DNA of 61,026 nucleotides, filler included. It is 7 parts of 7 records of this genome, joined end to end, with 100 filler letters (N's around TTAATTAATTAA, not from the genome) between each part and the next. Parts side by side here need not be neighbours in the genome. Positions count along the whole stretch, not along the records: positions 9,611 to 25,239 come from SRR31156797_31157; 6 more parts are not named here. One strand, written 5' to 3'. This document shows, piece after piece, positions 1 through 61,026 of the stretch; position 1 is the first letter of the stretch, and the number at the start of each line of letters is the position of its first letter. The translations under genes and the position numbers were made by a program. The notes below the pieces were generated by a model. It did not search any database. It had not been told where the DNA came from and worked only from the letters and a program-made list of their open reading frames with translations.

Positions 1-340
1 GAGCCATGACGACAAAGTGATTTATGCTCTATCTCATATCAACGATAACTATTCACAGCTGACAGAGTTAGAGCCTGTGGCTGATATGGCTAAGCTTTCA
101 TCTCGTCAGCTTACTAAGAGTATTAAGCACCTAACAGGGATGAGCTATAACCAGTACTTACATTACATTCGAGCCAGCAAAGCGTTATCAAGGCTGCTCT
201 ATAGCGATAAGTCGATAACGGATATTGCGTTTGAAGTTGGCTATCACGACAGTAATTATTTCTCGACTAAGTTTAAGCAAGTGTTCAATGTCACGCCGAG
301 AGATGCTCGTTTAGGAAAAGAAAGAGCAGCCATTCGCTAG
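1..340 (+). CDS. AraC-family transcriptional regulator, C-terminal HTH part (5' truncated by window edge)
   Basis: Double-HTH AraC signature 'SITDIAFEVGYHDSNYFSTKFKQVFNVTP'. Confidence 0.9.
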   Translation, partial: SHDDKVIYALSHINDNYSQLTELEPVADMAKLSSRQLTKSIKHLTGMSYNQYLHYIRASKALSRLLYSDKSITDIAFEVGYHDSNYFSTKFKQVFNVTPRDARLGKERAAIR

Positions 341-774
341 CTGCTCTGAGGTAAGTTGTTTATCACAAGTCCGAGTTGGTTTTCGCTGTCAATGACAATG
401 ATCTGCATGGCTGTGTTTCCGCAATAAGGGATCAATATTTGTCGTGTTTTCGTATCTTCCGGTGTTATTTGGCTAACTATGGTACCGAATAGGTTATCGT
501 CGGAAGTGACTAAAACCTCCGACGATACCGGTTGACCATTACGGCTTATTTTAAACACGGTCTTTTGGGCACTGGCAAAGTTCCCGTTCACTAATTCAAT
601 GCGATAGCCTTCATTTTCACACGCTTGATTGACGAGTTGGCAGTCAAGAGCGGCATAGTTTTCTACCGAACCGACAAATTCCATTTTCTTGTCAAATTGC
701 AGTAGGTTAGGGGCTGAGTAACCGACCAAAAATACCGCTACGATGAGAATAAGTTTTATCGCTAAGGATTTCAT
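337..774 (-). CDS. Hypothetical membrane-anchored/periplasmic protein with C-x6-C and 'PYC' motifs
   Basis: N-terminal hydrophobic segment; CQLVNQAC and IPYC; its ATG overlaps the MCP stop (ATGA at 771-774). Confidence 0.7.
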
Positions 775-2231
775 AGAACGAATCTGTTACTTAGTTGTGA
801 TAATTGCTCCATTGATGATGTCAGCGCTTTTATTGATGATTTTTGACTGGTCGACTTCTCTTCCATAATTTGAGTTGAGTCTTTAACCCCCGTCATATTT
901 TGATTGATTTGATCCAACGCAGAACCTTGTTGTTGGATAGTGTCCGACACAAAGTTCATCTGCGAACTTACCTGATTGATATTGTTAGAAATCGCATTGG
1001 TGACGTCGATGATCGTGTTGACTGCATCTGAAACATCGTTGGAGTAATTCGACATATTGCTAATGTTGTCTGTCGATAGTTTGATGTTTTTATCTAATGC
1101 TGACAACGACTTCGCAATTTCTTCTACGCTCGACCCGGTACGATTCGCAAGTTGGCGAACTTCGTCAGCGACAACGGCAAAGCCTCGGCCTGCTTCTCCA
1201 GCTCTCGCTGCTTCAATAGAAGCATTTAGAGCAAGTAAGTTAGTTTGCTCTGAGATACCCGTAATCGCTTCCAGTATTGTATGAATATTTTGCGTATCAC
1301 TGACCACATGCTCTATGTTGTCTTTTGTTGTGACAACTGCCTGTCTAAGTTTTTCAAGATTGTCCTGACAGTGGTTGGATTGATTTAATGCTTGTTGGCT
1401 TAACTCATTTGCTTGTTGAGTGTCTTGGTAGCAGGACTGAGTAGATTCTGTCACTCGGTTGAAAGAGTCACCTAATTGGTCAATAGCAGCAGCGACCATT
1501 TCGGTATTTGCAGCATTGTGAGTGATTTCGTTATCGACAGACCCAACGCTTTCAACCAGTGTGCTCGATACTTGTGTAATATCGTGAATGGCCTGTTTCT
1601 GAATATTCGCAGTATTCTGTAGTTGCTTAATGATCTGATTGAAACGAACAAAAAATTGATCATCGGACTTCAATTCGACATCCAAATGTAACTTATCTTG
1701 CTGAACGACTTGCTCAACCGTATTGCTAACATAGCTCATTCTTCTCATGTTCTTATCCAGCATTAGACATGCATAAATAGAGACACTGGCCTGGAAGATA
1801 GCGTAGAGACAATGTTCAATAACGAGTGTGTATGGGCTATTCGGTGGAAATATAAATACAGGCGATCCTGTGCTCTGTAGCCAGAAAAACACAATATGAT
1901 GTATCGCTGCAGCCACGAGGCCATGCAACACCATTAACCAATCGTTATAAATCATTAGAAGTGCGAGTAAAATGAACACCTCGAAGTGCAGCATAATATC
2001 GCCGTAGGCTTGATGAATATGCAGTGCAACAAAGCCATAAAGTACGTACGGCAAGGCAATTCGAAACCTTCGTCTATTGAGCAGTAAAGACATCGCTGCT
2101 AAACCCAACGTGACGAGTAGGTCAGCGTTGGCATACCCATAGCGAGCAAAATAGACAAACGAAAGTATCGTCATTGGAATACTAATGACATAGGTCTTTT
2201 GCGAAAAAGAGAGTTCTCGATCAAATTGCAT
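771..2231 (-). CDS. Methyl-accepting chemotaxis protein with multi-TM His-rich N-terminal sensor domain
   Basis: MCP hairpin tip '[31 protein letters not shown]'; several hydrophobic helices with His residues in the first ~160 aa. Confidence 0.93.
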
Positions 2232-2413
2232 AGCACGGTTTCTATCTGTTTTATGATTTGGATTTCAGTGTAATTTCGAATCTACTTAATTAGTAATGAG
2301 TAATCTTTGATTTCAGTATGTGTTTTGCTCATTTATATAGTTATATTGAATAATTAATTAAATGACGGGTTGCTAGGTGAACACCATATAAGGTGAATAC
2401 TTGACGGAAAATT

Positions 2414-3727
2414 TTATTTTCCAACTAAGTTACTGACGGTGTCAGCGACGTTCTGAGCGCCACCGCGAATATCACAAATGAGTGTTTGAGTTTCTTGAAG
2501 TTGTTTGTTGCACTCGATGACTTTCTTTTGAATATCCGCCATGGTTTGTTCTGAAACGGCAGTCAATTCACTATTACGCTTAACAATATCGCCAATCTCA
2601 TCGGTCGCCTGCGAGGTATTCGAAGCGAGTTTACGAACTTCATCTGCAACAACGGCAAAACCTCTACCGGCTTCTCCTGCTCTAGCTGCCTCTATGGCGG
2701 CATTGAGTGCCAACAGGTTAGTTTGGTCTGCAATACTCGAGATGGTGGTTACAATATTCGTGATTTGCTGAGACTGCTCAGCAAGCTGCCCCATCAACTC
2801 CGTAGCGCGTACGACTGAACCATCGATTTGGCTAGCAATATCAGTGGCGGCGTCTAACGTTTCTCCACCATGCTGAGCAATACCTAAGGTATCAAGAGAG
2901 GTTTGTTGAGCCATTTTAGAAGCTTCTCTTATTGCTTGCTGGTGTAGGATTCGGTCGGTGATATTGCTGGCGAGTTTGATGACACGAACAACTCTGCCTT
3001 GCTGGTCAACAATAGGGTTGTAGGTCGCTTCTAACCAAAGTACCTCTCCAAACTTGTTTCTGCGCTCAAAAAGGCCTGACTTATACTCACCTCTCGCCAG
3101 TGACGGCCAGAAATCTTTATTGTCTTGAATGAACTCATCTGTGCAGAAGATAGAATGATGTTGCCCCTGAATTTCACTTAATGAGTAACCCACAGTGCGA
3201 CAAAAATTGTCATTTGCGCTAAGGATATTGCCTTGAGGTGTAAACTCAATGTACGCCAGTGATTTCATTATGGCGTCACTGGCGGCTTCCTGACTGTCTA
3301 ACCGCTTTCTCTCTGCTGTAACGTCACTGGCAACTTTTACGACTTTTTCTACTTTGCCAGTCTCGTCTGTGACTGGGATATATGTGGCTTCAATCCAGAG
3401 ATCATTACCATCTTTTTTGACTCTTCTAAAAGTGTTGTGTTGAGGCTTACCTTGGGCAAGTTCACGCCAAAATGCTTGGTAAGAGGAAGAAGACGTTAAT
3501 GTGGAATCGCAAAAGATACGGTGATGCTTGTTGACCACTTCTTCCAGTGAGTAACCCACCGCTGCTAAAAAGTGGTTGTTTGCATACAAAATGTTTCCTT
3601 CAGAAGAAAACTCGATATAAGGAACATGATGTTTGATGGCTGATAAAACCATTAAAGCAGAGCGAGCTTCAATACATTCGATATCAGACTTTTGTTGCTG
3701 CTTATTTTTACGGTTAAACGGAAACAT
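2414..3727 (-). CDS. Cytoplasmic PAS-PAS methyl-accepting chemotaxis protein (BdlA-like)
   Basis: Two similar PAS/PAC repeats (IEF..GNIL.AN..F...VGYSL.E....HH.IFC ... W.EATY.P) plus a short MCP signalling domain; no TM. Confidence 0.93.
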
Positions 3728-4103
3728 ATGTTGCCTCGAAATCAGTTGTGATTGGTTTGAATAGAGTAGAGCTACAGCCTTTTGAGGTATTTATGACCTA
3801 GCAGACGCAATGGAACAACTCGTATAAGTGTACATCATATTAGCGAATGGCGAACTATAAATATTGTACATAAAAATATTTTGTATCACTATTGTTTGTG
3901 TAAAACAATTTTAAAAAGAGAGCAATATTATGCTTGTTTCGAGCAAGTTGTTACCCATGTGTGCAATTGTTTGCACTGGTTTGTGGGGTTGTAATTTAAT
4001 TGTTTGAATTTACGAGATTTTTATGGCGGTACCGTTATTGCTATACATGCCCACTGTCTTTAATTAATCCGTTGAAATTTCAACAACGTTTGGGAGTGTA
4101 TAC

Positions 4104-4427
4104 ATGAGAGCTTTGAGTAAATTTTTAATAGGTGCTGTGAGCGTATTTTTTCTTTTGCTGGGAATTGCTGGCATTTTATTGTCAGGATTGTTTGCCTCAA
4201 TGATTCAAGGGGCTGGTGCACTGAGTTCATTGATGGCATTTATGCCGTTTATTTTAATTTGTCTCTCAGTGCTTGGCTTCTGGTCAGTTATTAAAGATGT
4301 TCGCCCTGCTCAATACACGGTAGCGATTTTTGTTTTACTTGGGTGGCCTGCAGGTACGGTTGTTGGGGCGATCATTATTGCCACGCTGTTGTTAAGTGAA
4401 GGGAAAGCATCAAAGTCAGCGGCTTAG
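4104..4427 (+). CDS. Hypothetical small integral membrane protein
   Basis: GGAG RBS, 107 aa almost entirely hydrophobic helices, followed by a hairpin terminator. Confidence 0.7.
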   Translation: MRALSKFLIGAVSVFFLLLGIAGILLSGLFASMIQGAGALSSLMAFMPFILICLSVLGFWSVIKDVRPAQYTVAIFVLLGWPAGTVVGAIIIATLLLSEGKASKSAA

Positions 4428-4465
4428 CATAGTATCGGGTAAGTTATCTTTTTACCGTCAAAAAC

Positions 4466-4500
4466 GAAAAAGCCTGATGAGATTCCTCATCAGGCTTTTC
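4466..4500. terminator. Bidirectional intrinsic terminator between the small membrane gene and the tRNA
   Basis: AAAAGCCTGATGAG-attc-CTCATCAGGCTTTT perfect stem flanked by A/T runs. Confidence 0.85.
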
Positions 4501-4506
4501 TTTATC

Positions 4507-4582
4507 TGGTGGCCCCTCGCAGACTTGAACTGCGGACCAATCGATTATGAGTCGACTGCTCTAACCACTGAGCTAAGGGGCC
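4507..4582 (-). tRNA. ileX: tRNA-Ile2 (anticodon CAT, lysidine-modified; ileX-type)
   Basis: Minus strand GGCCCCTTAGCTCAGTGGTTAGAGCAGTCGACTCATAATCGATTGGTCCGCAGTTCAAGTCTGCGAGGGGCCACCA, 76 nt with CCA. The GGCCCCT acceptor stem and the position downstream of rpoD match enterobacterial ileX rather than tRNA-Met. Confidence 0.93.
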
Positions 4583-4595
4583 GAATAGGTGAATG

Positions 4596-4624
4596 ATTAT
4601 AGGGGAAGGGTTAAGGTGTGTCTA
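4596..4624 (-). promoter_or_regulatory. sigma70 promoter of tRNA-Ile2
   Basis: TAGACA-N17-TATAAT on the minus strand just upstream of the tRNA. Confidence 0.7.
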
Positions 4625-4680
4625 GACGCAAAGTAGGGTAATAGCGCTTAGTTTTTATCCACTTAGAATGTCAGATAATA

Positions 4681-4709
4681 AAAAAGGTGAGCCATAGCTC
4701 ACCTTTTAT
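4681..4709 (-). terminator. rpoD operon terminator
   Basis: AAAAGGTGAGC-cata-GCTCACCTTTT hairpin right after the rpoD stop, U-run on the minus strand. Confidence 0.85.
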
Positions 4710-4725
4710 TCAATTTTGCTTGGTA

Positions 4726-6585
4726 TTACTCGTCAAGGAAGCTGCGCAGAGTTTCTGAACGGCTTGGGTGACGCAGTTTACGCAGAGCTTTCGCTTCGAT
4801 CTGACGAATACGTTCACGAGTTACGTCGAACTGCTTACCCACTTCTTCCAAAGTGTGGTCAGTGTTCATATCGATACCGAAACGCATACGCAGTACTTTT
4901 GCTTCACGAGGTGTTAAACCTGCTAGAACGTCGCGAGTTGCGCCTCTTAGGCTCGTCGATGTTGCTGAGTCTAGAGGGAGTTCTAGGGTAGTATCCTCGA
5001 TGAAATCACCTAGATGCGAATCTTCGTCGTCACCGATTGGTGTCTCCATTGAGATTGGCTCTTTAGCAATTTTCAGTACTTTACGGATCTTGTCTTCCGG
5101 CATTTGCATACGTTCTGCCAATTCTTCTGGCAGAGGCTCACGGCCCATTTCTTGTAGCATTTGACGAGAGATACGGTTCAGTTTGTTGATCGTTTCGATC
5201 ATGTGAACCGGAATACGGATCGTACGTGCTTGGTCTGCGATTGAACGAGTGATTGCCTGACGGATCCACCACGTTGCGTAAGTCGAGAACTTGTAACCAC
5301 GACGGTATTCAAACTTATCTACTGCTTTCATCAAGCCGATGTTACCTTCCTGGATAAGATCCAAGAACTGTAAGCCACGGTTGGTGTATTTCTTCGCGAT
5401 AGAAATAACAAGACGTAAGTTCGCTTCAACCATCTCTTTCTTCGCACGACGAGCTTTAGCTTCACCGATAGACATGCGACGGCTGATATCTTTAATACGG
5501 TTAACCGTTAAAGATGTTTCCTGTTCGATAATACGCAGTTTCTGGATTGAACGACGGATATCTTCTTCATCGTCGCGGATTTTATCCACGTAAGGTTTGT
5601 CAGAAGATAGAACTTGGTCAAACCAAGCTTCATCAGATTCGTTACCAGTAAATACCGAAATGAAAGATTTCTTCGGCATTTTTGCTTTTTCTACTACAGC
5701 ACGCATGATCAAACGCTCTTGTGTACGTACGCGATCCATAGAGGTACGTAGCGTGTTCACAAGGTGATCAAACTGTTTAGGTGTTAAGCGGAACTCACGG
5801 AATACGTCGAGTACGAGCTGAGTTGCTTCTTGAGCTTTCGCACTGTCATCGCCGTGTTCGTTAATCGCTAACTGTAAGTTCTGATATTGATTACGAAGAG
5901 CCGTGAACTTCTCTAGAGCAAGCTCTGGGTCGATGCCAACATCTTCATCTTCGTCGTCATCGCTGTCGTCTTTCTCTTCGTCGTCTTCATCTTCATCGTC
6001 TTCGTCTTCCAGGTCTGAACCTGTTAACTCGGAACCGATGTGAGTTGCAGTAGGCGCTTCGCTTTCAACATCATCAGGGTCGACAAAACCGTTGATAAGG
6101 TCTGTTAGGCGTAGCTCTTCTGCTTGAACTTTATCGAACTGCTCAAGGATGTAGGGGATGGTGCCAGGGTACTCAGCAACTGCGCTCTGTACTTGGTTAA
6201 TACCATCTTCGATTCGCTTCGCGATATCGATTTCACCTTCGCGAGTTAGTAGTTCTACAGTACCCATCTCACGCATATACATACGTACAGGGTCGGTAGT
6301 ACGACCAATCTCGCTTTCTACGCTTGATAGCGCAGCAGCAGCAGCTTCAGCTGCATCTTCATCGGTGATGGTTTCATCATCGTTAAGTGCTAGATCATCA
6401 GCGTCAGGGGCGGTTTCTACAACCTTAATACCCATGTCGTTGATCATCTGAATAATATCTTCTACCTGCTCAGAATCTACGATCTCTGCTGGTAGGTGGT
6501 CATTTACTTCGGCGTAGGTCAGATAGCCCTGCTCTTTGCCACGAATGACAAGTTGCTTAAGCTGTGACTGCGGATTTTGATCCAT
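4726..6585 (-). CDS. rpoD: RNA polymerase sigma factor RpoD (sigma70)
   Basis: Region 1.1, acidic non-conserved region, '[39 protein letters not shown]' and region-4 HTH. Confidence 0.99.
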
Positions 6586-6682
6586 AGACGGTATCCAACT
6601 TCGTATCTGGTGAAGGAATAGTATGCGAAATGCAAACCACGAATAATAACAAATTTATTTGTTGCTGACTATTCAAACAGGG

Positions 6683-8431
6683 TTACGCTTTCAAATCTCC
6701 AATAATGAGATCCTGAAGCTCCCTTCTTTCGTCGACTGATAAGCCGATACTTCTTTCTTTTGCCTGCAAATTTTCAATTTGTTTCTCTACGCATTGGACA
6801 AGTATTTTGTCCAATGAGTCAAAAAATAGTTCTCTTTGGTTGTCTTCTACAAGTGGTATGTCCCAACTTGCTAGGCGAGCCAATAATGCCTCTGTTTTTG
6901 TGTTGCGCCAATGCTCTAACAACTGGCCGGTAGTGATATTGGGGCGTTGTCGACATTTTTCAACGACTTCTGTTAACAAATTCAATCCTGGAATGTCCAA
7001 ACCTTCAGTCGTAGTGAGGTCTGGCACCATTTCAGCATAGCTCGGATTTTGCAGAAGCAAAGCAATTACATCCCTCATTGGCGTCCGCTTAATTTCTTTA
7101 TGCGGTTGAGGTCGAGTTTTTGATTCTGTTGGCAGCGTCGGTTTTTTATAGATACCCGTAGTTTGACCAAGAATTTTAAGTAATTGGTCTTGCATTGATT
7201 CATCTGGCACCTTGTGAATCAATGGCAAGGCTATAGCTTCTAATGCGGCTTTGCCTTCGTTATTCCCTACATTGACTTGCTGCAATAAGTTCGAGAACAG
7301 GTATTTGGATAACGGTTCGGCATTTTGTACCAGCTGTTCAAATGCATCTTTACCATTTTTGCGGATATAGCTATCTGGATCTTCTCCATCCGGAAGAAAG
7401 AGGAATTTCAGAATGTTTCCACTTTTCAGATAGCTAAGGGCATTTTCCAATGCTCTCCATGCCGCTTCGCGTCCCGCTCTGTCGCCATCGTAACAGCAGA
7501 CAACGGTATTGGTTTGTCTGAACAGTAGCTGAAGGTGATCGCCTGTTGTTGATGTCCCCAATGACGCTACAGAGTAGTCCACACCATACTGAGCTAACGC
7601 CACCACATCCATATAACCTTCGACCACTAATATTTGTGGTGGTTCACGATAAGCCTGTAATACTTCATATAAGCCGTACAGTTCTTTACCTTTATGGAAG
7701 ATAGGGGTTTCTGGAGAGTTCAGATACTTAGGCGTACCGTCACCAATGACACGGCCACCAAAACCAATAACTCGTCCACGACGATCTCGAATTGGGAACA
7801 TCACGCGGCCACGGAAGCGGTCGTAGCGGTTGCCTTTATCGTTTTCAATCAACATTCCGCCTGAAACAAGCATGTCTTGTGTCTGACGTTGCTGACCAAA
7901 GTTTTTACGCACTGCGTCCCACTCATCAGCAACATAACCGATGCCAAACTTCTGGACTATTTCGCCAGAAAGCCCACGATCTTTCAGGTATTCAATCGCA
8001 TGACGATTTGAAGATTGTTTGAGTTGCTGACGATAGAATTGGGCAATGCTGCCCATCAAATCATAAAGATTGCGTTTTTCTTCGGTACTAACTTTAGGCT
8101 TGTTGCTATTGAAGCCACTGTTTGAGCGCTCTTCTCTTGGTACTTCTAAACCAAGAGTAGAAGCCAGTTCTTCAATCGCTTCCGGGAACTCTAAACGTTC
8201 GTACTCCATCATGAAGTCGATGGCGTTACCGTGAACACCGCAGCCGAAACAGTGATAAAACTGCTTTTCCTGACTGACACTAAATGACGGTGTTTTTTCG
8301 TTGTGGAAGGGGCAGCATGCGCCGTAGTTTTTACCTTTTTTCTTAAGTTTTACGCGTGCGTCAATGATGTCGACAATATCAAGCCGAGCTAGGAGGTCAT
8401 CAATGAAACTACGAGGGATCTGTCCTGCCAT
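6683..8431 (-). CDS. dnaG: DNA primase
   Basis: CHC2 zinc finger (CPFHNEKTPSF...CFGC), 'KYLNSPET', TOPRIM 'EGYMDV...YDGDRAG'. Confidence 0.99.
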   Translation of the reverse strand: MAGQIPRSFIDDLLARLDIVDIIDARVKLKKKGKNYGACCPFHNEKTPSFSVSQEKQFYHCFGCGVHGNAIDFMMEYERLEFPEAIEELASTLGLEVPREERSNSGFNSNKPKVSTEEKRNLYDLMGSIAQFYRQQLKQSSNRHAIEYLKDRGLSGEIVQKFGIGYVADEWDAVRKNFGQQRQTQDMLVSGGMLIENDKGNRYDRFRGRVMFPIRDRRGRVIGFGGRVIGDGTPKYLNSPETPIFHKGKELYGLYEVLQAYREPPQILVVEGYMDVVALAQYGVDYSVASLGTSTTGDHLQLLFRQTNTVVCCYDGDRAGREAAWRALENALSYLKSGNILKFLFLPDGEDPDSYIRKNGKDAFEQLVQNAEPLSKYLFSNLLQQVNVGNNEGKAALEAIALPLIHKVPDESMQDQLLKILGQTTGIYKKPTLPTESKTRPQPHKEIKRTPMRDVIALLLQNPSYAEMVPDLTTTEGLDIPGLNLLTEVVEKCRQRPNITTGQLLEHWRNTKTEALLARLASWDIPLVEDNQRELFFDSLDKILVQCVEKQIENLQAKERSIGLSVDERRELQDLIIGDLKA

Positions 8432-8505
8432 AAAACCTAAAAAAAAGATAAAACTTAATCATTCATTCCTGCACCAGTTCAGTTGACTGGGAGGGATTAG
8501 ATACA

Positions 8506-8542
8506 AACAAGCCGTGCATTCAAAAGAATAGCACGGCTTGTT
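8506..8542 (-). terminator. Internal terminator/attenuator between yqeY and dnaG
   Basis: AACAAGCCGTGC ... GCACGGCTTGTT 12-bp stem, at the position of the internal terminator of the rpsU-dnaG-rpoD operon. Confidence 0.7.
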
Positions 8543-8558
8543 GCAATAGAGTTTGGGA

Positions 8559-9002
8559 TTAAGCCAGTTTAGCGCGAACTAAACCGCTGACTTTACCCAT
8601 ATCTGCACGGCCTTGAACTTGTGGTTTCAAGATTGCCATCACTTTACCCATGTCTTGCATACCTGCTGGTGATGATTCTGCGATAGCACTTTCAATCAGT
8701 GCAGCCACTTCATCTTCAGTCAGAGGTTGAGGCATAAATTCCTCAAGGACAGCGATTTCAGCTTGTTCCACATCAGCTAAATCTTGACGATTTGCTGCTT
8801 CATATTGCGATACAGAGTCGCGACGTTGTTTAACCATTTTAGTCAGTACAGCAACGATGTCGTCTTCGGTCAGAGTAATCTTCTCGTCAACTTCACGTTG
8901 TTTTATTGCTGAAAGGGCCAAACGAATAGTGCCAAGGCGCGCTTTGTCCTTGGCTTTCATCGCTAATTTCTGCTCTTCTCTGAGAGTATCAATAAGAGCC
9001 AT
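8559..9002 (-). CDS. GatB/YqeY domain protein
   Basis: 'KQRRDSVSQY...DLADVEQAEIAVLEEFMPQPL...DMGKVM...GRADMG'; usual position after rpsU. Confidence 0.95.
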   Translation of the reverse strand: MALIDTLREEQKLAMKAKDKARLGTIRLALSAIKQREVDEKITLTEDDIVAVLTKMVKQRRDSVSQYEAANRQDLADVEQAEIAVLEEFMPQPLTEDEVAALIESAIAESSPAGMQDMGKVMAILKPQVQGRADMGKVSGLVRAKLA

Positions 9003-9031
9003 AACTAGTTCCTTAAGTTAGGAAAGAGTTA

Positions 9032-9247
9032 TTAGTACAGGCGAACGCGACGAGCGTTTTCGCGAGCAAGCTTCTTAGCGTGACGCTTTTGAGCTGCTGC
9101 TTTAGCGCGTTTGCGAACTGTAGTTGGTTTTTCGTAGTGCTCACGACGACGCACTTCAGAAAGGATACCTGCTTTTTCGCAAGAGCGCTTGAAACGACGT
9201 AGTGCAACGTCGAACGGTTCGTTTTCACGTACTTTAACTACTGGCAT
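9032..9247 (-). CDS. rpsU: 30S ribosomal protein S21
   Basis: [27 protein letters not shown]...RLY. Confidence 0.99.
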
Positions 9248-9347
9248 ATGCCTTTCACCTCAGGGGTTATTCGTTAATGCTGATATTCAGTGACCAAAGC
9301 AATGTGTTTGCTTGGTCTATAATCAGCTAGATCAAAAATGGTGCGGA

Positions 9348-9377
9348 ATTTTAATCCGATCGATAGGGCTTTGTAAA
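9348..9377 (-). promoter_or_regulatory. rpsU operon sigma70 promoter
   Basis: TTTACA-N18-TAAAAT followed by TCCGCACC, similar to the enterobacterial rpsU promoter. Confidence 0.65.
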
Positions 9378-9460
9378 GCACTTTGTCGTCCAAAGCCTGT
9401 ACAAAATTTGTTTGTAGAGCGAAGCCGTTGTAACATTGCGCCAATTTCGAAATACAGATA

Positions 9461-9510
9461 GGGTCTGTTGACCTTTTTCGATGATTTTTGCAGCCATTTG
9501 TGAGTTCTTT
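9461..9510. mobile_element. Probable left terminus of a Vibrionaceae MITE-like interspersed repeat, truncated by contig end
   Basis: TA followed by GGGTCTGTTGACCTTT..., which I recognise as the terminus of a multicopy intergenic repeat in Vibrio-type genomes; the contig breaks inside it. Confidence 0.5.
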
Positions 9511-9610
9511 NNNNNNNNNNNNNNNNNNNNNNNNNNNNNNNNNNNNNNNNNNNNTTAATTAATTAANNNNNNNNNNNNNNNNNNNNNNNNNNNNNNNNNN
9601 NNNNNNNNNN
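9511..9610. other. Artificial contig spacer
   Basis: 44 N + TTAATTAATTAA (stops in all six frames) + 44 N. Confidence 0.98.
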
Positions 9611-9900
9611 AGATGCTGGCCATCGGCCGGGCCCTCATGGGGAATCCCCTCCTCATGCTGCTGGACGAGCCGAGCCAGGGGCTTGCGCCCCTTCTGGTGT
9701 ATGAGGTGATACAGCCCATTCTTCTGGTATGTGTTGAGGAAGGCCTCACCCTCCTGCTGGTGGAACAGAATTACCGTATGGCCTTGAAGGTGGCATCCCG
9801 CCATTACCTCATGGGGATCAAGGGTAAGATAGCAGGGACTGCCACTTCAGAGGAGTTGACGGCGGACGGCGATATTATTAAACGGCACCTCTCGGTCTAA
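9611..9900 (+). CDS. Branched-chain amino acid-type ABC transporter ATP-binding subunit (LivF-like), 3' part
   Basis: 'MLAIGRALMGNPLLMLLDEPSQGLAP...LLVEQN' (Walker B/D-loop, LivF-type switch). Confidence 0.88.
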
Positions 9901-9930
9901 AGATCGGGATGAAGGTGCAGGAGGTGTAAA

Positions 9931-10953
9931 ATGGCAGCAATGGGTTTAAAGGAAAGGTTCTGGAATCGGTTGAACGGAAAAGATGTGGACATGACCCCTT
10001 GGGGAAGCACCACCACATACGCGGTGACGGCGCTCATGGATCAATGCGGGTATGCCAGGCCCCTGGCGGACACGGACCCCGTGGCCATGACGGAGCTTTC
10101 CTATGCGGGGCACCGATACGGAGAGTTCGAGTGGGTCAAGGCCATGGGCTGGGATATCGTGGGATTAAGCGAAGCATTCGGCTGCAAGCTGGGAACGCCC
10201 CAGAAAGATATTCAGTATTCCATACAGGGACACCCCTATGCTGACGGCATTGATGACCTCGATTTCCCGTCTGATTTTCTGGAAAGAGGGAGATTCCCCA
10301 TGTTCAAGGAGCATTTTCGCCTGCTCAAGGAGAAAGTGGGGGATGAATTGATCATTTTCGGCGAAACGGAAGGGCCCTTTACCTGTGCCGCCAATCTGGT
10401 GGGAACCGAACAGTTCATGAAATGGATTTACAAGAAGCCGGAAAATGTTAAAAAGGTGTTGGAAGTGGCCCGGGAGGCTGCGGTGGCGGCGGTGAATTTT
10501 GCCTTTGACAACGGTGCCGATTATTATGTTTTTGCGGAACCCACCGCCGGACCCGCGCTCATCAGGCCGAAATTTTTTGAGAAATTCGCCCAGCCGGTGC
10601 TCAAAGATGTGGTGGATCGGGCAAAGGGGCCCGTGGTGCTCCATGTGTGCGGTAATTCGGACGGCGTTGTCGAAATGATGTGCCATACGGGTGTTGCGGG
10701 CATCAGTATCGAAGAAAAGGCCGACATGAAACGGGCGGTTGAAATCGCCCATAAAAAGGGCGTCAAGGTCTTCGGGAATGTGGCGACGGCCACAACCCTT
10801 TTCAGCGGCACGCCCCAGGAGGTCTACAAAGAGGCGACCCAGGCTCTAGAAAACGGCACCGATTTCATATGCCCCGGCTGCGGAATCGCGCCGCCCACCC
10901 CTTTGGAGAACCTTCATCAGATCAAGAAGGCGAGGGACGATTTTTTCTCATGA
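9931..10953 (+). CDS. MtaA/CmuA-family (UroD-fold) Zn-dependent methylcobamide:thiol methyltransferase
   Basis: 'GPFT.A..L.G', Zn ligands H-x-C ('LHVCG') and C-terminal 'PGCG'; GGAGGT RBS. Confidence 0.88.
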   Translation: MAAMGLKERFWNRLNGKDVDMTPWGSTTTYAVTALMDQCGYARPLADTDPVAMTELSYAGHRYGEFEWVKAMGWDIVGLSEAFGCKLGTPQKDIQYSIQGHPYADGIDDLDFPSDFLERGRFPMFKEHFRLLKEKVGDELIIFGETEGPFTCAANLVGTEQFMKWIYKKPENVKKVLEVAREAAVAAVNFAFDNGADYYVFAEPTAGPALIRPKFFEKFAQPVLKDVVDRAKGPVVLHVCGNSDGVVEMMCHTGVAGISIEEKADMKRAVEIAHKKGVKVFGNVATATTLFSGTPQEVYKEATQALENGTDFICPGCGIAPPTPLENLHQIKKARDDFFS

Positions 10954-10966
10954 TACCGTGATTTGG

Positions 10967-11004
10967 GCGAATGCCCCGTACCCCCTGAAACGGGGCATTC
11001 GCCG
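10967..11004 (+). terminator. Hairpin downstream of the MtaA-like gene
   Basis: GGCGAATGCCCCGT ... ACGGGGCATTCGCC 14-bp perfect stem; weak U-tract. Confidence 0.6.
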
Positions 11005-11858
11005 GCAAATTTAAAAGCCAGACCCACCGAACTGCCGGGCGGGTTGGCTCAGGTTTAGAGTACTGGGGCAGATAGATGCAGAAGGTCGTTAATGGTGTCT
11101 TCTTTCATCCCTCAACTCCTTGTTGGTTGGGTCGGGCCTCCAAAAGCTTCAATAACCTGGTATACCCGAGATTTTCCGCAATAGACCACAGGGCCTCGCC
11201 CAAAACGTCATCCTTTTCGGTGATATGAACTTTTCCATGATCTCCTCCCTTCGGATTCAATCAGTTTCCTATCCCCATCATAAACATATCCCTTATGAAT
11301 CAATTTTCTCAACCATACCTTTTCTGAAAAACATTCTAAATAAGATAAGTATTTTCATGCTTTAAAAGCAAGCCCTGATCATCAATACGTGTCCCGGAAC
11401 TCTCTATGGATGAGCACTTGCAATTTCCTCATGCATCAATTGACATCATCCCCCGTTTTCGTTAGATACATAACCATACTTTTTCATCCAGAAAAACTCC
11501 GATAAATCAAATCCTCAAATATGAGATCGACAGGAGGGTCGAAAGCAGAAGCGCCGGGGAGACTTCCGATCATTGAAGGTGCGGGTAGGTCGCTGGCATA
11601 CGGGTGCCAAACCGGGACCGTTGGGAGCTTTGTTCCAGGGTTCTGTCGAGAAGGGATGTTGTGGACCGCCTTTCCATGCCGTGGTGAAAGACGCCGTGTC
11701 CGAAATCCTCGCGGCCTTTCGCGAATGCCTAATTTAAACGGTTGGGCCAACCAGGCCTGGAAGAAAATTTCCAAGAAAAAAAAGGCAACCCGGAAATTAC
11801 CACCTTCCTATCCCTTGGCGTTACGAACATTTTCGACCCTATCCCATGAGGCAGTCCC

Positions 11859-13865
11859 ATGTGTAAGAACAGGAAAACCACATCTCCCCAGCAGTCCATG
11901 ATCCGGATTGTGGGGGAAATGGCGGGCCTTCTGACCCATGCCCGAATTCAGGATGACAACTTGAGGCAGACCCTTCGAATCCTCTGCCACGGCATTTCCG
12001 CCCATGCCGGTTATTTGTTCCGAAAAGTATTTGATCCATCCGGGGCATTTCAGATTGAGGCCATGAGCCGCTGGGCCGCCCATGATGAGGATGCCGCCAT
12101 GACCCTCTCGGCGGATGATATTCCGGATTCCATCTGGGAAGCCCTTGAGAAAAAAGAGATCGTTCAATCCGGGGAGTTCATTTCCCACAATCACCTTGGG
12201 GACCTATTCCTTCCTGTGTTTATGGGAGAAAATCTATCCGGGTTTATTCTTATTTCAGGTGCCCAAGCGGCAAATCCGACCCGGGAAGTTAAAGCCTTTC
12301 TGATAGCGGTGATCGGTGTTTTTGAACTCTGGTTCAGTAAAATGAATGAATCGAAAAAGGCCGATGATTTGCTTGATTTTGTGCCGATTCCCATGTTCAG
12401 GGTAAACACCGACGGCATTACAACGGCTTGGAACAGTGCTGTGGAGGAGATGACCGGATGGAAGGCCCCACGAGTCGTCGGCAAAGGAAATTATGAATAT
12501 GCCCTGCCTTTTTATGGTATACGACGTCCCATCATCGTCGATCTAATCATGAAGCCGGACCCCAAATGGGAAGCGACCTATCTGGATTACAACAGGGAAG
12601 GAGATATGGTTCGGTCCATGGCATTTATCCCGATGATAACGGGTGCGGGCCGATTTGTGACCGGCAACACGGCACGGATGCGCGATTTTAACGGGCGGGT
12701 TTTCGGGGCGGTTCATCATATTCGCGATATTACCCACGAACGGCAGGTGGAAAGCAGGCTGAAGAGTTCCGAGTCCATGTTCAAGACCATCACCGATTAT
12801 GCCGGACTTGGGATCGCGCTCTTTGGCAGAGAAAGAGCGTTCTATTACAACGAGCGATTTGAGAATCTCCTTTCGGCCTCTGGAAAGGAGATCGACTTGC
12901 AGGATTTATTGAATGCGGTTCCCAAGGAGGAACAGGAAAAAGTCCGGTTCCGCCTGCAAAAAATGTTTGACGGAACGGAAAAGGGGCCGCTGAGGTTGGC
13001 ACTTCAAGTAAAGACGGAAGCCCGGGATCTTCATTACAGCAGCTATGCTCAAATGTTGGAATATGAAGGCTCTCCCACCATATGTTTTATTCTGGATGAT
13101 ACGACCGAACTGAAGGAGATGGCCGAGAAGGCACGGTTGAATGAATTGAAATTGTACCATGAGGATCGTCTGGCCGCTCTGGGGACCATGGCCGCGGGAA
13201 TTGCCCATGAATTGAACCAACCCCTGAACACCATTCGGGTGGTCACGGACGGTCTTTTCTTCGGAAAAGAGGAGGGGTGGTCTTTGGATGAAGAGGAACT
13301 CTTCGACAGCCTGGAGATGGTGACGCAACAGGTTGCAAGGATGAGTGAGGTCATATGGAATATTCGGAATTTCGCCAGAGAGGATCGCATGCCGCTTTCT
13401 TTGGATGTCCATGCGAATCAAGCCATTAATAACGTATTTTCCATGATCGGAAGCCAGCTTGAGGCACATGGTATTCGGGTTCGTAAAGAATTGGAAAACA
13501 AACTTCCCCCTTTGAGGGCGCACCCAAACCGTTTGGAACAGGTGATCATGAACCTGGTGGTGAATGCCCGCCAGGCCTTGGACGAATGCGGTCATGATCA
13601 TAAGGAGCTTTGGGTGCAGACCGGTGTGAGAGACAAAGCGGTGTTCATCAAGGTTGGCGACAATGCCACAGGTATACCCGAGGACCTAAAGCGTAAGATA
13701 TTTGATCCCTTTTTTACCACCAAAGAAGCGGGAAAGGGAACAGGTTTGGGGCTCACCATTACCCAATCCATTATCGAAGAGTTTGAGGGGCGGATTGAGG
13801 CATTCAATAATGAAAAGGGCGGGAGCACTTTTGTGGTAACGGTCCCTGAAGGAGGGCAGGTTTGA
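11859..13865 (+). CDS. Cytoplasmic PAS-domain sensor histidine kinase (NtrB-like)
   Basis: GAF-like N-terminus, two PAS domains, H-box 'GIAHELNQPL', N-box 'QVIMNLVVNA', 'DPFFTTK..GKGTGLGL'; no TM helix; start codon uncertain (could be ATG 11898). Confidence 0.93.
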   Translation: MCKNRKTTSPQQSMIRIVGEMAGLLTHARIQDDNLRQTLRILCHGISAHAGYLFRKVFDPSGAFQIEAMSRWAAHDEDAAMTLSADDIPDSIWEALEKKEIVQSGEFISHNHLGDLFLPVFMGENLSGFILISGAQAANPTREVKAFLIAVIGVFELWFSKMNESKKADDLLDFVPIPMFRVNTDGITTAWNSAVEEMTGWKAPRVVGKGNYEYALPFYGIRRPIIVDLIMKPDPKWEATYLDYNREGDMVRSMAFIPMITGAGRFVTGNTARMRDFNGRVFGAVHHIRDITHERQVESRLKSSESMFKTITDYAGLGIALFGRERAFYYNERFENLLSASGKEIDLQDLLNAVPKEEQEKVRFRLQKMFDGTEKGPLRLALQVKTEARDLHYSSYAQMLEYEGSPTICFILDDTTELKEMAEKARLNELKLYHEDRLAALGTMAAGIAHELNQPLNTIRVVTDGLFFGKEEGWSLDEEELFDSLEMVTQQVARMSEVIWNIRNFAREDRMPLSLDVHANQAINNVFSMIGSQLEAHGIRVRKELENKLPPLRAHPNRLEQVIMNLVVNARQALDECGHDHKELWVQTGVRDKAVFIKVGDNATGIPEDLKRKIFDPFFTTKEAGKGTGLGLTITQSIIEEFEGRIEAFNNEKGGSTFVVTVPEGGQV

Positions 13866-15316
13866 ACATCCTTTTAATAGACGACGAACCGGTTGTGCGA
13901 AAGAGTCTTTCCCATTTCTTGACGAAATCGGGCCACCGGGTCGTCTGTGTCGCTGATGGGATGGAAGGTCTTCGGGAATTTCATTCCCAGGACTTCAACC
14001 TGGTTATTACGGATATCCGCATGCCCCGCATGGACGGCCAGGAATTCCTGAGGCGCACCAAAATGATCGAGCGAACTCCCGTGGACATCATTGTAATTAC
14101 CGGTCACGGGGATATGGCCAACGCCATCAAGGCCTTGAAATACGGGGCCTACGATTACCTTCTGAAACCGATCGATGTCCGGGAATTGACCATTACCATG
14201 GAACGTTGTGCGGAGTATACGGCCCTGAGGACCAACTACACCCGTCTCAAGAAGGAATTCAATGATCAGGTTGAAGCCAAAACGCGGACGGTTCTGGGGC
14301 AGGCGGAACAGTTGCGGGCCGCCTATCTCGAAGAAATAGGGCTGGACCGTCTGTGCGTCTATTCCGAAGCCATGCGGCAAGTTATTCATCAGGCAGAGCA
14401 GTATAGTTCGGAAAAGGAGATTCCCGTTTTGATTGAGGGGGAGAGTGGGACCGGAAAGGAACTGGTTGCCAGGTACGTCCATCACTACGGGCAGGCAAGC
14501 GCGGTTGTGCCGTTTGTGGCCATAAACTGCGGGGCCGTATCACGGGAGCTTTTTGAAGGAGAGCTCTTCGGTCATGAACCGGGCGCCTATACCGGTGCCA
14601 CGGTCAAAGGTCGCATGGGTAAGTTTGAAGCGGCCCATGGCGGCACCATTTTTCTGGATGAAATCGGTGAGATGCCCCTCACCCTCCAGGTAAAGCTTTT
14701 GCGGGTCCTGGAAGAAAAAAGGATTTGTCGACTTGGCGGCGTCAAGGAAATCCCGGTGGATATCCGGATTATCTGCGCCACCAATAAAGACTTGGCCAGG
14801 GAGGTGGATGAGAAGCGATTTCGTCTGGATCTATTCTATCGGATCAACACGGGGAGCATCCGCATACCTCCCTTGAGGGAACGTCGCGACGATATCCTGC
14901 CGTTGGCCCTTCATTTTATAAACAGAGCCTATGCGCGCAGGGGGAAGTCATTTGATCGGTTTACCCCGGAAGCAGAGGCATTCCTCTTTTCCTTCCCTTG
15001 GCCCGGAAATGTTCGTCAGCTTAAAAACGCCATGGAACATGTGGCGTTGACGGCGGTCCTGGACCGCGTCGGTAGGGAAGAACTTTCCTTCATGGACGAG
15101 CAGAATCATGCAATGGCGCACACCATTAAGAGCAGGCCCGTTTTAAGGCTTGAGGAATTTAATTTGCCGGAAGACAATCTGGATCTGGAAAGGCTGAACC
15201 AACACATTATCCTGAAGGCAATGGAGAAGAACAATGGAAACCAGACAAAAACGGCTCAATATCTGGGCATCTCCCGAAGGGTCCTTCAGGGACGGCTGAA
15301 AAAATGGGGCCTTTGA
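13862..15316 (+). CDS. sigma54-dependent response regulator (REC-AAA+-Fis HTH, NtrC family)
   Basis: REC 'DIRMP', Walker A 'GESGTGKE', 'GAYTGA', 'FLDEIGEM', 'WPGNVRQL', C-terminal HTH; overlaps the kinase stop. Confidence 0.96.
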   Translation: MNILLIDDEPVVRKSLSHFLTKSGHRVVCVADGMEGLREFHSQDFNLVITDIRMPRMDGQEFLRRTKMIERTPVDIIVITGHGDMANAIKALKYGAYDYLLKPIDVRELTITMERCAEYTALRTNYTRLKKEFNDQVEAKTRTVLGQAEQLRAAYLEEIGLDRLCVYSEAMRQVIHQAEQYSSEKEIPVLIEGESGTGKELVARYVHHYGQASAVVPFVAINCGAVSRELFEGELFGHEPGAYTGATVKGRMGKFEAAHGGTIFLDEIGEMPLTLQVKLLRVLEEKRICRLGGVKEIPVDIRIICATNKDLAREVDEKRFRLDLFYRINTGSIRIPPLRERRDDILPLALHFINRAYARRGKSFDRFTPEAEAFLFSFPWPGNVRQLKNAMEHVALTAVLDRVGREELSFMDEQNHAMAHTIKSRPVLRLEEFNLPEDNLDLERLNQHIILKAMEKNNGNQTKTAQYLGISRRVLQGRLKKWGL

Positions 15317-15414
15317 GGGAAAGCTGCCCTTTCAAGTCCGCCATTTGATGCCGCACTCTCCATCAGCAAGATAGAAACACCATATTATCTCCATTCTGAG
15401 GGTCATTTTTTTCT

Positions 15415-15460
15415 GCCCCAAACCGGGCAAAAGCACCGTTTGGTGCGCCCCCATCCGTGC
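15415..15460. promoter_or_regulatory. Putative upstream activator sites: three tandem GC[A/C]C-N6-G[G/T]GC palindromes
   Basis: GCCC-caaacc-GGGC (15415-28), GCAC-cgtttg-GTGC (15433-46), GCCC-ccatcc-GTGC (15447-60), about 75-120 bp upstream of the -24 element. Confidence 0.55.
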
Positions 15461-15493
15461 AACGCTTCGCCAACCTCAAAGTCTCGGTCTTTT

Positions 15494-15506
15494 CAATTCA
15501 CTGATT
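15494..15506 (-). promoter_or_regulatory. IHF binding site
   Basis: AATCAGTGAATTG on the minus strand fits WATCAR-N4-TTR; it lies between the UAS and the -24/-12 element. Confidence 0.6.
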
Positions 15507-15535
15507 TCATAACGTTTTATATCCGTGCCCGGTTT

Positions 15536-15551
15536 TGGCATCCCTGTTGCA
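15536..15551 (+). promoter_or_regulatory. sigma54 (-24/-12) promoter of the methyltransferase/TRAP operon
   Basis: TGGCATCCCTGTTGCA with correct GG-N10-GC spacing, directly downstream of a sigma54 activator gene. Confidence 0.85.
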
Positions 15552-15596
15552 CTGATGAACAACCATTGAATCTCAACTCCGGATATATCATTTTTT

Positions 15597-16391
15597 ATGT
15601 TGATCATCGCTGAAAGGATCAATGCCTCCCGCAGGTATATTGCATCGGCTATTTCTTCTGAAAACAGATCGTTTATTCAGAACGAGGCCAAGGCCCAGGC
15701 CTTGGCCGGCGCGGACTACATTGATGTGAACGCCGGAATATTTGAAAGAGAAGAAGCAGACCGGCTCAAATGGGTGATTGAGGCGGTTCAGGAGGTAACG
15801 GATGTGCCGTTGTCCATCGACAGCCCCGATCCCAAAGTCATCAAGGCGGTTCTGGGCAGTGTAAATGAGAGGCCCATCATAAATTCCATTACCCTTGAAC
15901 CCACACGGTTGGAAGGTATTTTGCCCCTGGTGGCCGGGCATAACACCAAAGTGATCGGCCTCTGTCAGTCGGGAGATACCACCGCCGAAACCGTTGAGGC
16001 CAAGGTTAGGCTGGCCGGCCGGTTGGTGGAACGGGTTACCGCCGCGGGCATTTCCCTGGATGACCTCTATATCGATCCTTTGGTATACCCCATCGCCACC
16101 AATCCCCAATCCGCCATGGCGACCATGCAGGCCATCGAGCGGATCATGACGGAGTTTCCCGGTGTTCACACCACCTGTGGTTTGACCAACGTCTCTTACG
16201 GGCTTCCGAACCGAAAACTCATCAATCGAATTTTTCTTGTTGCGGCCATTTCCCGCGGTTTGGACACGGCTATTTTGGACCCAACGGACACACAATTGTA
16301 CGCCGCCATGAAAGCGGCATGGATGGTGTCCGGTAAAGATGACTTTTGCTCGGAATATATCGGCGCATTCAGGGAGGGGCGTTTCGAATAA
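15597..16391 (+). CDS. Methylcorrinoid:tetrahydrofolate methyltransferase (AcsE/MT2, pterin-binding family), copy 1
   Basis: 'MLIIAERIN', 'GADYIDVNAG', 'PLSIDS', 'INSIT', 'IDPLV', 'GLTNVSYGLP.RKLINR.F'. Confidence 0.92.
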   Translation: MLIIAERINASRRYIASAISSENRSFIQNEAKAQALAGADYIDVNAGIFEREEADRLKWVIEAVQEVTDVPLSIDSPDPKVIKAVLGSVNERPIINSITLEPTRLEGILPLVAGHNTKVIGLCQSGDTTAETVEAKVRLAGRLVERVTAAGISLDDLYIDPLVYPIATNPQSAMATMQAIERIMTEFPGVHTTCGLTNVSYGLPNRKLINRIFLVAAISRGLDTAILDPTDTQLYAAMKAAWMVSGKDDFCSEYIGAFREGRFE

Positions 16392-16508
16392 AGGTTTCGG
16401 TAACAAACCGTTGTGCCGACCCTTACAGGGAAGAAAGGAGGTGCGTTTCGACAATCGGCTAGGGTGTTTTGTAGGTTATTCATTCAAATGAAAAGGAGGA
16501 CATGTCAA

Positions 16509-17540
16509 ATGAAAAAAAACAGGGTTATCATACTACTTATTGCCGCCTTAATTTCGTTTTCTTTTCTCATAGGCCCGGCCATGGCCGCGGACAAACCCAT
16601 AAAGTGGAAAGCACAGTCCATGTGGAGCGCGGCGGAGTTGTCGCACAAAACCTTTGTGGACTTCTGCGCAAGGGTCAAGGTCCTTACAAACGGGCGGTTG
16701 GAGATAACACCCTATTCCGCCGGCACCCTCGTACCCACATTCGAGGCCCTGGATGCGCTTCAGAATAACGTCATTCAATGCATGCATATGTGGTCCGGTT
16801 ATTTCAGCGGCAAGGAACCCGGGTTTTCACCCATCTCCGATCTGGTCGCCGCTTACTCAGACCCCTGGCAGAAGGATGCCTGGATGTACTACAAGGGGGG
16901 CTGGGAGATGCTCAACGAGATGTACAAGCCTTACAACGCCTATGCGGTGGGGTGGATGTTCTGGGGCATCGAATCCATGGTTTCCACACAGTCCATCAGC
17001 AAGATGGAGGATTTCAAAGGCTTGAAAATGCGGGTGCCCCAAGGTATGACGGCCATGCTGTTCCAGGAACTGGGCGCCTCCGTGGTGGTGCTGCCGGGTG
17101 GAGAGGTTTACTCGGCCCTTGATAAGGGCGTGATCAACACCAGCGACTGGGCTTCCCCTTCCATGAACCAGCGGATGGGTTTTTTCCAGGTGGCCAAATA
17201 TACCAACTATCCGGGTTTCCACTCCATGCCCATGGCCAGTTTTACCGTCAACATCAATGAATGGAACAAACTGCCCGATGACATCAAACAGATCCTGAAA
17301 ACAGCCTGTCGTGAATGGTGCTGGGACAGCATTGAACGGATTGCCATCGACGATATCAGGGCTCTGAAAGAGATGAAAGAAAAGGGTGTCACGGTCCAGA
17401 CCTGGAGCAAAGAGGACCTGACCCGGGTCCGTGCCAAAGCCATGAATATGTGGGATGAGTTCGCCAAAAAGAGCCCCATGGCAAAGAAGGTCATCGATTC
17501 ACAAAAAGAATGGCTGCGGGAACTGAAGTTGATTGATTAG
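16509..17540 (+). CDS. dctP: TRAP transporter substrate-binding protein
   Basis: AGGAGG RBS, signal peptide ending AMA, 'KGLKMRVP', 'GGEVYSALDKGVI'; followed by DctQ/M. Confidence 0.93.
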   Translation: MKKNRVIILLIAALISFSFLIGPAMAADKPIKWKAQSMWSAAELSHKTFVDFCARVKVLTNGRLEITPYSAGTLVPTFEALDALQNNVIQCMHMWSGYFSGKEPGFSPISDLVAAYSDPWQKDAWMYYKGGWEMLNEMYKPYNAYAVGWMFWGIESMVSTQSISKMEDFKGLKMRVPQGMTAMLFQELGASVVVLPGGEVYSALDKGVINTSDWASPSMNQRMGFFQVAKYTNYPGFHSMPMASFTVNINEWNKLPDDIKQILKTACREWCWDSIERIAIDDIRALKEMKEKGVTVQTWSKEDLTRVRAKAMNMWDEFAKKSPMAKKVIDSQKEWLRELKLID

Positions 17541-17659
17541 CCGATTAAGGTGAACATCGGGGAGAAAGGGGGGCCGCGGCCTTTCTTTCTTCATCCTGCC
17601 CATGAAAAAAATGAAGCCGGTGAATGGGCCTCATTGCAATGTGGCCTTGGGCATAGGGA

Positions 17660-18166
17660 GTGAGTATGAAGAAGCTATTGTCTTTCATTGATGCCGTATC
17701 CACTTTTGTGGGAAAGGCCGGGAGCTGGCTTATCCTGTTGGTTGTGGGGTTCATCGTCTATGAGATCGTGATGCGGTATGTCTTTCACCTTCCCACCCTT
17801 TGGGTCAGCGAAGCAATGGTTTTCGGGTGCGGCATGAGTTACGTGCTGGGTGCCGCCTGGACCCTTAGGGAGAACCGTCACGTGAAAATCGATTTGATTT
17901 ACGGCAGGCTGACGGCCAGGCGACGGGCCGCCATAGATGCGATCACCTACCTCTTTTTCGCCCTCTACATGGGGGTGTTCTTGTGGGCCGCCGGCAAATA
18001 CACGTGGCAGTCCATACTGGTGGGGGAGACCACCAGTTCGGCATGGGACCCACCGGTTTATCCCATTAAAATAGCCCTGGTCGTGGGAGCAGCCCTGCTG
18101 CTGCTTCAGGGAACCGCAAAATTCATTCGGGATCTGCACTTCGCCATCAAAGGTAGGGAACTATGA
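17660..18166 (+). CDS. dctQ: TRAP transporter small permease
   Basis: 4 TM; 'EIVMRYVF..PT.W..E', 'HVKIDLIY'. Confidence 0.93.
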   Translation: MSMKKLLSFIDAVSTFVGKAGSWLILLVVGFIVYEIVMRYVFHLPTLWVSEAMVFGCGMSYVLGAAWTLRENRHVKIDLIYGRLTARRRAAIDAITYLFFALYMGVFLWAAGKYTWQSILVGETTSSAWDPPVYPIKIALVVGAALLLLQGTAKFIRDLHFAIKGREL

Positions 18167-19479
18167 GCATTGAATTCATTACCATTCTGCTGCTGGCTAC
18201 TTTCATTTTGCTGCTGGTGACCGGTCTGCCCCTGGCCTGGGTGATGGGCGCCACGGCGGTCATTTTTTCCCTGGTCCTGTTCGGCCCCAACGTGATGGTG
18301 ATGATGGTGGGCAGGGTTTACCGAATGATGCTCAACTACGCCCTTGTTGCCGTGCCGTTGTTTATTTTTATGGCCGCAATACTGCAACAATCGGGCGTGG
18401 CCGATCAACTGTTTAAGGCCGTCTATATATGGTCCGGGCCTTTCAGGGGCGGGCTGGCCATCGGTACCGTTATCTCCTGCATCATCATGGCCGCCATGGT
18501 GGGCGTTGTGGGGGCTGAAATCGTGACGTTCGGCATGATCGCCCTGCCCGGCATGCTGGCGCGGAAATATGATGGGAAGATCGCCCTGGGAAGCATCTGT
18601 GCCGGTGGCGGCATGGCCACCTTGATCCCCCCCAGTGTTGTCTTTATCGTCTATGCCATGACCGCGGGCGCTTCCGTGGGGGAACTGTTTATCGCCGGCA
18701 TCATTCCGGGCCTTCTCTTGGGTGCCCTGTTCATCGGGTATATCGTTGTGGCCACCTGGCTCAAGCCGGAAATGGCCCCTGCGGCCCCTGAAGGGGAACG
18801 TAACATTCCACTTGGAGAAAAACTGACCTTGCTCAAAGGGCTGATCATGCCCGGGCTCCTTGCCGCAATGGTCCTGGGATCCATCTATGCCGGTGTGGCA
18901 ACACCCTCGGAAGCGGCCGGGATCGGTTGCCTGGGGGCGCTCATCTCCGCCGCCATTAACCGCAGACTGACCTTTGAGGGTGTCAAAACGGCGCTCTACG
19001 ATACCGTGAAAGTCTCATGCATGTTGGCCTGGTTGTTTTTTGGGGCGCAGACCATCATCGGCGTCTACACCCTTGCGGGCGGCGATCAATTCGTCAGGAA
19101 TATGGTTATGGCGCTCCCCTTCGGCAAGTGGGGCGCCATCATCGGCATGCAGTTGATCCTGATTTTTCTGGGCATGTTCCTGGACTGGATCGGGATCGTT
19201 TTGCTGACCATGCCCCTTTTTGTACCCATTATTCTGGACCTGGGTTTCGACAATGTCTGGTTCGGTGTGGTTTTCTGTATGAATATGCACATTTCTTACT
19301 TGTCCCCGCCATTTGGACCGTCCATTTTTTATCTGAAGAGCGTCGTAGGGGATGAGATACCGGTGGGCGCCATCTACAGGGCAAACATGCCGTATCTGTG
19401 GCTTACGGTGGTTGCCCTGATCATCGTCGTTGCCTTTCCGGAATTGTCTCTGTGGCTCCCGAGCGTTATGCTCAAATGA
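18163..19479 (+). CDS. dctM: TRAP transporter large permease
   Basis: 'LVAVPLFIFM', 'GGLAIG', 'LIPPS', 'ATPSEAA', 'LSPPFG'; ATGA overlap with dctQ. Confidence 0.95.
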   Translation: MSIEFITILLLATFILLLVTGLPLAWVMGATAVIFSLVLFGPNVMVMMVGRVYRMMLNYALVAVPLFIFMAAILQQSGVADQLFKAVYIWSGPFRGGLAIGTVISCIIMAAMVGVVGAEIVTFGMIALPGMLARKYDGKIALGSICAGGGMATLIPPSVVFIVYAMTAGASVGELFIAGIIPGLLLGALFIGYIVVATWLKPEMAPAAPEGERNIPLGEKLTLLKGLIMPGLLAAMVLGSIYAGVATPSEAAGIGCLGALISAAINRRLTFEGVKTALYDTVKVSCMLAWLFFGAQTIIGVYTLAGGDQFVRNMVMALPFGKWGAIIGMQLILIFLGMFLDWIGIVLLTMPLFVPIILDLGFDNVWFGVVFCMNMHISYLSPPFGPSIFYLKSVVGDEIPVGAIYRANMPYLWLTVVALIIVVAFPELSLWLPSVMLK

Positions 19480-19538
19480 GTCCTAATTTGAAACGATTAC
19501 ACAACCATGAAGGAAATAGAATCTAAAGGAGTAAACGG

Positions 19539-20630
19539 ATGGACATGAAACCTGATTTTGATGGACGATTCAAGCGCGTGGTCAACCACCAGGAGGCGGA
19601 TCGGGTGCCGCTGTGCGAGGTGCTGATCGCCTATCCCATTCAGAGTCAATTTCTGGGACGCATGGTGACGTCCGAGGACGTGGAAGCCCAGGTGGAATTC
19701 TGGGCCAAGGCGGGATATGATTTCATCCCCATCCCGGTCAGCATGATGACCCCCGGCGGGGTGACGGCCGAATCCGGGATCACGAAAGTCCTTCGGGAGA
19801 AGGTGCAGAAGGAAAGGCCGGATGAGACCGATCCAAAGGCATGGAACCTGGAATTCACCAGCTTCATCCATGAGCGGGAGGATTTCGAGGCGTTTCCCTG
19901 GGAAGCGGCGGCCGAACTCGATTTTACCAACCTTCATAAGGCGGAACCCCTGCTTCCGGAAGGGATGAAGGTCGTTGCCGTATCCGGCAAGATCTTTACC
20001 CTGACCTGGATGCTCATGGGGTTCCAGAATTTCTCCATGAAGCTCATTCTGGAACCCCAACTGGTGGCGGATGTCTTCAAAAAGGTGGCTGAAATTCAGT
20101 TCAGCGCCCTTGAGCGCATTCTGTCGAAAGACCATGTGGGGGCGGTCTGGGTTGTGGACGACATTGCCTTCGGTACCGGCCCCATGATCTCTCCCGACGC
20201 TTTTCGCGAGCACGTCTTCTTCTGGTACGCCAAAATGGCGAAGCGATGCCATGAATCGGACCGGATCTTTATTATGCATACGGACGGCGATGTAACATCC
20301 TTGATGCCGGATATCATAAAGACAGGCATAGATGTGTTGCAGCCCATCGACCCCACGTGCATGGATATCGTCAAAATGAAAAGGGAATATGGCGATCGCA
20401 TCACCCTTGTGGGAAACGTGGCCAATGAACTGCTCCAACGCGGCTCAACGGAGGATGTGGCGGAATACACCCGTCACCTCCTCCGTGAGGTGGCGCCCGG
20501 CGGCGGATTCTGCGTGGGTTCGGGCAATTCCGTTCCGGACTGGGCAAAATTCGAAAATTACATGGCCATGCGGGATACCACCCTCAAGCATGGTGCCTAT
20601 CCCATTTCCATCGGAAAGGAAAATTTATGA
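19539..20630 (+). CDS. Uroporphyrinogen-decarboxylase-like (URO-D/MT1-type) protein, probable substrate:corrinoid methyltransferase
   Basis: 'DRVP', 'DDIAFGTGPMISP', 'MHTDG', 'GDRITLVGNV', 'GGGF..GSGNSV'; inside a corrinoid operon. Confidence 0.82.
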   Translation: MDMKPDFDGRFKRVVNHQEADRVPLCEVLIAYPIQSQFLGRMVTSEDVEAQVEFWAKAGYDFIPIPVSMMTPGGVTAESGITKVLREKVQKERPDETDPKAWNLEFTSFIHEREDFEAFPWEAAAELDFTNLHKAEPLLPEGMKVVAVSGKIFTLTWMLMGFQNFSMKLILEPQLVADVFKKVAEIQFSALERILSKDHVGAVWVVDDIAFGTGPMISPDAFREHVFFWYAKMAKRCHESDRIFIMHTDGDVTSLMPDIIKTGIDVLQPIDPTCMDIVKMKREYGDRITLVGNVANELLQRGSTEDVAEYTRHLLREVAPGGGFCVGSGNSVPDWAKFENYMAMRDTTLKHGAYPISIGKENL

Positions 20631-21271
20631 GCGATCAACTCCAACGGATAAAGGACGCCGTGATCACACGGCAAAAGAACGAGATTCAGGGGCTGGTGAA
20701 AGCGGCCGTTGATGAAGGCCTTCATGTGAACAGGATCATAGAAAGTGGTCTCATCGCGGCCATGGATGTGGTGGGGGAACGGTTTGCGAAAGGCGATATT
20801 TTCGTGCCCGAGATGCTCGTATCCGCTCTTACCATGAAGCTTGGCCTGGAAACGGTGAAGCCTTTCTTGAAGGGCGGTGAGACAGAGTCCAAGGGATCCG
20901 TGGTCATGGCTACGGTCAAAGGCGACCTTCACGATATCGGGAAGAACTTTGTCATCATGATGCTGGAAGGGGCGGGTTTTCAGGTTACGGATTTGGGCGT
21001 GGATTTGAGCGTGGAAAAACTCATGGCTGAAATCGAGACCATAAAGCCGGACATCCTGGGCCTTTCGGCTCTTTTAACCACTACCTTGTCGGAAATGGAG
21101 CTGGTCATAGAGGAACTTAAGGCCAATGGTTTGAGGGACAAGGTAAAGGTGATGGTGGGAGGCGCGCCGGTCAAAAAAACCTTTGCCGAAAGGATCGGAG
21201 CCGACGGTTACGGCGCCGATGCCACCGAGGCGGTAGCAACGGCCCGGGCATTGGTGGAAAGAACCCGTTGA
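20627..21271 (+). CDS. Cognate corrinoid (B12-binding) protein, MtaC/MttC-like
   Basis: Cap domain 'FVPEML', D-x-H-x-x-G 'GDLHDIGKN', 'GLSALLTTT', 'VGGAP', 'IGADGY'. Confidence 0.95.
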   Translation: MSDQLQRIKDAVITRQKNEIQGLVKAAVDEGLHVNRIIESGLIAAMDVVGERFAKGDIFVPEMLVSALTMKLGLETVKPFLKGGETESKGSVVMATVKGDLHDIGKNFVIMMLEGAGFQVTDLGVDLSVEKLMAEIETIKPDILGLSALLTTTLSEMELVIEELKANGLRDKVKVMVGGAPVKKTFAERIGADGYGADATEAVATARALVERTR

Positions 21272-21296
21272 GGGTCTGGAAAGGAAACAAGAAGGT

Positions 21297-22091
21297 ATGC
21301 TCATCGTCGCTGAAAGAATTAACTCGTCACGAAAGTCCCTTGCACAAGCCATGGAAATTCAAGACAAGGGATTCATCCAAAATGAGGCCAGGATGCAGGC
21401 CGAAGCCGGGGCCGATTATATCGATGTGAACGCCGGTTCCTTCATCGGCGAAGAAGCGGAACGGCTTCAATGGGTGATTCGGGCCGTCCAGGAAGTCACC
21501 CTTCTACCCCTATTCATCGACAGCCCGGATCCGGAAGTCATCAAGGCGGTTTTGCCCCTTCTGCACAGATCGCCCATGGTCAATTCCATCACCATGGAAC
21601 CGGTCAGGCTGGAAGGCATTTTGCCGCTTGTGGCCGAACAGGGGGCCAAGGTGATCGGTCTGTGTCAATCCGAGGATACCCTGGCCGAAACCGCGGACGA
21701 AAAGGTCCGGCTGGCCGAACAGCTGGTGGATGAGGTTTCAAAAACCGGCATCCCCCTGGATGACCTCTATATCGATCCCCTGGTCTATCCCATTTCATCC
21801 AATCCCCTTTCCGCTCTTGCCGTTCTGGAAGCCGTTGAGCGGATCATGCAGGAATTCCCCGGTGTTCATACCATCTGCGGCCTGACCAATGTGTCCTACG
21901 GGCTCCCCAGACGGAAACTCATCAACCGGACCTTTCTGGTATCCGCCGTTACCAAGGGGCTTGACGCCGTCATCATGGATCCCACGGACAAAACGCTTTT
22001 CGGCGCCCTCAGGGCGGCGCTGGCGGTGGTTTCAAAAGATGAATACTGTATGGAATATATTAACGCCTTCAGGGATGGGCGTTTGCCGTAA
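21297..22091 (+). CDS. Methylcorrinoid:tetrahydrofolate methyltransferase (AcsE/MT2 family), copy 2
   Basis: Same motifs and the same 264-aa length as 15597-16391; aligns without gaps. Confidence 0.92.
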   Translation: MLIVAERINSSRKSLAQAMEIQDKGFIQNEARMQAEAGADYIDVNAGSFIGEEAERLQWVIRAVQEVTLLPLFIDSPDPEVIKAVLPLLHRSPMVNSITMEPVRLEGILPLVAEQGAKVIGLCQSEDTLAETADEKVRLAEQLVDEVSKTGIPLDDLYIDPLVYPISSNPLSALAVLEAVERIMQEFPGVHTICGLTNVSYGLPRRKLINRTFLVSAVTKGLDAVIMDPTDKTLFGALRAALAVVSKDEYCMEYINAFRDGRLP

Positions 22092-22113
22092 TGAATAGAT
22101 TAAGGAGTCGAAT

Positions 22114-24063
22114 ATGTTGACCCACAGAGAGCGAATATTGAAAGTGGTGAGAGGCGAACTGGTCGACAAAATACCATGGGTGCCCAGAATCGATCTCTGG
22201 CATAACGCCCATCACTTGTCAGGAACCCTGCCGAAAAAATACAAAGGGTTGAGTGTGGAGGAGATACATCGCGCGGAAGGGTGGCCTTTGCACAAGATGA
22301 TCCCCGAATATCTGAAGCCGGAAAATCCCGAGGATATTGTGCATCGGGGTATCGGGCTCTATCGCCTGAAGGAGTTTCCCTATGATTTTGAATTTTCTTC
22401 CGATGTAAACATCCGGGTGGAATATGAGGATGATGGCGACGAGAAAATGACCCATGTGGAATATCATACGCCCGTGGGGATGGTGAGTGTCAGGCACGGA
22501 ACCACCAATGAGATGCAAAGATCCGGGGCCTCCATTACGTGGGTCAAGGAACCCGCCATCAAGCGCTTGGAAGATTATTCCGTTTTGGCGCACATCTTTG
22601 GGAATCTTACCCTGAAACCGGCTTACGAGCGTTTTCTCCGCTGGAAAAGGGGCGTTGGGGAGGACGGGGTTGCAGTGGGGCAGGGGCTTGGGATCGCATG
22701 TTCTTCTCCCATGCATTTCATCCAAAAAACCTTCCTGGGCGCCTCGGCTTTCTATTATCACTATCATGACCACAAAAAAGAGATGGGAGAACTGACCGAG
22801 GCCCTGGCGCATGCCTATGATCAGTTGCTCCCCATCCTTGCGGCTTCCCCCGCGGATGTGGTCTTGTGGTCCGCAAACGTGGACGACATGGTGACCTACC
22901 CCGCCTATTTTGAAAAGGAGATCATGCCCTGGTGCCGGAGGGCCTCTGAAACGCTCCATGCCGAAGGGATCCTTCTCGCCATGCACCCGGACGGGGAAAA
23001 CCGCGGGCTGATGGATTTGATCCCCGCATGCGGCATGGACATGGCGGATGCCGTAACCCCTTACCCCATGACCAAGGTGACCATCGATGAATATTATGAT
23101 AGATGGTGCCGGTCCGGCAATCTGACCATCCACGGCGGTATTCCGGAGGTCATGCTCCTTGAGGAATCCACCTCCTGGGACGACCTTAAAGAGTATCTCG
23201 ACCATATGTTCAAGGTCATATGGCCCGGGAAGCGGCTGATCGCCTCCATAGGGGATACCAGTCCCCCCAATACCCAATTTGAACGATTGGTCTATATCGG
23301 AGAACGCTTTGAAAAAGAAGGGAGGCTCCCCTTGGAAGCAGGATCCATGAGACCCATTACGGAGAGCCGGATCAAAGAGACCGGGGCGCGTTTAACCAAG
23401 AAGGCCGCTTCCCCGTCCCATGGAGAATTTCAGGCCGTTCGGGAGCGGGTGCTCAAGGGGGATCACAAAAATATCAAGGAAGAAATTCAGAAGATGCTTG
23501 ACAATGGTTTCAAGGCGCGGAATATCCTTCAGCAAGGGATGCTTTCCGCCATGGAAGTCATCGGTGAAAAATTTAAAGACGGGAGTGTCTTCATTCCCGA
23601 AGTCTTTCTCTCAGCCAGAGCCATAAACGAGGGCCTCTTGGTTCTGCAACCTCACCTGGTAAGTCTTGACAAAGAAAGCAGGGGGACGATCATGATCGGG
23701 ACTGTTCGAGGGGATCTTCATGACATCGGGAAGAATATGGTTCTGACCATGCTGAAAGGGGTCGGTTTTGATACGGTGGACCTCGGCATAAATGTTAAGA
23801 CGGATGATTTTGTTCGTCAGGTGGCGGAGACGAAACCGGATATCCTCGGCCTATCCGCCCTTCTGACAACCACCATGCCCGAGATGGAAGGGGTGATTGA
23901 CGCCCTTAGGGGGAACGGGTTGAGAGAAAATCTCAAAATTATCGTCGGAGGCGCCCCGGTCAACGGGAAGTTCGCCGAACGGATCGGGGCGGACGGGTAT
24001 GCCCGGGATGCGGGTGCTGCCATACCCCTGGTTAAACAACTGCTGCGCGGTCCATCCGTATAG
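22114..24063 (+). CDS. Fused URO-D-like methyltransferase + C-terminal corrinoid-binding protein
   Basis: N-terminal ~410 aa URO-D-like ('MHPDGEN', 'TIHGGIP'); C-terminal B12 cap and binding domain 'GDLHDIGKN...GLSALLTTT...VGGAP'. Confidence 0.88.
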   Translation: MLTHRERILKVVRGELVDKIPWVPRIDLWHNAHHLSGTLPKKYKGLSVEEIHRAEGWPLHKMIPEYLKPENPEDIVHRGIGLYRLKEFPYDFEFSSDVNIRVEYEDDGDEKMTHVEYHTPVGMVSVRHGTTNEMQRSGASITWVKEPAIKRLEDYSVLAHIFGNLTLKPAYERFLRWKRGVGEDGVAVGQGLGIACSSPMHFIQKTFLGASAFYYHYHDHKKEMGELTEALAHAYDQLLPILAASPADVVLWSANVDDMVTYPAYFEKEIMPWCRRASETLHAEGILLAMHPDGENRGLMDLIPACGMDMADAVTPYPMTKVTIDEYYDRWCRSGNLTIHGGIPEVMLLEESTSWDDLKEYLDHMFKVIWPGKRLIASIGDTSPPNTQFERLVYIGERFEKEGRLPLEAGSMRPITESRIKETGARLTKKAASPSHGEFQAVRERVLKGDHKNIKEEIQKMLDNGFKARNILQQGMLSAMEVIGEKFKDGSVFIPEVFLSARAINEGLLVLQPHLVSLDKESRGTIMIGTVRGDLHDIGKNMVLTMLKGVGFDTVDLGINVKTDDFVRQVAETKPDILGLSALLTTTMPEMEGVIDALRGNGLRENLKIIVGGAPVNGKFAERIGADGYARDAGAAIPLVKQLLRGPSV

Positions 24064-24089
24064 AAAAAATTGAGAGGAGGAAGGGTCGA

Positions 24090-24782
24090 TTGATGCCGGG
24101 GGAGAAAAAGGGGAATACGGTTATAGTCGCCTGCCGGGTGATGGCGCCGGAACTGGAGTATGTTCGGGCGCAAAAGATCGGCGTGGAGATTCGCTACCTG
24201 GACCAGGGATTACACCGAACACCCGACAAGATGGCGGATCTAATCCAGGAACAGATCGATGAGGCGGCCCACTACGCCGGGCGGGTGGTCTTGGGATATG
24301 GGCTCTGCTCCAACGGGATCGTGGGTGTCACGGCCAGGCGCCAACCCCTTCTGGTCCCCCGATGTCACGATTGCATCGCTTTTTTCATGGGGTCTTTAGA
24401 GGCTCATAAAAAAGCTTTTAAGGAAAGACCCGGGACATATTATCTGACGCCCGGGTGGATTATGGAAGGAAAAGACCCTTTGGGCATCGTCGAAGATGAC
24501 TATATGCAACGGTTTGACCGGGAAACGTCCGTGTGGGTCATGGAGGAGGAATTAAAGCATTATACCCATATGGTCCTGATCAATACGGGCGTGGGAGATT
24601 TGGATGAGCCCAGGGACAGGGCCATGGAAAACGCCCGTTTTTTTAAGAAACAATATGAGGAGATCCAGGGGAATCTGAATTATTTCAGGAAGCTTGTTGA
24701 AGGCCCCTATACGGATCAGGATTTCTTTTCCCTTCCGCCCTGCCAAGCTGTTACCCAGGAGATGTATCTTGAAAACGGTTAG
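24090..24782 (+). CDS. DUF1638 domain protein (corrinoid-system associated)
   Basis: 'IVAC.V...E', 'GLH.TP', 'LGYGLCSNG', 'PRCHDCIAFF.GS', 'GTYYLTPGW'. Confidence 0.88.
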   Translation: MMPGEKKGNTVIVACRVMAPELEYVRAQKIGVEIRYLDQGLHRTPDKMADLIQEQIDEAAHYAGRVVLGYGLCSNGIVGVTARRQPLLVPRCHDCIAFFMGSLEAHKKAFKERPGTYYLTPGWIMEGKDPLGIVEDDYMQRFDRETSVWVMEEELKHYTHMVLINTGVGDLDEPRDRAMENARFFKKQYEEIQGNLNYFRKLVEGPYTDQDFFSLPPCQAVTQEMYLENG

Positions 24783-24905
24783 GATGTTCCGGTTCCTGGC
24801 TGTCCCACGGATCGTGACATCTGGTTAGGTGAAAATTCTTCGCCAATTTTGAAACGAGCCGGGTTTCCTCCTGAAACACTAAAATATCTTTATTTCTGAT
24901 GATTT

Positions 24906-25239
24906 TCAATTGATCCGTTTTTTTCCCTCCCACTCCTTTTCCCGGAGTTTGAACTTCTGTATTTTACCCGTTGCGGTTTTCGGCAGCTCACCGAATTCCA
25001 CATGTTTGGGCGCCTTGAAACGGGCAAGGTGTTTTTTGGTAAATGAAATGATATCCTCCTCGGATGGGCTGCTGCCGGGTTTGGGTACGACAAAAGCCTT
25101 GGGAACCTCGCCCCATTTCGGGTCCGGTACCGGAATGACGGCCACTTCCAGGACATGAGGATGCCCGTATATGGCGTTTTCAACTTCAACAGTGGAAATA
25201 TTTTCACCACCGCTGATGATGATATCCTTTTTCCTGTCC
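24906..25239 (-). CDS. Acyl-CoA synthetase/AMP-binding enzyme, 3' part (truncated by contig end)
   Basis: Frame extends to 'DRKKDIIISGGENISTVEVE...DPKWGEVPKAFVV...LPKTATGKIQK'. Confidence 0.92.
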
Positions 25240-25339
25240 NNNNNNNNNNNNNNNNNNNNNNNNNNNNNNNNNNNNNNNNNNNNTTAATTAATTAANNNNN
25301 NNNNNNNNNNNNNNNNNNNNNNNNNNNNNNNNNNNNNNN
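25240..25339. other. Artificial contig spacer
   Basis: N44-TTAATTAATTAA-N44. Confidence 0.98.
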
Positions 25340-25622
25340 ATAAAAAGGTATGTCATATTTCTAAAACAAAAACACCGAGCCTTGCTTCTGCCATTTCCCA
25401 CCTTTCTGAAATCATTGGTAGCGGTTGATCATACCGGTATTAGTGCTGACCCTGGTATTACTCATTTCTCTTGTGGTTATCGTTCGATATATATGATCAT
25501 TTTAAAAATTCAGATTGATGCAATATAGGTTGAGTATTCGCTTTGCCTGACGGCGACCAATATCAAAAGAAAACAACCCTACAAAAAGATCTCAAAAATA
25601 GAGAACGCATATCACCACTTGT

Positions 25623-26975
25623 TCAAATAACCGGTAGGCTGATACGGACATCCAATCCGCCTTCCGAGGCGTTGGATGCCGTGATGGTTCCGTCGTGGCG
25701 CTGGACGGCTCTTTTTGCAATGGAAAGACCCAGGCCGGAGGTGCCCGGTGCTTTTTTTACCTGAAAAAATGGATCGAAAAGCTTAGGCAGATCGCGTTCG
25801 GGAATCCCCGGTCCCTGATCCTTGATGTTAATGACAATATTGCCTGCCGCATTGTCCTGGGAAAGGGAAATTTTCACTGTTTTTTCCGGGGTATGCCGAA
25901 TGGCATTGCGAAGGATATTTTCAACGGCACTGTATAGAAGATCATAGTTGCCAGAAACAATAAAGCCGTCCTTGTTTTCAAATGCCACCCGGCAATTTTG
26001 TTTGGAGGCCTCGAACTCAGCCTCTACTTTTATGCTCCAAATTAATTGGCCCAGGTCAATGTCCCGGACCTCCAGGGGGGCGTCCGGGGTCTGTATCCTG
26101 GCAAGGGTAAGCATTTGTCCAATGAGTCGGTTCATGGTATCCACCTGCCGGTTCATAAGGTCCAGATTATCCAGGTTCTGTTCAGAAGCATCCTGGGCTG
26201 CCAGCTCCAGGGCAATTTTCAGCCGTGCCATGGGAGAGCGCAGTTCGTGGGACATGTCCCGCATCAGTGCTTCCTTTGATTTTATTAATGCTTCAATATG
26301 GACGGCCATATCATCCAAGTCGAGGGCCAGTTCATAAAGCTCATCCCTGCGCCCCCCAAAATCGGAGGCCACCCGTTCGCCGAATTGGCCCCGGGCTATT
26401 TTCCGTGATACCACCTTGAGTTGTTCCACCGGTTTTGTAATGTGGCGGGCCAAAAGAAAACAAATCAGTCCCGAGACAGCCAGGAGTGTAAGCAGGTGGA
26501 TGAATTTTTGAGGTGTTGGTCTGAACAGGTGATAAAATCGGCTTTCAGGAAACTGGGCAAGGATGATATATTTACGGTCCCCCTGATCGTGGATTAATTT
26601 TGCTGCCAGGGGGTAGCGGATCCAAAATTTAAACTGGGGACTGCCTGTGGCAAGGACGGATTTGACCAAGGCTCCGGCACGAATTGGAGGTCTTTTTCCA
26701 TGAATCAATTCCCCTGTTCCGGAATAAAGAAAAAGAGTGAACCCGGACTCTTCATATGCTATCTTGAAAAATCGGTCCACGGCTCCGGCCTCCATCCTGT
26801 TGTGCAGGCCTGCAGCCACCAGACCGGCCCTGGCAAGGCGGGCGAGGGTCTGCTCCCGTACTCTGAACAGCAGGTTGTCTGATGACAACAGGGCAAATGA
26901 GATATATGCCGCCCCGCCAAGCAGAACCATGGATAACCAGAACCAGATGAAAATTTTGAAAAACAAGGAGCGCAT
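25623..26975 (-). CDS. HAMP-domain sensor histidine kinase (CpxA-like)
   Basis: Probable start 'MRSLFFKIFIWFW', 2 TM, HAMP, 'SHELRSPMARL', 'ENILRNAIRH', 'D.GPGI', 'GLGLSI'. Confidence 0.92.
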   Translation of the reverse strand: MRSLFFKIFIWFWLSMVLLGGAAYISFALLSSDNLLFRVREQTLARLARAGLVAAGLHNRMEAGAVDRFFKIAYEESGFTLFLYSGTGELIHGKRPPIRAGALVKSVLATGSPQFKFWIRYPLAAKLIHDQGDRKYIILAQFPESRFYHLFRPTPQKFIHLLTLLAVSGLICFLLARHITKPVEQLKVVSRKIARGQFGERVASDFGGRRDELYELALDLDDMAVHIEALIKSKEALMRDMSHELRSPMARLKIALELAAQDASEQNLDNLDLMNRQVDTMNRLIGQMLTLARIQTPDAPLEVRDIDLGQLIWSIKVEAEFEASKQNCRVAFENKDGFIVSGNYDLLYSAVENILRNAIRHTPEKTVKISLSQDNAAGNIVINIKDQGPGIPERDLPKLFDPFFQVKKAPGTSGLGLSIAKRAVQRHDGTITASNASEGGLDVRISLPVI

Positions 26976-26979
26976 GGAC

Positions 26980-27690
26980 TTACCGACTATGGATGGAACC
27001 TGAAAAAACATAACCTTCTCCACGCACGGCTCGGATCAGTCGAGAGCCCCTTGCCCCCAGTTTTTTTCGAAGGTTGGAAATGTGGACATCAAGGCTTCTG
27101 TCCAAAGGAAGGTATTCACGGTCCAGGACTTTTATATACAATTGCTCACGTTTGACCACCTCGCCCCGGGCTGAAACCAAAATATCAAGAAGATTAAACT
27201 CCACCCCGGTAAGGGATAGGTCCGTGCCTTGGCGTTCGACCCTGCGGCCCTGGATATTCATGGCAATATCCTTGTCCAAAACAATGGGGGCTGGTCCGGG
27301 GGTAACGGTTTTCGGTGCATTCCCCTGGGTTCTGCGCAGGATGGACCGGATTCTGGCCAGAAGCTCTCTGGGGTTGAATGGCTTGGGCAAGTAATCGTCC
27401 GCCCCAATTTCCAGCCCTACAATCCTGTCTGTATCTTCTCCCTTTGCCGTGAGCATCAGCACTGGAACGGCAGTTTCGTGCCGCAGTTCACGCAGCACGT
27501 CAAGTCCGTTCATGCCTGGCAGCATAATGTCCAGAAGAATCATGTTAAAGGCTCCTTCCAAAGCTGCCTTCAGCCCTGATTCCCCGTCCGAAGCCGTGGT
27601 GATCCGGAAACCTTCCCGGGAGAGGTAGGTCTCCATCAGCTGGCAAAGTTCAGTGTCGTCGTCAATCATCAGGATATGGTGTGGGCTCAT
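26980..27690 (-). CDS. OmpR-family response regulator (CpxR-like)
   Basis: 'LLDIMLP', 'GLEIGADDYLPKPFNPRELLARI', 'DRSLDVHISNLRKKL'. Confidence 0.95.
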   Translation of the reverse strand: MSPHHILMIDDDTELCQLMETYLSREGFRITTASDGESGLKAALEGAFNMILLDIMLPGMNGLDVLRELRHETAVPVLMLTAKGEDTDRIVGLEIGADDYLPKPFNPRELLARIRSILRRTQGNAPKTVTPGPAPIVLDKDIAMNIQGRRVERQGTDLSLTGVEFNLLDILVSARGEVVKREQLYIKVLDREYLPLDRSLDVHISNLRKKLGARGSRLIRAVRGEGYVFSGSIHSR

Positions 27691-27835
27691 CTTTATACCT
27701 CAAAAAATCAGCAGGTCGGTTTGGGCTCATTATACCATAAATAAATACGCAGTGCATCTGTGTCCCGTTTGTCCTGATTTTACCGTAATGAAATCAACTG
27801 CCAGTTAGAATAAGGCACAGGCAATTTTATTGACA

Positions 27836-27850
27836 GTTAAGAATTGTAAA
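27836..27850 (+). promoter_or_regulatory. CpxR-type direct-repeat box
   Basis: GTTAA-N5-GTAAA (CpxR consensus GTAAA-N5-GTAAA) between the regulator and the divergent Spy-like gene. Confidence 0.5.
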
Positions 27851-27982
27851 GACACAGCTTAATCTTTCTTAAGATTACTTAACTTTATTCCCCTGTGGCC
27901 ATGGGGTAAAACAATCATCATCCGAAAGGTTCGGACATGTTTATATCCTAAGATATTATCACCTAACAAAAGGAGTTGACCA

Positions 27983-28483
27983 ATGACAACAAAACTATTT
28001 TCACTTACATTCGTCGTTCTACTGGCTATAACCTGTGCCGTGACTGCCGGCACCTTCAACGGCACATCGTTCTCCCATACATCTGAAGGCTTTAAAACCG
28101 GTTCGGACACTGACGCCGGTCTGGAGACACTGGGAAACGACCGGATTCTCCGAAAACTTAACCTGCTGGCCTTGGCCATTGATCTTTCCGATGACCAGAA
28201 AGCCGCTATCAGGAATATTGTCACCGAAAACAAAGAGGAACTGATTCCCCTTTTGACCGCATTGTCAAGTCATCGGCAGAAATTGAGAAATATGATCCGG
28301 ATCGGGGACACCGACGAGACCGCCATACAGAGGCTCCTGGAGAATCAGGTCGAGGCGAAGATCGACTTGACAGTGATCCGTACAAAAATACGCAGGGAAA
28401 TTCTCACGGTTTTATCCGATGAACAACGAAGCAAAGCCAGAGCACTTTTAACTGCAGCATTTAGTAGATCAACAATCATTTAA
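27983..28483 (+). CDS. Spy/CpxP-family periplasmic protein
   Basis: Signal peptide; two LTxxQ-like motifs ('LSDDQK', 'VLSDEQR'); divergent from the CpxRA-like pair. Confidence 0.85.
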   Translation: MTTKLFSLTFVVLLAITCAVTAGTFNGTSFSHTSEGFKTGSDTDAGLETLGNDRILRKLNLLALAIDLSDDQKAAIRNIVTENKEELIPLLTALSSHRQKLRNMIRIGDTDETAIQRLLENQVEAKIDLTVIRTKIRREILTVLSDEQRSKARALLTAAFSRSTII

Positions 28484-28498
28484 AGGAAAAAACATACC

Positions 28499-28996
28499 AT
28501 GACACAGAAAAATAAGATCGTAAACACCCTTACTCTTACAACCGCATTGACAACTCTTTGGGTCGGCCTGCTTTTATCGGCGGGTTGCCAGTCCGCATCG
28601 GCAGGATCACCCCAGAGAAGGGCCTTAATTATGGACCGTTTTTTTTCAATAATGGATGTAAACGGGGACCTTGCCGTCACCCCTGAAGAGTTCACAGCCG
28701 CCCGGGGGCGGCAGTTTAGTAAAATGGATGCAGATTTGAACGGTATGATCTCCCTTCCCGAATGGGAAAAAAACAGTAAAAAGAGACGCAAGTGGCTTGA
28801 TACAAAAGGAAAAACACCTGCAGTTACCCCACAGGAACAATTTGCACTTCTGGATGCTGACGGAAACGCCTTCATTTCTACTGATGAATTCCTGAGGAGT
28901 TCGGACCCAATTTTCACCCGCATGGATAAAAATAGAGATGGGGTGATTTTAAAAAACGAATTTCTCAGCGGACAGCCCGCGGGCACCTTTTTTTAA
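28499..28996 (+). CDS. Secreted EF-hand calcium-binding protein (4 EF-hands)
   Basis: DVNGDLAVTPEE, DADLNGMISLPE, DADGNAFISTDE, DKNRDGVILKNE; N-terminal signal with a possible lipobox Cys. Confidence 0.85.
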   Translation: MTQKNKIVNTLTLTTALTTLWVGLLLSAGCQSASAGSPQRRALIMDRFFSIMDVNGDLAVTPEEFTAARGRQFSKMDADLNGMISLPEWEKNSKKRRKWLDTKGKTPAVTPQEQFALLDADGNAFISTDEFLRSSDPIFTRMDKNRDGVILKNEFLSGQPAGTFF

Positions 28997-29077
28997 ACCA
29001 GACAATGCCGTTGAAGGCAGATTTACGACTCATTTGAATAAAAAATAATTTCATACCAATAAAGAAAGGAAGATAAA

Positions 29078-29488
29078 ATGATAAAAGAACTCAACTTTCC
29101 ATTGATCGGTCTCGGAGCACTGGTTTTTCTCTTTACCACGGAAACTGTACTGGCAGGCCAGCGCACCCGAAGCGTTACACGCCAATGCACTTCCGGGTAT
29201 ACGCGGTCAGGGACAATCGCAGCCAGTCCGGGGCAGATGAATCGGACCGTTATCAAAACCGGGCCTGCCGGAAACAGCCGGGCGGTTCAGGCCCAGGTCA
29301 CCAAAACCGACACAGGTTATGCCCGCAGCGTCAGCAGGGCCAGCTCCGTGGGCTACACTTCCGTTCGTTCAAGTCAGGGGGTATGGGATTCTGCAACAAA
29401 CACCTGGGTCAGACAGGTTAACGGCATCGCCACCGGCGTTGCCGGCGGCCAGGTAAGCCGTTCCGTGACCGTCACGGCAGGCCCATAG
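29078..29488 (+). CDS. Hypothetical secreted Thr/Ser/Gly/Arg-rich beta-strand protein
   Basis: AAGGAG RBS, signal peptide ending VLA, repeated 'R(S/T)V(T/S)' strands. Confidence 0.7.
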   Translation: MIKELNFPLIGLGALVFLFTTETVLAGQRTRSVTRQCTSGYTRSGTIAASPGQMNRTVIKTGPAGNSRAVQAQVTKTDTGYARSVSRASSVGYTSVRSSQGVWDSATNTWVRQVNGIATGVAGGQVSRSVTVTAGP

Positions 29489-29532
29489 ACCATTGGGAGA
29501 TATTTCTCTTTCACCAAAATTTGGAATAGCAA

Positions 29533-30180
29533 ATGATACGATTTAATGAAACGACTGGAAAGGCCCTTAAAGCCGGAAGGATGCTGGCGCTGATAATCAT
29601 CGCATTCATCGGATGCGCCTATTTAACAAAGGAGGCAAACGCGGGGCGGGTGGTGGTAAGGACCAGCGGGATTTTGCCAGCCCGGGTCATCATCCGGCCC
29701 GGCCGGATCGTCACCGTGCTTCCCGCAGGCTGCACCGTGGTCCGTATCAACGGGGGCAGGTTCTTTTACCATGCCGGTGTGTTCTATTCCAGGCGAGGCA
29801 GTACCTATGCCGTTGTTACCCCGCCTGCCGGAGCACTGATCCAGGTGCTTCCCGTCGGGTATACGACACAGATTTACGGCGGGATTACCTATTTCAGCTA
29901 CAACGGCGTTTTTTACCGTAAAGTTTCCGGAGGATTCAGGGTGGTTTCCCTCCCGATTCAGATGCCCGCCGTACAGACTGTTTCTGTTAATATCAATGCC
30001 CTGATCGTCAGAACCGGCCCCGGCTTGAATTATCCCCGGCAGGGCACGGTTTACCGAAATACGATCCTGGAAGTCTCAGATTCCATTCCAGGATGGATCT
30101 ACGTACGGCTGCCCTCGGGGACACAAGGATGGATAGCAGAGCAATACGTCATCTATAACCCGTCCCCACCCTTGGGTTAG
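29533..30180 (+). CDS. Secreted DUF6515-like protein with C-terminal SH3b domain
   Basis: Two 'VLP.G......GG..(F/Y)...GVFY' repeats; SH3b-like 'VRTGPGLNY...GWIYVRLPSGTQGWI'. Confidence 0.75.
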   Translation: MIRFNETTGKALKAGRMLALIIIAFIGCAYLTKEANAGRVVVRTSGILPARVIIRPGRIVTVLPAGCTVVRINGGRFFYHAGVFYSRRGSTYAVVTPPAGALIQVLPVGYTTQIYGGITYFSYNGVFYRKVSGGFRVVSLPIQMPAVQTVSVNINALIVRTGPGLNYPRQGTVYRNTILEVSDSIPGWIYVRLPSGTQGWIAEQYVIYNPSPPLG

Positions 30181-30734
30181 CCCCTCACACTGTATAATCC
30201 TCCGGTTGGATCTCCGGGGGGCTCCCTCCATTATGAGTGTTCACGTTCGGTTTTCACTCATCCTGCCATTCTCACCTGATGGCCCAGTATTCTGGGCCAT
30301 TCCACCAACAAATGATAAATGGTGACCGGATTTGTTGCTTTTTAAAGTAAGGTAGCAGACCTTGGGTTGCCAAATGAAAACATTTTTGTAATTGGCAAAA
30401 CTATCATAATATGAAAAGTGTGGATTAACCTGGTTTTCAACATTTTGGGACAGGAACGCACTCCAAAAGTTGAGAACTTTTGGAGGCATTCTTATGATGG
30501 CCGACGATTTGAAAAAAACATGAATAATAAAAACATTGTGCGGTCATTCGGAAGTTGCGCACAGTTAATCGAGCCATAAGATGGCTATACGAAAATTGTC
30601 AAAGATATCATTTGAATTGCTGATAATCTCATAAGGGGATTTGAGGAATCTGACGACGAGACCTATGTCTATGATTGTGGCCAAAAGCCTTTATTGAAAG
30701 GGGTGTTGACTACTTTTGTTATTGATGATGTTAT

Positions 30735-30834
30735 NNNNNNNNNNNNNNNNNNNNNNNNNNNNNNNNNNNNNNNNNNNNTTAATTAATTAANNNNNNNNNN
30801 NNNNNNNNNNNNNNNNNNNNNNNNNNNNNNNNNN
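30735..30834. other. Artificial contig spacer
   Basis: N44-TTAATTAATTAA-N44. Confidence 0.98.
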
Positions 30835-32292
30835 ACCACCAACCGCCTGGATATTCTGGATCCGGCCCTGATCCGGTCAAAACGCTTAAAGACCCTTGAA
30901 ATATCCGGCCATATGCGCCAAAAGGATATTTATGATATCATCAAAAAACGGTTTGAAGAAAGCCCGCACCCGCATCAGTTCCCAACTGAAAAAGTCATTG
31001 AAACCGCCCAGGGAATATGCAATACGCCGGCGGATTACACCTCGTTTACCGAAAAGGCCATTGCCCTGTGCAGCACGGAATTCAAGGTTTTAAAAAAGCT
31101 GAGACAGCTGTCAAATTCCACCCAGGTTGAAAAGGTCGATTTCATAAAACTCAACTTCAAGACCATTATCGGGATCCTGGACGCGCTCAAGGCGCCCCCC
31201 TTGATCAAATCCAAGATCAAGCACGACATTAAAAATTTTGTAAAGCACTATGACCTGATACTCTCCAATGTGGATGAAATTACCACAGAAGCGCATTATT
31301 CCCTGGTGGAAACCCATCTGCACTCCGCCCGAAGGGAGATTTCACAAAGCCCCATCCAAAAAGGCGTTGTTCAGCTCAATGAGTTCCTGGAAACCGAATT
31401 GAGCCAGGAACCCCAGGTCGGGTTTATTATCGGGGTCGGCGCCAATGAGGTCAGCGGAATCCTGTTGCCCATTGCAACCAGCCTGACCGGAAGGGTGGAT
31501 GCATCTCCCATCATTGTCACCGGTGCTGTCTCTTCAACCACAGAAAGCTCGGCCCAAATGGACATGGCCGTCCAGATGACCAAACAGTCCGCCCAGGAAG
31601 CATTGACCATGGTGAAAAACTATGTTCAGCAGCTTGATCCCAATTACAGTATCCCCTCGCTGTTCGGCGACTTTTTAAAACGGTATTCACTTCATCATCA
31701 ACTGCTTTCGGCCTCATACAATGTGGGCGGCCCGTCAGCCGGGTATGCCCTGGCATTGAACACCCTGTCCGCCCTGTTAAGGCTGCCCTTGTGCATTGAT
31801 TTCGGTATCACGGGTGCACCCTGGACAAAGGGGGTGAGAAAAGATGAAGTCGGCGGTTCTGTCATTATCGGCGGGCATCGCAAAAAAACGGAAAAAGTGC
31901 TGCTCTACCTTCGAAGGATGTACATGCCCCTGCAGAACTACAGGGACCTTGAACCTGAATTTTTAATGGGATACTGGGAAAGAGACAAGGATATTATTGC
32001 GGTGACCCATTTCGCGGACCTGATGCCCGAGGTCATCTTCTTGGATGATGAACACAATCAGCAGCGTGAAAAATTAATTGAAATGCGAATCAGGCTCAAA
32101 AAAGAAAAATATCTGGCGAAATTAAGAACCACTTACCTTAAGGAAGAAATTATCAGGACCAAAAAACAGATGCGGCAGCGGGCGGAATCAGAGATTCTCA
32201 AACGCGTGGATGCCATCAGGCTGTACCTGACAGATCCTGACAAGGAAATGTATATCTCCCATGAGCAGATCTTTAAAAACTACATGCGCTAA
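30835..32292 (+). CDS. AAA+ ATPase fused to Lon-type (S16) protease domain, 5' truncated
   Basis: Open from the contig edge: 'TTNRLDILDPALIRSKRL' (AAA second region of homology); later 'VGGPSAG...GITG...IIGGHRKK' (Lon Ser-Lys dyad motifs). Confidence 0.8.
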   Translation, partial: TTNRLDILDPALIRSKRLKTLEISGHMRQKDIYDIIKKRFEESPHPHQFPTEKVIETAQGICNTPADYTSFTEKAIALCSTEFKVLKKLRQLSNSTQVEKVDFIKLNFKTIIGILDALKAPPLIKSKIKHDIKNFVKHYDLILSNVDEITTEAHYSLVETHLHSARREISQSPIQKGVVQLNEFLETELSQEPQVGFIIGVGANEVSGILLPIATSLTGRVDASPIIVTGAVSSTTESSAQMDMAVQMTKQSAQEALTMVKNYVQQLDPNYSIPSLFGDFLKRYSLHHQLLSASYNVGGPSAGYALALNTLSALLRLPLCIDFGITGAPWTKGVRKDEVGGSVIIGGHRKKTEKVLLYLRRMYMPLQNYRDLEPEFLMGYWERDKDIIAVTHFADLMPEVIFLDDEHNQQREKLIEMRIRLKKEKYLAKLRTTYLKEEIIRTKKQMRQRAESEILKRVDAIRLYLTDPDKEMYISHEQIFKNYMR

Positions 32293-32388
32293 GGGCCTTC
32301 CTTTCAGGAGACAAATTGTCGGTCAAGAAATATCTTTTCTTTTAAATTTCAGGCATTCGGAAAATCTATTTTATCATGCTCTAAAAGC

Positions 32389-32417
32389 TTGAATCTTGGA
32401 AACCTATTGTCTATGGT
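32389..32417 (+). promoter_or_regulatory. Putative sigma70 promoter
   Basis: TTGAAT-N17-TATGGT upstream of the dehydratase-family operon. Confidence 0.45.
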
Positions 32418-32445
32418 ACCGGTAAATATTCACTAAGGAGTCCAT

Positions 32446-33576
32446 ATGCACAGCGCCTTAAAAAAAATGGCCGAGGTTGTTCAAGATGCACCGTCGGTTC
32501 TAAAAAACATCAAGGCCCGAAACAAAAAGAAAATGATCGGATATTTTTTCCCGGTGTTTCCTCGGGAAATCCTGTATGCGGCCGGACTCCACCCGGTTCA
32601 ATTGTATCCCGGCCTGCGGGAACCCATCACCCTGGCGGATGACCATTTACAATCATACCTGTGTGCTTATTTGAGGGCACAATGGGACCAGATATTGAAA
32701 GGAAAGCATGATTACCTGGATGGCGCCATCATCCCCCGAAGCTGTGAGGCGGTCACCTTCCTTTATCAAACGTGGAAACGGCACAATCCCTTTGATTTCA
32801 TCGATTACCTCAATATCCCCTGGAAAAACAGTGCCAACACCCACTGGTTTTTCACAAAGGAACTGCAACGGATCAAGGAAAACCTGGAATCTTTTATAAA
32901 TAAAGAAATCACACCAAAAGACCTGTCTGATGCCATTGTGCTCCATAACCGAAGCAGATCGCTTTTAAAAAAGGTCTGCGGGCTGAGGAAAGCTCCGAAC
33001 CCGATTTATTCTGGCCAGGACTTCTTTAACATGATCATGAGCGGATTTGTGCTGGACAAAAAAGAACATACCCGAATGTTGACCGAGATCTTGCGCCATG
33101 CTGAAGAAACCGACGTTCCCCTCTCACCGCCACCGGTAAGGCTTCTTTTGTCGGGGGGGTGCGTCCTTGACACCCGGATTTTGGATATCATCAGCAGCGC
33201 GGGGGCCATGGTGGTCATAGATGATTTCAATAACGGCATGAGGTCCTTCCAACCCGTTGTGGCGGAAGGAGAAGACCCCATGGAATCCCTCGCCGGGGCC
33301 TACGCCGCCGTCCCCTGCGGGTTTAACACCCCAATCGAGGATCGCTTTTCATTTATGTGTGATGCCATCACACAATATGCGGTGGATGGCGTTCTCTTTG
33401 CCATCAACCGAAACTGTGAAACTGAAAAATTCGATTATCCCATGCTGGACCTGAAAATCAGGGAGCGCTTCAATATACCCACAATGCTCATTGAGACCGA
33501 TTATCTTTGCGCCATGGGGTCCATGCAGACACGGGTGGAAGCATTTGTTGAAATGATCGGGGGTAAGGGAATCTGA
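32446..33576 (+). CDS. 2-hydroxyacyl-CoA dehydratase / benzoyl-CoA reductase BcrC-like Fe-S subunit
   Basis: 'PREILYAAGLHP', 'QSYLCAY', 'PRSCEA', 'VDGV...NCE...FDYP', 'QTRVEAFVEMI'. Confidence 0.87.
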   Translation: MHSALKKMAEVVQDAPSVLKNIKARNKKKMIGYFFPVFPREILYAAGLHPVQLYPGLREPITLADDHLQSYLCAYLRAQWDQILKGKHDYLDGAIIPRSCEAVTFLYQTWKRHNPFDFIDYLNIPWKNSANTHWFFTKELQRIKENLESFINKEITPKDLSDAIVLHNRSRSLLKKVCGLRKAPNPIYSGQDFFNMIMSGFVLDKKEHTRMLTEILRHAEETDVPLSPPPVRLLLSGGCVLDTRILDIISSAGAMVVIDDFNNGMRSFQPVVAEGEDPMESLAGAYAAVPCGFNTPIEDRFSFMCDAITQYAVDGVLFAINRNCETEKFDYPMLDLKIRERFNIPTMLIETDYLCAMGSMQTRVEAFVEMIGGKGI

Positions 33577-34793
33577 TGGAGACCAAAAAACGGGAACGCC
33601 CGGCCTTTAACAGGGATATCGCCGCCGCCATGAAGAAACATTACAGCCAAACGCGAAGTCGAAACCCTCTGGCCCATACGCTCATGAGCTCCAACCCCCT
33701 TATCGAAGTGGCCTACGCCGCCGGCATTCAACCTTCCTTTCCGGAAAATTATGCCTGTGTTTGCGCCGCCAGACACGCGTCCCCCACATACTGCGCAAAA
33801 GCCGAGGCCCATCACTATACCCAGGACCTCTGCTCCTACTGCCGAAACAACCTGGGGTACACCTACCTGGATGATGAAGAACCGGTCAATGGGGGGATCG
33901 GTGATCCGGATTTGTTCCTGATGACAAGCAGCGCCTGTTCCCACTATTTCAAATGGTGGGATACCCTGCGGGAAATTCACCAGAAACCGTTGGTGTTTGT
34001 AAACACCCCGCGGGTCATGGATCCTTCCAACAGGCCGGATTTTTATGTGGATTTCGCCCAAAAAGAGATCAGGGCGGCCATCGGGGAAGTTGAAACCATT
34101 CTGAACATCTCAATTTCTCAAGATAGGCTGGCCCATGCCGTATACCATAGCGACAAGACGGTCGCATACTGGCAGAAGCTACTGGAACTTCAAAAATGCA
34201 TCCCCGCCCCCCTGGGATTATCGGATTTAAGCAATGCCCTCTTTGTTCTGATTGTTTTGGCCGGCACACGGGAGGGGGCCGATCTCATGGAAAAAATTTA
34301 CCATGAAACATCCCGAAGAGCCGCCGAGGGTAAGGGAATTCTTGACCGAAAGGAAGAGAAGCACCGCCTTCTGTGGCTCAATATTCCCTTCTGGTATAAC
34401 CTCAAAATCCTGGGATATTTTGAAAACCGCGGATGCACTTTTCCCATGAGCGATTACTGCCAATACATCTGGGGCGTCACCCGAATGGACAGCAAAAACC
34501 CCATTGAAGGGCTTGCACGGAAGTCCCTTGAGGGCGAACTCAACACCAGCCTGGATGATCATATCGACCTATTGATCCGGGATATTCAGGCGTATCACAT
34601 GGACGGCGTCATTGCCCACTCCAACAGAAGCTGCCGGGTGTTGTCCGTGGGCATATTGGATGCGGCCAACATCATCAGGGAAGAACTCAACATCCCGGTG
34701 CTGATCCTGGATGGTGACCATGCCGATGAACGGGTCTACTCCGAAGCCGAGACCATGATGCGGATTGATACGTTTCTGGAAATGCTCGGATGA
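33576..34793 (+). CDS. 2-hydroxyacyl-CoA dehydratase / benzoyl-CoA reductase BcrB-like Fe-S subunit
   Basis: 'FPENY', 'DLCSYCR', 'SACSHYFKWW', 'DGVIAHSNRSCR', 'DGDHADER...RIDTFLEML'. Confidence 0.87.
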   Translation: METKKRERPAFNRDIAAAMKKHYSQTRSRNPLAHTLMSSNPLIEVAYAAGIQPSFPENYACVCAARHASPTYCAKAEAHHYTQDLCSYCRNNLGYTYLDDEEPVNGGIGDPDLFLMTSSACSHYFKWWDTLREIHQKPLVFVNTPRVMDPSNRPDFYVDFAQKEIRAAIGEVETILNISISQDRLAHAVYHSDKTVAYWQKLLELQKCIPAPLGLSDLSNALFVLIVLAGTREGADLMEKIYHETSRRAAEGKGILDRKEEKHRLLWLNIPFWYNLKILGYFENRGCTFPMSDYCQYIWGVTRMDSKNPIEGLARKSLEGELNTSLDDHIDLLIRDIQAYHMDGVIAHSNRSCRVLSVGILDAANIIREELNIPVLILDGDHADERVYSEAETMMRIDTFLEMLG

Positions 34794-36247
34794 ATGATGC
34801 AAGACATTTTTTTCAACTGTTATGGAAAGAGGACCATCAACTTATGCCCATAAACTGGCCCCCTGAATATGACGCGGAATATGTTCCATCACCCGATTCC
34901 CCATACTGGGACCGGGAACTGGAGACCATGGATCCCTTTGAGCGGGAAGAAAGAATCATTTTGCCAAAATTGCAGGCCCAGTTGCGATATGCTTACCAAC
35001 ATTCACCTTTTTATCGCAATAAATGGGATTCGGCCGGTGTTGCACCTCAAGATGTTCAATCCCTGGCGGATTTTGAGAAGATCCCCTTTGTAACCAAGGA
35101 CGAAATCCGTGAAGACCAACTGAAACACCCCCCTTTCGGCAGTAATTTGTGTATCTCTCCGGATGAAATCGCATCAATCCACGGAACTTCGGGCACAACG
35201 GGGAAGCCCACGGCCTTCGGCATCAGCAAAGGGGATATGCAAAGGATTGGAGAAGCCCACGCAAGAATCATGTGGGCTTTTGGCATACGGCCGGATGACA
35301 CGGTATTTATCGGATCATTTTTCAGTCTATATATGGGGAGCTGGGGAGCGCTTGCCGGTATTCGAAGGCTCGGGGCCGCGGCCTTTCCCTTTGGGGCGGG
35401 CGTTCCGGGGCAGACGGAAAGGGCCATTGAATGGATCCGGGAGATCAGGCCCACCGTCTTTTACGGCACCCCTTCATACAGCCTCTATCTGGCCGAAAAA
35501 GCCCGTGGCTTAGGTGTCGATCCGGAAAAGGATTTTAATTTCCGGATCCTCTTTTTCTCCGGAGAGCCCGGTGCCGGGGTCCCCGCCACCAAAAAGCGCA
35601 TTGAAGAAACATACGGCGGCATCTGTATCGATACCGGCTCCACCGCGGAAATGACCCCATGGATGGCCAACGGCGAATGTGAACACCGTAAAGGCATGCA
35701 TTTATGGCAGGATATTGTCTATGGTGAACTGGTGGATACCGACACCCAAAAGCGTGTTCCCTATGGTGAAGAGGGTGTCACCGTATACACCCATCTGGAG
35801 CGGACGAGCCAGCCCATGATACGGTTCTGGGCGGGCGATATCTCCATGTGGACACTGGAACCCTGCCCCTGCGGCCGAACCTATCCCCGTCTGCCGAAAG
35901 GTGTTTACGGACGGGCCGACGACATGTTTGTGGTGCGGGGGGAAAACGTATACCCCAGCGCCATCGAAAACGCCATCCGGAGCATCGACGGTTTCGGCGA
36001 TGAATTCCGGATTGTGATCACCCGGGAAAAAACCATGGACGAACTGATCGTCCAGGCGGAACCGGTTCCCGGCACGGATAATGAGTCAACCTTGAAGCTG
36101 GCGGGGATACTCGAAGCGGTTCTAAAAACAAAGGGGTTACGCACCCTGGTCCGGATGCAGCCCCCGGGCACACTGGAGAGAACGGAATTCAAAGCCAATA
36201 GAATCATGGACCAAAGAGATCTTTATGATGAGATGACGAAAGGATAA
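34790..36247 (+). CDS. Phenylacetate-CoA ligase (PaaK)-family acyl/aryl-CoA ligase
   Basis: 'HGTSGTTGKP', 'YGTPSY', 'SGEPG', 'CPCGRT', 'GRADDMFVVRGENVYPS'; alternative start at ATG 34844. Confidence 0.92.
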   Translation: MNDARHFFQLLWKEDHQLMPINWPPEYDAEYVPSPDSPYWDRELETMDPFEREERIILPKLQAQLRYAYQHSPFYRNKWDSAGVAPQDVQSLADFEKIPFVTKDEIREDQLKHPPFGSNLCISPDEIASIHGTSGTTGKPTAFGISKGDMQRIGEAHARIMWAFGIRPDDTVFIGSFFSLYMGSWGALAGIRRLGAAAFPFGAGVPGQTERAIEWIREIRPTVFYGTPSYSLYLAEKARGLGVDPEKDFNFRILFFSGEPGAGVPATKKRIEETYGGICIDTGSTAEMTPWMANGECEHRKGMHLWQDIVYGELVDTDTQKRVPYGEEGVTVYTHLERTSQPMIRFWAGDISMWTLEPCPCGRTYPRLPKGVYGRADDMFVVRGENVYPSAIENAIRSIDGFGDEFRIVITREKTMDELIVQAEPVPGTDNESTLKLAGILEAVLKTKGLRTLVRMQPPGTLERTEFKANRIMDQRDLYDEMTKG

Positions 36248-36254
36248 CAACACA

Positions 36255-36650
36255 ATGGAAACAAGCATTGAGGTATCTTTTGCGGGCGGAAAAAAAATGG
36301 CCGCCAGGGTGGGTAACCAAACAATCACCACCGATGTGCCGCCCGAAATCGGTGGAAACGGCACGGCACCGGCACCCTTCACCCTGTTTTTGACATCCAT
36401 TGCCACCTGCGCCGGCCTCTATGCGCTCAATTTTTGTGAAGCGCGGGAAATTCCCACGGACCACATGGCCTTGAGTATGCGATATGACTTTGATCTGGCG
36501 AAAAAACGATGTGAAAAATTGTACATTGACTTGAAGCTTCCCACCGGATTTCCGCAAAAATATCAAAAAGCGATCTTGAAGGCCATGGACCTTTGCACCG
36601 TCAAACGGCACATGGTGGATCCACCCGAATTCATCATGAACACTCTTTAA
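36255..36650 (+). CDS. OsmC-family protein
   Basis: 'TD.P...GG.G.AP.PF.LFL.S...CAG' and 'CTVKRH'. Confidence 0.88.
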   Translation: METSIEVSFAGGKKMAARVGNQTITTDVPPEIGGNGTAPAPFTLFLTSIATCAGLYALNFCEAREIPTDHMALSMRYDFDLAKKRCEKLYIDLKLPTGFPQKYQKAILKAMDLCTVKRHMVDPPEFIMNTL

Positions 36651-36665
36651 AAAGCCGTGTGATCC

Positions 36666-37736
36666 ATGAATCGTATTCAAAAAGAGTTGCTGGATTGGTA
36701 TGGAAAACACCGCCGTACCCTCCCCTGGCGAAAGACATCGGACCCTTACCGCATCTGGGTGAGCGAGGTAATGCTGCAGCAAACCCGGGTCAAAACGGTT
36801 ATCCCCTATTACAATAACTTCCTCTCCGCTTTTCCGGAACCCCGGGTACTGGCGGAAGCCGATTTACAAATGGTACTGAAACTCTGGGAAGGTCTCGGCT
36901 ATTATGCCCGTGCCCGCAACCTACATCGGGCAGCCCGGAAGATCATGGAATTTCATGGTGGGGCCGTACCACAACGCGCCGCATCCCTGAAAGCCCTTCC
37001 GGGCATCGGGGATTACATCGCCGCGGCGGTTTCAAGCATCGCTTTTGGAAAGCCGCATGCAGCCGTGGACGGGAATGTGAAACGGGTGCTGGCGCGATTT
37101 CACCGAACGGAGTCTCCCGTCAACCATCCTGCCTCCGGAAAAGTGTTCAGGGCCGCTGCCGAAGAATTCCTTGAAAAATCGGACCCCGGGGAGTTTAATC
37201 AGGCCATGATGGAGCTGGGCGCTTTGGTTTGCACCCCCAATAATCCCCGTTGCCATGACTGCCCTTTGGCCCGGGAATGCCATGCCTTCAGAGAAAAGGC
37301 CGTGAATGAATACCCCCGACGCATCAAAAAGGGTCGAATACCTGCATATCACATTGCCGTGGGCGTCATCTGGAAAGGTTCCAGGGTTCTCATTACACAA
37401 CGTAAACCGGAGGGGTTGCTGGGAGGCTTATGGGAATTCCCGGGCGGGAAAATAAGGAACGGCGAAACCCCATCCGAGGCCTGCACCCGGGAAATCAAGG
37501 AGGAAGTCAATCTGGCGGTGGAAACCGAAGAGAGGATTGCCCGGATTCGACACGCCTACACCCATTTCAAGATTGTGATGGATGTATTTCCATGTATCTT
37601 CCGCAATGGAAGAATAACATTACGGGGGCCGGTGGATTTCCGGTGGATTCGGCTGTCTGAAATCGATCGATTCCCTTTTCCGGGAGCCAATCGAAAATTC
37701 ATACCCCTGATCAAATCCCAGCAAAAAGGGGCTTAA
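36666..37736 (+). CDS. mutY: A/G-specific adenine glycosylase MutY with C-terminal NUDIX domain
   Basis: 'WVSEVMLQQT', 'WEGLGYYARARNL', HhH 'LPGIG', 'VDGNVKRV', Fe-S C-x6-C-x2-C-x5-C. Confidence 0.97.
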   Translation: MNRIQKELLDWYGKHRRTLPWRKTSDPYRIWVSEVMLQQTRVKTVIPYYNNFLSAFPEPRVLAEADLQMVLKLWEGLGYYARARNLHRAARKIMEFHGGAVPQRAASLKALPGIGDYIAAAVSSIAFGKPHAAVDGNVKRVLARFHRTESPVNHPASGKVFRAAAEEFLEKSDPGEFNQAMMELGALVCTPNNPRCHDCPLARECHAFREKAVNEYPRRIKKGRIPAYHIAVGVIWKGSRVLITQRKPEGLLGGLWEFPGGKIRNGETPSEACTREIKEEVNLAVETEERIARIRHAYTHFKIVMDVFPCIFRNGRITLRGPVDFRWIRLSEIDRFPFPGANRKFIPLIKSQQKGA

Positions 37737-37743
37737 CACTGCC

Positions 37744-38229
37744 ATGTTGTCATGCCGCCATAAAATAGAAATCCCGGCCCAATTGGATAACCTCCCCGGA
37801 GCACGACAATTTGTTCGCAGGTTCTGCAAGGGCGACACCTGCTGGGAGCTTACCCGGGAGGACCTCTGGCGGTTGGAACTTGCGGTTCATGAAGTGGGGT
37901 CCAATATTATTCGACATGCCTACCAACATCGGACGGATCAGAGGATCCTTATTGAAATTGAGGTATTTGAAGAACGTCTCATGGTGCATCTCAACCATTG
38001 GGGAAAGCCGTTTGCTCAAAAGGGACCCGTATTCCCGCCCGTTCTTGACGGCACATCAAACAGCGGCTTTGGTCTCTACCTGATCGAACGATGTGTGGAC
38101 AAAGTGCTCTATGAATGCACCCCAACCGGAAAAAACATCATCTCCCTGTTAAAATACAGAACCCGGACAACACCCAAGGCCCCCCGGGCGGCCTTTCAAA
38201 CAAAAAGGAATAGCCCAAATGAATTTTGA
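37744..38229 (+). CDS. Anti-sigma factor / Ser-Thr kinase (RsbW-like HATPase_c_2)
   Basis: 'LELAVHEVGSNIIRHAY', 'GFGLYLI...VDKV.Y'. Confidence 0.88.
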   Translation: MLSCRHKIEIPAQLDNLPGARQFVRRFCKGDTCWELTREDLWRLELAVHEVGSNIIRHAYQHRTDQRILIEIEVFEERLMVHLNHWGKPFAQKGPVFPPVLDGTSNSGFGLYLIERCVDKVLYECTPTGKNIISLLKYRTRTTPKAPRAAFQTKRNSPNEF

Positions 38230-38554
38230 AATGGAAAAAATAGGCACCGTGGTCATCGTGCTCATGCCGGGCGAAACCTTTGAAGCCGCCGCGGTGGAAG
38301 ACTTTAACCACAAAATTACCCCCGTCATTGAGGAAAACACCCATGTACTAATCGATTTGTCCAATATCCGTTTTCTGGACAGCATGGGCTGCGGCGCACT
38401 TCTTACCTGCCATAAAAAATTAAAGGAAAAAGGGGGCAAAATGGGCCTCTGCTGCGCTCAGAGGCAAGTCAACGCCATCTTCGATTTAATGGGATTCCCA
38501 CAACTGTTCGACGTGTTCCAAACCCGTGAAGAAGCCTTGAAGGTTTACAAATAA
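38219..38554 (+). CDS. STAS-domain anti-sigma factor antagonist (RsbV-like)
   Basis: 'IDLSNIRFLDSMGCGAL' with the phospho-Ser motif. Confidence 0.9.
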   Translation: MNFEMEKIGTVVIVLMPGETFEAAAVEDFNHKITPVIEENTHVLIDLSNIRFLDSMGCGALLTCHKKLKEKGGKMGLCCAQRQVNAIFDLMGFPQLFDVFQTREEALKVYK

Positions 38555-38561
38555 ATTTTCG

Positions 38562-39719
38562 CTACTTCCCTGTTTCATCCCATCTGAATACGGTCCTATC
38601 CTCTTCAAGATAATCTGCAACGGCCATGACCGTGTTCACATATATTCTGCTGTGGTTATAATTGTAAATGGCCCTGCGCTGTTTTCTCCGGCTCCGCATA
38701 CTTCCCCGCCAGCCATTGGCCATTAAATAATTGCCCATACTGAAAAGGGCATCTTCCTTAACAAAAAGGTCCACAACACCGTCGCCATTTCCATCCACCC
38801 CATGGCGAAGCGCCTGGGAGGGCATAAACTGTGCGATACCGATGGCACCATAGAAGGACCCGGGGATGCTCAAGGGATCCCGACCCGATTTTTGCGCATA
38901 GGTTAGCAGGGCCTTGCATTCACCATAGGCCCAATGAGCCTTCTGGGCGGTACGCCGTTTTAGCCAACGCCGCTTCCTTTTGGTGACACGTTCATCCTTA
39001 AATGCCGTTGCCACAGACTGATAATCATCGCAGAGGGCCATACTGGCCAGGGTCAGAAAAGCATTTTTATCGCCCAGATAGGTTCCAAGCCGGGTTTCAA
39101 CGGTGAGAATGCCCACGGCAATTTCACAGGGAATGCCATAATGCCTCTCAAGACGGAGCAAGATCCTCCGGTTGGCCGACAGGAATTGTCTCGCTTCCGC
39201 CAGACGTTCCTCGGTCATAATGGTCCTGTACACCAACGGTCCCGCCTTTGAAGGTGGAATTGCAATGTGCTTTGGCGCTTTTTTTCGTTCTTTGAGGGCC
39301 ATTGTCAACAATTCTTTACCGGGTTTACCGTCAACGGTCAGCCCGTGGGCCGCTTGAAACCATCGGATGGCCCGCCTTGTTTTAGGACCTGTTTTCCCGT
39401 CGGCCTTCCCGGGTTCATATCCCAAAACAGCAAGCCGCTGCTGAAGCTTTCTCACGGACGCTTCGCCAAACTTGGTTCGGTACAACGTTTTCATTTTTAC
39501 AGCCATGATGGAAGGATCAAATCGGACTTCCGGGCGATCAAAAAGCTGTTTCAACCATGGCTTTGAAAAACCATCCGCCGTCAATTTATCCACCAGTGGA
39601 TCCCACTGGCCGGCAATTCCCGTTCCCGGCATCAGCACCATTAAGAGGATATACGGCATAAATACAAAACAACGCCACAAAGAGTCTCGCCGTGTTGTGG
39701 GACGTTGTTGACAAAGCAT
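38562..39719 (-). CDS. Lytic murein transglycosylase (MltB/SLT_2) with peptidoglycan-binding domain
   Basis: 'VETRLG', 'GSFYGAIGIAQFMPS', 'DGNGDGVVDL', 'YNHSRIYV'; PG_binding_1 motif; true start probably ~39659. Confidence 0.92.
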   Translation of the reverse strand: MLCQQRPTTRRDSLWRCFVFMPYILLMVLMPGTGIAGQWDPLVDKLTADGFSKPWLKQLFDRPEVRFDPSIMAVKMKTLYRTKFGEASVRKLQQRLAVLGYEPGKADGKTGPKTRRAIRWFQAAHGLTVDGKPGKELLTMALKERKKAPKHIAIPPSKAGPLVYRTIMTEERLAEARQFLSANRRILLRLERHYGIPCEIAVGILTVETRLGTYLGDKNAFLTLASMALCDDYQSVATAFKDERVTKRKRRWLKRRTAQKAHWAYGECKALLTYAQKSGRDPLSIPGSFYGAIGIAQFMPSQALRHGVDGNGDGVVDLFVKEDALFSMGNYLMANGWRGSMRSRRKQRRAIYNYNHSRIYVNTVMAVADYLEEDRTVFRWDETGK

Positions 39720-39728
39720 ACAAACTAC

Positions 39729-39828
39729 NNNNNNNNNNNNNNNNNNNNNNNNNNNNNNNNNNNNNNNNNNNNTTAATTAATTAANNNNNNNNNNNNNNNN
39801 NNNNNNNNNNNNNNNNNNNNNNNNNNNN
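39729..39828. other. Artificial contig spacer
   Basis: N44-TTAATTAATTAA-N44. Confidence 0.98.
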
Positions 39829-40031
39829 ATCATATTCCCGGCCAATTCTCACCCGTAAATTATCAGTAATCAAAATGAGTATACCTGTTTTTCACAATGG
39901 CCTCTTTAACCAGACAAATGCCATGTCGCTCTCAATTTCTCACTGTATTTCCCCATTGCAACCTTGAACAGGGTCAATATTCTGACCTGGACAGCGACCT
40001 AAGTGGTGCACCGGGGTGTTAATGGTTTTGC

Positions 40032-41312
40032 TTATTGCCTAACACTTTGCTGCCCTAAAATCCTCATGATTTCGGACGCCGGTCGCCCTGAACCTAAAAG
40101 GTCTGCCATATTTTTCAGATATGGCGCCATATGCTTAAAAATTTTTTTATATGCCTTGCAAAGATAGCTTAGTCCCGGCTCACCGTCATGGGATTTGGAA
40201 AATCTATGTTTGGGACAGTCTCCATGGCAGGCAGGCAGTACCTCACAAATTTTGCAGCATGCTGGCAGGCCTTCCAGCTTAAAATTACCGAAAATTTGCT
40301 GCTGCTGGGAAGTCATAAGATCAATTAGCGGGGTTTCCATAATATTTCCCAATTTGTGCCGGGGATAGACATAATGATCACATGAGTACAAATCCCCGTT
40401 GTGTTCCAGGGCACCTGCCATACCGCATTTGGCTGAAAAGTGACAGAGACCTGGGCCCGCGCCGAGCCAGTTTCCCAGGGCAACATCAAAAAATTGTACA
40501 AATACCCTGCCCACGTCGTTATGGACCCACTCATTAAAGATGTGGATATAGAATTCTGCAAGTTGATGGGGTGTTACACTCCAAGGCGTTGGCCGGCTCC
40601 GCCTTTTGAGATCGTCTTTTGAGGGGGGTGAGGCCAGGTTCAGCTTCATTTTTTTCGCAATTTTGTCCGGCATGCGTTCAACCGCCGGGATGAATTGCAT
40701 ATGGCCGGCTCCATTTTTTTTGAGAAACCGATATACATCAAGGGGGTGCAGTGAATTTTTTGCATTTATCACCGTAAGGGTGTTGAATGGTATTTTATGC
40801 TGCCTTAATAAATCCAGGCCTGCCATGACCGCATCAAAACTCGGGTGTTGGTTTGCCTTGACCCTGTATATATCATGTAGTTTCCTTGGCCCGTCTATGC
40901 TCAGGCCGACCAGAAAATTATTGTCTTTTAAAAACCGGCACCATTCACCGTCTATCAGAGTACCATTTGTCTGGATGGTGTTGAAAACCGTCTTATTCCC
41001 TGCATATTTTTTTTGTAACGAGACAAGAGACTGAAAAAAATCGATGCCCAGCAGGGTAGGCTCACCGCCCTGCCAGGCAAATTGAACTTCCGGTGAATCC
41101 TGGATTTCGATATATTGCCGAATAAAACTTTCAAGCACGTTTACGGGCATCCGCTTTTGAACCGGGCCGCCATAGAGGCTCTCCTTCTCGGTGTAGAAAC
41201 AATAGGTGCACCTCAAATTACAGGATGCACCGGACGGCTTCGCCATCACTTGAAACGGCATAGACTCTCCAATTTTTTTAAGTATCCGATGGCAAGCCAG
41301 GGGTATGATCAA
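40032..41312 (-). CDS. Anaerobic sulfatase-maturating radical SAM/SPASM enzyme (anSME)
   Basis: 'CNLRCTYC', 'WQGGEPTL', 'SIDGP', SPASM Cys ('YSCDHYV', 'CKIC...CHGDCPK'); ATGA overlap with the sulfatase. Confidence 0.95.
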   Translation of the reverse strand: MIIPLACHRILKKIGESMPFQVMAKPSGASCNLRCTYCFYTEKESLYGGPVQKRMPVNVLESFIRQYIEIQDSPEVQFAWQGGEPTLLGIDFFQSLVSLQKKYAGNKTVFNTIQTNGTLIDGEWCRFLKDNNFLVGLSIDGPRKLHDIYRVKANQHPSFDAVMAGLDLLRQHKIPFNTLTVINAKNSLHPLDVYRFLKKNGAGHMQFIPAVERMPDKIAKKMKLNLASPPSKDDLKRRSRPTPWSVTPHQLAEFYIHIFNEWVHNDVGRVFVQFFDVALGNWLGAGPGLCHFSAKCGMAGALEHNGDLYSCDHYVYPRHKLGNIMETPLIDLMTSQQQQIFGNFKLEGLPACCKICEVLPACHGDCPKHRFSKSHDGEPGLSYLCKAYKKIFKHMAPYLKNMADLLGSGRPASEIMRILGQQSVRQ

Positions 41313-43117
41313 GGATCAAAGCGTTCAAAGACCCAGTTGACACCGGCAATGTCCGGCAGATGGGAACCATCATCTTGCCCGACTTCCCTGTCAATCAGGC
41401 GATTTAGCTTTTCATTCATGGCAAGCAGAAGATCTTGCTTTGTTTTATCCATGGCAAGGTTGTTTATCTCATTCGGATCGTTCTTAAGGTCGAACAGCTC
41501 AACTTCGTTGACCCTGAAAATCTGCTCAAGTGTTGTCGGACGATTGTGTTCCTGGGAATTGAAGTAGCGGCTGAATTTATATCTTCCGTCAAATACGGTC
41601 CGGATGTTGGAGCGTTTTTTCATATCAGGTCTGGGAATATCCTCTAATTTCATTGCCTCTCCCCGGCCGGCCAGACTGGCAACTTTACGGAGCCAATCGG
41701 CATCCATGAACGCCCACATGCTGTAACAATAGAGCGCCCCTTCACGAATCGCATCAAAGGCCGCATTTTGTGGATTTTCCAAAAGAGTTGACACATCGTA
41801 TCCGTGAAGCCTGTCAATAACCTTTTTCTTCTGGATTTTATCCGCCCCGGTCATGCCAAGGATTGTGGGCACGAGGTCATTGTGAGACGTAACGGATTTG
41901 CATCTTTTCCCGCCTGGCATATCTGGATGATAAATAATAAAAGGCACATTGTTCTGCTCCCGGTATGCGGTTGCTCCCTTGCCGGACATACCGTGTGCGC
42001 CGCAGAGTTCCCCATGATCTGCAGTCATCAGGATAATGGTATTGTCTAACATCCCCAAATCGTCAAGTTCCGTGAGGATGATGTCAACAGACCGGTCGTT
42101 ATCGCTGATGCAATTGAAATAATAATCCTGCATTTTTTGCCAGCGATTATCTTCATTGGGAATCTTACCCGTCAGCATGGCCATGGATTTCTGATAATCA
42201 TGGTGGGCCTGGGGTCGTCCCGGTTTGTCCCATGGCTCCCTGCGACTGGCAGAAAGCGGCAGACCCCATTTTTTTTCATAGGTTTTGTCATCCGGATCCC
42301 GTGTAAGTTCAAACATGGTGGGGTGGGCACCCTGAATTTTCTCACCAGGCTTGTCGGTATTGTAAAACATTACATCATGCGGATTTACAAGGCTCAGGGT
42401 CATGAACCAAGGCTGCCCTTCTTCATTTAACCCTTTACCTTTGCGCCGGAGCCAGGCCTGTGAAGTCGCTGTGACAAACTGGTCCGTATAATATCCGAAC
42501 AAGGGATCTCCTGTGATATCTCCAATACCGGTGTAATCTGAGAAACCATACTTATCCATGGTATCGTGCCCCACCATCTGGAAGGGTTTTCCCTCTGGAA
42601 AATGTTCATGAATTCGTTCATGGAGATGCCATTTCCCCTGGTAGGTCGAGTAGTAGCCAGCCTCACGCATCATATGCCCGATGGTAGGAATATCAAATGA
42701 CATATTATCGCACCAGGGGAAATCTGTATTGTCAAACATCTTGGTATGTTGAATATGCTGACCAGTAAAAATGACAGAACGGGACGGAGTGCATACCATG
42801 GAACAGACTTGATGGTTCTCAAAGGTTGTCCCCATTTTAGCTAAACGGTCTCTTCCAGGCCAGTGGCCCTCTCCCCAGAGCTCTGATTCATATCGTTCTT
42901 GGTCTGTGAGGATAAATAAAACGTTGTACTGTTTGGATTTTATCTCCCTGCCGGATTTTGCCGTATTCCGGGAAGTATTAACAGCTGATGCTTTCTTTGG
43001 CTTCAGGGTTACAGCACTAGATCCAAGCGCCAATGTCGCCAAGCCAGCGGCTTGGAGGAAATCACGACGGGTTATATCTTTGGGGGGGTGATCCGTTGAT
43101 TTTCGTAAATCATTCAT
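41309..43117 (-). CDS. Tat-exported Cys-type sulfatase
   Basis: 'TRRDFLQ' twin-arginine signal; 'TDQER', C-x-P-x-R 'CTPSRSVIFTG', 'GKWHL', 'ADHGE'; GAGGAG RBS before ATG 43117. Confidence 0.94.
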   Translation of the reverse strand: MNDLRKSTDHPPKDITRRDFLQAAGLATLALGSSAVTLKPKKASAVNTSRNTAKSGREIKSKQYNVLFILTDQERYESELWGEGHWPGRDRLAKMGTTFENHQVCSMVCTPSRSVIFTGQHIQHTKMFDNTDFPWCDNMSFDIPTIGHMMREAGYYSTYQGKWHLHERIHEHFPEGKPFQMVGHDTMDKYGFSDYTGIGDITGDPLFGYYTDQFVTATSQAWLRRKGKGLNEEGQPWFMTLSLVNPHDVMFYNTDKPGEKIQGAHPTMFELTRDPDDKTYEKKWGLPLSASRREPWDKPGRPQAHHDYQKSMAMLTGKIPNEDNRWQKMQDYYFNCISDNDRSVDIILTELDDLGMLDNTIILMTADHGELCGAHGMSGKGATAYREQNNVPFIIYHPDMPGGKRCKSVTSHNDLVPTILGMTGADKIQKKKVIDRLHGYDVSTLLENPQNAAFDAIREGALYCYSMWAFMDADWLRKVASLAGRGEAMKLEDIPRPDMKKRSNIRTVFDGRYKFSRYFNSQEHNRPTTLEQIFRVNEVELFDLKNDPNEINNLAMDKTKQDLLLAMNEKLNRLIDREVGQDDGSHLPDIAGVNWVFERFDP

Positions 43118-43321
43118 CGGTTTCTCCTCAAAAGAATACATATTTATTGAAGCTTGAAAAATAGAATAATAACAAAGGCATACCTTGTTTGCTGATACAA
43201 ATCAAATGTTTTCTTAACCGAAACAGCAGGTTTACCCGCAAATAGAGGGGAAGCAAATTTGTAAAAAATGCCCTTACAATAAGCGCTTCGTGTATTCATT
43301 TTTCAAATGAATTTAAGGAAA

Positions 43322-43400
43322 GGGGGCGAATTGATGCTCGAGCTGATGATCAAGGCAGGAATGAGGATTGGCGAAGTTCTAAAATTGAAACCGGAAAAAT
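43322..43400 (+). pseudogene. Tyrosine recombinase/integrase remnant
   Basis: 'ELMLELMIKAGMRIGEVLKLKP' matches the box-I catalytic Arg region (TG.R..E...L); no full-length frame around it. Confidence 0.6.
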
Positions 43401-43530
43401 TTCCAGGCGTTAACTTAAGCTATATTTGTAATGCGCCCTTTAAACTGATATGTATTTTTTCATTGGGCTCATCAGAATCATTACAAATAATTATGACAAC
43501 CAGGTTATAATACCCAAAAAAGGGGGAGGG

Positions 43531-44832
43531 ATGGTTCGAAAACACACCAAATATTTCGTATCTTTTCTAATTTTACTGCTTTTACTTCTTCCATTTTTTA
43601 AAATCAGACCTTGTGATGCGAGTACCAATTTTCCCAAAAAGCAATCAGATGAAAAAAGGAATCAAGACACCCCCATTACGCATCTGGAGCTTCAGTCTGA
43701 ATTGATGACATTTGCAGATAAATTTACAAGTGTTTTAGGAGGTGCTTACCAGCAATTCGTTCAAAAAAATCCTAAAAAAGGGACTATTTTTATTGCCAAG
43801 GAAGGAGGGATTTTCGTGATGTCTTCTGCGTATACGATTGCGGCAGGACCGAATCCCAGTATTGCGCTCTTGGATATGACAATTCTTGTGACACTTGGCA
43901 GGATGATTTATGAAGATACTCATCTTAAAAAATTCGGTGAAGACATCCAGTTAATTCTAAAGCCTCTAAAAATTCTTGAGCAGGATATTTGGAGAATTGC
44001 AGACAAACTGATGACTCAAGAGGAGCAGAATAAATTACGAAAAGGGTTAATAGAATGGAAAAGGGCAAATCCTGATCAAAAAAAATTTTCATATTTTCGC
44101 ACTGAAAATTTTGCTTCTGCCAGAAATGTATCTAACCTTGTCAAAGAAATAGATAACAAAGGGATGTTTGGTTCAATTAAAAAGGCAACCACTGAAGCGG
44201 AAAGGATAAGACTGATAGCAGAAAGGGCCATGTATCTGAGCACGAGAATACCTTTGTTATTTGGACTTTTCGGTGAGGTATGGTTTCAAAAAGTGATTAC
44301 GAACCCTGAACTTCAGGAAGTCAAATCAGATTTCAATAGAATTTCCATGACCTTAGAACAACTGACCCAATTGGCTGAATCTTTTCAAAAACAATTAATA
44401 AATAGTCCAGAGGATTTAATCCTTGGTATAAAAGATAAAGAGGTCCAAAATATTGTAGGGCAGATCCAGAATACTGTCATAACTGCGAATAGTTTAGTTA
44501 AATCGGTGAATGAAATGCTTCCCATGACTGATGCTCTCCTGCTAAAATTGCCTGAACAGATCACAGTGTTAAAAGAATTTGAAAAAAATATCAATCAAAT
44601 AGATAATACAATTCAAAATTTAAATATGGCGTTTTTAACGGCTAATCAGTTGCTCACTTCGCCATACCTTAGTAAACTACTGGACAGAACGTCCCAAATC
44701 CTGGGCCAGTATGATAACGATGCAAAAAAATTGATAACCCATCTTGTTGTATCGATAGGAGGGTTGATCCTTTTCTCATTTATCTGCCTATTTGTTTATC
44801 GGTATGCGGAGAAAAAAATTATTAACAGGTGA
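43531..44832 (+). CDS. Hypothetical exported coiled-coil protein with C-terminal membrane anchor
   Basis: GGAGG RBS before ATG 43531, signal peptide, long helical region, C-terminal TM; AT-rich codon use. Confidence 0.8.
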   Translation: MVRKHTKYFVSFLILLLLLLPFFKIRPCDASTNFPKKQSDEKRNQDTPITHLELQSELMTFADKFTSVLGGAYQQFVQKNPKKGTIFIAKEGGIFVMSSAYTIAAGPNPSIALLDMTILVTLGRMIYEDTHLKKFGEDIQLILKPLKILEQDIWRIADKLMTQEEQNKLRKGLIEWKRANPDQKKFSYFRTENFASARNVSNLVKEIDNKGMFGSIKKATTEAERIRLIAERAMYLSTRIPLLFGLFGEVWFQKVITNPELQEVKSDFNRISMTLEQLTQLAESFQKQLINSPEDLILGIKDKEVQNIVGQIQNTVITANSLVKSVNEMLPMTDALLLKLPEQITVLKEFEKNINQIDNTIQNLNMAFLTANQLLTSPYLSKLLDRTSQILGQYDNDAKKLITHLVVSIGGLILFSFICLFVYRYAEKKIINR

Positions 44833-44841
44833 AATAAAATT

Positions 44842-45183
44842 ATGCATAGAATAAAGCCGCTTATATGTATATTTACCCTGCTGTTTTTAAGTGCTTGTTC
44901 AACATCTAATCATGGGACTTTTGTTGCTTCAACTTATTTGACCCAGGATGATAAAACAGATGCTAAACTGGCAGGAAAGGTTACAGGTGAATCTCGCCAG
45001 TCAAGATTTTTATATATTTTCCCTTTAGGTGCCCCCCCATCTACCAGTGAAGCGATATTGGATGCAAAGTCAAAGATTAAGAATACTAAATTTCTAACTG
45101 ATATATCCATTGACGATAAAACCTACTGGGGATTCGGTTATAGCGAACAGGTTATTATAATAGAAGCAACTGCTTATCACTAA
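44842..45183 (+). CDS. Hypothetical lipoprotein
   Basis: Lipobox 'LSAC'; 113 aa. Confidence 0.78.
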   Translation: MHRIKPLICIFTLLFLSACSTSNHGTFVASTYLTQDDKTDAKLAGKVTGESRQSRFLYIFPLGAPPSTSEAILDAKSKIKNTKFLTDISIDDKTYWGFGYSEQVIIIEATAYH

Positions 45184-45310
45184 AACAGACAAACATCCAA
45201 CCCAGGCATCATAGCCTACAAAATACAGGCCGAGTGCCTATCATATAGGCATTTAATCTTAACAATCTTTCAGGAGGGCAAAAGGAAATCTTTACTTGGG
45301 AGAAATAGCC

Positions 45311-46138
45311 ATGAGACTCGTATCTTTTTGTATCATGACATTTTTTTATTGTTTATGTTTCTCAAATGCATTGGCAGTTGAGCATAATAAAAAGAACGTT
45401 TTAAATAAGCGCATTATGATTTATGGCGGTTTAAGGTTATACCAAGCAGATGGGACTTTTACTTCAACCAGAACGGGAAGCCCTCCTGTTAGGGTTGATA
45501 TGGATGACCTTGGTCTTGAAAAAAATGAAGTTAACGGAATTGGCGGATTGATATTCAATTTTAAAAAACGGTGGAATATACGTTTCGACTACTTTGGGTA
45601 CCATGATGATGCAACTAAAACCGCTGAGAAAAGTTTCAACTTCGATGGTGTCAATATTCCCGTAAATGCAACTCTCGACAGCAGTTTAAATATGGATCTC
45701 TATGTTCTTAGTTTGGCATACAATATAATGCATACCCAAAGGGCCAGGTTTGGCCTAGGGGTTGGTGTTCATGGCATTGATTTTGATCTGAAGATTTCCG
45801 GCAAACTAACCGTGGGTGGCGTTGAAACACCATTAGGCGAGGGCCAGGAAGATTTTATTGCACCCGTTCCAAACCTTTGGGTATACGGCGCATATGGTTT
45901 TACACAAAGATTTATACTCCGATACGGCGCCGGCTGGATGAGCGCAGGTTATGGTGATTATGACGGTTCATTATTTTTGGCCAATGCCGCAATTGAATAT
46001 TGGCCATTTCAAAATGCCGGATTTGGAATAGGCTATAACTATATCAAAGCAGATATAAATTATGATTCGGGCCATAAAAAAGATAATTACGATATCGATC
46101 TTCCGGGAGTTGTCTTTTATATAACTTTGGGTTTTTAA
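45311..46138 (+). CDS. Putative outer-membrane beta-barrel protein
   Basis: Signal peptide ending ALA, alternating aromatic/Gly strands, C-terminal 'FYITLGF' BAM-type signal. Confidence 0.8.
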   Translation: MRLVSFCIMTFFYCLCFSNALAVEHNKKNVLNKRIMIYGGLRLYQADGTFTSTRTGSPPVRVDMDDLGLEKNEVNGIGGLIFNFKKRWNIRFDYFGYHDDATKTAEKSFNFDGVNIPVNATLDSSLNMDLYVLSLAYNIMHTQRARFGLGVGVHGIDFDLKISGKLTVGGVETPLGEGQEDFIAPVPNLWVYGAYGFTQRFILRYGAGWMSAGYGDYDGSLFLANAAIEYWPFQNAGFGIGYNYIKADINYDSGHKKDNYDIDLPGVVFYITLGF

Positions 46139-46471
46139 TTTAATTTCCTTATTATAACCCGGTAAAATCAAAATGGTATAAGCTATCGTTTTTATCTCTG
46201 ATCCCTGCCCCGAATATATGGTATGCAGTCATATTCCAAACTTATGGGCAGAAAATCAAGGGGATTGGAGACACTCTGACATCTTTTGTCATATCAAATC
46301 CCAATTTACACAATTTAGATCACACCGATAAGGAACCAAGGTCGTTTAGCATATTCCGTGCAGCATTAGGACAAACAGTCTCAACTCCATAAAAAACTGT
46401 TTTTTTTTACCCATTCACCCCCTTGATCATTGAAGTATTCCACGATGCCGCATATACTGCGCCCTAAATTT

Positions 46472-46571
46472 NNNNNNNNNNNNNNNNNNNNNNNNNNNNN
46501 NNNNNNNNNNNNNNNTTAATTAATTAANNNNNNNNNNNNNNNNNNNNNNNNNNNNNNNNNNNNNNNNNNNN
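46472..46571. other. Artificial contig spacer
   Basis: N44-TTAATTAATTAA-N44. Confidence 0.98.
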
Positions 46572-46886
46572 CCCCACATAAGCCAGGGTCATCAAAGGAT
46601 CCGCCGCCACATTGAGCCCCACATGCTTCATGGTTACAATGGTTCTGAGACCTGAAACAGCCGCGGCCGCGGCCACTTCCATGGCCACCTTCTCATTGGT
46701 GGAGTATTCAAAATAGAGATCCGACTCCTGACTGATGTCGAAAAAGTTCATGGGAATCTCAGAAGAAGGCGTACCCGGATAACATGTGGCAAATGATACC
46801 CCTGCCTCCAAAGCGCCGCGGGCAATGGCCTCGTTGCCCAGTAAGAGCATTTTCTCTCCTGGAGAGTCTGTCAGCAATTTGTGCAT
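46572..46886 (-). CDS. iorA: Indolepyruvate ferredoxin oxidoreductase alpha subunit, 5' part
   Basis: 'LLGNEAIARGALEAG...YPGTPSSEI...EYSTNEKVAME...MKHVGLNVAADPLM'; GGAGG RBS before ATG 46886. Confidence 0.9.
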
Positions 46887-46929
46887 TTTTTCCTCCGAAT
46901 GGTTTCTGGTTATAGGTTGAATGAGCGGC

Positions 46930-48501
46930 CTATAGCTTGAAGCTTTCAGCCATGCCTGCATATTTTTTCCTGAGTTTGGGTTTTTCGATTTTTCCCGTGG
47001 GGTTCCGGGGAACTTCATCAAAAAAGATCTTGCGGGGCCTCTTGTACCTCGGCAGCCCTTCACAAAAACGGAAGGCTTCTTCCTCACTCAAAGAAGCCCC
47101 CGGTTTGACTTTCAGCACAGCCGCCACGATCTCCCCCAGACGATCGTCGGCAATGCCGATGACCGCTGCGTCCTGCAGGTTCTGATTTTCCATGAGGAAC
47201 GCTTCAATCTCCACGGGAAAAATATTTTCGCCGCCGGTAATAATGACGTCCTTCTTACGGTCCACAAGCCAGATAAATCCGTCTTCATCAAAACGGGCCA
47301 TATCGCCGGTGAGCAACCATCCGTCCATCAGGGTGCTTTCGGTGGCTTCAGGGTTTTTATAATATTCTTTCATGACACCGGGCCCCTTGACCATGAGCTC
47401 ACCCGGATCTCCCTTCGGTACCTCCTTCTGGTTAAAGTCGACAATTTTACACGCCCAATCAAAACCGGGAACCCCGATGGCCCCCACCTTGTGGAGATTT
47501 TCAATTCCCAAATGGACACAACCCGGACCCGTGGTTTCACTTAAACCGTAATTGGTGTCGTAGTCGTGGGCGGGAAAAACCTTCTTCCAGTTCTTAATGA
47601 GACTCGGCGGAACCGGCTGGGCTCCGATGTGCATCAGCCGCCATTGATCCAGTTTGTAATCATTTAAATTGACGTCACCATTCTCAATGGCAATGAGGAT
47701 ATCCTGGGCCCAAGGCACCAGCAACCAGACAATGCTGGCTTCTTCTTCGCTTACCGCTTCCAGTATCCACTCCGGTTTGATCCCCTTTAAAATGACGCCT
47801 TTACCCCCCACAATAAAGCTTCCGAACCAGTGCATCTTGGCCCCGGTATGGTACAGGGGTGGAATGCAGAGGAATGTGTCTTGGTGGGTTTGATTGTGAT
47901 GTCGGTTTTCAATGATACAGGCCGATTCCAGGTTCCGATGGGTCAGGAGGATCGGTTTGGGGGTTCCCGTGGTTCCGGATGTAAAATATAGCGCGGCTTC
48001 ATCCATAAGATTGATTTCCTTGCCGGGATCATCGGTGGAGCCGATTTTAAGAAAATCAACAAAGGATTCCGCATAGGAGGGTTTCACTTCTTCAGGGCCC
48101 ACAAATATGAAATCATTGATGGATTCCAATTCGTCCTTGATGTCGTCGATGCGTCCGACAAACTCTTCGCCGAAAATCATGGTTTTAGCTTCCGCAATAT
48201 CCGCGCAATATGCGATATCCCCGGCGGTAAACCGAAAATTGAGGGGCACGGCCCAGGCGCCGGTGCGCAGAATTCCAAAATAGGCGGGGAGCCATTCCAG
48301 GCAGTTCATCATCAGGTGGATAACTTTATCTCCCCGTTTCACCCCCCTGGCAAGCAAACCATTGGCGATCCGGCTGGCCATCCCATCAAATTCTTTCCAT
48401 GTTAAGGTCGTCCGCGTCTCCTTTCCGGGATCTCGCTCAACAAGGGCAATCTCATCTCCATACATACCGGCGTTTCTTGCCAAAATATCCGTGATAACCA
48501 T
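46930..48501 (-). CDS. Acyl-CoA synthetase (class I adenylate-forming)
   Basis: 'FTSGTTGTPK', 'YGLSE', 'TGDMA', 'DRKKDVIITGGENIFP', 'PRNPTGKI'; GAGGAGG RBS before ATG 48501. Confidence 0.95.
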   Translation of the reverse strand: MVITDILARNAGMYGDEIALVERDPGKETRTTLTWKEFDGMASRIANGLLARGVKRGDKVIHLMMNCLEWLPAYFGILRTGAWAVPLNFRFTAGDIAYCADIAEAKTMIFGEEFVGRIDDIKDELESINDFIFVGPEEVKPSYAESFVDFLKIGSTDDPGKEINLMDEAALYFTSGTTGTPKPILLTHRNLESACIIENRHHNQTHQDTFLCIPPLYHTGAKMHWFGSFIVGGKGVILKGIKPEWILEAVSEEEASIVWLLVPWAQDILIAIENGDVNLNDYKLDQWRLMHIGAQPVPPSLIKNWKKVFPAHDYDTNYGLSETTGPGCVHLGIENLHKVGAIGVPGFDWACKIVDFNQKEVPKGDPGELMVKGPGVMKEYYKNPEATESTLMDGWLLTGDMARFDEDGFIWLVDRKKDVIITGGENIFPVEIEAFLMENQNLQDAAVIGIADDRLGEIVAAVLKVKPGASLSEEEAFRFCEGLPRYKRPRKIFFDEVPRNPTGKIEKPKLRKKYAGMAESFKL

Positions 48502-48543
48502 ATTAAGCCTCCTCCTCAAAAGCTATATTTTAGCTACATCGTA

Positions 48544-48573
48544 ACTATAAAGAAAGGAACCTGAAACTGTCAA
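48544..48573 (-). promoter_or_regulatory. Putative sigma70 promoter of the acyl-CoA synthetase-ior operon
   Basis: TTGACA-N18-TATAGT on the minus strand. Confidence 0.55.
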
Positions 48574-48761
48574 GAAAAAAGACCCATTGCTTTAATTCCG
48601 GGTTGTGAATTTCCACTCGGGAATGATGAAAGTTCGAAAGCAAATATGAGAAAGGCCGGTGGAAAGAACGCAAAGACCGAAGGATCAACCGGCAGTTAGG
48701 TGAGAGAAAGACACATAACCGGGAAACAGGCGGGCGTTTTTGGAAAACCGTTTTCCGGGGG

Positions 48762-49445
48762 CTAGATGCGGGCTTTTACCATTGGATAAAAGGGAGAAGT
48801 TCGATATTCCTTGGCAAAGGTCTTTAAAATTTCATCCGCCTTTTCGGGTTGGTTATCAAGCCTGTATACGCGCTCCAAATTTAACATGGCGTTCTCCCGA
48901 AAAGGGTTGTCGGAGGTTTTCACAATGCCGTCCAGAATCCCGGCGGCCTCTTTCATTTCCCCCTTGGCTTCGTGACATGTGGCCAGTGCCAGAAGTGTCA
49001 GGGTTTCATAGGCCTCATTATCCGAAACTTTCGTCAAAAACTCCTCGTAATAACCGATGGCGTCATCATATTTTTCGTCTCTGAACTTTGCATGCCCCAC
49101 CTGGGCCAGTGCCAGATCCGCCGCGTTGCTCATGCCATAATCGCTGATCACCGCTTCAAAAAGCCCTTCCGATTTTTTAATACCCTCGTCCCCCGCATCT
49201 TCGGTCTGAAGACCCTGAACCAGGGTGTCGTAGGCCACATTATAGGCTGCCTGCCCCTTTTGGTTGATATGCTTCATATAACCCCATATGGAGATATAGG
49301 CCACCGCTATAAGGGCCAGGCCAATCCCGACCAATCTCACCTGGCGCATGTGCTCATTTACATAAAGCGCCACTTTCCCGGAAAGGGTCAGGAACTCGTC
49401 GGTATTTTTCAAAAGTTCTTTACGACTCATCTTTTTCGCTGCCAT
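48762..49445 (-). CDS. Membrane-anchored TPR protein (YfgM-like)
   Basis: 'RKELLK..DEFLT' N-terminus, single TM, TPR helices. Confidence 0.85.
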   Translation of the reverse strand: MAAKKMSRKELLKNTDEFLTLSGKVALYVNEHMRQVRLVGIGLALIAVAYISIWGYMKHINQKGQAAYNVAYDTLVQGLQTEDAGDEGIKKSEGLFEAVISDYGMSNAADLALAQVGHAKFRDEKYDDAIGYYEEFLTKVSDNEAYETLTLLALATCHEAKGEMKEAAGILDGIVKTSDNPFRENAMLNLERVYRLDNQPEKADEILKTFAKEYRTSPFYPMVKARI

Positions 49446-49584
49446 AACGGATAATGATCCTCCAAAATATTATGGGAAGAGCAATAACAAATGAAAGAAA
49501 AGCAGTCAACTATCAATTTAAAAAAACCGATAGTTGAAAGGTTTCACCTAAAAGGCCCAAAGACGCCAAGCGTCATTAAGTCCG

Positions 49585-49614
49585 TTGACATTTCGTACTC
49601 TGGAAACATAGAAT
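49585..49614 (+). promoter_or_regulatory. Putative sigma70 promoter of dedA
   Basis: TTGACA-N18-TAGAAT. Confidence 0.5.
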
Positions 49615-49673
49615 TCATTGAAAATAGCGCCGGGACCCACGGCTTTTATGCGAACTTTTCCGAAAGGACCCCC

Positions 49674-50315
49674 TTGTCTTATCTGGATCGCTTTTTTAAT
49701 CTCTTCGACACGCTTCCAAACTCTCTGCTCTATGTGCTGCTGGGATTGAGCGCCTTCGTCGAAAATATTTTCCCACCCATCCCCGGAGATACCATTACCG
49801 CTTTCGGCGCATTTTTAGTGGGCGCCCGCAAACTCGACTTCATGGGTGTTTATCTGTCCACGACCCTGGGTAGTCTGGCCGGTTTCATGGCCCTGTTCTG
49901 GATCGGCAATCTTTTGGGGCGAAAATTCTTTATTGAAAGGGACTACAGGCTTTTCAGCGCCCAAAATATCATTCAGGCTGAACAGTGGTTCCGGAAATAC
50001 GGCTATTTTCTGATCCTGCTCAACCGATTTTTCCCGGGGATCCGATCCATCATTTCCCTGGCAGGGGGCATTTCAAAACTGGGCGCTTTCAGGGTTGCGC
50101 TCCTGGCCCTGATCAGCGCCGGGGCATGGAACCTCATCTGGATCGCCATCGGCTACTCACTGGGGAACAACTGGGAAACCGTTAAAGAGAAAATGGGGTA
50201 CATCCTGTTTCAATACAACTTATCATTTCTGCTTCTCGCACTCCTGGTGGTCTTAATCTTCCTGTTGCGGATGTACAGGAAAAGACGGAAGGCGGAAAAG
50301 GAGGGATCGGAGTGA
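49674..50315 (+). CDS. DedA/SNARE-associated membrane protein
   Basis: 'ENIFPPIPGD', 'F.KYG...NRFFPGIRSIISLAGG', 'GY.LG.NW'; probable TTG start at 49674 after AAAGGA. Confidence 0.9.
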   Translation: MSYLDRFFNLFDTLPNSLLYVLLGLSAFVENIFPPIPGDTITAFGAFLVGARKLDFMGVYLSTTLGSLAGFMALFWIGNLLGRKFFIERDYRLFSAQNIIQAEQWFRKYGYFLILLNRFFPGIRSIISLAGGISKLGAFRVALLALISAGAWNLIWIAIGYSLGNNWETVKEKMGYILFQYNLSFLLLALLVVLIFLLRMYRKRRKAEKEGSE

Positions 50316-50321
50316 AAAATC

Positions 50322-50639
50322 TCATTTTTGGGTAACGGCCCCAATCCAGTCTAAAAAGGGCGGATGACCCTTTAAAATGGGTATGCTGACAACGCAAGGG
50401 CAAATATAGCTGTGCATGGATACCACCCTTTCAGTCAGTTTTTCAACGAGCGTTGCACTTGTTTTGGCCACAATCACCACCTCCTGCTCATCCTGTATTT
50501 CCCCTTCCCACCAGTACAACGACCGAACCGAACCGATCATATTGACCGATGCGGCCAGCCTTTCCGAAACCAACATTTTGCCGATGTTCAAAGCCTCTTC
50601 TTCACTTGATGCCGTGATATAAATCAGATTTGCTTCCAT
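50322..50639 (-). CDS. cutA: Divalent-cation tolerance protein CutA
   Basis: 'ERLAASVN...SLYWWEGEI...E...KT...HSY..P'; GGAGG RBS before ATG 50639. Confidence 0.92.
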   Translation of the reverse strand: MEANLIYITASSEEEALNIGKMLVSERLAASVNMIGSVRSLYWWEGEIQDEQEVVIVAKTSATLVEKLTERVVSMHSYICPCVVSIPILKGHPPFLDWIGAVTQK

Positions 50640-50832
50640 GGTTTCTACACCTCCCATCATTTTTTTTAGGTGAAACGGCAACCGTAAACCGGTAACGGAT
50701 AGAAAATATATTTGATATTAAAGAAAGAGTATGCTATGGAAATGCCGCGCCATAACTACTCATACTCATCAATATTACTAAAATTCTCAAGTAGTTGTAA
50801 AACCAAAATTTTTTGTGAAAAGGAGATTCCAA

Positions 50833-51648
50833 ATGACGGCAAAACTGATCAAAGGGACTGAAATCCGTGAAGAAATCCTGGGGGAAATTGAAGAGGAAGT
50901 CAAGAAGATCAAAGCGGAACATGGCAGGGTTCCCGGTCTGGTCACTATTCTCATAGGTGAAAACCCGGCCTCCATCTCTTATGTCACCCTCAAAATCAAG
51001 ACGGCGAATCGGTTGGGTTTCAAAGAAATTCAAGACAGCCAGCCCGCGGACATCAGCGAAGAAGATCTTCTGGCGTTGATCGACAAATACAACAACGACG
51101 ATTCAATCAATGGCATTCTGGTTCAGCTGCCGCTGCCGAAACACATTGACGACAAAAAAATCCTGAACGCCATTGATCCCGACAAAGACGTGGATGGATT
51201 CCATCCCGTCAACGTGGGAAGGCTGATGATCGGTGGCGATGAAGTGAAATTCCCCCCCTGCACCCCGGCCGGGATCCAGGAAATGATCGTTCGTGCCGGT
51301 GTGGAAACCAGCGGTGCTGAAACGGTTGTGGTGGGCCGCTCCAATATCGTCGGAAAACCGATTGCCAACATGATGCTGCAAAAGGGCGACGGCGCCAATT
51401 CCACCGTAACCGTGGTGCATACCCGAACAAAGGATATGGACGTTCACTGCAAACGGGCGGACATTCTTATTGTGGCGGCCGGCGTACCGGGCTTGGTCAA
51501 GCCGGAATGGATTAAGCCGGGAGCATGTGTTATCGATGTTGGCGTCAATCGCGTGGGTGAGAAAATCAGCGAAAAGACCGGTAAAAAAATAGCTGTCCTG
51601 CGTGGAGATGTGGATTTTGATGCGGCCAAGGAAATCGCCGGTTCCATC
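50833..51648 (+). CDS. folD: Bifunctional methylene-THF dehydrogenase/cyclohydrolase, 3' truncated
   Basis: 'GILVQLPLP', 'KDVDGFHP.N.G', 'PCTPAG', 'VVGRSNIVGKP', 'IDVGVNR', 'GDVDF'. Confidence 0.97.
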
Positions 51649-51748
51649 NNNNNNNNNNNNNNNNNNNNNNNNNNNNNNNNNNNNNNNNNNNNTTAATTAA
51701 TTAANNNNNNNNNNNNNNNNNNNNNNNNNNNNNNNNNNNNNNNNNNNN
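51649..51748. other. Artificial contig spacer
   Basis: N44-TTAATTAATTAA-N44. Confidence 0.98.
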
Positions 51749-51775
51749 CCAGTACTGGGTAAATAATATGGTCAT
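51749..51775 (-). CDS. 5' end of an unidentified gene (MTILFTQYW...) running off the contig
   Basis: AAAGGAG RBS then ATG ACC ATA TTA TTT ACC CAG TAC TGG at the contig edge. Confidence 0.45.
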
Positions 51776-52007
51776 GCGATGTCTCCTTTGTTATGTGATG
51801 GATCATACGACCGATGAGCGGGTTTTGTCCACCGGAAAACTGTTATGCATGATCTCGTTTTGGTGGTTTACGGTTGCCGGTTCGCACTTTACGGTTTTCA
51901 ACCTGTTCAGGGGGCGGTTATTGCCCATTAAAAGTTGACATTTTCAAATCGATCTGATCAAACATGGAGACCGTTTCAAACCCGAAACAATTTCAGGGGG
52001 AGAACAG

Positions 52008-53357
52008 ATGACCACCAATGAAGCCAGGAAAATCGGCGTATTCGGCGCATCAGCCATTGTGGCGGGTAACATGATGGGTTCGGGCATTGCGCTACTCCCT
52101 TCAAACCTCGCCAAAATCGGTTCCATTTCCATCTTTGCCTGGGCGATCGTCGGTTTCGGGGCCCTGGCCCTGGCTTTTGTCTATGCCCGGCTGGGTACGG
52201 AAAACCCGCAGGCGGGTGGACCCGTGGCCTATGCCGGGGAAGTTTCCCCCATCCTCGGGTTTCAGACGGGGGTGCTCTATTTCCATGCCAACTGGATCGG
52301 CAACCTGGCCATCGCCATCACCGGCGTGGATTACCTTTCCGTCTTTTTCCCCATCCTGACCCAACCCATTCCGGCAGGAATCGCCACCATCGCCGTGATC
52401 TGGCTTTTCACGGGTATTAATCTCCTGGAAGCCAGCTGGATCGGGCATCTGGTTTCCGTCGGCGTTATACTTCTTCTGATCCCGGTCTTTCTCACGGGGA
52501 CCTACGGCTGGATGTTTTTTGAAGCCAGCCAGTTCATGGCCAACTGGAATGTTACCGAACAGTCGTCATCGGGAGCGGTCATGGCCGCGATCCTGCTGTG
52601 CATCTGGAGTTTCATCGGGGTTGAAAGTGCTTCCGTGGGCGCGGGCGTGGTAAAGAATCCCAGAAGGACCGTTCCCCTGTCCACCATGATCGGTACCTGT
52701 GTTGCCGGTCTGGTCTATGTGTTGAGTTGTACGTCCATATCGGGCATGTTCCCGGCGGCCCATGTGGCCCAATCGGGTGCGCCCTTTTCAATGGCGGCCG
52801 GGCACATGTTCGGGGACTGGGCGCCGAAACTGGTGTCCGCCGTGGTGGCCTTTGCGTGCCTCTGTTCCCTGGGGTCCTGGATGCTGCTGGTCTCCCAGGC
52901 AGGCGCCCGCGCCTCCAGGGACGGGACCCTACCCAATCTTTTCGGCAAGACCAACAAAAAAGGGATTCCGGCAACCGGCATTATCATTACATCCCTGTTT
53001 ATGACGGTTTTGATGGGAATTCTCATGGTCATTTCAAAAGGGGGCAGCACCCAGGAGATTTTTGGTCACATTGCGAGCATCGCCGTCCTGTTGACCCTGC
53101 CGCCTTATTTGTATTCCGCCCTGAACCTCATCAGCCTTCACGGTTTCCGGGACCGGCGGGGCGTCGTACCCATTACGGCAGCGGTGCTGGCCTGTGCGTT
53201 CTGTTTTGTGGCTTTTTCGGGGGCAACCCGCGCATATCTGGCGGCGGCGGTGATCGTTATGCTGGGGGTGTTCATCTTTTATGCGGGCAAGGATCGCACG
53301 GAGTTCAAAAGGAAGATGGCCGAAAGCACGAAACACCGACCCGGGGGAGCAGAATAA
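52008..53357 (+). CDS. cadB: APC-family amino acid/polyamine antiporter, CadB-like
   Basis: 'KIG.F....VAGNMMGSGIALLP.NLA.IG', 'HANWIGNLAI.IT', 'W.F.GVESA...V.NP.RTVP', '.SLGSWM'. Confidence 0.82.
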   Translation: MTTNEARKIGVFGASAIVAGNMMGSGIALLPSNLAKIGSISIFAWAIVGFGALALAFVYARLGTENPQAGGPVAYAGEVSPILGFQTGVLYFHANWIGNLAIAITGVDYLSVFFPILTQPIPAGIATIAVIWLFTGINLLEASWIGHLVSVGVILLLIPVFLTGTYGWMFFEASQFMANWNVTEQSSSGAVMAAILLCIWSFIGVESASVGAGVVKNPRRTVPLSTMIGTCVAGLVYVLSCTSISGMFPAAHVAQSGAPFSMAAGHMFGDWAPKLVSAVVAFACLCSLGSWMLLVSQAGARASRDGTLPNLFGKTNKKGIPATGIIITSLFMTVLMGILMVISKGGSTQEIFGHIASIAVLLTLPPYLYSALNLISLHGFRDRRGVVPITAAVLACAFCFVAFSGATRAYLAAAVIVMLGVFIFYAGKDRTEFKRKMAESTKHRPGGAE

Positions 53358-54875
53358 ATGAAGGTGAGCCTTTTCCGATTCTTTTTTTGGGTCTCCATCA
53401 TGGTGGTGGTCTTTGTGATACCGGTTCAAGGGGAAGAAGTTACCGGCCAGGCCATGCAGGAAGAAATCAGAGCGCTTAAAGAGATGGTACTGGAACTCCG
53501 AAAACGGATACAGCAACTGGAGATGGACCGCGTGAAACCTGAGGGAACGGCGGGTACAGCCAAAACCGTGCCCGCCAGGAGGAAGCCCGAAAGGGCGTTA
53601 TCGGAAAAGGCCCCGGCTGATCCGGAAAAAATCGTTCCGGTCCAGTCTTCGGCAAAGGTCCAAAAACCCGCCAGAAAAGCCCCCATGCGGAAAAGTGAAA
53701 GGCCGGAGGAATTGGGCGCCAAACCCCCGGCGCCCCTTGACATCGGGGGACACGAGGTCCGGGTGGGTATCTCCGGGGCCATCCAGGCGGACGTAATCCA
53801 TGATTTCAATGCCTTGGGTTTGAAGCCCGGCCATGGCCAGGCCCGGGAGTTCATTACCGCCAATATTCCCGTGGGCGGACCCGCCGCCCGTATTACCAAC
53901 CGCACCACCTTCAGCCCCAACCAGACCTATCTCACCGGTTGGGCCGAGACCGACACGCCATGGGGGCCTTTTAAAGTCTATGCGGACGTGAACCTCATGG
54001 GCTCCACCACGGAGGCGGAATTTCAAGTCTATAAGGCTTACGGCCAATGGGGTTGGCTCAAGGCAGGCTTGGATTATACCTTGTGGATCAACCAGGCTGC
54101 CATCCCCAGCACCCTCGATTTTGAGGGCCCCAATGCCGCTCCGGAAAACCGCTTTACCCAGGCAAGCCTGAAAATTCCCTTACGTCCGGGTGCGGAGAAA
54201 AGAGAGCTTTTTTTTACCATCGGCGCGGAGGACGCCGGAGCCGACATGACCCTGCCCGCGGGCGTTACCCCCGTGGACCGGTTTCCGGCGGTTGTGGGAA
54301 AGTTTTCTTATGAACCCCATTGGGCTCATATTGAACTGGCCGGACTCTACCGTCGTCTCAAAGCCGAGGGCGTAGGGTATGACCAGTCCATAGACGGGTG
54401 GGGTGTGGCCTTCAGCGGCAGCGTCGACACCTGGGGAGATGACAATTTCATCTGGGGCCTGGAGTATGGAGATGCCCTCGGGGCCTACATACAGGATACA
54501 TCCGGTCTGGGGCTGGATGCGGCACCCGTATCCGCCACCGATACAACACTGAGGGCCATTTCAGCTTTCGGTGCCTGGGGTGCCTACCAGCACTGGTGGA
54601 GCAAATCCCTTCGGTCATCGGCCACCTACGGTTTTGTGCGTCTGAACAGCGATTTCGACCTGTACCCCAATCCTGCGGGGACCGGAACCTACAAACAGAC
54701 CCAATATGCCTCCATGAACCTGGTCTGGAGCCCGTGGCCCCCCTTTGATGTGGGCCTGGAATACATGTTCGGTCATCGGATGGTTACGGACCTTACGGCG
54801 GTGGACGGCAGTACCACGGGGCAGAATCACCGCGTTCAATTCACCATGCGGTGGAATTTTGATTGGGAGCGCTGA
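53358..54875 (+). CDS. DcaP-family trimeric outer-membrane porin
   Basis: Signal peptide, coiled coil, Pro/Lys-rich linker, beta-barrel with 'LDFEGPN', 'YQHWW', 'N..WSP...DVGLEY.FG.R'. Confidence 0.82.
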   Translation: MKVSLFRFFFWVSIMVVVFVIPVQGEEVTGQAMQEEIRALKEMVLELRKRIQQLEMDRVKPEGTAGTAKTVPARRKPERALSEKAPADPEKIVPVQSSAKVQKPARKAPMRKSERPEELGAKPPAPLDIGGHEVRVGISGAIQADVIHDFNALGLKPGHGQAREFITANIPVGGPAARITNRTTFSPNQTYLTGWAETDTPWGPFKVYADVNLMGSTTEAEFQVYKAYGQWGWLKAGLDYTLWINQAAIPSTLDFEGPNAAPENRFTQASLKIPLRPGAEKRELFFTIGAEDAGADMTLPAGVTPVDRFPAVVGKFSYEPHWAHIELAGLYRRLKAEGVGYDQSIDGWGVAFSGSVDTWGDDNFIWGLEYGDALGAYIQDTSGLGLDAAPVSATDTTLRAISAFGAWGAYQHWWSKSLRSSATYGFVRLNSDFDLYPNPAGTGTYKQTQYASMNLVWSPWPPFDVGLEYMFGHRMVTDLTAVDGSTTGQNHRVQFTMRWNFDWER

Positions 54876-54950
54876 TGGGGAGGAGAAAAATCCTTTTTCA
54901 GCGAATTTTAACGAAGGTAAATGCTTTTTTTCGGAAAGGAGAGGCCCAAA

Positions 54951-55448
54951 ATGTTAAAAAAAATTTTTTTACTTCTGATGGCTTTGTCTTTGAGCGGTTT
55001 TCTGAGCACGGCACATGCCGAGAATCTGAAAATCACCGATTATGTATTTACCTGGCATGCGGCCAAGGTAGAAGATGTCAAAATGAACATTGAAAAAAAG
55101 CCCGATGGCCTTTTAGTTGTCCTGAGTAGCCCCGGCGGACCCATTGCCAGAGTATCAGCCACGCCTGCACAGGCGATTGCCATCGCCAAAGTGTTAAAGA
55201 GCACCGATGAGCATTATGACAGACAGATGCGGGAAAAGGACATGAAGGCCGAAGACATGGTTCCCGTTGGCGATTTCAAAGTCTATTTTACCTCCAAAAG
55301 AGGGCGAAATTTCCAGGTGAGCCTCAGGGGACCGGGGGCTTTCAGTGCAGCTGTTTTGATGTCCAGGATGCAGGCGCTTAAAATAGCAGAACATCTGCTG
55401 AAGGCTGAAAAAATGGCGGCACTGGTTAATAAGCGCATCCGGCCATAA
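54951..55448 (+). CDS. Hypothetical secreted protein with an internal duplication
   Basis: AGGAG RBS, signal peptide ending AHA, two similar halves. Confidence 0.75.
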   Translation: MLKKIFLLLMALSLSGFLSTAHAENLKITDYVFTWHAAKVEDVKMNIEKKPDGLLVVLSSPGGPIARVSATPAQAIAIAKVLKSTDEHYDRQMREKDMKAEDMVPVGDFKVYFTSKRGRNFQVSLRGPGAFSAAVLMSRMQALKIAEHLLKAEKMAALVNKRIRP

Positions 55449-55623
55449 CCTGCCGCCTGAACGGGTTATATACCTGAACCCTCTGTTTTTTTGCACTTGC
55501 CCGGCGGTGGTGACGCACCCCATTGCCTTATAACGGGGTCGACCTTGGAATCGCTTGTCAGGGTGCCGGCGGTACCCCGCACCCTCTTTGGATTCCCGGC
55601 CCCACCGGGCTTCGACAGTACTT

Positions 55624-55637
55624 TTGAACATGTTCAA
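55624..55637. promoter_or_regulatory. Perfect 14-bp palindrome, possible repressor operator
   Basis: TTGAACATGTTCAA, 75 bp upstream of the antiporter gene. Confidence 0.4.
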
Positions 55638-55712
55638 GGCTGCTCTCCCGGGCGGGAAAAGCTGATCTTCGGCCATCCCCAGTGGTTCAACTGATATGGC
55701 GGGAATCAAACA

Positions 55713-57299
55713 ATGGATCCCATAATCCTCACCGTCGCATTTCTCATGGGGTACCTGGTGTACCGGCTGGGACTGCCGCCGCTGGTCGGTTTTCTCCTGG
55801 CCGGTCTGGCCCTCAGCGCTTTCGGCTTTACCATCACCCCTCTTCTCAATACCGGCTCGGATGTGGGCGTTACCCTCCTTTTGTTTACCATCGGTTTGAA
55901 GCTGAACATCAAAGACCTTGCCAAACCCGAGGTGTGGGGCGGGGCTTCCCTGCATATGGGACTCACCGTCACGGTTTTCGGTTTTGCCCTCTTTTGTCTG
56001 GGTTACTCCGGGCTGCGCTTTTTCATGGAGATGGATCTTAATTCGGCGCTCCTGGTGGCCTTTGCCCTCAGCTTCTCCAGCACCGTGTTTGCCGTCAAAA
56101 TCCTCGATGAAAGCGGCCGGATGAATTCCCTCAACGGGCGCACCGCCATCGGGGTCCTCATCCTTCAGGACATTGTGGCCGTCATTTACCTGACCCTTTC
56201 AACCGGTAAAGTGCCGTCATTATGGGCGCTCTTGGTCATCGGGCTCCTCCCCTTGGCCAGAAAGATTTTTCTGGCCATGTTAACCCGTGTGGGCCATGGG
56301 GAGTTAATGGTCCTGTTCGGTCTTTTTCTGGCACTCATTGCGGGCGCCCATACCTTTGAGGTGGTGCGGCTGAAACCGGATCTGGGGGCGTTGATCCTGG
56401 GTATGCTGATGGCGCCGCACCCCAGGGCCAAGGAGATGGCCGACGGGCTCATGAGCATCAAAGACATTCTGCTGGTGGGCTTCTTCCTGAAGATCGGCCT
56501 GACGGGTCTTCCGGAAATGTCCGGGTTAGCCGCAGCCGGTGTTCTGGTGCTGCTGCTGCCGCTTAAAATGATGCTTTACTTCCTGATATTCACACGGTTC
56601 ACACTCAAGTCTCGAACATCGTTTATCACCACCATGAATCTCGCCAACTACAGTGAATTCGGCTTGATTGTGGCGGCACTGGCCGTATGGAGCGGAAGAC
56701 TGGACCCCCAGTGGCTGGTGGTCATTGCCATCGCCCTTTCCGTTTCCCTGATTGTGGCATCCCCCCTAAACAAATATGCGGATCGGATATTTTTCCGAAT
56801 ACACCATCCGTTGAAGCGCCTTGAGACCCGACGGCGTCACCCCGAAGAGTTACCCGTTGATCATGCGCCGTGGCAGATCGTTATTCTGGGTATGGGACGG
56901 GTGGGTATTGGGTCCTACGACTGGTTTCAGGAAAAATTCGGTCATGTGGTGAGCGGTATCGATTTCAACGCGGAGACCGTTGCTTTCCAACTGGAGGCGG
57001 GACGTTGCGTGAGCGAGGGAGATGTGATGGATCCCGATTTCTGGCTGCGGCTGCCGGCGCCCCAAGGTGTTGTAAAACTGGTGGTTCTGGCCTTGTCAAA
57101 TCTTGACGCCATGCTGTACGCGGCGGGAAAGCTCAAGGAAATCGGATATCGGGGGGACATTGCCGCCGTGGCACGTTATGATGACGAGGTGGAAGCACTG
57201 CGCTCAGCCGGCGTCAACACCGCTTTTAATATATACGGTGAGGCCGGAGCCGGTCTGGCAGCCCATGTGTGTGAATCCCTTGAGACCTTTCAGGAATAG
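55713..57299 (+). CDS. CPA2 (Kef-type) cation:proton antiporter with C-terminal RCK/TrkA-N domain
   Basis: 'GLPPLVGFL', 'LLFTIGLKL', 'SFSSTV', 'LILQDI', 'SEFGLIV', 'GMGRVG'. Confidence 0.92.
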   Translation: MDPIILTVAFLMGYLVYRLGLPPLVGFLLAGLALSAFGFTITPLLNTGSDVGVTLLLFTIGLKLNIKDLAKPEVWGGASLHMGLTVTVFGFALFCLGYSGLRFFMEMDLNSALLVAFALSFSSTVFAVKILDESGRMNSLNGRTAIGVLILQDIVAVIYLTLSTGKVPSLWALLVIGLLPLARKIFLAMLTRVGHGELMVLFGLFLALIAGAHTFEVVRLKPDLGALILGMLMAPHPRAKEMADGLMSIKDILLVGFFLKIGLTGLPEMSGLAAAGVLVLLLPLKMMLYFLIFTRFTLKSRTSFITTMNLANYSEFGLIVAALAVWSGRLDPQWLVVIAIALSVSLIVASPLNKYADRIFFRIHHPLKRLETRRRHPEELPVDHAPWQIVILGMGRVGIGSYDWFQEKFGHVVSGIDFNAETVAFQLEAGRCVSEGDVMDPDFWLRLPAPQGVVKLVVLALSNLDAMLYAAGKLKEIGYRGDIAAVARYDDEVEALRSAGVNTAFNIYGEAGAGLAAHVCESLETFQE

Positions 57300-57425
57300 A
57301 TCTTCCGCATGGGTAGTAGTGGCAGACAAACGACGCCTTACAGTGGATGAGTAAGGAGGGGACGGGACGATGAGGAAAAGCATCATTTTGAAAGAGATCT
57401 TCGAAGAAGTCAACAGGGGATTGCC

Positions 57426-58640
57426 ATGCTAAAAATTCTGATCGTGGATGATGAATGGATCACAAGGGTCGAGATTGAAGAAATGCTTGCTAATCTGGGT
57501 TATGAAGTGCTTGGGCAGGCGGAAACAGGTGCAAAAGCCGTTGCCATGGTAGGGGAGCTGAACCCCGATCTCATTCTCATGGATGTGGAAATGCCCGGGG
57601 AGATGAGCGGCATAGACGCTGCCAGGGTGATCAAATCCAAATGGGGGACCCCCATCATTTTCATAACCGGATACGGTGATCCGGAGTACATTGAAGCCGC
57701 AAAGGAAATCGCCCCTTTTGGCTATGTGATGAAACCTTTTGATGAAAGAGAGGTTCACGCCGCCGTGGAAATCGCCATGACCAAAAGGGCCCTGGAACTG
57801 AAGCTGCAAAGAGCCCATGAACGTCTGGAGCGGATCAACCTGGGCTTGCAGAGAGAGATAGAGGAACGGAAGAAAACCGAGAGAGCGCTACGGGAAAGTG
57901 AGAAACTCTACCGGGATATTTTTGAAAAAAACAAGGCAATCAAGTGGGTGATCGATCCGTCTTCCTGTAAGATTATTGATGCCAATCCCGCCGCCTGTGA
58001 ATTCTATCAATACAGCCATGAAGAGATGACAAAACTTCGCGTCTGGGACATCAATATGCTGGGTGAAGCTGAAGTGAAAAGGATGATAGGGAGGGCAGTG
58101 AAGGCTGAACAAACCGAGTTTACGTTCAAGCATCGCCTGGCATCCGGTGAAATTCGCCACGTTCAGGTCTACACCGGGCCCTTTGAGAGTGGCGGGAAAA
58201 AGCTGCTCCATTCCATTATCATTGACGTCAACGACCGCTGGCGGGCGGAAGAAAAACGGAAGGACGCGCTCTCTCAACTTCAGGCGACACTCGAGGCGAC
58301 ACGCGACGGCATCATTGTTGTGGGCGTGGATTCAAAAATAAGCGTTTTCAGCAAACTGTTTAAAAAGATCTGGTATATGCCGGACCACATCCTCCGTTCC
58401 AAAGATGCCGGTCACGTCCTGAGCTGGGTGTCGGATCAAATAAACGGGCCGGAAGCCTTTCACCAAAAAGTGCAGGCTGCGTTTACTGATCCAGATTTGA
58501 ATACCAAAGATACGCTCTATTTGAAAGACGGACGTATTGTGGAAGCTTATTCCCGCCCTCAGAAACTCAATGAAAAAATAATCGGGAGGGTGTGGGGCTT
58601 TCGAGACGTGACCGCGCGCAAAAAGACGGAAAAGGCATAA
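57426..58640 (+). CDS. Response regulator receiver + PAS-PAS protein (no output domain)
   Basis: REC 'PDLILMDVEMPG...PFGYVMKPF', coiled coil, two PAS/PAC domains ending 'RVWGFRDVTARK'. Confidence 0.9.
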   Translation: MLKILIVDDEWITRVEIEEMLANLGYEVLGQAETGAKAVAMVGELNPDLILMDVEMPGEMSGIDAARVIKSKWGTPIIFITGYGDPEYIEAAKEIAPFGYVMKPFDEREVHAAVEIAMTKRALELKLQRAHERLERINLGLQREIEERKKTERALRESEKLYRDIFEKNKAIKWVIDPSSCKIIDANPAACEFYQYSHEEMTKLRVWDINMLGEAEVKRMIGRAVKAEQTEFTFKHRLASGEIRHVQVYTGPFESGGKKLLHSIIIDVNDRWRAEEKRKDALSQLQATLEATRDGIIVVGVDSKISVFSKLFKKIWYMPDHILRSKDAGHVLSWVSDQINGPEAFHQKVQAAFTDPDLNTKDTLYLKDGRIVEAYSRPQKLNEKIIGRVWGFRDVTARKKTEKA

Positions 58641-58697
58641 GAATTGTTTTGCTGAAAACATGGGATGAACCCGCGGGACGTGATTAAGGAGACGCAA

Positions 58698-61026
58698 ATG
58701 CCGCGCTTTGAAAAAGGTATGGCCGGAATTTTCCGGTCTTTGCTGATTTGCCTGGCATTGTTTTCAGGTTTTCCGGCGGGAGCGCCCATGGCGGCAGCGC
58801 AGGACCGTCCGGCCCCTATCAAGGAAATCACCGTGGCGGTGGGACAGAGTGACGGGCCTTTTTATTTCCGAAACCGGAAAGGTCGGGCCGACGGCTGGCT
58901 GGTGGATCTCTGGCGTCTGTGGTCCCGGAAGACCGGCATCAAGGTGAAATTCATGATGGTCCCTTTCGGCCATACCCTCAAGCTGACGGCAGAGGGAAAG
59001 GCGGATGTCATGGGCGGCTGTTACTACTCCGGGGAAAGGGCGACCTATCTGGAATATGTGGCCCCCCTCGCCGCCACCACCACCAACTTTTTCTTCAGCA
59101 AGAACATATATGGCATAGAGGCCCTGCAAGACCTGATGGGATTTCGCATCGGCGTTGTCAAAGGCGATTTTGCCATAGGGTATCTGCGTGAGCATTTGCC
59201 GGGCGCCGGCCTTGCGGTATACGCCACCACCGATGAGCTTTTCAAGGCCCTCAAGAACCATGAATTGCGGGTATTCGTTACGGATGCCTCCGTGGGCCTC
59301 TACTTCCTGAAAAAATGGAAAATGCTTGGGGATTTCAATTACTATCCGGACAAACCGCTCTTTTCGGGTGTACTACGGGCAGCGGTCAAAAAAGGCAACC
59401 GGGTACTCCCTCCCCTCATCAAAAAAGGTTTGGCTGCCATCACCCCCGAGGAGAGGGCCGTCATGGAACGGCGCTGGATCGGTACGGCTCAGACCAGAAC
59501 CGAAGGGGTATTGACCATCGCCTGCGATCGATTCTTCCCGCCCTTTACCATGCTGACCCCTTCGGGCCGGGCAGCGGGGATTCTGATCGATCTCTGGCGG
59601 TTGTGGTCCACAAAGACCCATCGGAAAATTGCGTTTGTTTTCGAAGATTGGGAAAAATCGGTCCGGATGGTCAAGGAAGGAAAAGCGGATATCCATTCGG
59701 GCCTCTTTAAAACAAGAGCCCGTGAGGATTTTTTTTCCTTTTCCATTCCCCTCTTCGCGGCGCAGCTAAAGCTTGCGTTCAGAACGGACCGGGATCTGCT
59801 AACCCTGAACCGGCTGTCCGGGGAAAGGGTGGGGGTTATCGCCGGATCGGCGGAAGAAACGGAACTGAAAAAGGAGTATCCACATATTATCACCTCTCCT
59901 TATACGGGCTACAGAGAACTTCTCCGTGCATTGCAGAGATGTGAAGTCCTGGCGGTTTACGACCTGGGAGTCTCTTTGCAGCGTGTTATTGAGGAACTGG
60001 GATTACAGGGCGAGATTCAAGTTTCCAAAGAATCCATGCCCATTCGGGATCTTTTTGCCGCTGTTCTCAAAAAAGACGCGCTTCTTCTTAAAACCATAAA
60101 CCGGGGTCTGGGTCAGATTACGGAACAGGAAATACGGGATATTGAGGCCCGCTGGATTTCCAATCCCGATCTGCACCTGTTTTCCGGTAAACCCCGGCCC
60201 ATGGTGCTCTCCGTCGAGGAAAAGGATTGGCTTGCGGGTCATCCTCAAATCAAGCTGGGCATTGATCCCAATTTCATGCCCTTTGAGGCCTTTGGTCCCG
60301 GAGAAGTCTATGAAGGCATTTCGTCCAGCTACGTTGATATTTTGAATGGAAAACTGGGTATAAAAATGGCCCCCGTCAGGGGCCTCAGTCTATTGGAGAT
60401 GAAAGAGGCCGCAAACGCCGGAAAGCTGGATGTACTGCCGTGTATCTCCATGACACCCGAAAGACGTGAAATTCTTGATTTCACACGGCCATATCTCGAT
60501 TTTCCCATTGTGGCCGTTACCCGCAAGGATGCGCCCTTTTTGTCTGGAATTCATGAGTTGAAGGGTGAAAGGGTAGCGGTGGTAAGAGGCTACTATGAGC
60601 AGGAAATGCTGGAGAAGCATTTTCCGGAAATTAGCTTGTTTCCGGTTGACAATATTGAACAGGGGTTGAAGGCGGTTGAAGCGGGAAAGGCAACCGCTTA
60701 TGTGGATAGATCCGCCGCCGCCATTTACGCCATACGAAAGCTGGGTCTCAAGGATCTCAAGATAGCGGTGACCACCCGCTACCACCCCGGTATTCGGTTT
60801 GCGGTGCGGAAAGACTGGCCACAGCTGGTTTCCATTCTGGAAAAAGCCCTTCAATCCATCCCGGAAGCGGAGCGGGAAAAGATCGCCAACAAATGGATCA
60901 ATGTGCGTTTTGAGGAACGGACCGACTGGGAGTACCTGTTGAAGGTCGGTATCTCAAGTGTGGCGATCATCGGACTGATTCTGACCATTATCCTGGTCTG
61001 GAACCGGCGGCTCTCCCGGGAGGTGG
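58698..61026 (+). CDS. Large membrane sensor with three tandem periplasmic SBP_bac_3 domains (BvgS/EvgS-like), 3' truncated; absent from the ORF track
   Basis: AAGGAG RBS, ATG 58698, signal peptide; three 'PF...G...G...D' SBP repeats; TM 'VGISSVAIIGLILTIILVWNRRLSREV'; same frame at start and window end. Confidence 0.88.
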   Translation, partial: MPRFEKGMAGIFRSLLICLALFSGFPAGAPMAAAQDRPAPIKEITVAVGQSDGPFYFRNRKGRADGWLVDLWRLWSRKTGIKVKFMMVPFGHTLKLTAEGKADVMGGCYYSGERATYLEYVAPLAATTTNFFFSKNIYGIEALQDLMGFRIGVVKGDFAIGYLREHLPGAGLAVYATTDELFKALKNHELRVFVTDASVGLYFLKKWKMLGDFNYYPDKPLFSGVLRAAVKKGNRVLPPLIKKGLAAITPEERAVMERRWIGTAQTRTEGVLTIACDRFFPPFTMLTPSGRAAGILIDLWRLWSTKTHRKIAFVFEDWEKSVRMVKEGKADIHSGLFKTRAREDFFSFSIPLFAAQLKLAFRTDRDLLTLNRLSGERVGVIAGSAEETELKKEYPHIITSPYTGYRELLRALQRCEVLAVYDLGVSLQRVIEELGLQGEIQVSKESMPIRDLFAAVLKKDALLLKTINRGLGQITEQEIRDIEARWISNPDLHLFSGKPRPMVLSVEEKDWLAGHPQIKLGIDPNFMPFEAFGPGEVYEGISSSYVDILNGKLGIKMAPVRGLSLLEMKEAANAGKLDVLPCISMTPERREILDFTRPYLDFPIVAVTRKDAPFLSGIHELKGERVAVVRGYYEQEMLEKHFPEISLFPVDNIEQGLKAVEAGKATAYVDRSAAAIYAIRKLGLKDLKIAVTTRYHPGIRFAVRKDWPQLVSILEKALQSIPEAEREKIANKWINVRFEERTDWEYLLKVGISSVAIIGLILTIILVWNRRLSREV

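Follow-up and report, generated by a model that had tools for sequence, protein, structure and literature searches.

A conserved bacterial operon for a probable TRAP-coupled, cobalamin-dependent demethylation of a methylated carboxylic acid

Corrinoid methyltransferase genes interleaved with a TRAP importer raise the question of how the encoded system works and what compound it acts on. The window analyzed here, 61,026 nt in length, consists of several MAG contigs chained by N44-TTAATTAATTAA-N44 linkers. Only positions 9611-25239 are contiguous with the cluster, and the contig ends 457 bp beyond the DUF1638 gene. A sequence-only reading had proposed an ordered set of 11 genes, and all 11 were recovered in place and co-oriented (Table 1). 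Neighbouring genes of the cluster are separated by -4 to 119 bp, and each part could be assigned by Pfam and NCBIfam profiles. MttB and MtaB had been reported absent, and indeed no match to these families occurred among the contig ORFs scanned. The description of the cluster as self-contained was too strong, since no RamA/RACo reductive activase is encoded on this contig.

Table 1. Features of the cluster-bearing contig, in window coordinates
Feature	Position	Strand	Profile matches and remarks
MtaA/CmuA-family zinc methyltransferase (MtaA-like), 340 aa	9931-10953	+	PF01208 201.8 bits
PAS sensor histidine kinase, 668 aa, predicted cytoplasmic	11859-13865	+	HisKA, HATPase_c, PAS
NtrC-type sigma54-dependent response regulator, 484 aa	13862-15316	+	Response_reg, Sigma54_activat (214 bits), AAA_lid_14, HTH_8
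sigma54-type -24/-12 element TGGCAT-N5-TTGCA	15536-15551	+	46 bp 5' of MT2a ATG, first operon start
MT2a, MeTr/AcsE-type methyl-corrinoid:tetrahydrofolate methyltransferase, 264 aa	15597-16391	+	Pterin_bind 74 bits; NF005719 308.2
TRAP solute-binding protein DctP	16413-17540	+	PF03480 173 bits
TRAP small membrane subunit DctQ	17660-18166	+	PF04290 95.5 bits
TRAP large membrane subunit DctM	18163-19479	+	PF06808 262 bits; TIGR00786 307 bits vs cut-off 268
MT1, divergent URO-D/MtaA-fold protein, 363 aa	19539-20630	+	PF01208 86.8 bits, residues 139-348
Corrinoid protein (CP), 214 aa	20627-21271	+	B12-binding_2, B12-binding
MT2b, second MeTr-type methyl-corrinoid:tetrahydrofolate methyltransferase, 264 aa	21297-22091	+	NF005719 313.1 bits
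Fus, fused URO-D-like/corrinoid protein, 649 aa	22114-24063	+	PF01208 25.5 bits only; B12-binding_2; B12-binding
DUF1638 protein, 230 aa	24090-24782	+	PF07796 150.9 bits

The cluster is a real, conserved and uncharacterised bacterial operon. More than 120 Fus homologues at 66-94% identity were found, none bearing a functional name, and 190 Fus relatives were present in species genomes. The 74 loci kept all come from MAGs. Homology establishes that the gene order is conserved, being identical in L006, with near-identical gene sets in L001, L017, L018, L021-L025 and others. Clustering of 1041 ORFs from 76 loci (L016 and L031 being the same contig) placed the merged Fus/MT1 cluster in 66 loci, followed by DctM (26), DctP (22), CP (20), DctQ (17), MT2 (13), NtrC (9), a 336-aa MtaA-like protein (8), the kinase (7) and DUF1638 (7). 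Full-text literature searches found no paper describing the operon, in agreement with its having been called undescribed.

Expression would be switched on by the PAS kinase and the NtrC-type activator acting at a sigma54 promoter. Their genes overlap by 4 bp, and kinase homologues (75-86% identity) occupy the equivalent position in L006 and L017. The kinase contains no hydrophobic segment and is therefore predicted to be cytoplasmic, as had been suggested. The expected promoter was located in the 280-bp gap 3' of the activator gene. The loose -24/-12 pattern by itself is not above chance (13 matches vs 9.5 expected); L006 has an identical element 63 nt 5' of MT2a, and L017, L026, L007 and L008 show GG-N10-GC variants ahead of their first operon gene. 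An element of this type stands within 85 nt of the first operon gene in five of the eight loci examined.

Homology or fold establishes the identity of the catalytic parts. MT2a and MT2b, which share 67% identity, both exceed the NF005719 cut-off of 259 bits and pass NCBIfam PRK07535, and tetrahydrofolate is established as the acceptor by the same kind of evidence. The best solved relatives of MT2b are 4o0q/4o1e/4o1f (E 6.8e-52), then MeTr structures 2yci, 2e7f and 1f6y. Entry 4o0q is labelled only 'Dihydropteroate synthase DHPS' in the structure match table; we take 4o0q/4o1e to be the MT2 of a D. hafniense (Desulfitobacterium) O-demethylase. CP scored below cut-off against TIGR02370 (187 bits) and against MtgC/MtbC-like models. 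Its D100-x-H102-x-x-G105 motif identifies His-on cobalamin binding, and the DxHxxG motif recurs in the second corrinoid unit, the C-terminal domain of Fus (~437-645, after a linker), as D534-x-H536-x-x-G539. In Foldseek searches with the Fus AlphaFold2 model (pLDDT 77.5), this domain matched MttC 7xcn and 4jgi, giving it the fold of MttC/O-demethylase corrinoid proteins.

MT1 and the N-domain of Fus both have divergent URO-D-type folds. MT1 is the presumed substrate:corrinoid methyltransferase, and a corrinoid-protein gene lies directly 3' of it in at least 10 loci. Its PF01208 match covers the C-terminal two thirds only, and its AlphaFold2 model (pLDDT 91.4) best matched MtaA 4ay7 (TM 0.65-0.69, 16% identity), followed by URO-D structures. 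The Fus N-domain (residues ~1-410) is a very divergent URO-D fold, matching URO-D 1j93 (target TM 0.62). Alignments revealed that the cysteine zinc ligands of both MT1 types are replaced by an invariant His-x-Asp, unlike MtaA-like proteins, which keep H-x-C ... C. In MT1, invariant H247-x-D249-G and N330-S331 stand where the zinc site would lie; Fus carries invariant PRIDLWHN (24-31), H291-x-D293-G-E295-N and G380-D381-T382. Neither alignment contains a conserved cysteine at the third-ligand position. Based on these residues, we propose that the invariant His/Asp/Asp(Asn) site may hold a hard divalent metal chelated by the substrate carboxylate and a neighbouring oxygen, and this chelation would activate the leaving group.

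The operon probably specifies a system that imports a methylated carboxylic acid and demethylates it with cobalamin-dependent enzymes. The general scheme of the sequence-only reading, in which MT1, corrinoid protein and MT2 pass methyl groups to tetrahydrofolate, with TRAP import and two-component sigma54 control, is supported by domains, folds and cut-offs. The TRAP system would import the substrate through DctP, which carries a putative carboxylate-binding arginine (R207, retained in at least 95% of 29 aligned DctP sequences). Two modules, one split (MT1 with CP) and one fused (Fus), would move the methyl group onto Co(I), after which MT2a and MT2b would transfer it from methyl-Co(III) to tetrahydrofolate. 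Both this pairing of modules and the direction of reaction, demethylation, we infer. The resulting methyl-tetrahydrofolate would enter C1 metabolism, via oxidation or acetyl-CoA synthase. DUF1638 and a RACo/RamA-type activase encoded elsewhere would keep the corrinoid active. RACo activases adjoin the system in L021, L030, L026 and L035. In one relative genome (G001), five matches to RACo and one to acetyl-CoA synthase were present, and no DsrA scored above cut-off.

DUF1638 is presumed to be an accessory for corrinoid maintenance or reactivation. In Phaeobacter inhibens, genetic data (PMC5764234) connect B12-dependent methionine synthase with DUF1638 and with a RamA-like protein, and a passage of PMC12478193 describes a DUF1638 protein co-induced with RamA on methylated osmolytes. 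The likeness to the mec cassette described in PMC9768040 holds as a parts list: both systems combine a kinase/regulator and DUF1638 with a corrinoid protein, a pterin-binding MT2 and more than one protein of the URO-D superfamily.

As the sequence-only reading rightly held, sequence by itself does not reveal the substrate. The importer and the genes in and beside relatives' operons point to a chiral aliphatic 2-hydroxy or 2-oxo acid. The true start of DctP is more likely Met33 (16509), preceding a signal peptide; its single hydrophobic segment spans residues 35-60 and its homologues are 343-344 aa long. Among solved structures it lies closest to the lactate-binding protein of T. thermophilus (2zzv, E 1.5e-59), ketoacid-binding 7ug8 and TakP 2hzk. 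Three types of Fus-linked TRAP binding protein, mutually just 27-33% identical, share ten solved matches, including 2zzv, 2hzk, 7ug8, 4pet, 5cm6, 4yic/4yzz and 4pe3, and each of the three can be assigned to the lactate/pyruvate/2-oxoacid subfamily. The relevant text of PMC5812351 reports that TakP binds pyruvate and the Thermus protein lactate. However, binder similarity at E 1e-40 to 1e-60 fixes no ligand.

Evidence from neighbouring genes is drawn from 18 of the 76 loci in relatives, in other genera and with some genes on the opposite strand; the contig itself (9611-25239) has no 2-hydroxyacid genes. Of 155 loci, eight carried nickel-pincer (LarA-superfamily) isomerase homologues; seven of these adjoin a methyltransferase component, and five lie within the co-oriented operon (L021, L030, L022, L025, L082). 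One type passes NF052515 (460.8 bits vs cut-off 400). C2 inversion of a 2-hydroxy acid is, in the pertinent passage of PMC7583248, the activity of all LarA homologues characterised so far. A VorB-type 2-oxoacid:ferredoxin oxidoreductase gene separates TRAP from Fus in L040 and stands 5' of Fus in L066. In L032 and L033 the genes flanking Fus are GlcD-like and CCG Fe-S genes, and L069 has LutB/C and LarA genes near Fus. In L024, an altronate/galactarate-dehydratase-family (sugar-acid dehydratase) gene lies 8 bp 5' of the MtaA-like gene. GntR/FCD regulators, scoring best as NanR, LldR, PdhR and GlcC, all under cut-off, stand in for the two-component system in relatives.

As a whole, TRAP import, B12 demethylation and methyl transfer to folate from an aliphatic 2-hydroxy/2-oxo acid are reasonably likely to be the best explanation. 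We more tentatively place the substrate, at slightly less than even chances, among aliphatic 2-hydroxy or 2-oxo monocarboxylates with an O- or S-methyl group. Within that class, candidates include 2- and 3-methoxy acids, O-methylated sugar acids and 4-methylthio-2-hydroxy/oxobutanoate. Against this assignment, methylated aliphatic 2-hydroxy acids are not known to be abundant natural substrates. The two MT1/corrinoid/MT2 sets had been read as two sequential demethylations, which is not supported by relatives, where the modules are present or absent independently of one another. Fus can stand by itself, accompanied by TRAP alone, or in tandem arrays of 2-4 paralogues. This pattern would suit several different substrates just as well as sequential steps. 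Methyl-thioether chemistry would also fit the zinc-type MtaA-like genes present in many clusters. The DMSP/MMPA and methoxy-aromatic candidates proposed earlier are not supported by the evidence for a chiral aliphatic acid; DMSP and MMPA are achiral and lack a 2-hydroxyl group.

The same contig carries an MtaA-like gene that was missing from the earlier gene list. It starts 30 bp past an ABC-ATPase gene fragment and lies 906 bp 5' of the kinase gene. Its product passes NF004889 (299 bits vs cut-off 244) and TIGR01463 (244.3 vs 235.4), scores 319 bits against NF040654, under the cut-off of 400, and has the zinc motif H238-x-C240 ... C314/C317. It may serve the demethylase system as an accessory, and a 62% homologue is encoded immediately 5' of DctPQM-CP-Fus in L024.

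The contig at 9611–25239 probably encodes corrinoid-dependent demethylation of an imported carboxylate, with tetrahydrofolate as the methyl acceptor. Homology, fold and conserved linkage all back this general reading, which had been reached earlier from the sequence alone. The window contains six N44-TTAATTAATTAA-N44 spacers (9511–9610, 25240–25339, 30735–30834, 39729–39828, 46472–46571 and 51649–51748) and is therefore a chain of separate draft-assembly contigs, so that genomic context was usable only from 9611–25239. G+C varied from about 0.37 to 0.58 along the window (2-kb bins) and differed between the pieces, which suggests that they may not all stem from one organism. The gene inventory of the contig was obtained by ORF calling together with Pfam and NCBIfam scans. 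Every gene proposed in the sequence-only reading was recovered, all on the + strand. The contig ends at 25239, 457 bp past DUF1638. An Rfam scan of the contig gave no match at E 0.1 or better, indicating that no cobalamin riboswitch lies on it. Scans for sigma70 promoters and terminators returned sites no more numerous than in shuffled sequence.

Genes of the operon on the contig at 9611–25239
Feature	Position	Strand	Evidence
PAS histidine kinase	11859–13865	+	ORF/Pfam
NtrC-type activator	13862–15316	+	Sigma54_activat, 214 bits
MT2a, MeTr-type methyltransferase	15597–16391	+	NF005719, 308 bits
DctP	16413–17540	+	PF03480
DctQ	17660–18166	+	PF04290
DctM	18163–19479	+	PF06808
MT1, URO-D-like	19539–20630	+	Pfam URO-D, C-terminal two thirds only
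CP, corrinoid protein	20627–21271	+	B12-binding_2 and B12-binding
MT2b, second MeTr-type enzyme	21297–22091	+	NF005719, 313 bits
Fus, 649 residues, URO-D-like domain and corrinoid domain	22114–24063	+	URO-D, 25.5 bits; B12-binding_2; B12-binding
DUF1638	24090–24782	+	Pfam/NCBIfam scan

Tetrahydrofolate as the methyl acceptor is well supported by homology, through the family scores and the nearest solved structures of the two MT2s (methyl-corrinoid:tetrahydrofolate methyltransferases). MT2a and MT2b, 67% identical to each other, scored 308 and 313 bits against NF005719 (methyltetrahydrofolate:corrinoid/iron-sulfur protein methyltransferase), above its cut-off of 259. Among solved structures MT2b came closest to 4o0q/4o1e (E 6.8e-52), with the MeTr enzymes of Carboxydothermus and Moorella (2yci/1f6y) next. 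The structure table lists 4o0q only as 'Dihydropteroate synthase DHPS'; we take it to be the MT2 of the Desulfitobacterium hafniense O-demethylase. The MT2s also matched the folate domain of MetH. Both CP and the C-terminal third of Fus contained B12-binding_2 and B12-binding domains. The corrinoid motif was D100-x-H102-xx-G105 in CP and D534-x-H536-xx-G539 in Fus, the latter invariant in 26 of 26 aligned sequences. These corrinoid units matched MttC, MtmC and the D. hafniense cobalamin-binding protein 4jgi.

The cluster had been described as self-contained, which proved overstated, since no RamA or RACo activase was found among the ORFs scanned on the contig up to its end at 25239. RACo adjoins the system in four relatives' loci from our species-genome scans (L021, L030, L026 and L035), and five RACo matches were present in G001, the closest relative genome, used as a proxy. 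Two URO-D-family matches in G001 and one RACo match there (C10 173180–174169, C16 42440–43429 and C23 101940–102677) each carry a single in-frame TGA, which may denote selenocysteine or a broken gene. Proteins of 225–229 aa, weakly like the B12-dependent methionine synthase activation domain, lie in or beside the methyltransferase clusters of two loci (L022 7333–8022 and L026 15252–15929) and may be a further reactivation accessory. For DUF1638, the accessible text of PMC5764234 describes transposon genetics in Phaeobacter that tie it and a RamA-like protein to B12-dependent methionine synthase, and that of PMC12478193 describes its induction with RamA on methylated osmolytes in Ruegeria.

The transport genes encode a TRAP transporter of the DctPQM type, with the P, Q and M components together and the conserved arginine present in P. 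This residue, Arg207 in a K-x-R motif, was retained in at least 95% of 29 aligned DctP sequences and is presumably the carboxylate-binding arginine of the TRAP binding-protein family. The most likely start of DctP is Met33, as judged from homologues 343–344 aa in length and from a signal peptide just after this residue. The nearest solved proteins were the Thermus thermophilus lactate-binding protein 2zzv (E 1.5e-59), the 'ketoacid-binding protein' 7ug8 and TakP (2hzk). Two further DctP types linked to Fus, from a delta and an alpha MAG, were only 27–33% identical to the DctP of the window. All three types matched the same ten solved proteins, 4pe3, 4pet, 5cm6 and 4yic among them, within the lactate/pyruvate/2-oxoacid subfamily. 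Ligands named in the accessible part of PMC5812351 are lactate for the Thermus protein and pyruvate and other alpha-keto acids for TakP.

Regulation of the operon appears to be sigma54-dependent, as predicted from an AAA+ enhancer-binding protein with sigma54-interaction domain and a GG-N10-GC promoter element. The element, TGGCAT-N5-TTGCA at 15536–15551, lies inside the 280-bp gap 3′ of the activator gene. A loose sigma54 pattern gave 13 matches in the window where 9.5 were expected; the pattern alone thus means little. In the closest relative (L006) MT2a is preceded by this element too, and GG-N10-GC variants stand before the first operon gene of L017, L026, L007 and L008, giving the element in five of eight loci examined. 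The kinase has no hydrophobic segment and is therefore assigned to the cytoplasm; it showed PAS domains and no PocR match. Relatives without the two-component system carry a GntR/FCD regulator in its place, and these regulators scored best against NanR, LldR, PdhR and GlcC, all under the cut-offs.

The two proteins expected to act on the substrate are divergent. By sequence, the presumed substrate:corrinoid methyltransferase MT1 had a single solved match, MtaA, at E 0.001. Its AlphaFold2 model (pLDDT 91.4) showed the MtaA/URO-D fold, with TM 0.65–0.69 to 4ay7 at 16% identity. The N-domain of Fus was more divergent than MT1, with 25.5 bits to URO-D and 26% identity to MT1 over 149 residues, and in a model of pLDDT 77.5 it still matched URO-D structures. 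From these models, and from their linkage or fusion to corrinoid units in many loci, both MT1 and the Fus N-domain are presumed to be substrate-specific MT1s that would methylate Co(I). Invariant residues were H247-x-D249-G and N330-S331 in MT1, and H291-x-D293-G-E295-N and G380-D381-T382 in Fus. Neither alignment held a conserved cysteine at the ligand positions. MtaA-like proteins of the same clusters keep the zinc ligands H-x-C ... C. Among them is a gene at 9931–10953 on the same contig that the sequence-only reading had not listed. Its product carries H238-x-C240 ... C314/C317 and scored 244.3 bits against the MtaA/CmuA family model TIGR01463, which places it in that family. A putative ABC-ATPase gene ends 30 bp before it, so the gene may belong to an upstream transporter operon and not to the sigma54 operon. 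That upstream gene is represented by its 3′ end at 9613–9900 (+), which looked ABC-transporter ATPase-like by eye (a Walker-B-like stretch, LLLDEPS) and gave no Pfam match at E 0.01.

MT1 and Fus were themselves rejected as MtaA/CmuA family members on both score and motif. MT1 reached 46.2 bits against the TIGR01463 cut-off of 235.4, Fus gave no match at E 0.001 or better, and H-x-C ... C was present in neither. More distant URO-D proteins encoded beside CP, MT2 and RACo do carry H-x-C, including one from cultured Clostridium thailandense (L129) that was 27% identical to MT1 and scored 96 bits to the MT1 profile. This observation indicates that the H-x-D proteins form distinct groups. MT1 had 740 database matches, named at most 'uroporphyrinogen decarboxylase', and a Protein Atlas search returned generic 'URO-D family' clusters only. 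As judged from these comparisons, MT1 and Fus appear to be two uncharacterised cysteine-free MT1 lineages, which may lie outside the clade of aryl O-demethylase MT I proteins (OdmB/VdmB/MtvB). Their motifs suggest a metal site of harder ligands, at which chelation of a carboxylate and an oxygen leaving group could activate the latter. The H-x-D proteins would suit an ether step, and the zinc MtaA-like proteins a thioether step.

Conservation of the cluster was assessed in species-genome scans, which used one-genome-per-species contigs and yielded 30 loci in the first scan. Fus had more than 120 database homologues at 66–94% identity, all unnamed or generically named, in Deltaproteobacteria/Desulfobacteraceae MAGs and an Olavius-associated Delta 1 MAG. 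A profile scan found 190 Fus relatives in 185,579 species genomes. The best 80 stretches of these 190 gave 74 loci, all MAG records, labelled as Desulfobacterota (several orders), Rhodospirillaceae/Thalassospiraceae, Burkholderiales/Rubrivivax, Spirochaetota and others. By record titles, the family spans Desulfobacterota, Alpha- and Betaproteobacteria and Spirochaetota MAGs. Scans with Fus alone or with A2, the alignment of Fus homologues, returned MAG records and no cultured carrier among the relatives covered (the best 80 of 190 for the profile scan). A scan with MT2 reached cultured Desulfosporosinus, Acetobacterium and Clostridium thailandense, where the clusters use MttB-type or H-x-C URO-D MT1s; no Fus, and no MT1 homologue above 30% identity, was found in those clusters.

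Synteny bore out the cluster as a unit in the closest relatives. L006 has the exact gene order of the window from kinase to DUF1638, and near-identical sets occur in L001, L017, L018 and L021–L025. Clustering covered 1041 ORFs of the first 76 loci, in which one contig is counted as both L016 and L031. The merged Fus/MT1 cluster spanned 66 of the 76 loci, DctM 26, DctP 22, the corrinoid protein 20, DctQ 17, MT2 13, NtrC 9, a 336-aa zinc MtaA-like protein 8, the kinase 7 and DUF1638 7. The CP gene nearly always directly follows MT1. An MT1-like domain is fused to a corrinoid domain in L004, L026, L045 and L080, and the Fus N-domain stands alone beside CP in L086, L090 and L128. Since split and fused versions both occur, each set represents one MT1-corrinoid module.

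These modules come apart across relatives. Fus occurs alone with kinase and activator in L008, with only MT2 and DUF1638 in L007, and without MT1 in L020. Rhodospirillaceae-labelled MAGs carry two to four tandem Fus paralogues, 57–59% identical to that of the window (L012 2304–11974, L016 4539–16020 and L028 7866–11974), adjoining a divergently transcribed TRAP system, and neither MT2 nor DUF1638 was found within 10 kb of them. No common catabolic theme emerged from the alphaproteobacterial neighbourhoods L012, L014 and L016. The two MT1/corrinoid/MT2 sets of the window had earlier been read as two sequential demethylations; modules that are not inherited as a pair weaken this argument, which is not supported. 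Genes of the MttB family and of dimethylamine-methyltransferase-like (Dimeth_PyL) type lie a few kb from Fus in L032 (1847–4412) and L021 (15649–17226), which shows that several corrinoid systems cluster in those genomes.

The substrate cannot be read from the sequence of the window, as the sequence-only reading had conceded, and the clues come from the context of relatives. Homologues of the nickel-pincer LarA superfamily were present in 8 of 155 loci. Seven of the eight immediately adjoin a methyltransferase component, and five sit within the co-oriented operon: in the CP/Fus gap (L021 and L030), in the MT2/DUF1638 gap (L022 and L082) and after DctQ (L025). The L022-type homologue scored 460.8 bits against NF052515 (cut-off 400), and the others scored highest against lactate and malate racemases, under the cut-offs. 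As stated in the accessible text of PMC7583248, inversion at C2 of a 2-hydroxy acid is the reaction of every LarA homologue characterised so far. Supplementary Table S1 of that paper, as available, links 'group22' LarA homologues to TRAP and sugar-acid genes, in a numbering that may differ from the NCBIfam 'group 22'.

At least one neighbour gene of 2-hydroxy-, 2-oxo- or sugar-acid type lay within 8 kb of Fus in 18 of the 76 loci. A VorB-type 2-oxoacid:ferredoxin oxidoreductase is encoded in the TRAP/Fus gap in L040 and upstream of Fus in L066. In L032 and L033, Fus is flanked by genes for a GlcD-like FAD dehydrogenase and for a CCG iron-sulfur protein; L069 has LutB, LutC and a LarA homologue in the neighbourhood of Fus. 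Several loci also encode D-2-hydroxyacid dehydrogenases, CoA transferases and CoA ligases near Fus, and enolase-superfamily dehydratases were found in L009, L010 and L074. In L024, a gene of the altronate/galactarate-dehydratase family (97–1257, +; GD_AH domains, no SAF) ends 8 bp 5′ of a 62% homologue of the window's MtaA-like gene, after which come DctPQM, CP and Fus. The altronate/galactarate-dehydratase family also includes sulfolactate sulfo-lyase. The window's own contig has none of these neighbour genes, and in the relatives' loci several of them are read from the opposite strand. An ORF at 24890–25239 (−), cut by the contig end, looked like an acyl-CoA-ligase C-terminus by eye and gave no Pfam match at E 1e-5; CoA ligases adjoin Fus in L009, L052, L059 and L063 too.

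By this context, the Fus family appears to work with a high-affinity importer of its own and, in relatives, also with 2-hydroxy-acid racemases and dehydrogenases. Four context lines, from the TRAP binding proteins, the nickel-pincer isomerases, the other neighbours of Fus and the regulators, converge, as guilt by association in relatives and not as proof. Our leading assignment of the substrate, to the 2-hydroxy/2-oxo acids, is tentative and falls a little short of an even chance. The context fits a chiral aliphatic acid of this class much better than DMSP/MMPA, which are achiral and have no 2-oxygen, or benzoates. The specific substrates suggested earlier, DMSP/MMPA and methoxy-aromatic acids, are not supported, since the TRAP class and the 2-hydroxy/2-oxo-acid neighbours point elsewhere. 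Candidates include O-methylated sugar acids, 2- or 3-methoxy C2–C4 acids, 4-methylthio-2-hydroxy/oxobutanoate and 3-methylthiolactate. It is conceivable, at rather less than even probability, that MT1 and Fus are founders of a cysteine-free (His/Asp/Asp) branch of URO-D-fold corrinoid methyltransferases that demethylate aliphatic methyl ethers or thioethers of 2-hydroxy/2-oxo acids, alongside TRAP importers of the lactate/2-oxoacid class and nickel-pincer racemases.

An ordinary anaerobic aryl-methyl-ether O-demethylase of the Acetobacterium, Moorella or Desulfitobacterium kind, acting on methoxylated aromatic acids taken up by the cell (vanillate or syringate, for example) with two MT1s of differing ring specificity, would have the same make-up: MT I of the URO-D superfamily, a pterin-binding MT II and the corrinoid protein between them. 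The A. dehalogenans OdmABCD/Vdm, M. thermoacetica MtvABC and D. hafniense Dhaf_4610–4612 systems follow this scheme, with MT II methylating tetrahydrofolate, and the best solved relative of MT2b (4o0q/4o1e) and the match of the corrinoid units to 4jgi agree with it. OdmB and VdmB belong to the UroD superfamily, according to the accessible part of PMC10418091, and HGD-D-type subunits with an aryl-CoA-ligase-like gene occur on another contig of the same bin. However, MT1 and Fus are far from the H-x-C URO-D protein of L129, they have H-x-D in place of a conserved cysteine ligand, MT1 is only 16% identical to the nearest solved URO-D-fold methyltransferase, and one of the two MT1s is fused to a corrinoid domain. 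The TRAP importer, sigma54 control, DUF1638 and the contig's lack of an activase gene also set the cluster apart. The three linked TRAP binding proteins examined all belong to the lactate/pyruvate/2-oxoacid subfamily. Enzymes of aliphatic 2-hydroxy, 2-oxo and sugar acids, and not ring-reduction genes, surround the system in relatives, and the aromatic-type genes of the window are on other contigs. We therefore consider an aryl O-demethylase unlikely.

Sequential S-demethylation of DMSP to methylmercaptopropionate and 3-mercaptopropionate, or of a related sulfonium or thioether acid, would assign one module to each step, and the presence of two MT1/CP/MT2 sets would suit it. DMSP demethylation to tetrahydrofolate has been reported for sulfate reducers, and to our knowledge its genes are not known. 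Close homologues in Desulfobacteraceae MAGs and the Olavius-associated Delta 1 MAG agree with it, as do the zinc-type MtaA-like genes on the contig and in eight relatives' loci, which resemble methanogen methylthiol enzymes (MtpA, from the accessible part of bioRxiv 10.1101/548461). DMSP and MMPA are nevertheless 3-substituted propionates without a 2-hydroxy or 2-oxo group and leave the in-operon isomerases and the binding-protein class unexplained. MT1 and Fus have no thiolate-stabilising cysteine ligands, the modules are not kept as a pair in relatives, and members of the Fus family turn up in MAGs under the labels Burkholderiales, Rubrivivax, Syntrophaceae and Spirochaetota too. On this evidence S-demethylation of DMSP is improbable. 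The methanogen methylthiol systems (MtsA/B, MtsD/F/H fusions and MtpA/MtpC) likewise use URO-D-fold methyltransferases that work with or are fused to corrinoid domains. Their acceptor is coenzyme M, whereas the cluster here has two folate-type MT2s and its MT1 and Fus carry no zinc-thiolate ligands. Type 1 mlp clusters share several UroD-superfamily homologues and a corrinoid protein, and their RACE/RamA activase has a counterpart only in relatives here (accessible part of PMC10418091). As described there, they are mainly found in Firmicutes, by definition have no tetrahydrofolate methyltransferase, and encode Mlps that group with coenzyme M methyltransferases. The present cluster differs in its two folate MT2s and TRAP importer, with only the accessory MtaA-like protein being of Mlp type.

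The reverse direction, in which methyl-tetrahydrofolate would be the donor for methylation of a thiol or other acceptor by a split MetH-like system, as in the roseobacter split methionine synthase/MtgC, is very improbable. DUF1638, a corrinoid protein and a MeTr-like folate domain form the set tied genetically to split methionine synthase in the accessible text of PMC5764234 and PMC12478193; the MT2s match the MetH folate domain and a zinc MtaA-like thiol methyltransferase is nearby. However, no homocysteine-binding domain was found in any cluster protein by Pfam or NCBIfam. A TRAP importer of its own and control by a substrate-type switch, two-component/sigma54 or GntR/FCD, are what one would expect of a catabolic operon. 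Having two MT2s and several MT1 paralogues hints at flux and not at housekeeping, and in relatives the neighbours are catabolic dehydrogenases and oxidoreductases. The roseobacter split methionine synthase/MtgBCD glycine-betaine system with RamA, as far as the available text describes it, shares the stand-alone corrinoid protein, the folate-binding methyltransferase and DUF1638, and differs in its MttB-family MT1 and its tie to homocysteine methylation, neither of which is present here.

If the imported acid were halogenated and not methylated, the system could be a corrinoid dehalogenase like those of the CmuA and mec systems. This idea has the fused MT1-corrinoid architecture of CmuA and a parts list overlapping the mec cassette (accessible part of PMC9768040) in its favor, but it is barely credible given that Fus has no TIGR01463 match at E 0.001 or better and MT1 scores 46 bits against 235, that attack of Co(I) on a halo acid would be expected to leave a carboxyalkyl-cobalamin, not a known substrate of MeTr-type MT2s, and that the kinase has PAS and no PocR domains, with no halide-related gene among the neighbours. 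In the CmuA/CmuB system, as covered by the available part of PMC9768040, CmuA likewise joins an N-terminal URO-D-fold methyltransferase domain to a C-terminal corrinoid domain and CmuB is a separate pterin-binding corrinoid:folate methyltransferase; Fus falls below TIGR01463 and has no H-x-C ... C motif. Unlike the chloromethane system, the cluster here encodes a TRAP importer, making a non-volatile acid the likely substrate. The likeness to the mec cassette pointed out in the sequence-only reading holds for the described parts, which were compared in place of Mec sequences. The same source describes a shared two-component system, corrinoid protein, several URO-D-superfamily proteins and pterin-binding MT II, with a DUF1638/RamA pair in most cassettes. 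It also describes a PocR-domain kinase, a short receiver regulator, a MecE/MecC/MecI URO-D trio, a cation transporter and no fused MT1-corrinoid protein. With a PAS kinase, an NtrC/sigma54 activator, a TRAP importer and Fus, the present cluster does not fit the described mec cassette.

For demethylation of an imported carboxylate, the favored reading, the following course can be proposed. An inducer would act on the cytoplasmic PAS kinase, which would phosphorylate the NtrC-type activator and allow open complex formation at the sigma54 promoter, as the domains and the promoter element suggest. The TRAP system, by homology, would import the carboxylate. Co(I) would then attack the substrate methyl group by SN2, on MT1 with CP and on Fus in cis, a step that fold, fusion and linkage suggest. 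By strong homology, MT2a and MT2b would move the methyl group from methyl-Co(III) to tetrahydrofolate, and it would subsequently be used via the folate branch. Stray Co(II) would be repaired by a RACo-type activase encoded elsewhere, and DUF1638 may take part somehow. FolD is encoded on another contig of the bin and an acetyl-CoA synthase match was found in G001. No DsrA above the cut-off was found in G001, so sulfate respiration is not to be assumed.

In anoxic sediments, methylated organic acids supply C1 units and reducing power through their methyl groups. Known anaerobic demethylases act on methylamines, quaternary amines, methanol, methyl sulfides and aromatic methyl ethers, and the catalytic subunits of the present family appear to fit none of the corresponding characterised clades. 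The three-component B12 logic of MT1, corrinoid protein and MT2 is already known; what seems new here are the two cysteine-free MT1 lineages, the TRAP coupling and the racemases in relatives. A search of openly accessible full texts found no published description of the cluster, of a corrinoid system with a TRAP transporter or of corrinoid-linked LarA homologues. If the cysteine-free branch is real, it would open an anaerobic route, dependent on B12, to methyl groups for which oxygenases are the only known means of removal, if any is known. Knowing the substrate would reveal a further way for C1 units to enter folate-bound metabolism, would assign a function to two large groups mis-annotated as 'uroporphyrinogen decarboxylase family' and would offer a handle on DUF1638. 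Because the parts are small, soluble and separately expressible, the substrate question is directly testable.

Two gene groups on other contigs of the window were also observed. At 32446–36247 (+), two HGD-D subunits of the 2-hydroxyacyl-CoA dehydratase/benzoyl-CoA reductase type are followed by an AMP-binding enzyme with AMP-binding_C_2, possibly an aryl- or hydroxyacyl-CoA pathway unlinked to the operon. At 40032–43141 (−), a sulfatase gene lies beside a radical-SAM/SPASM gene, the usual pair of anaerobic sulfatase and maturase.
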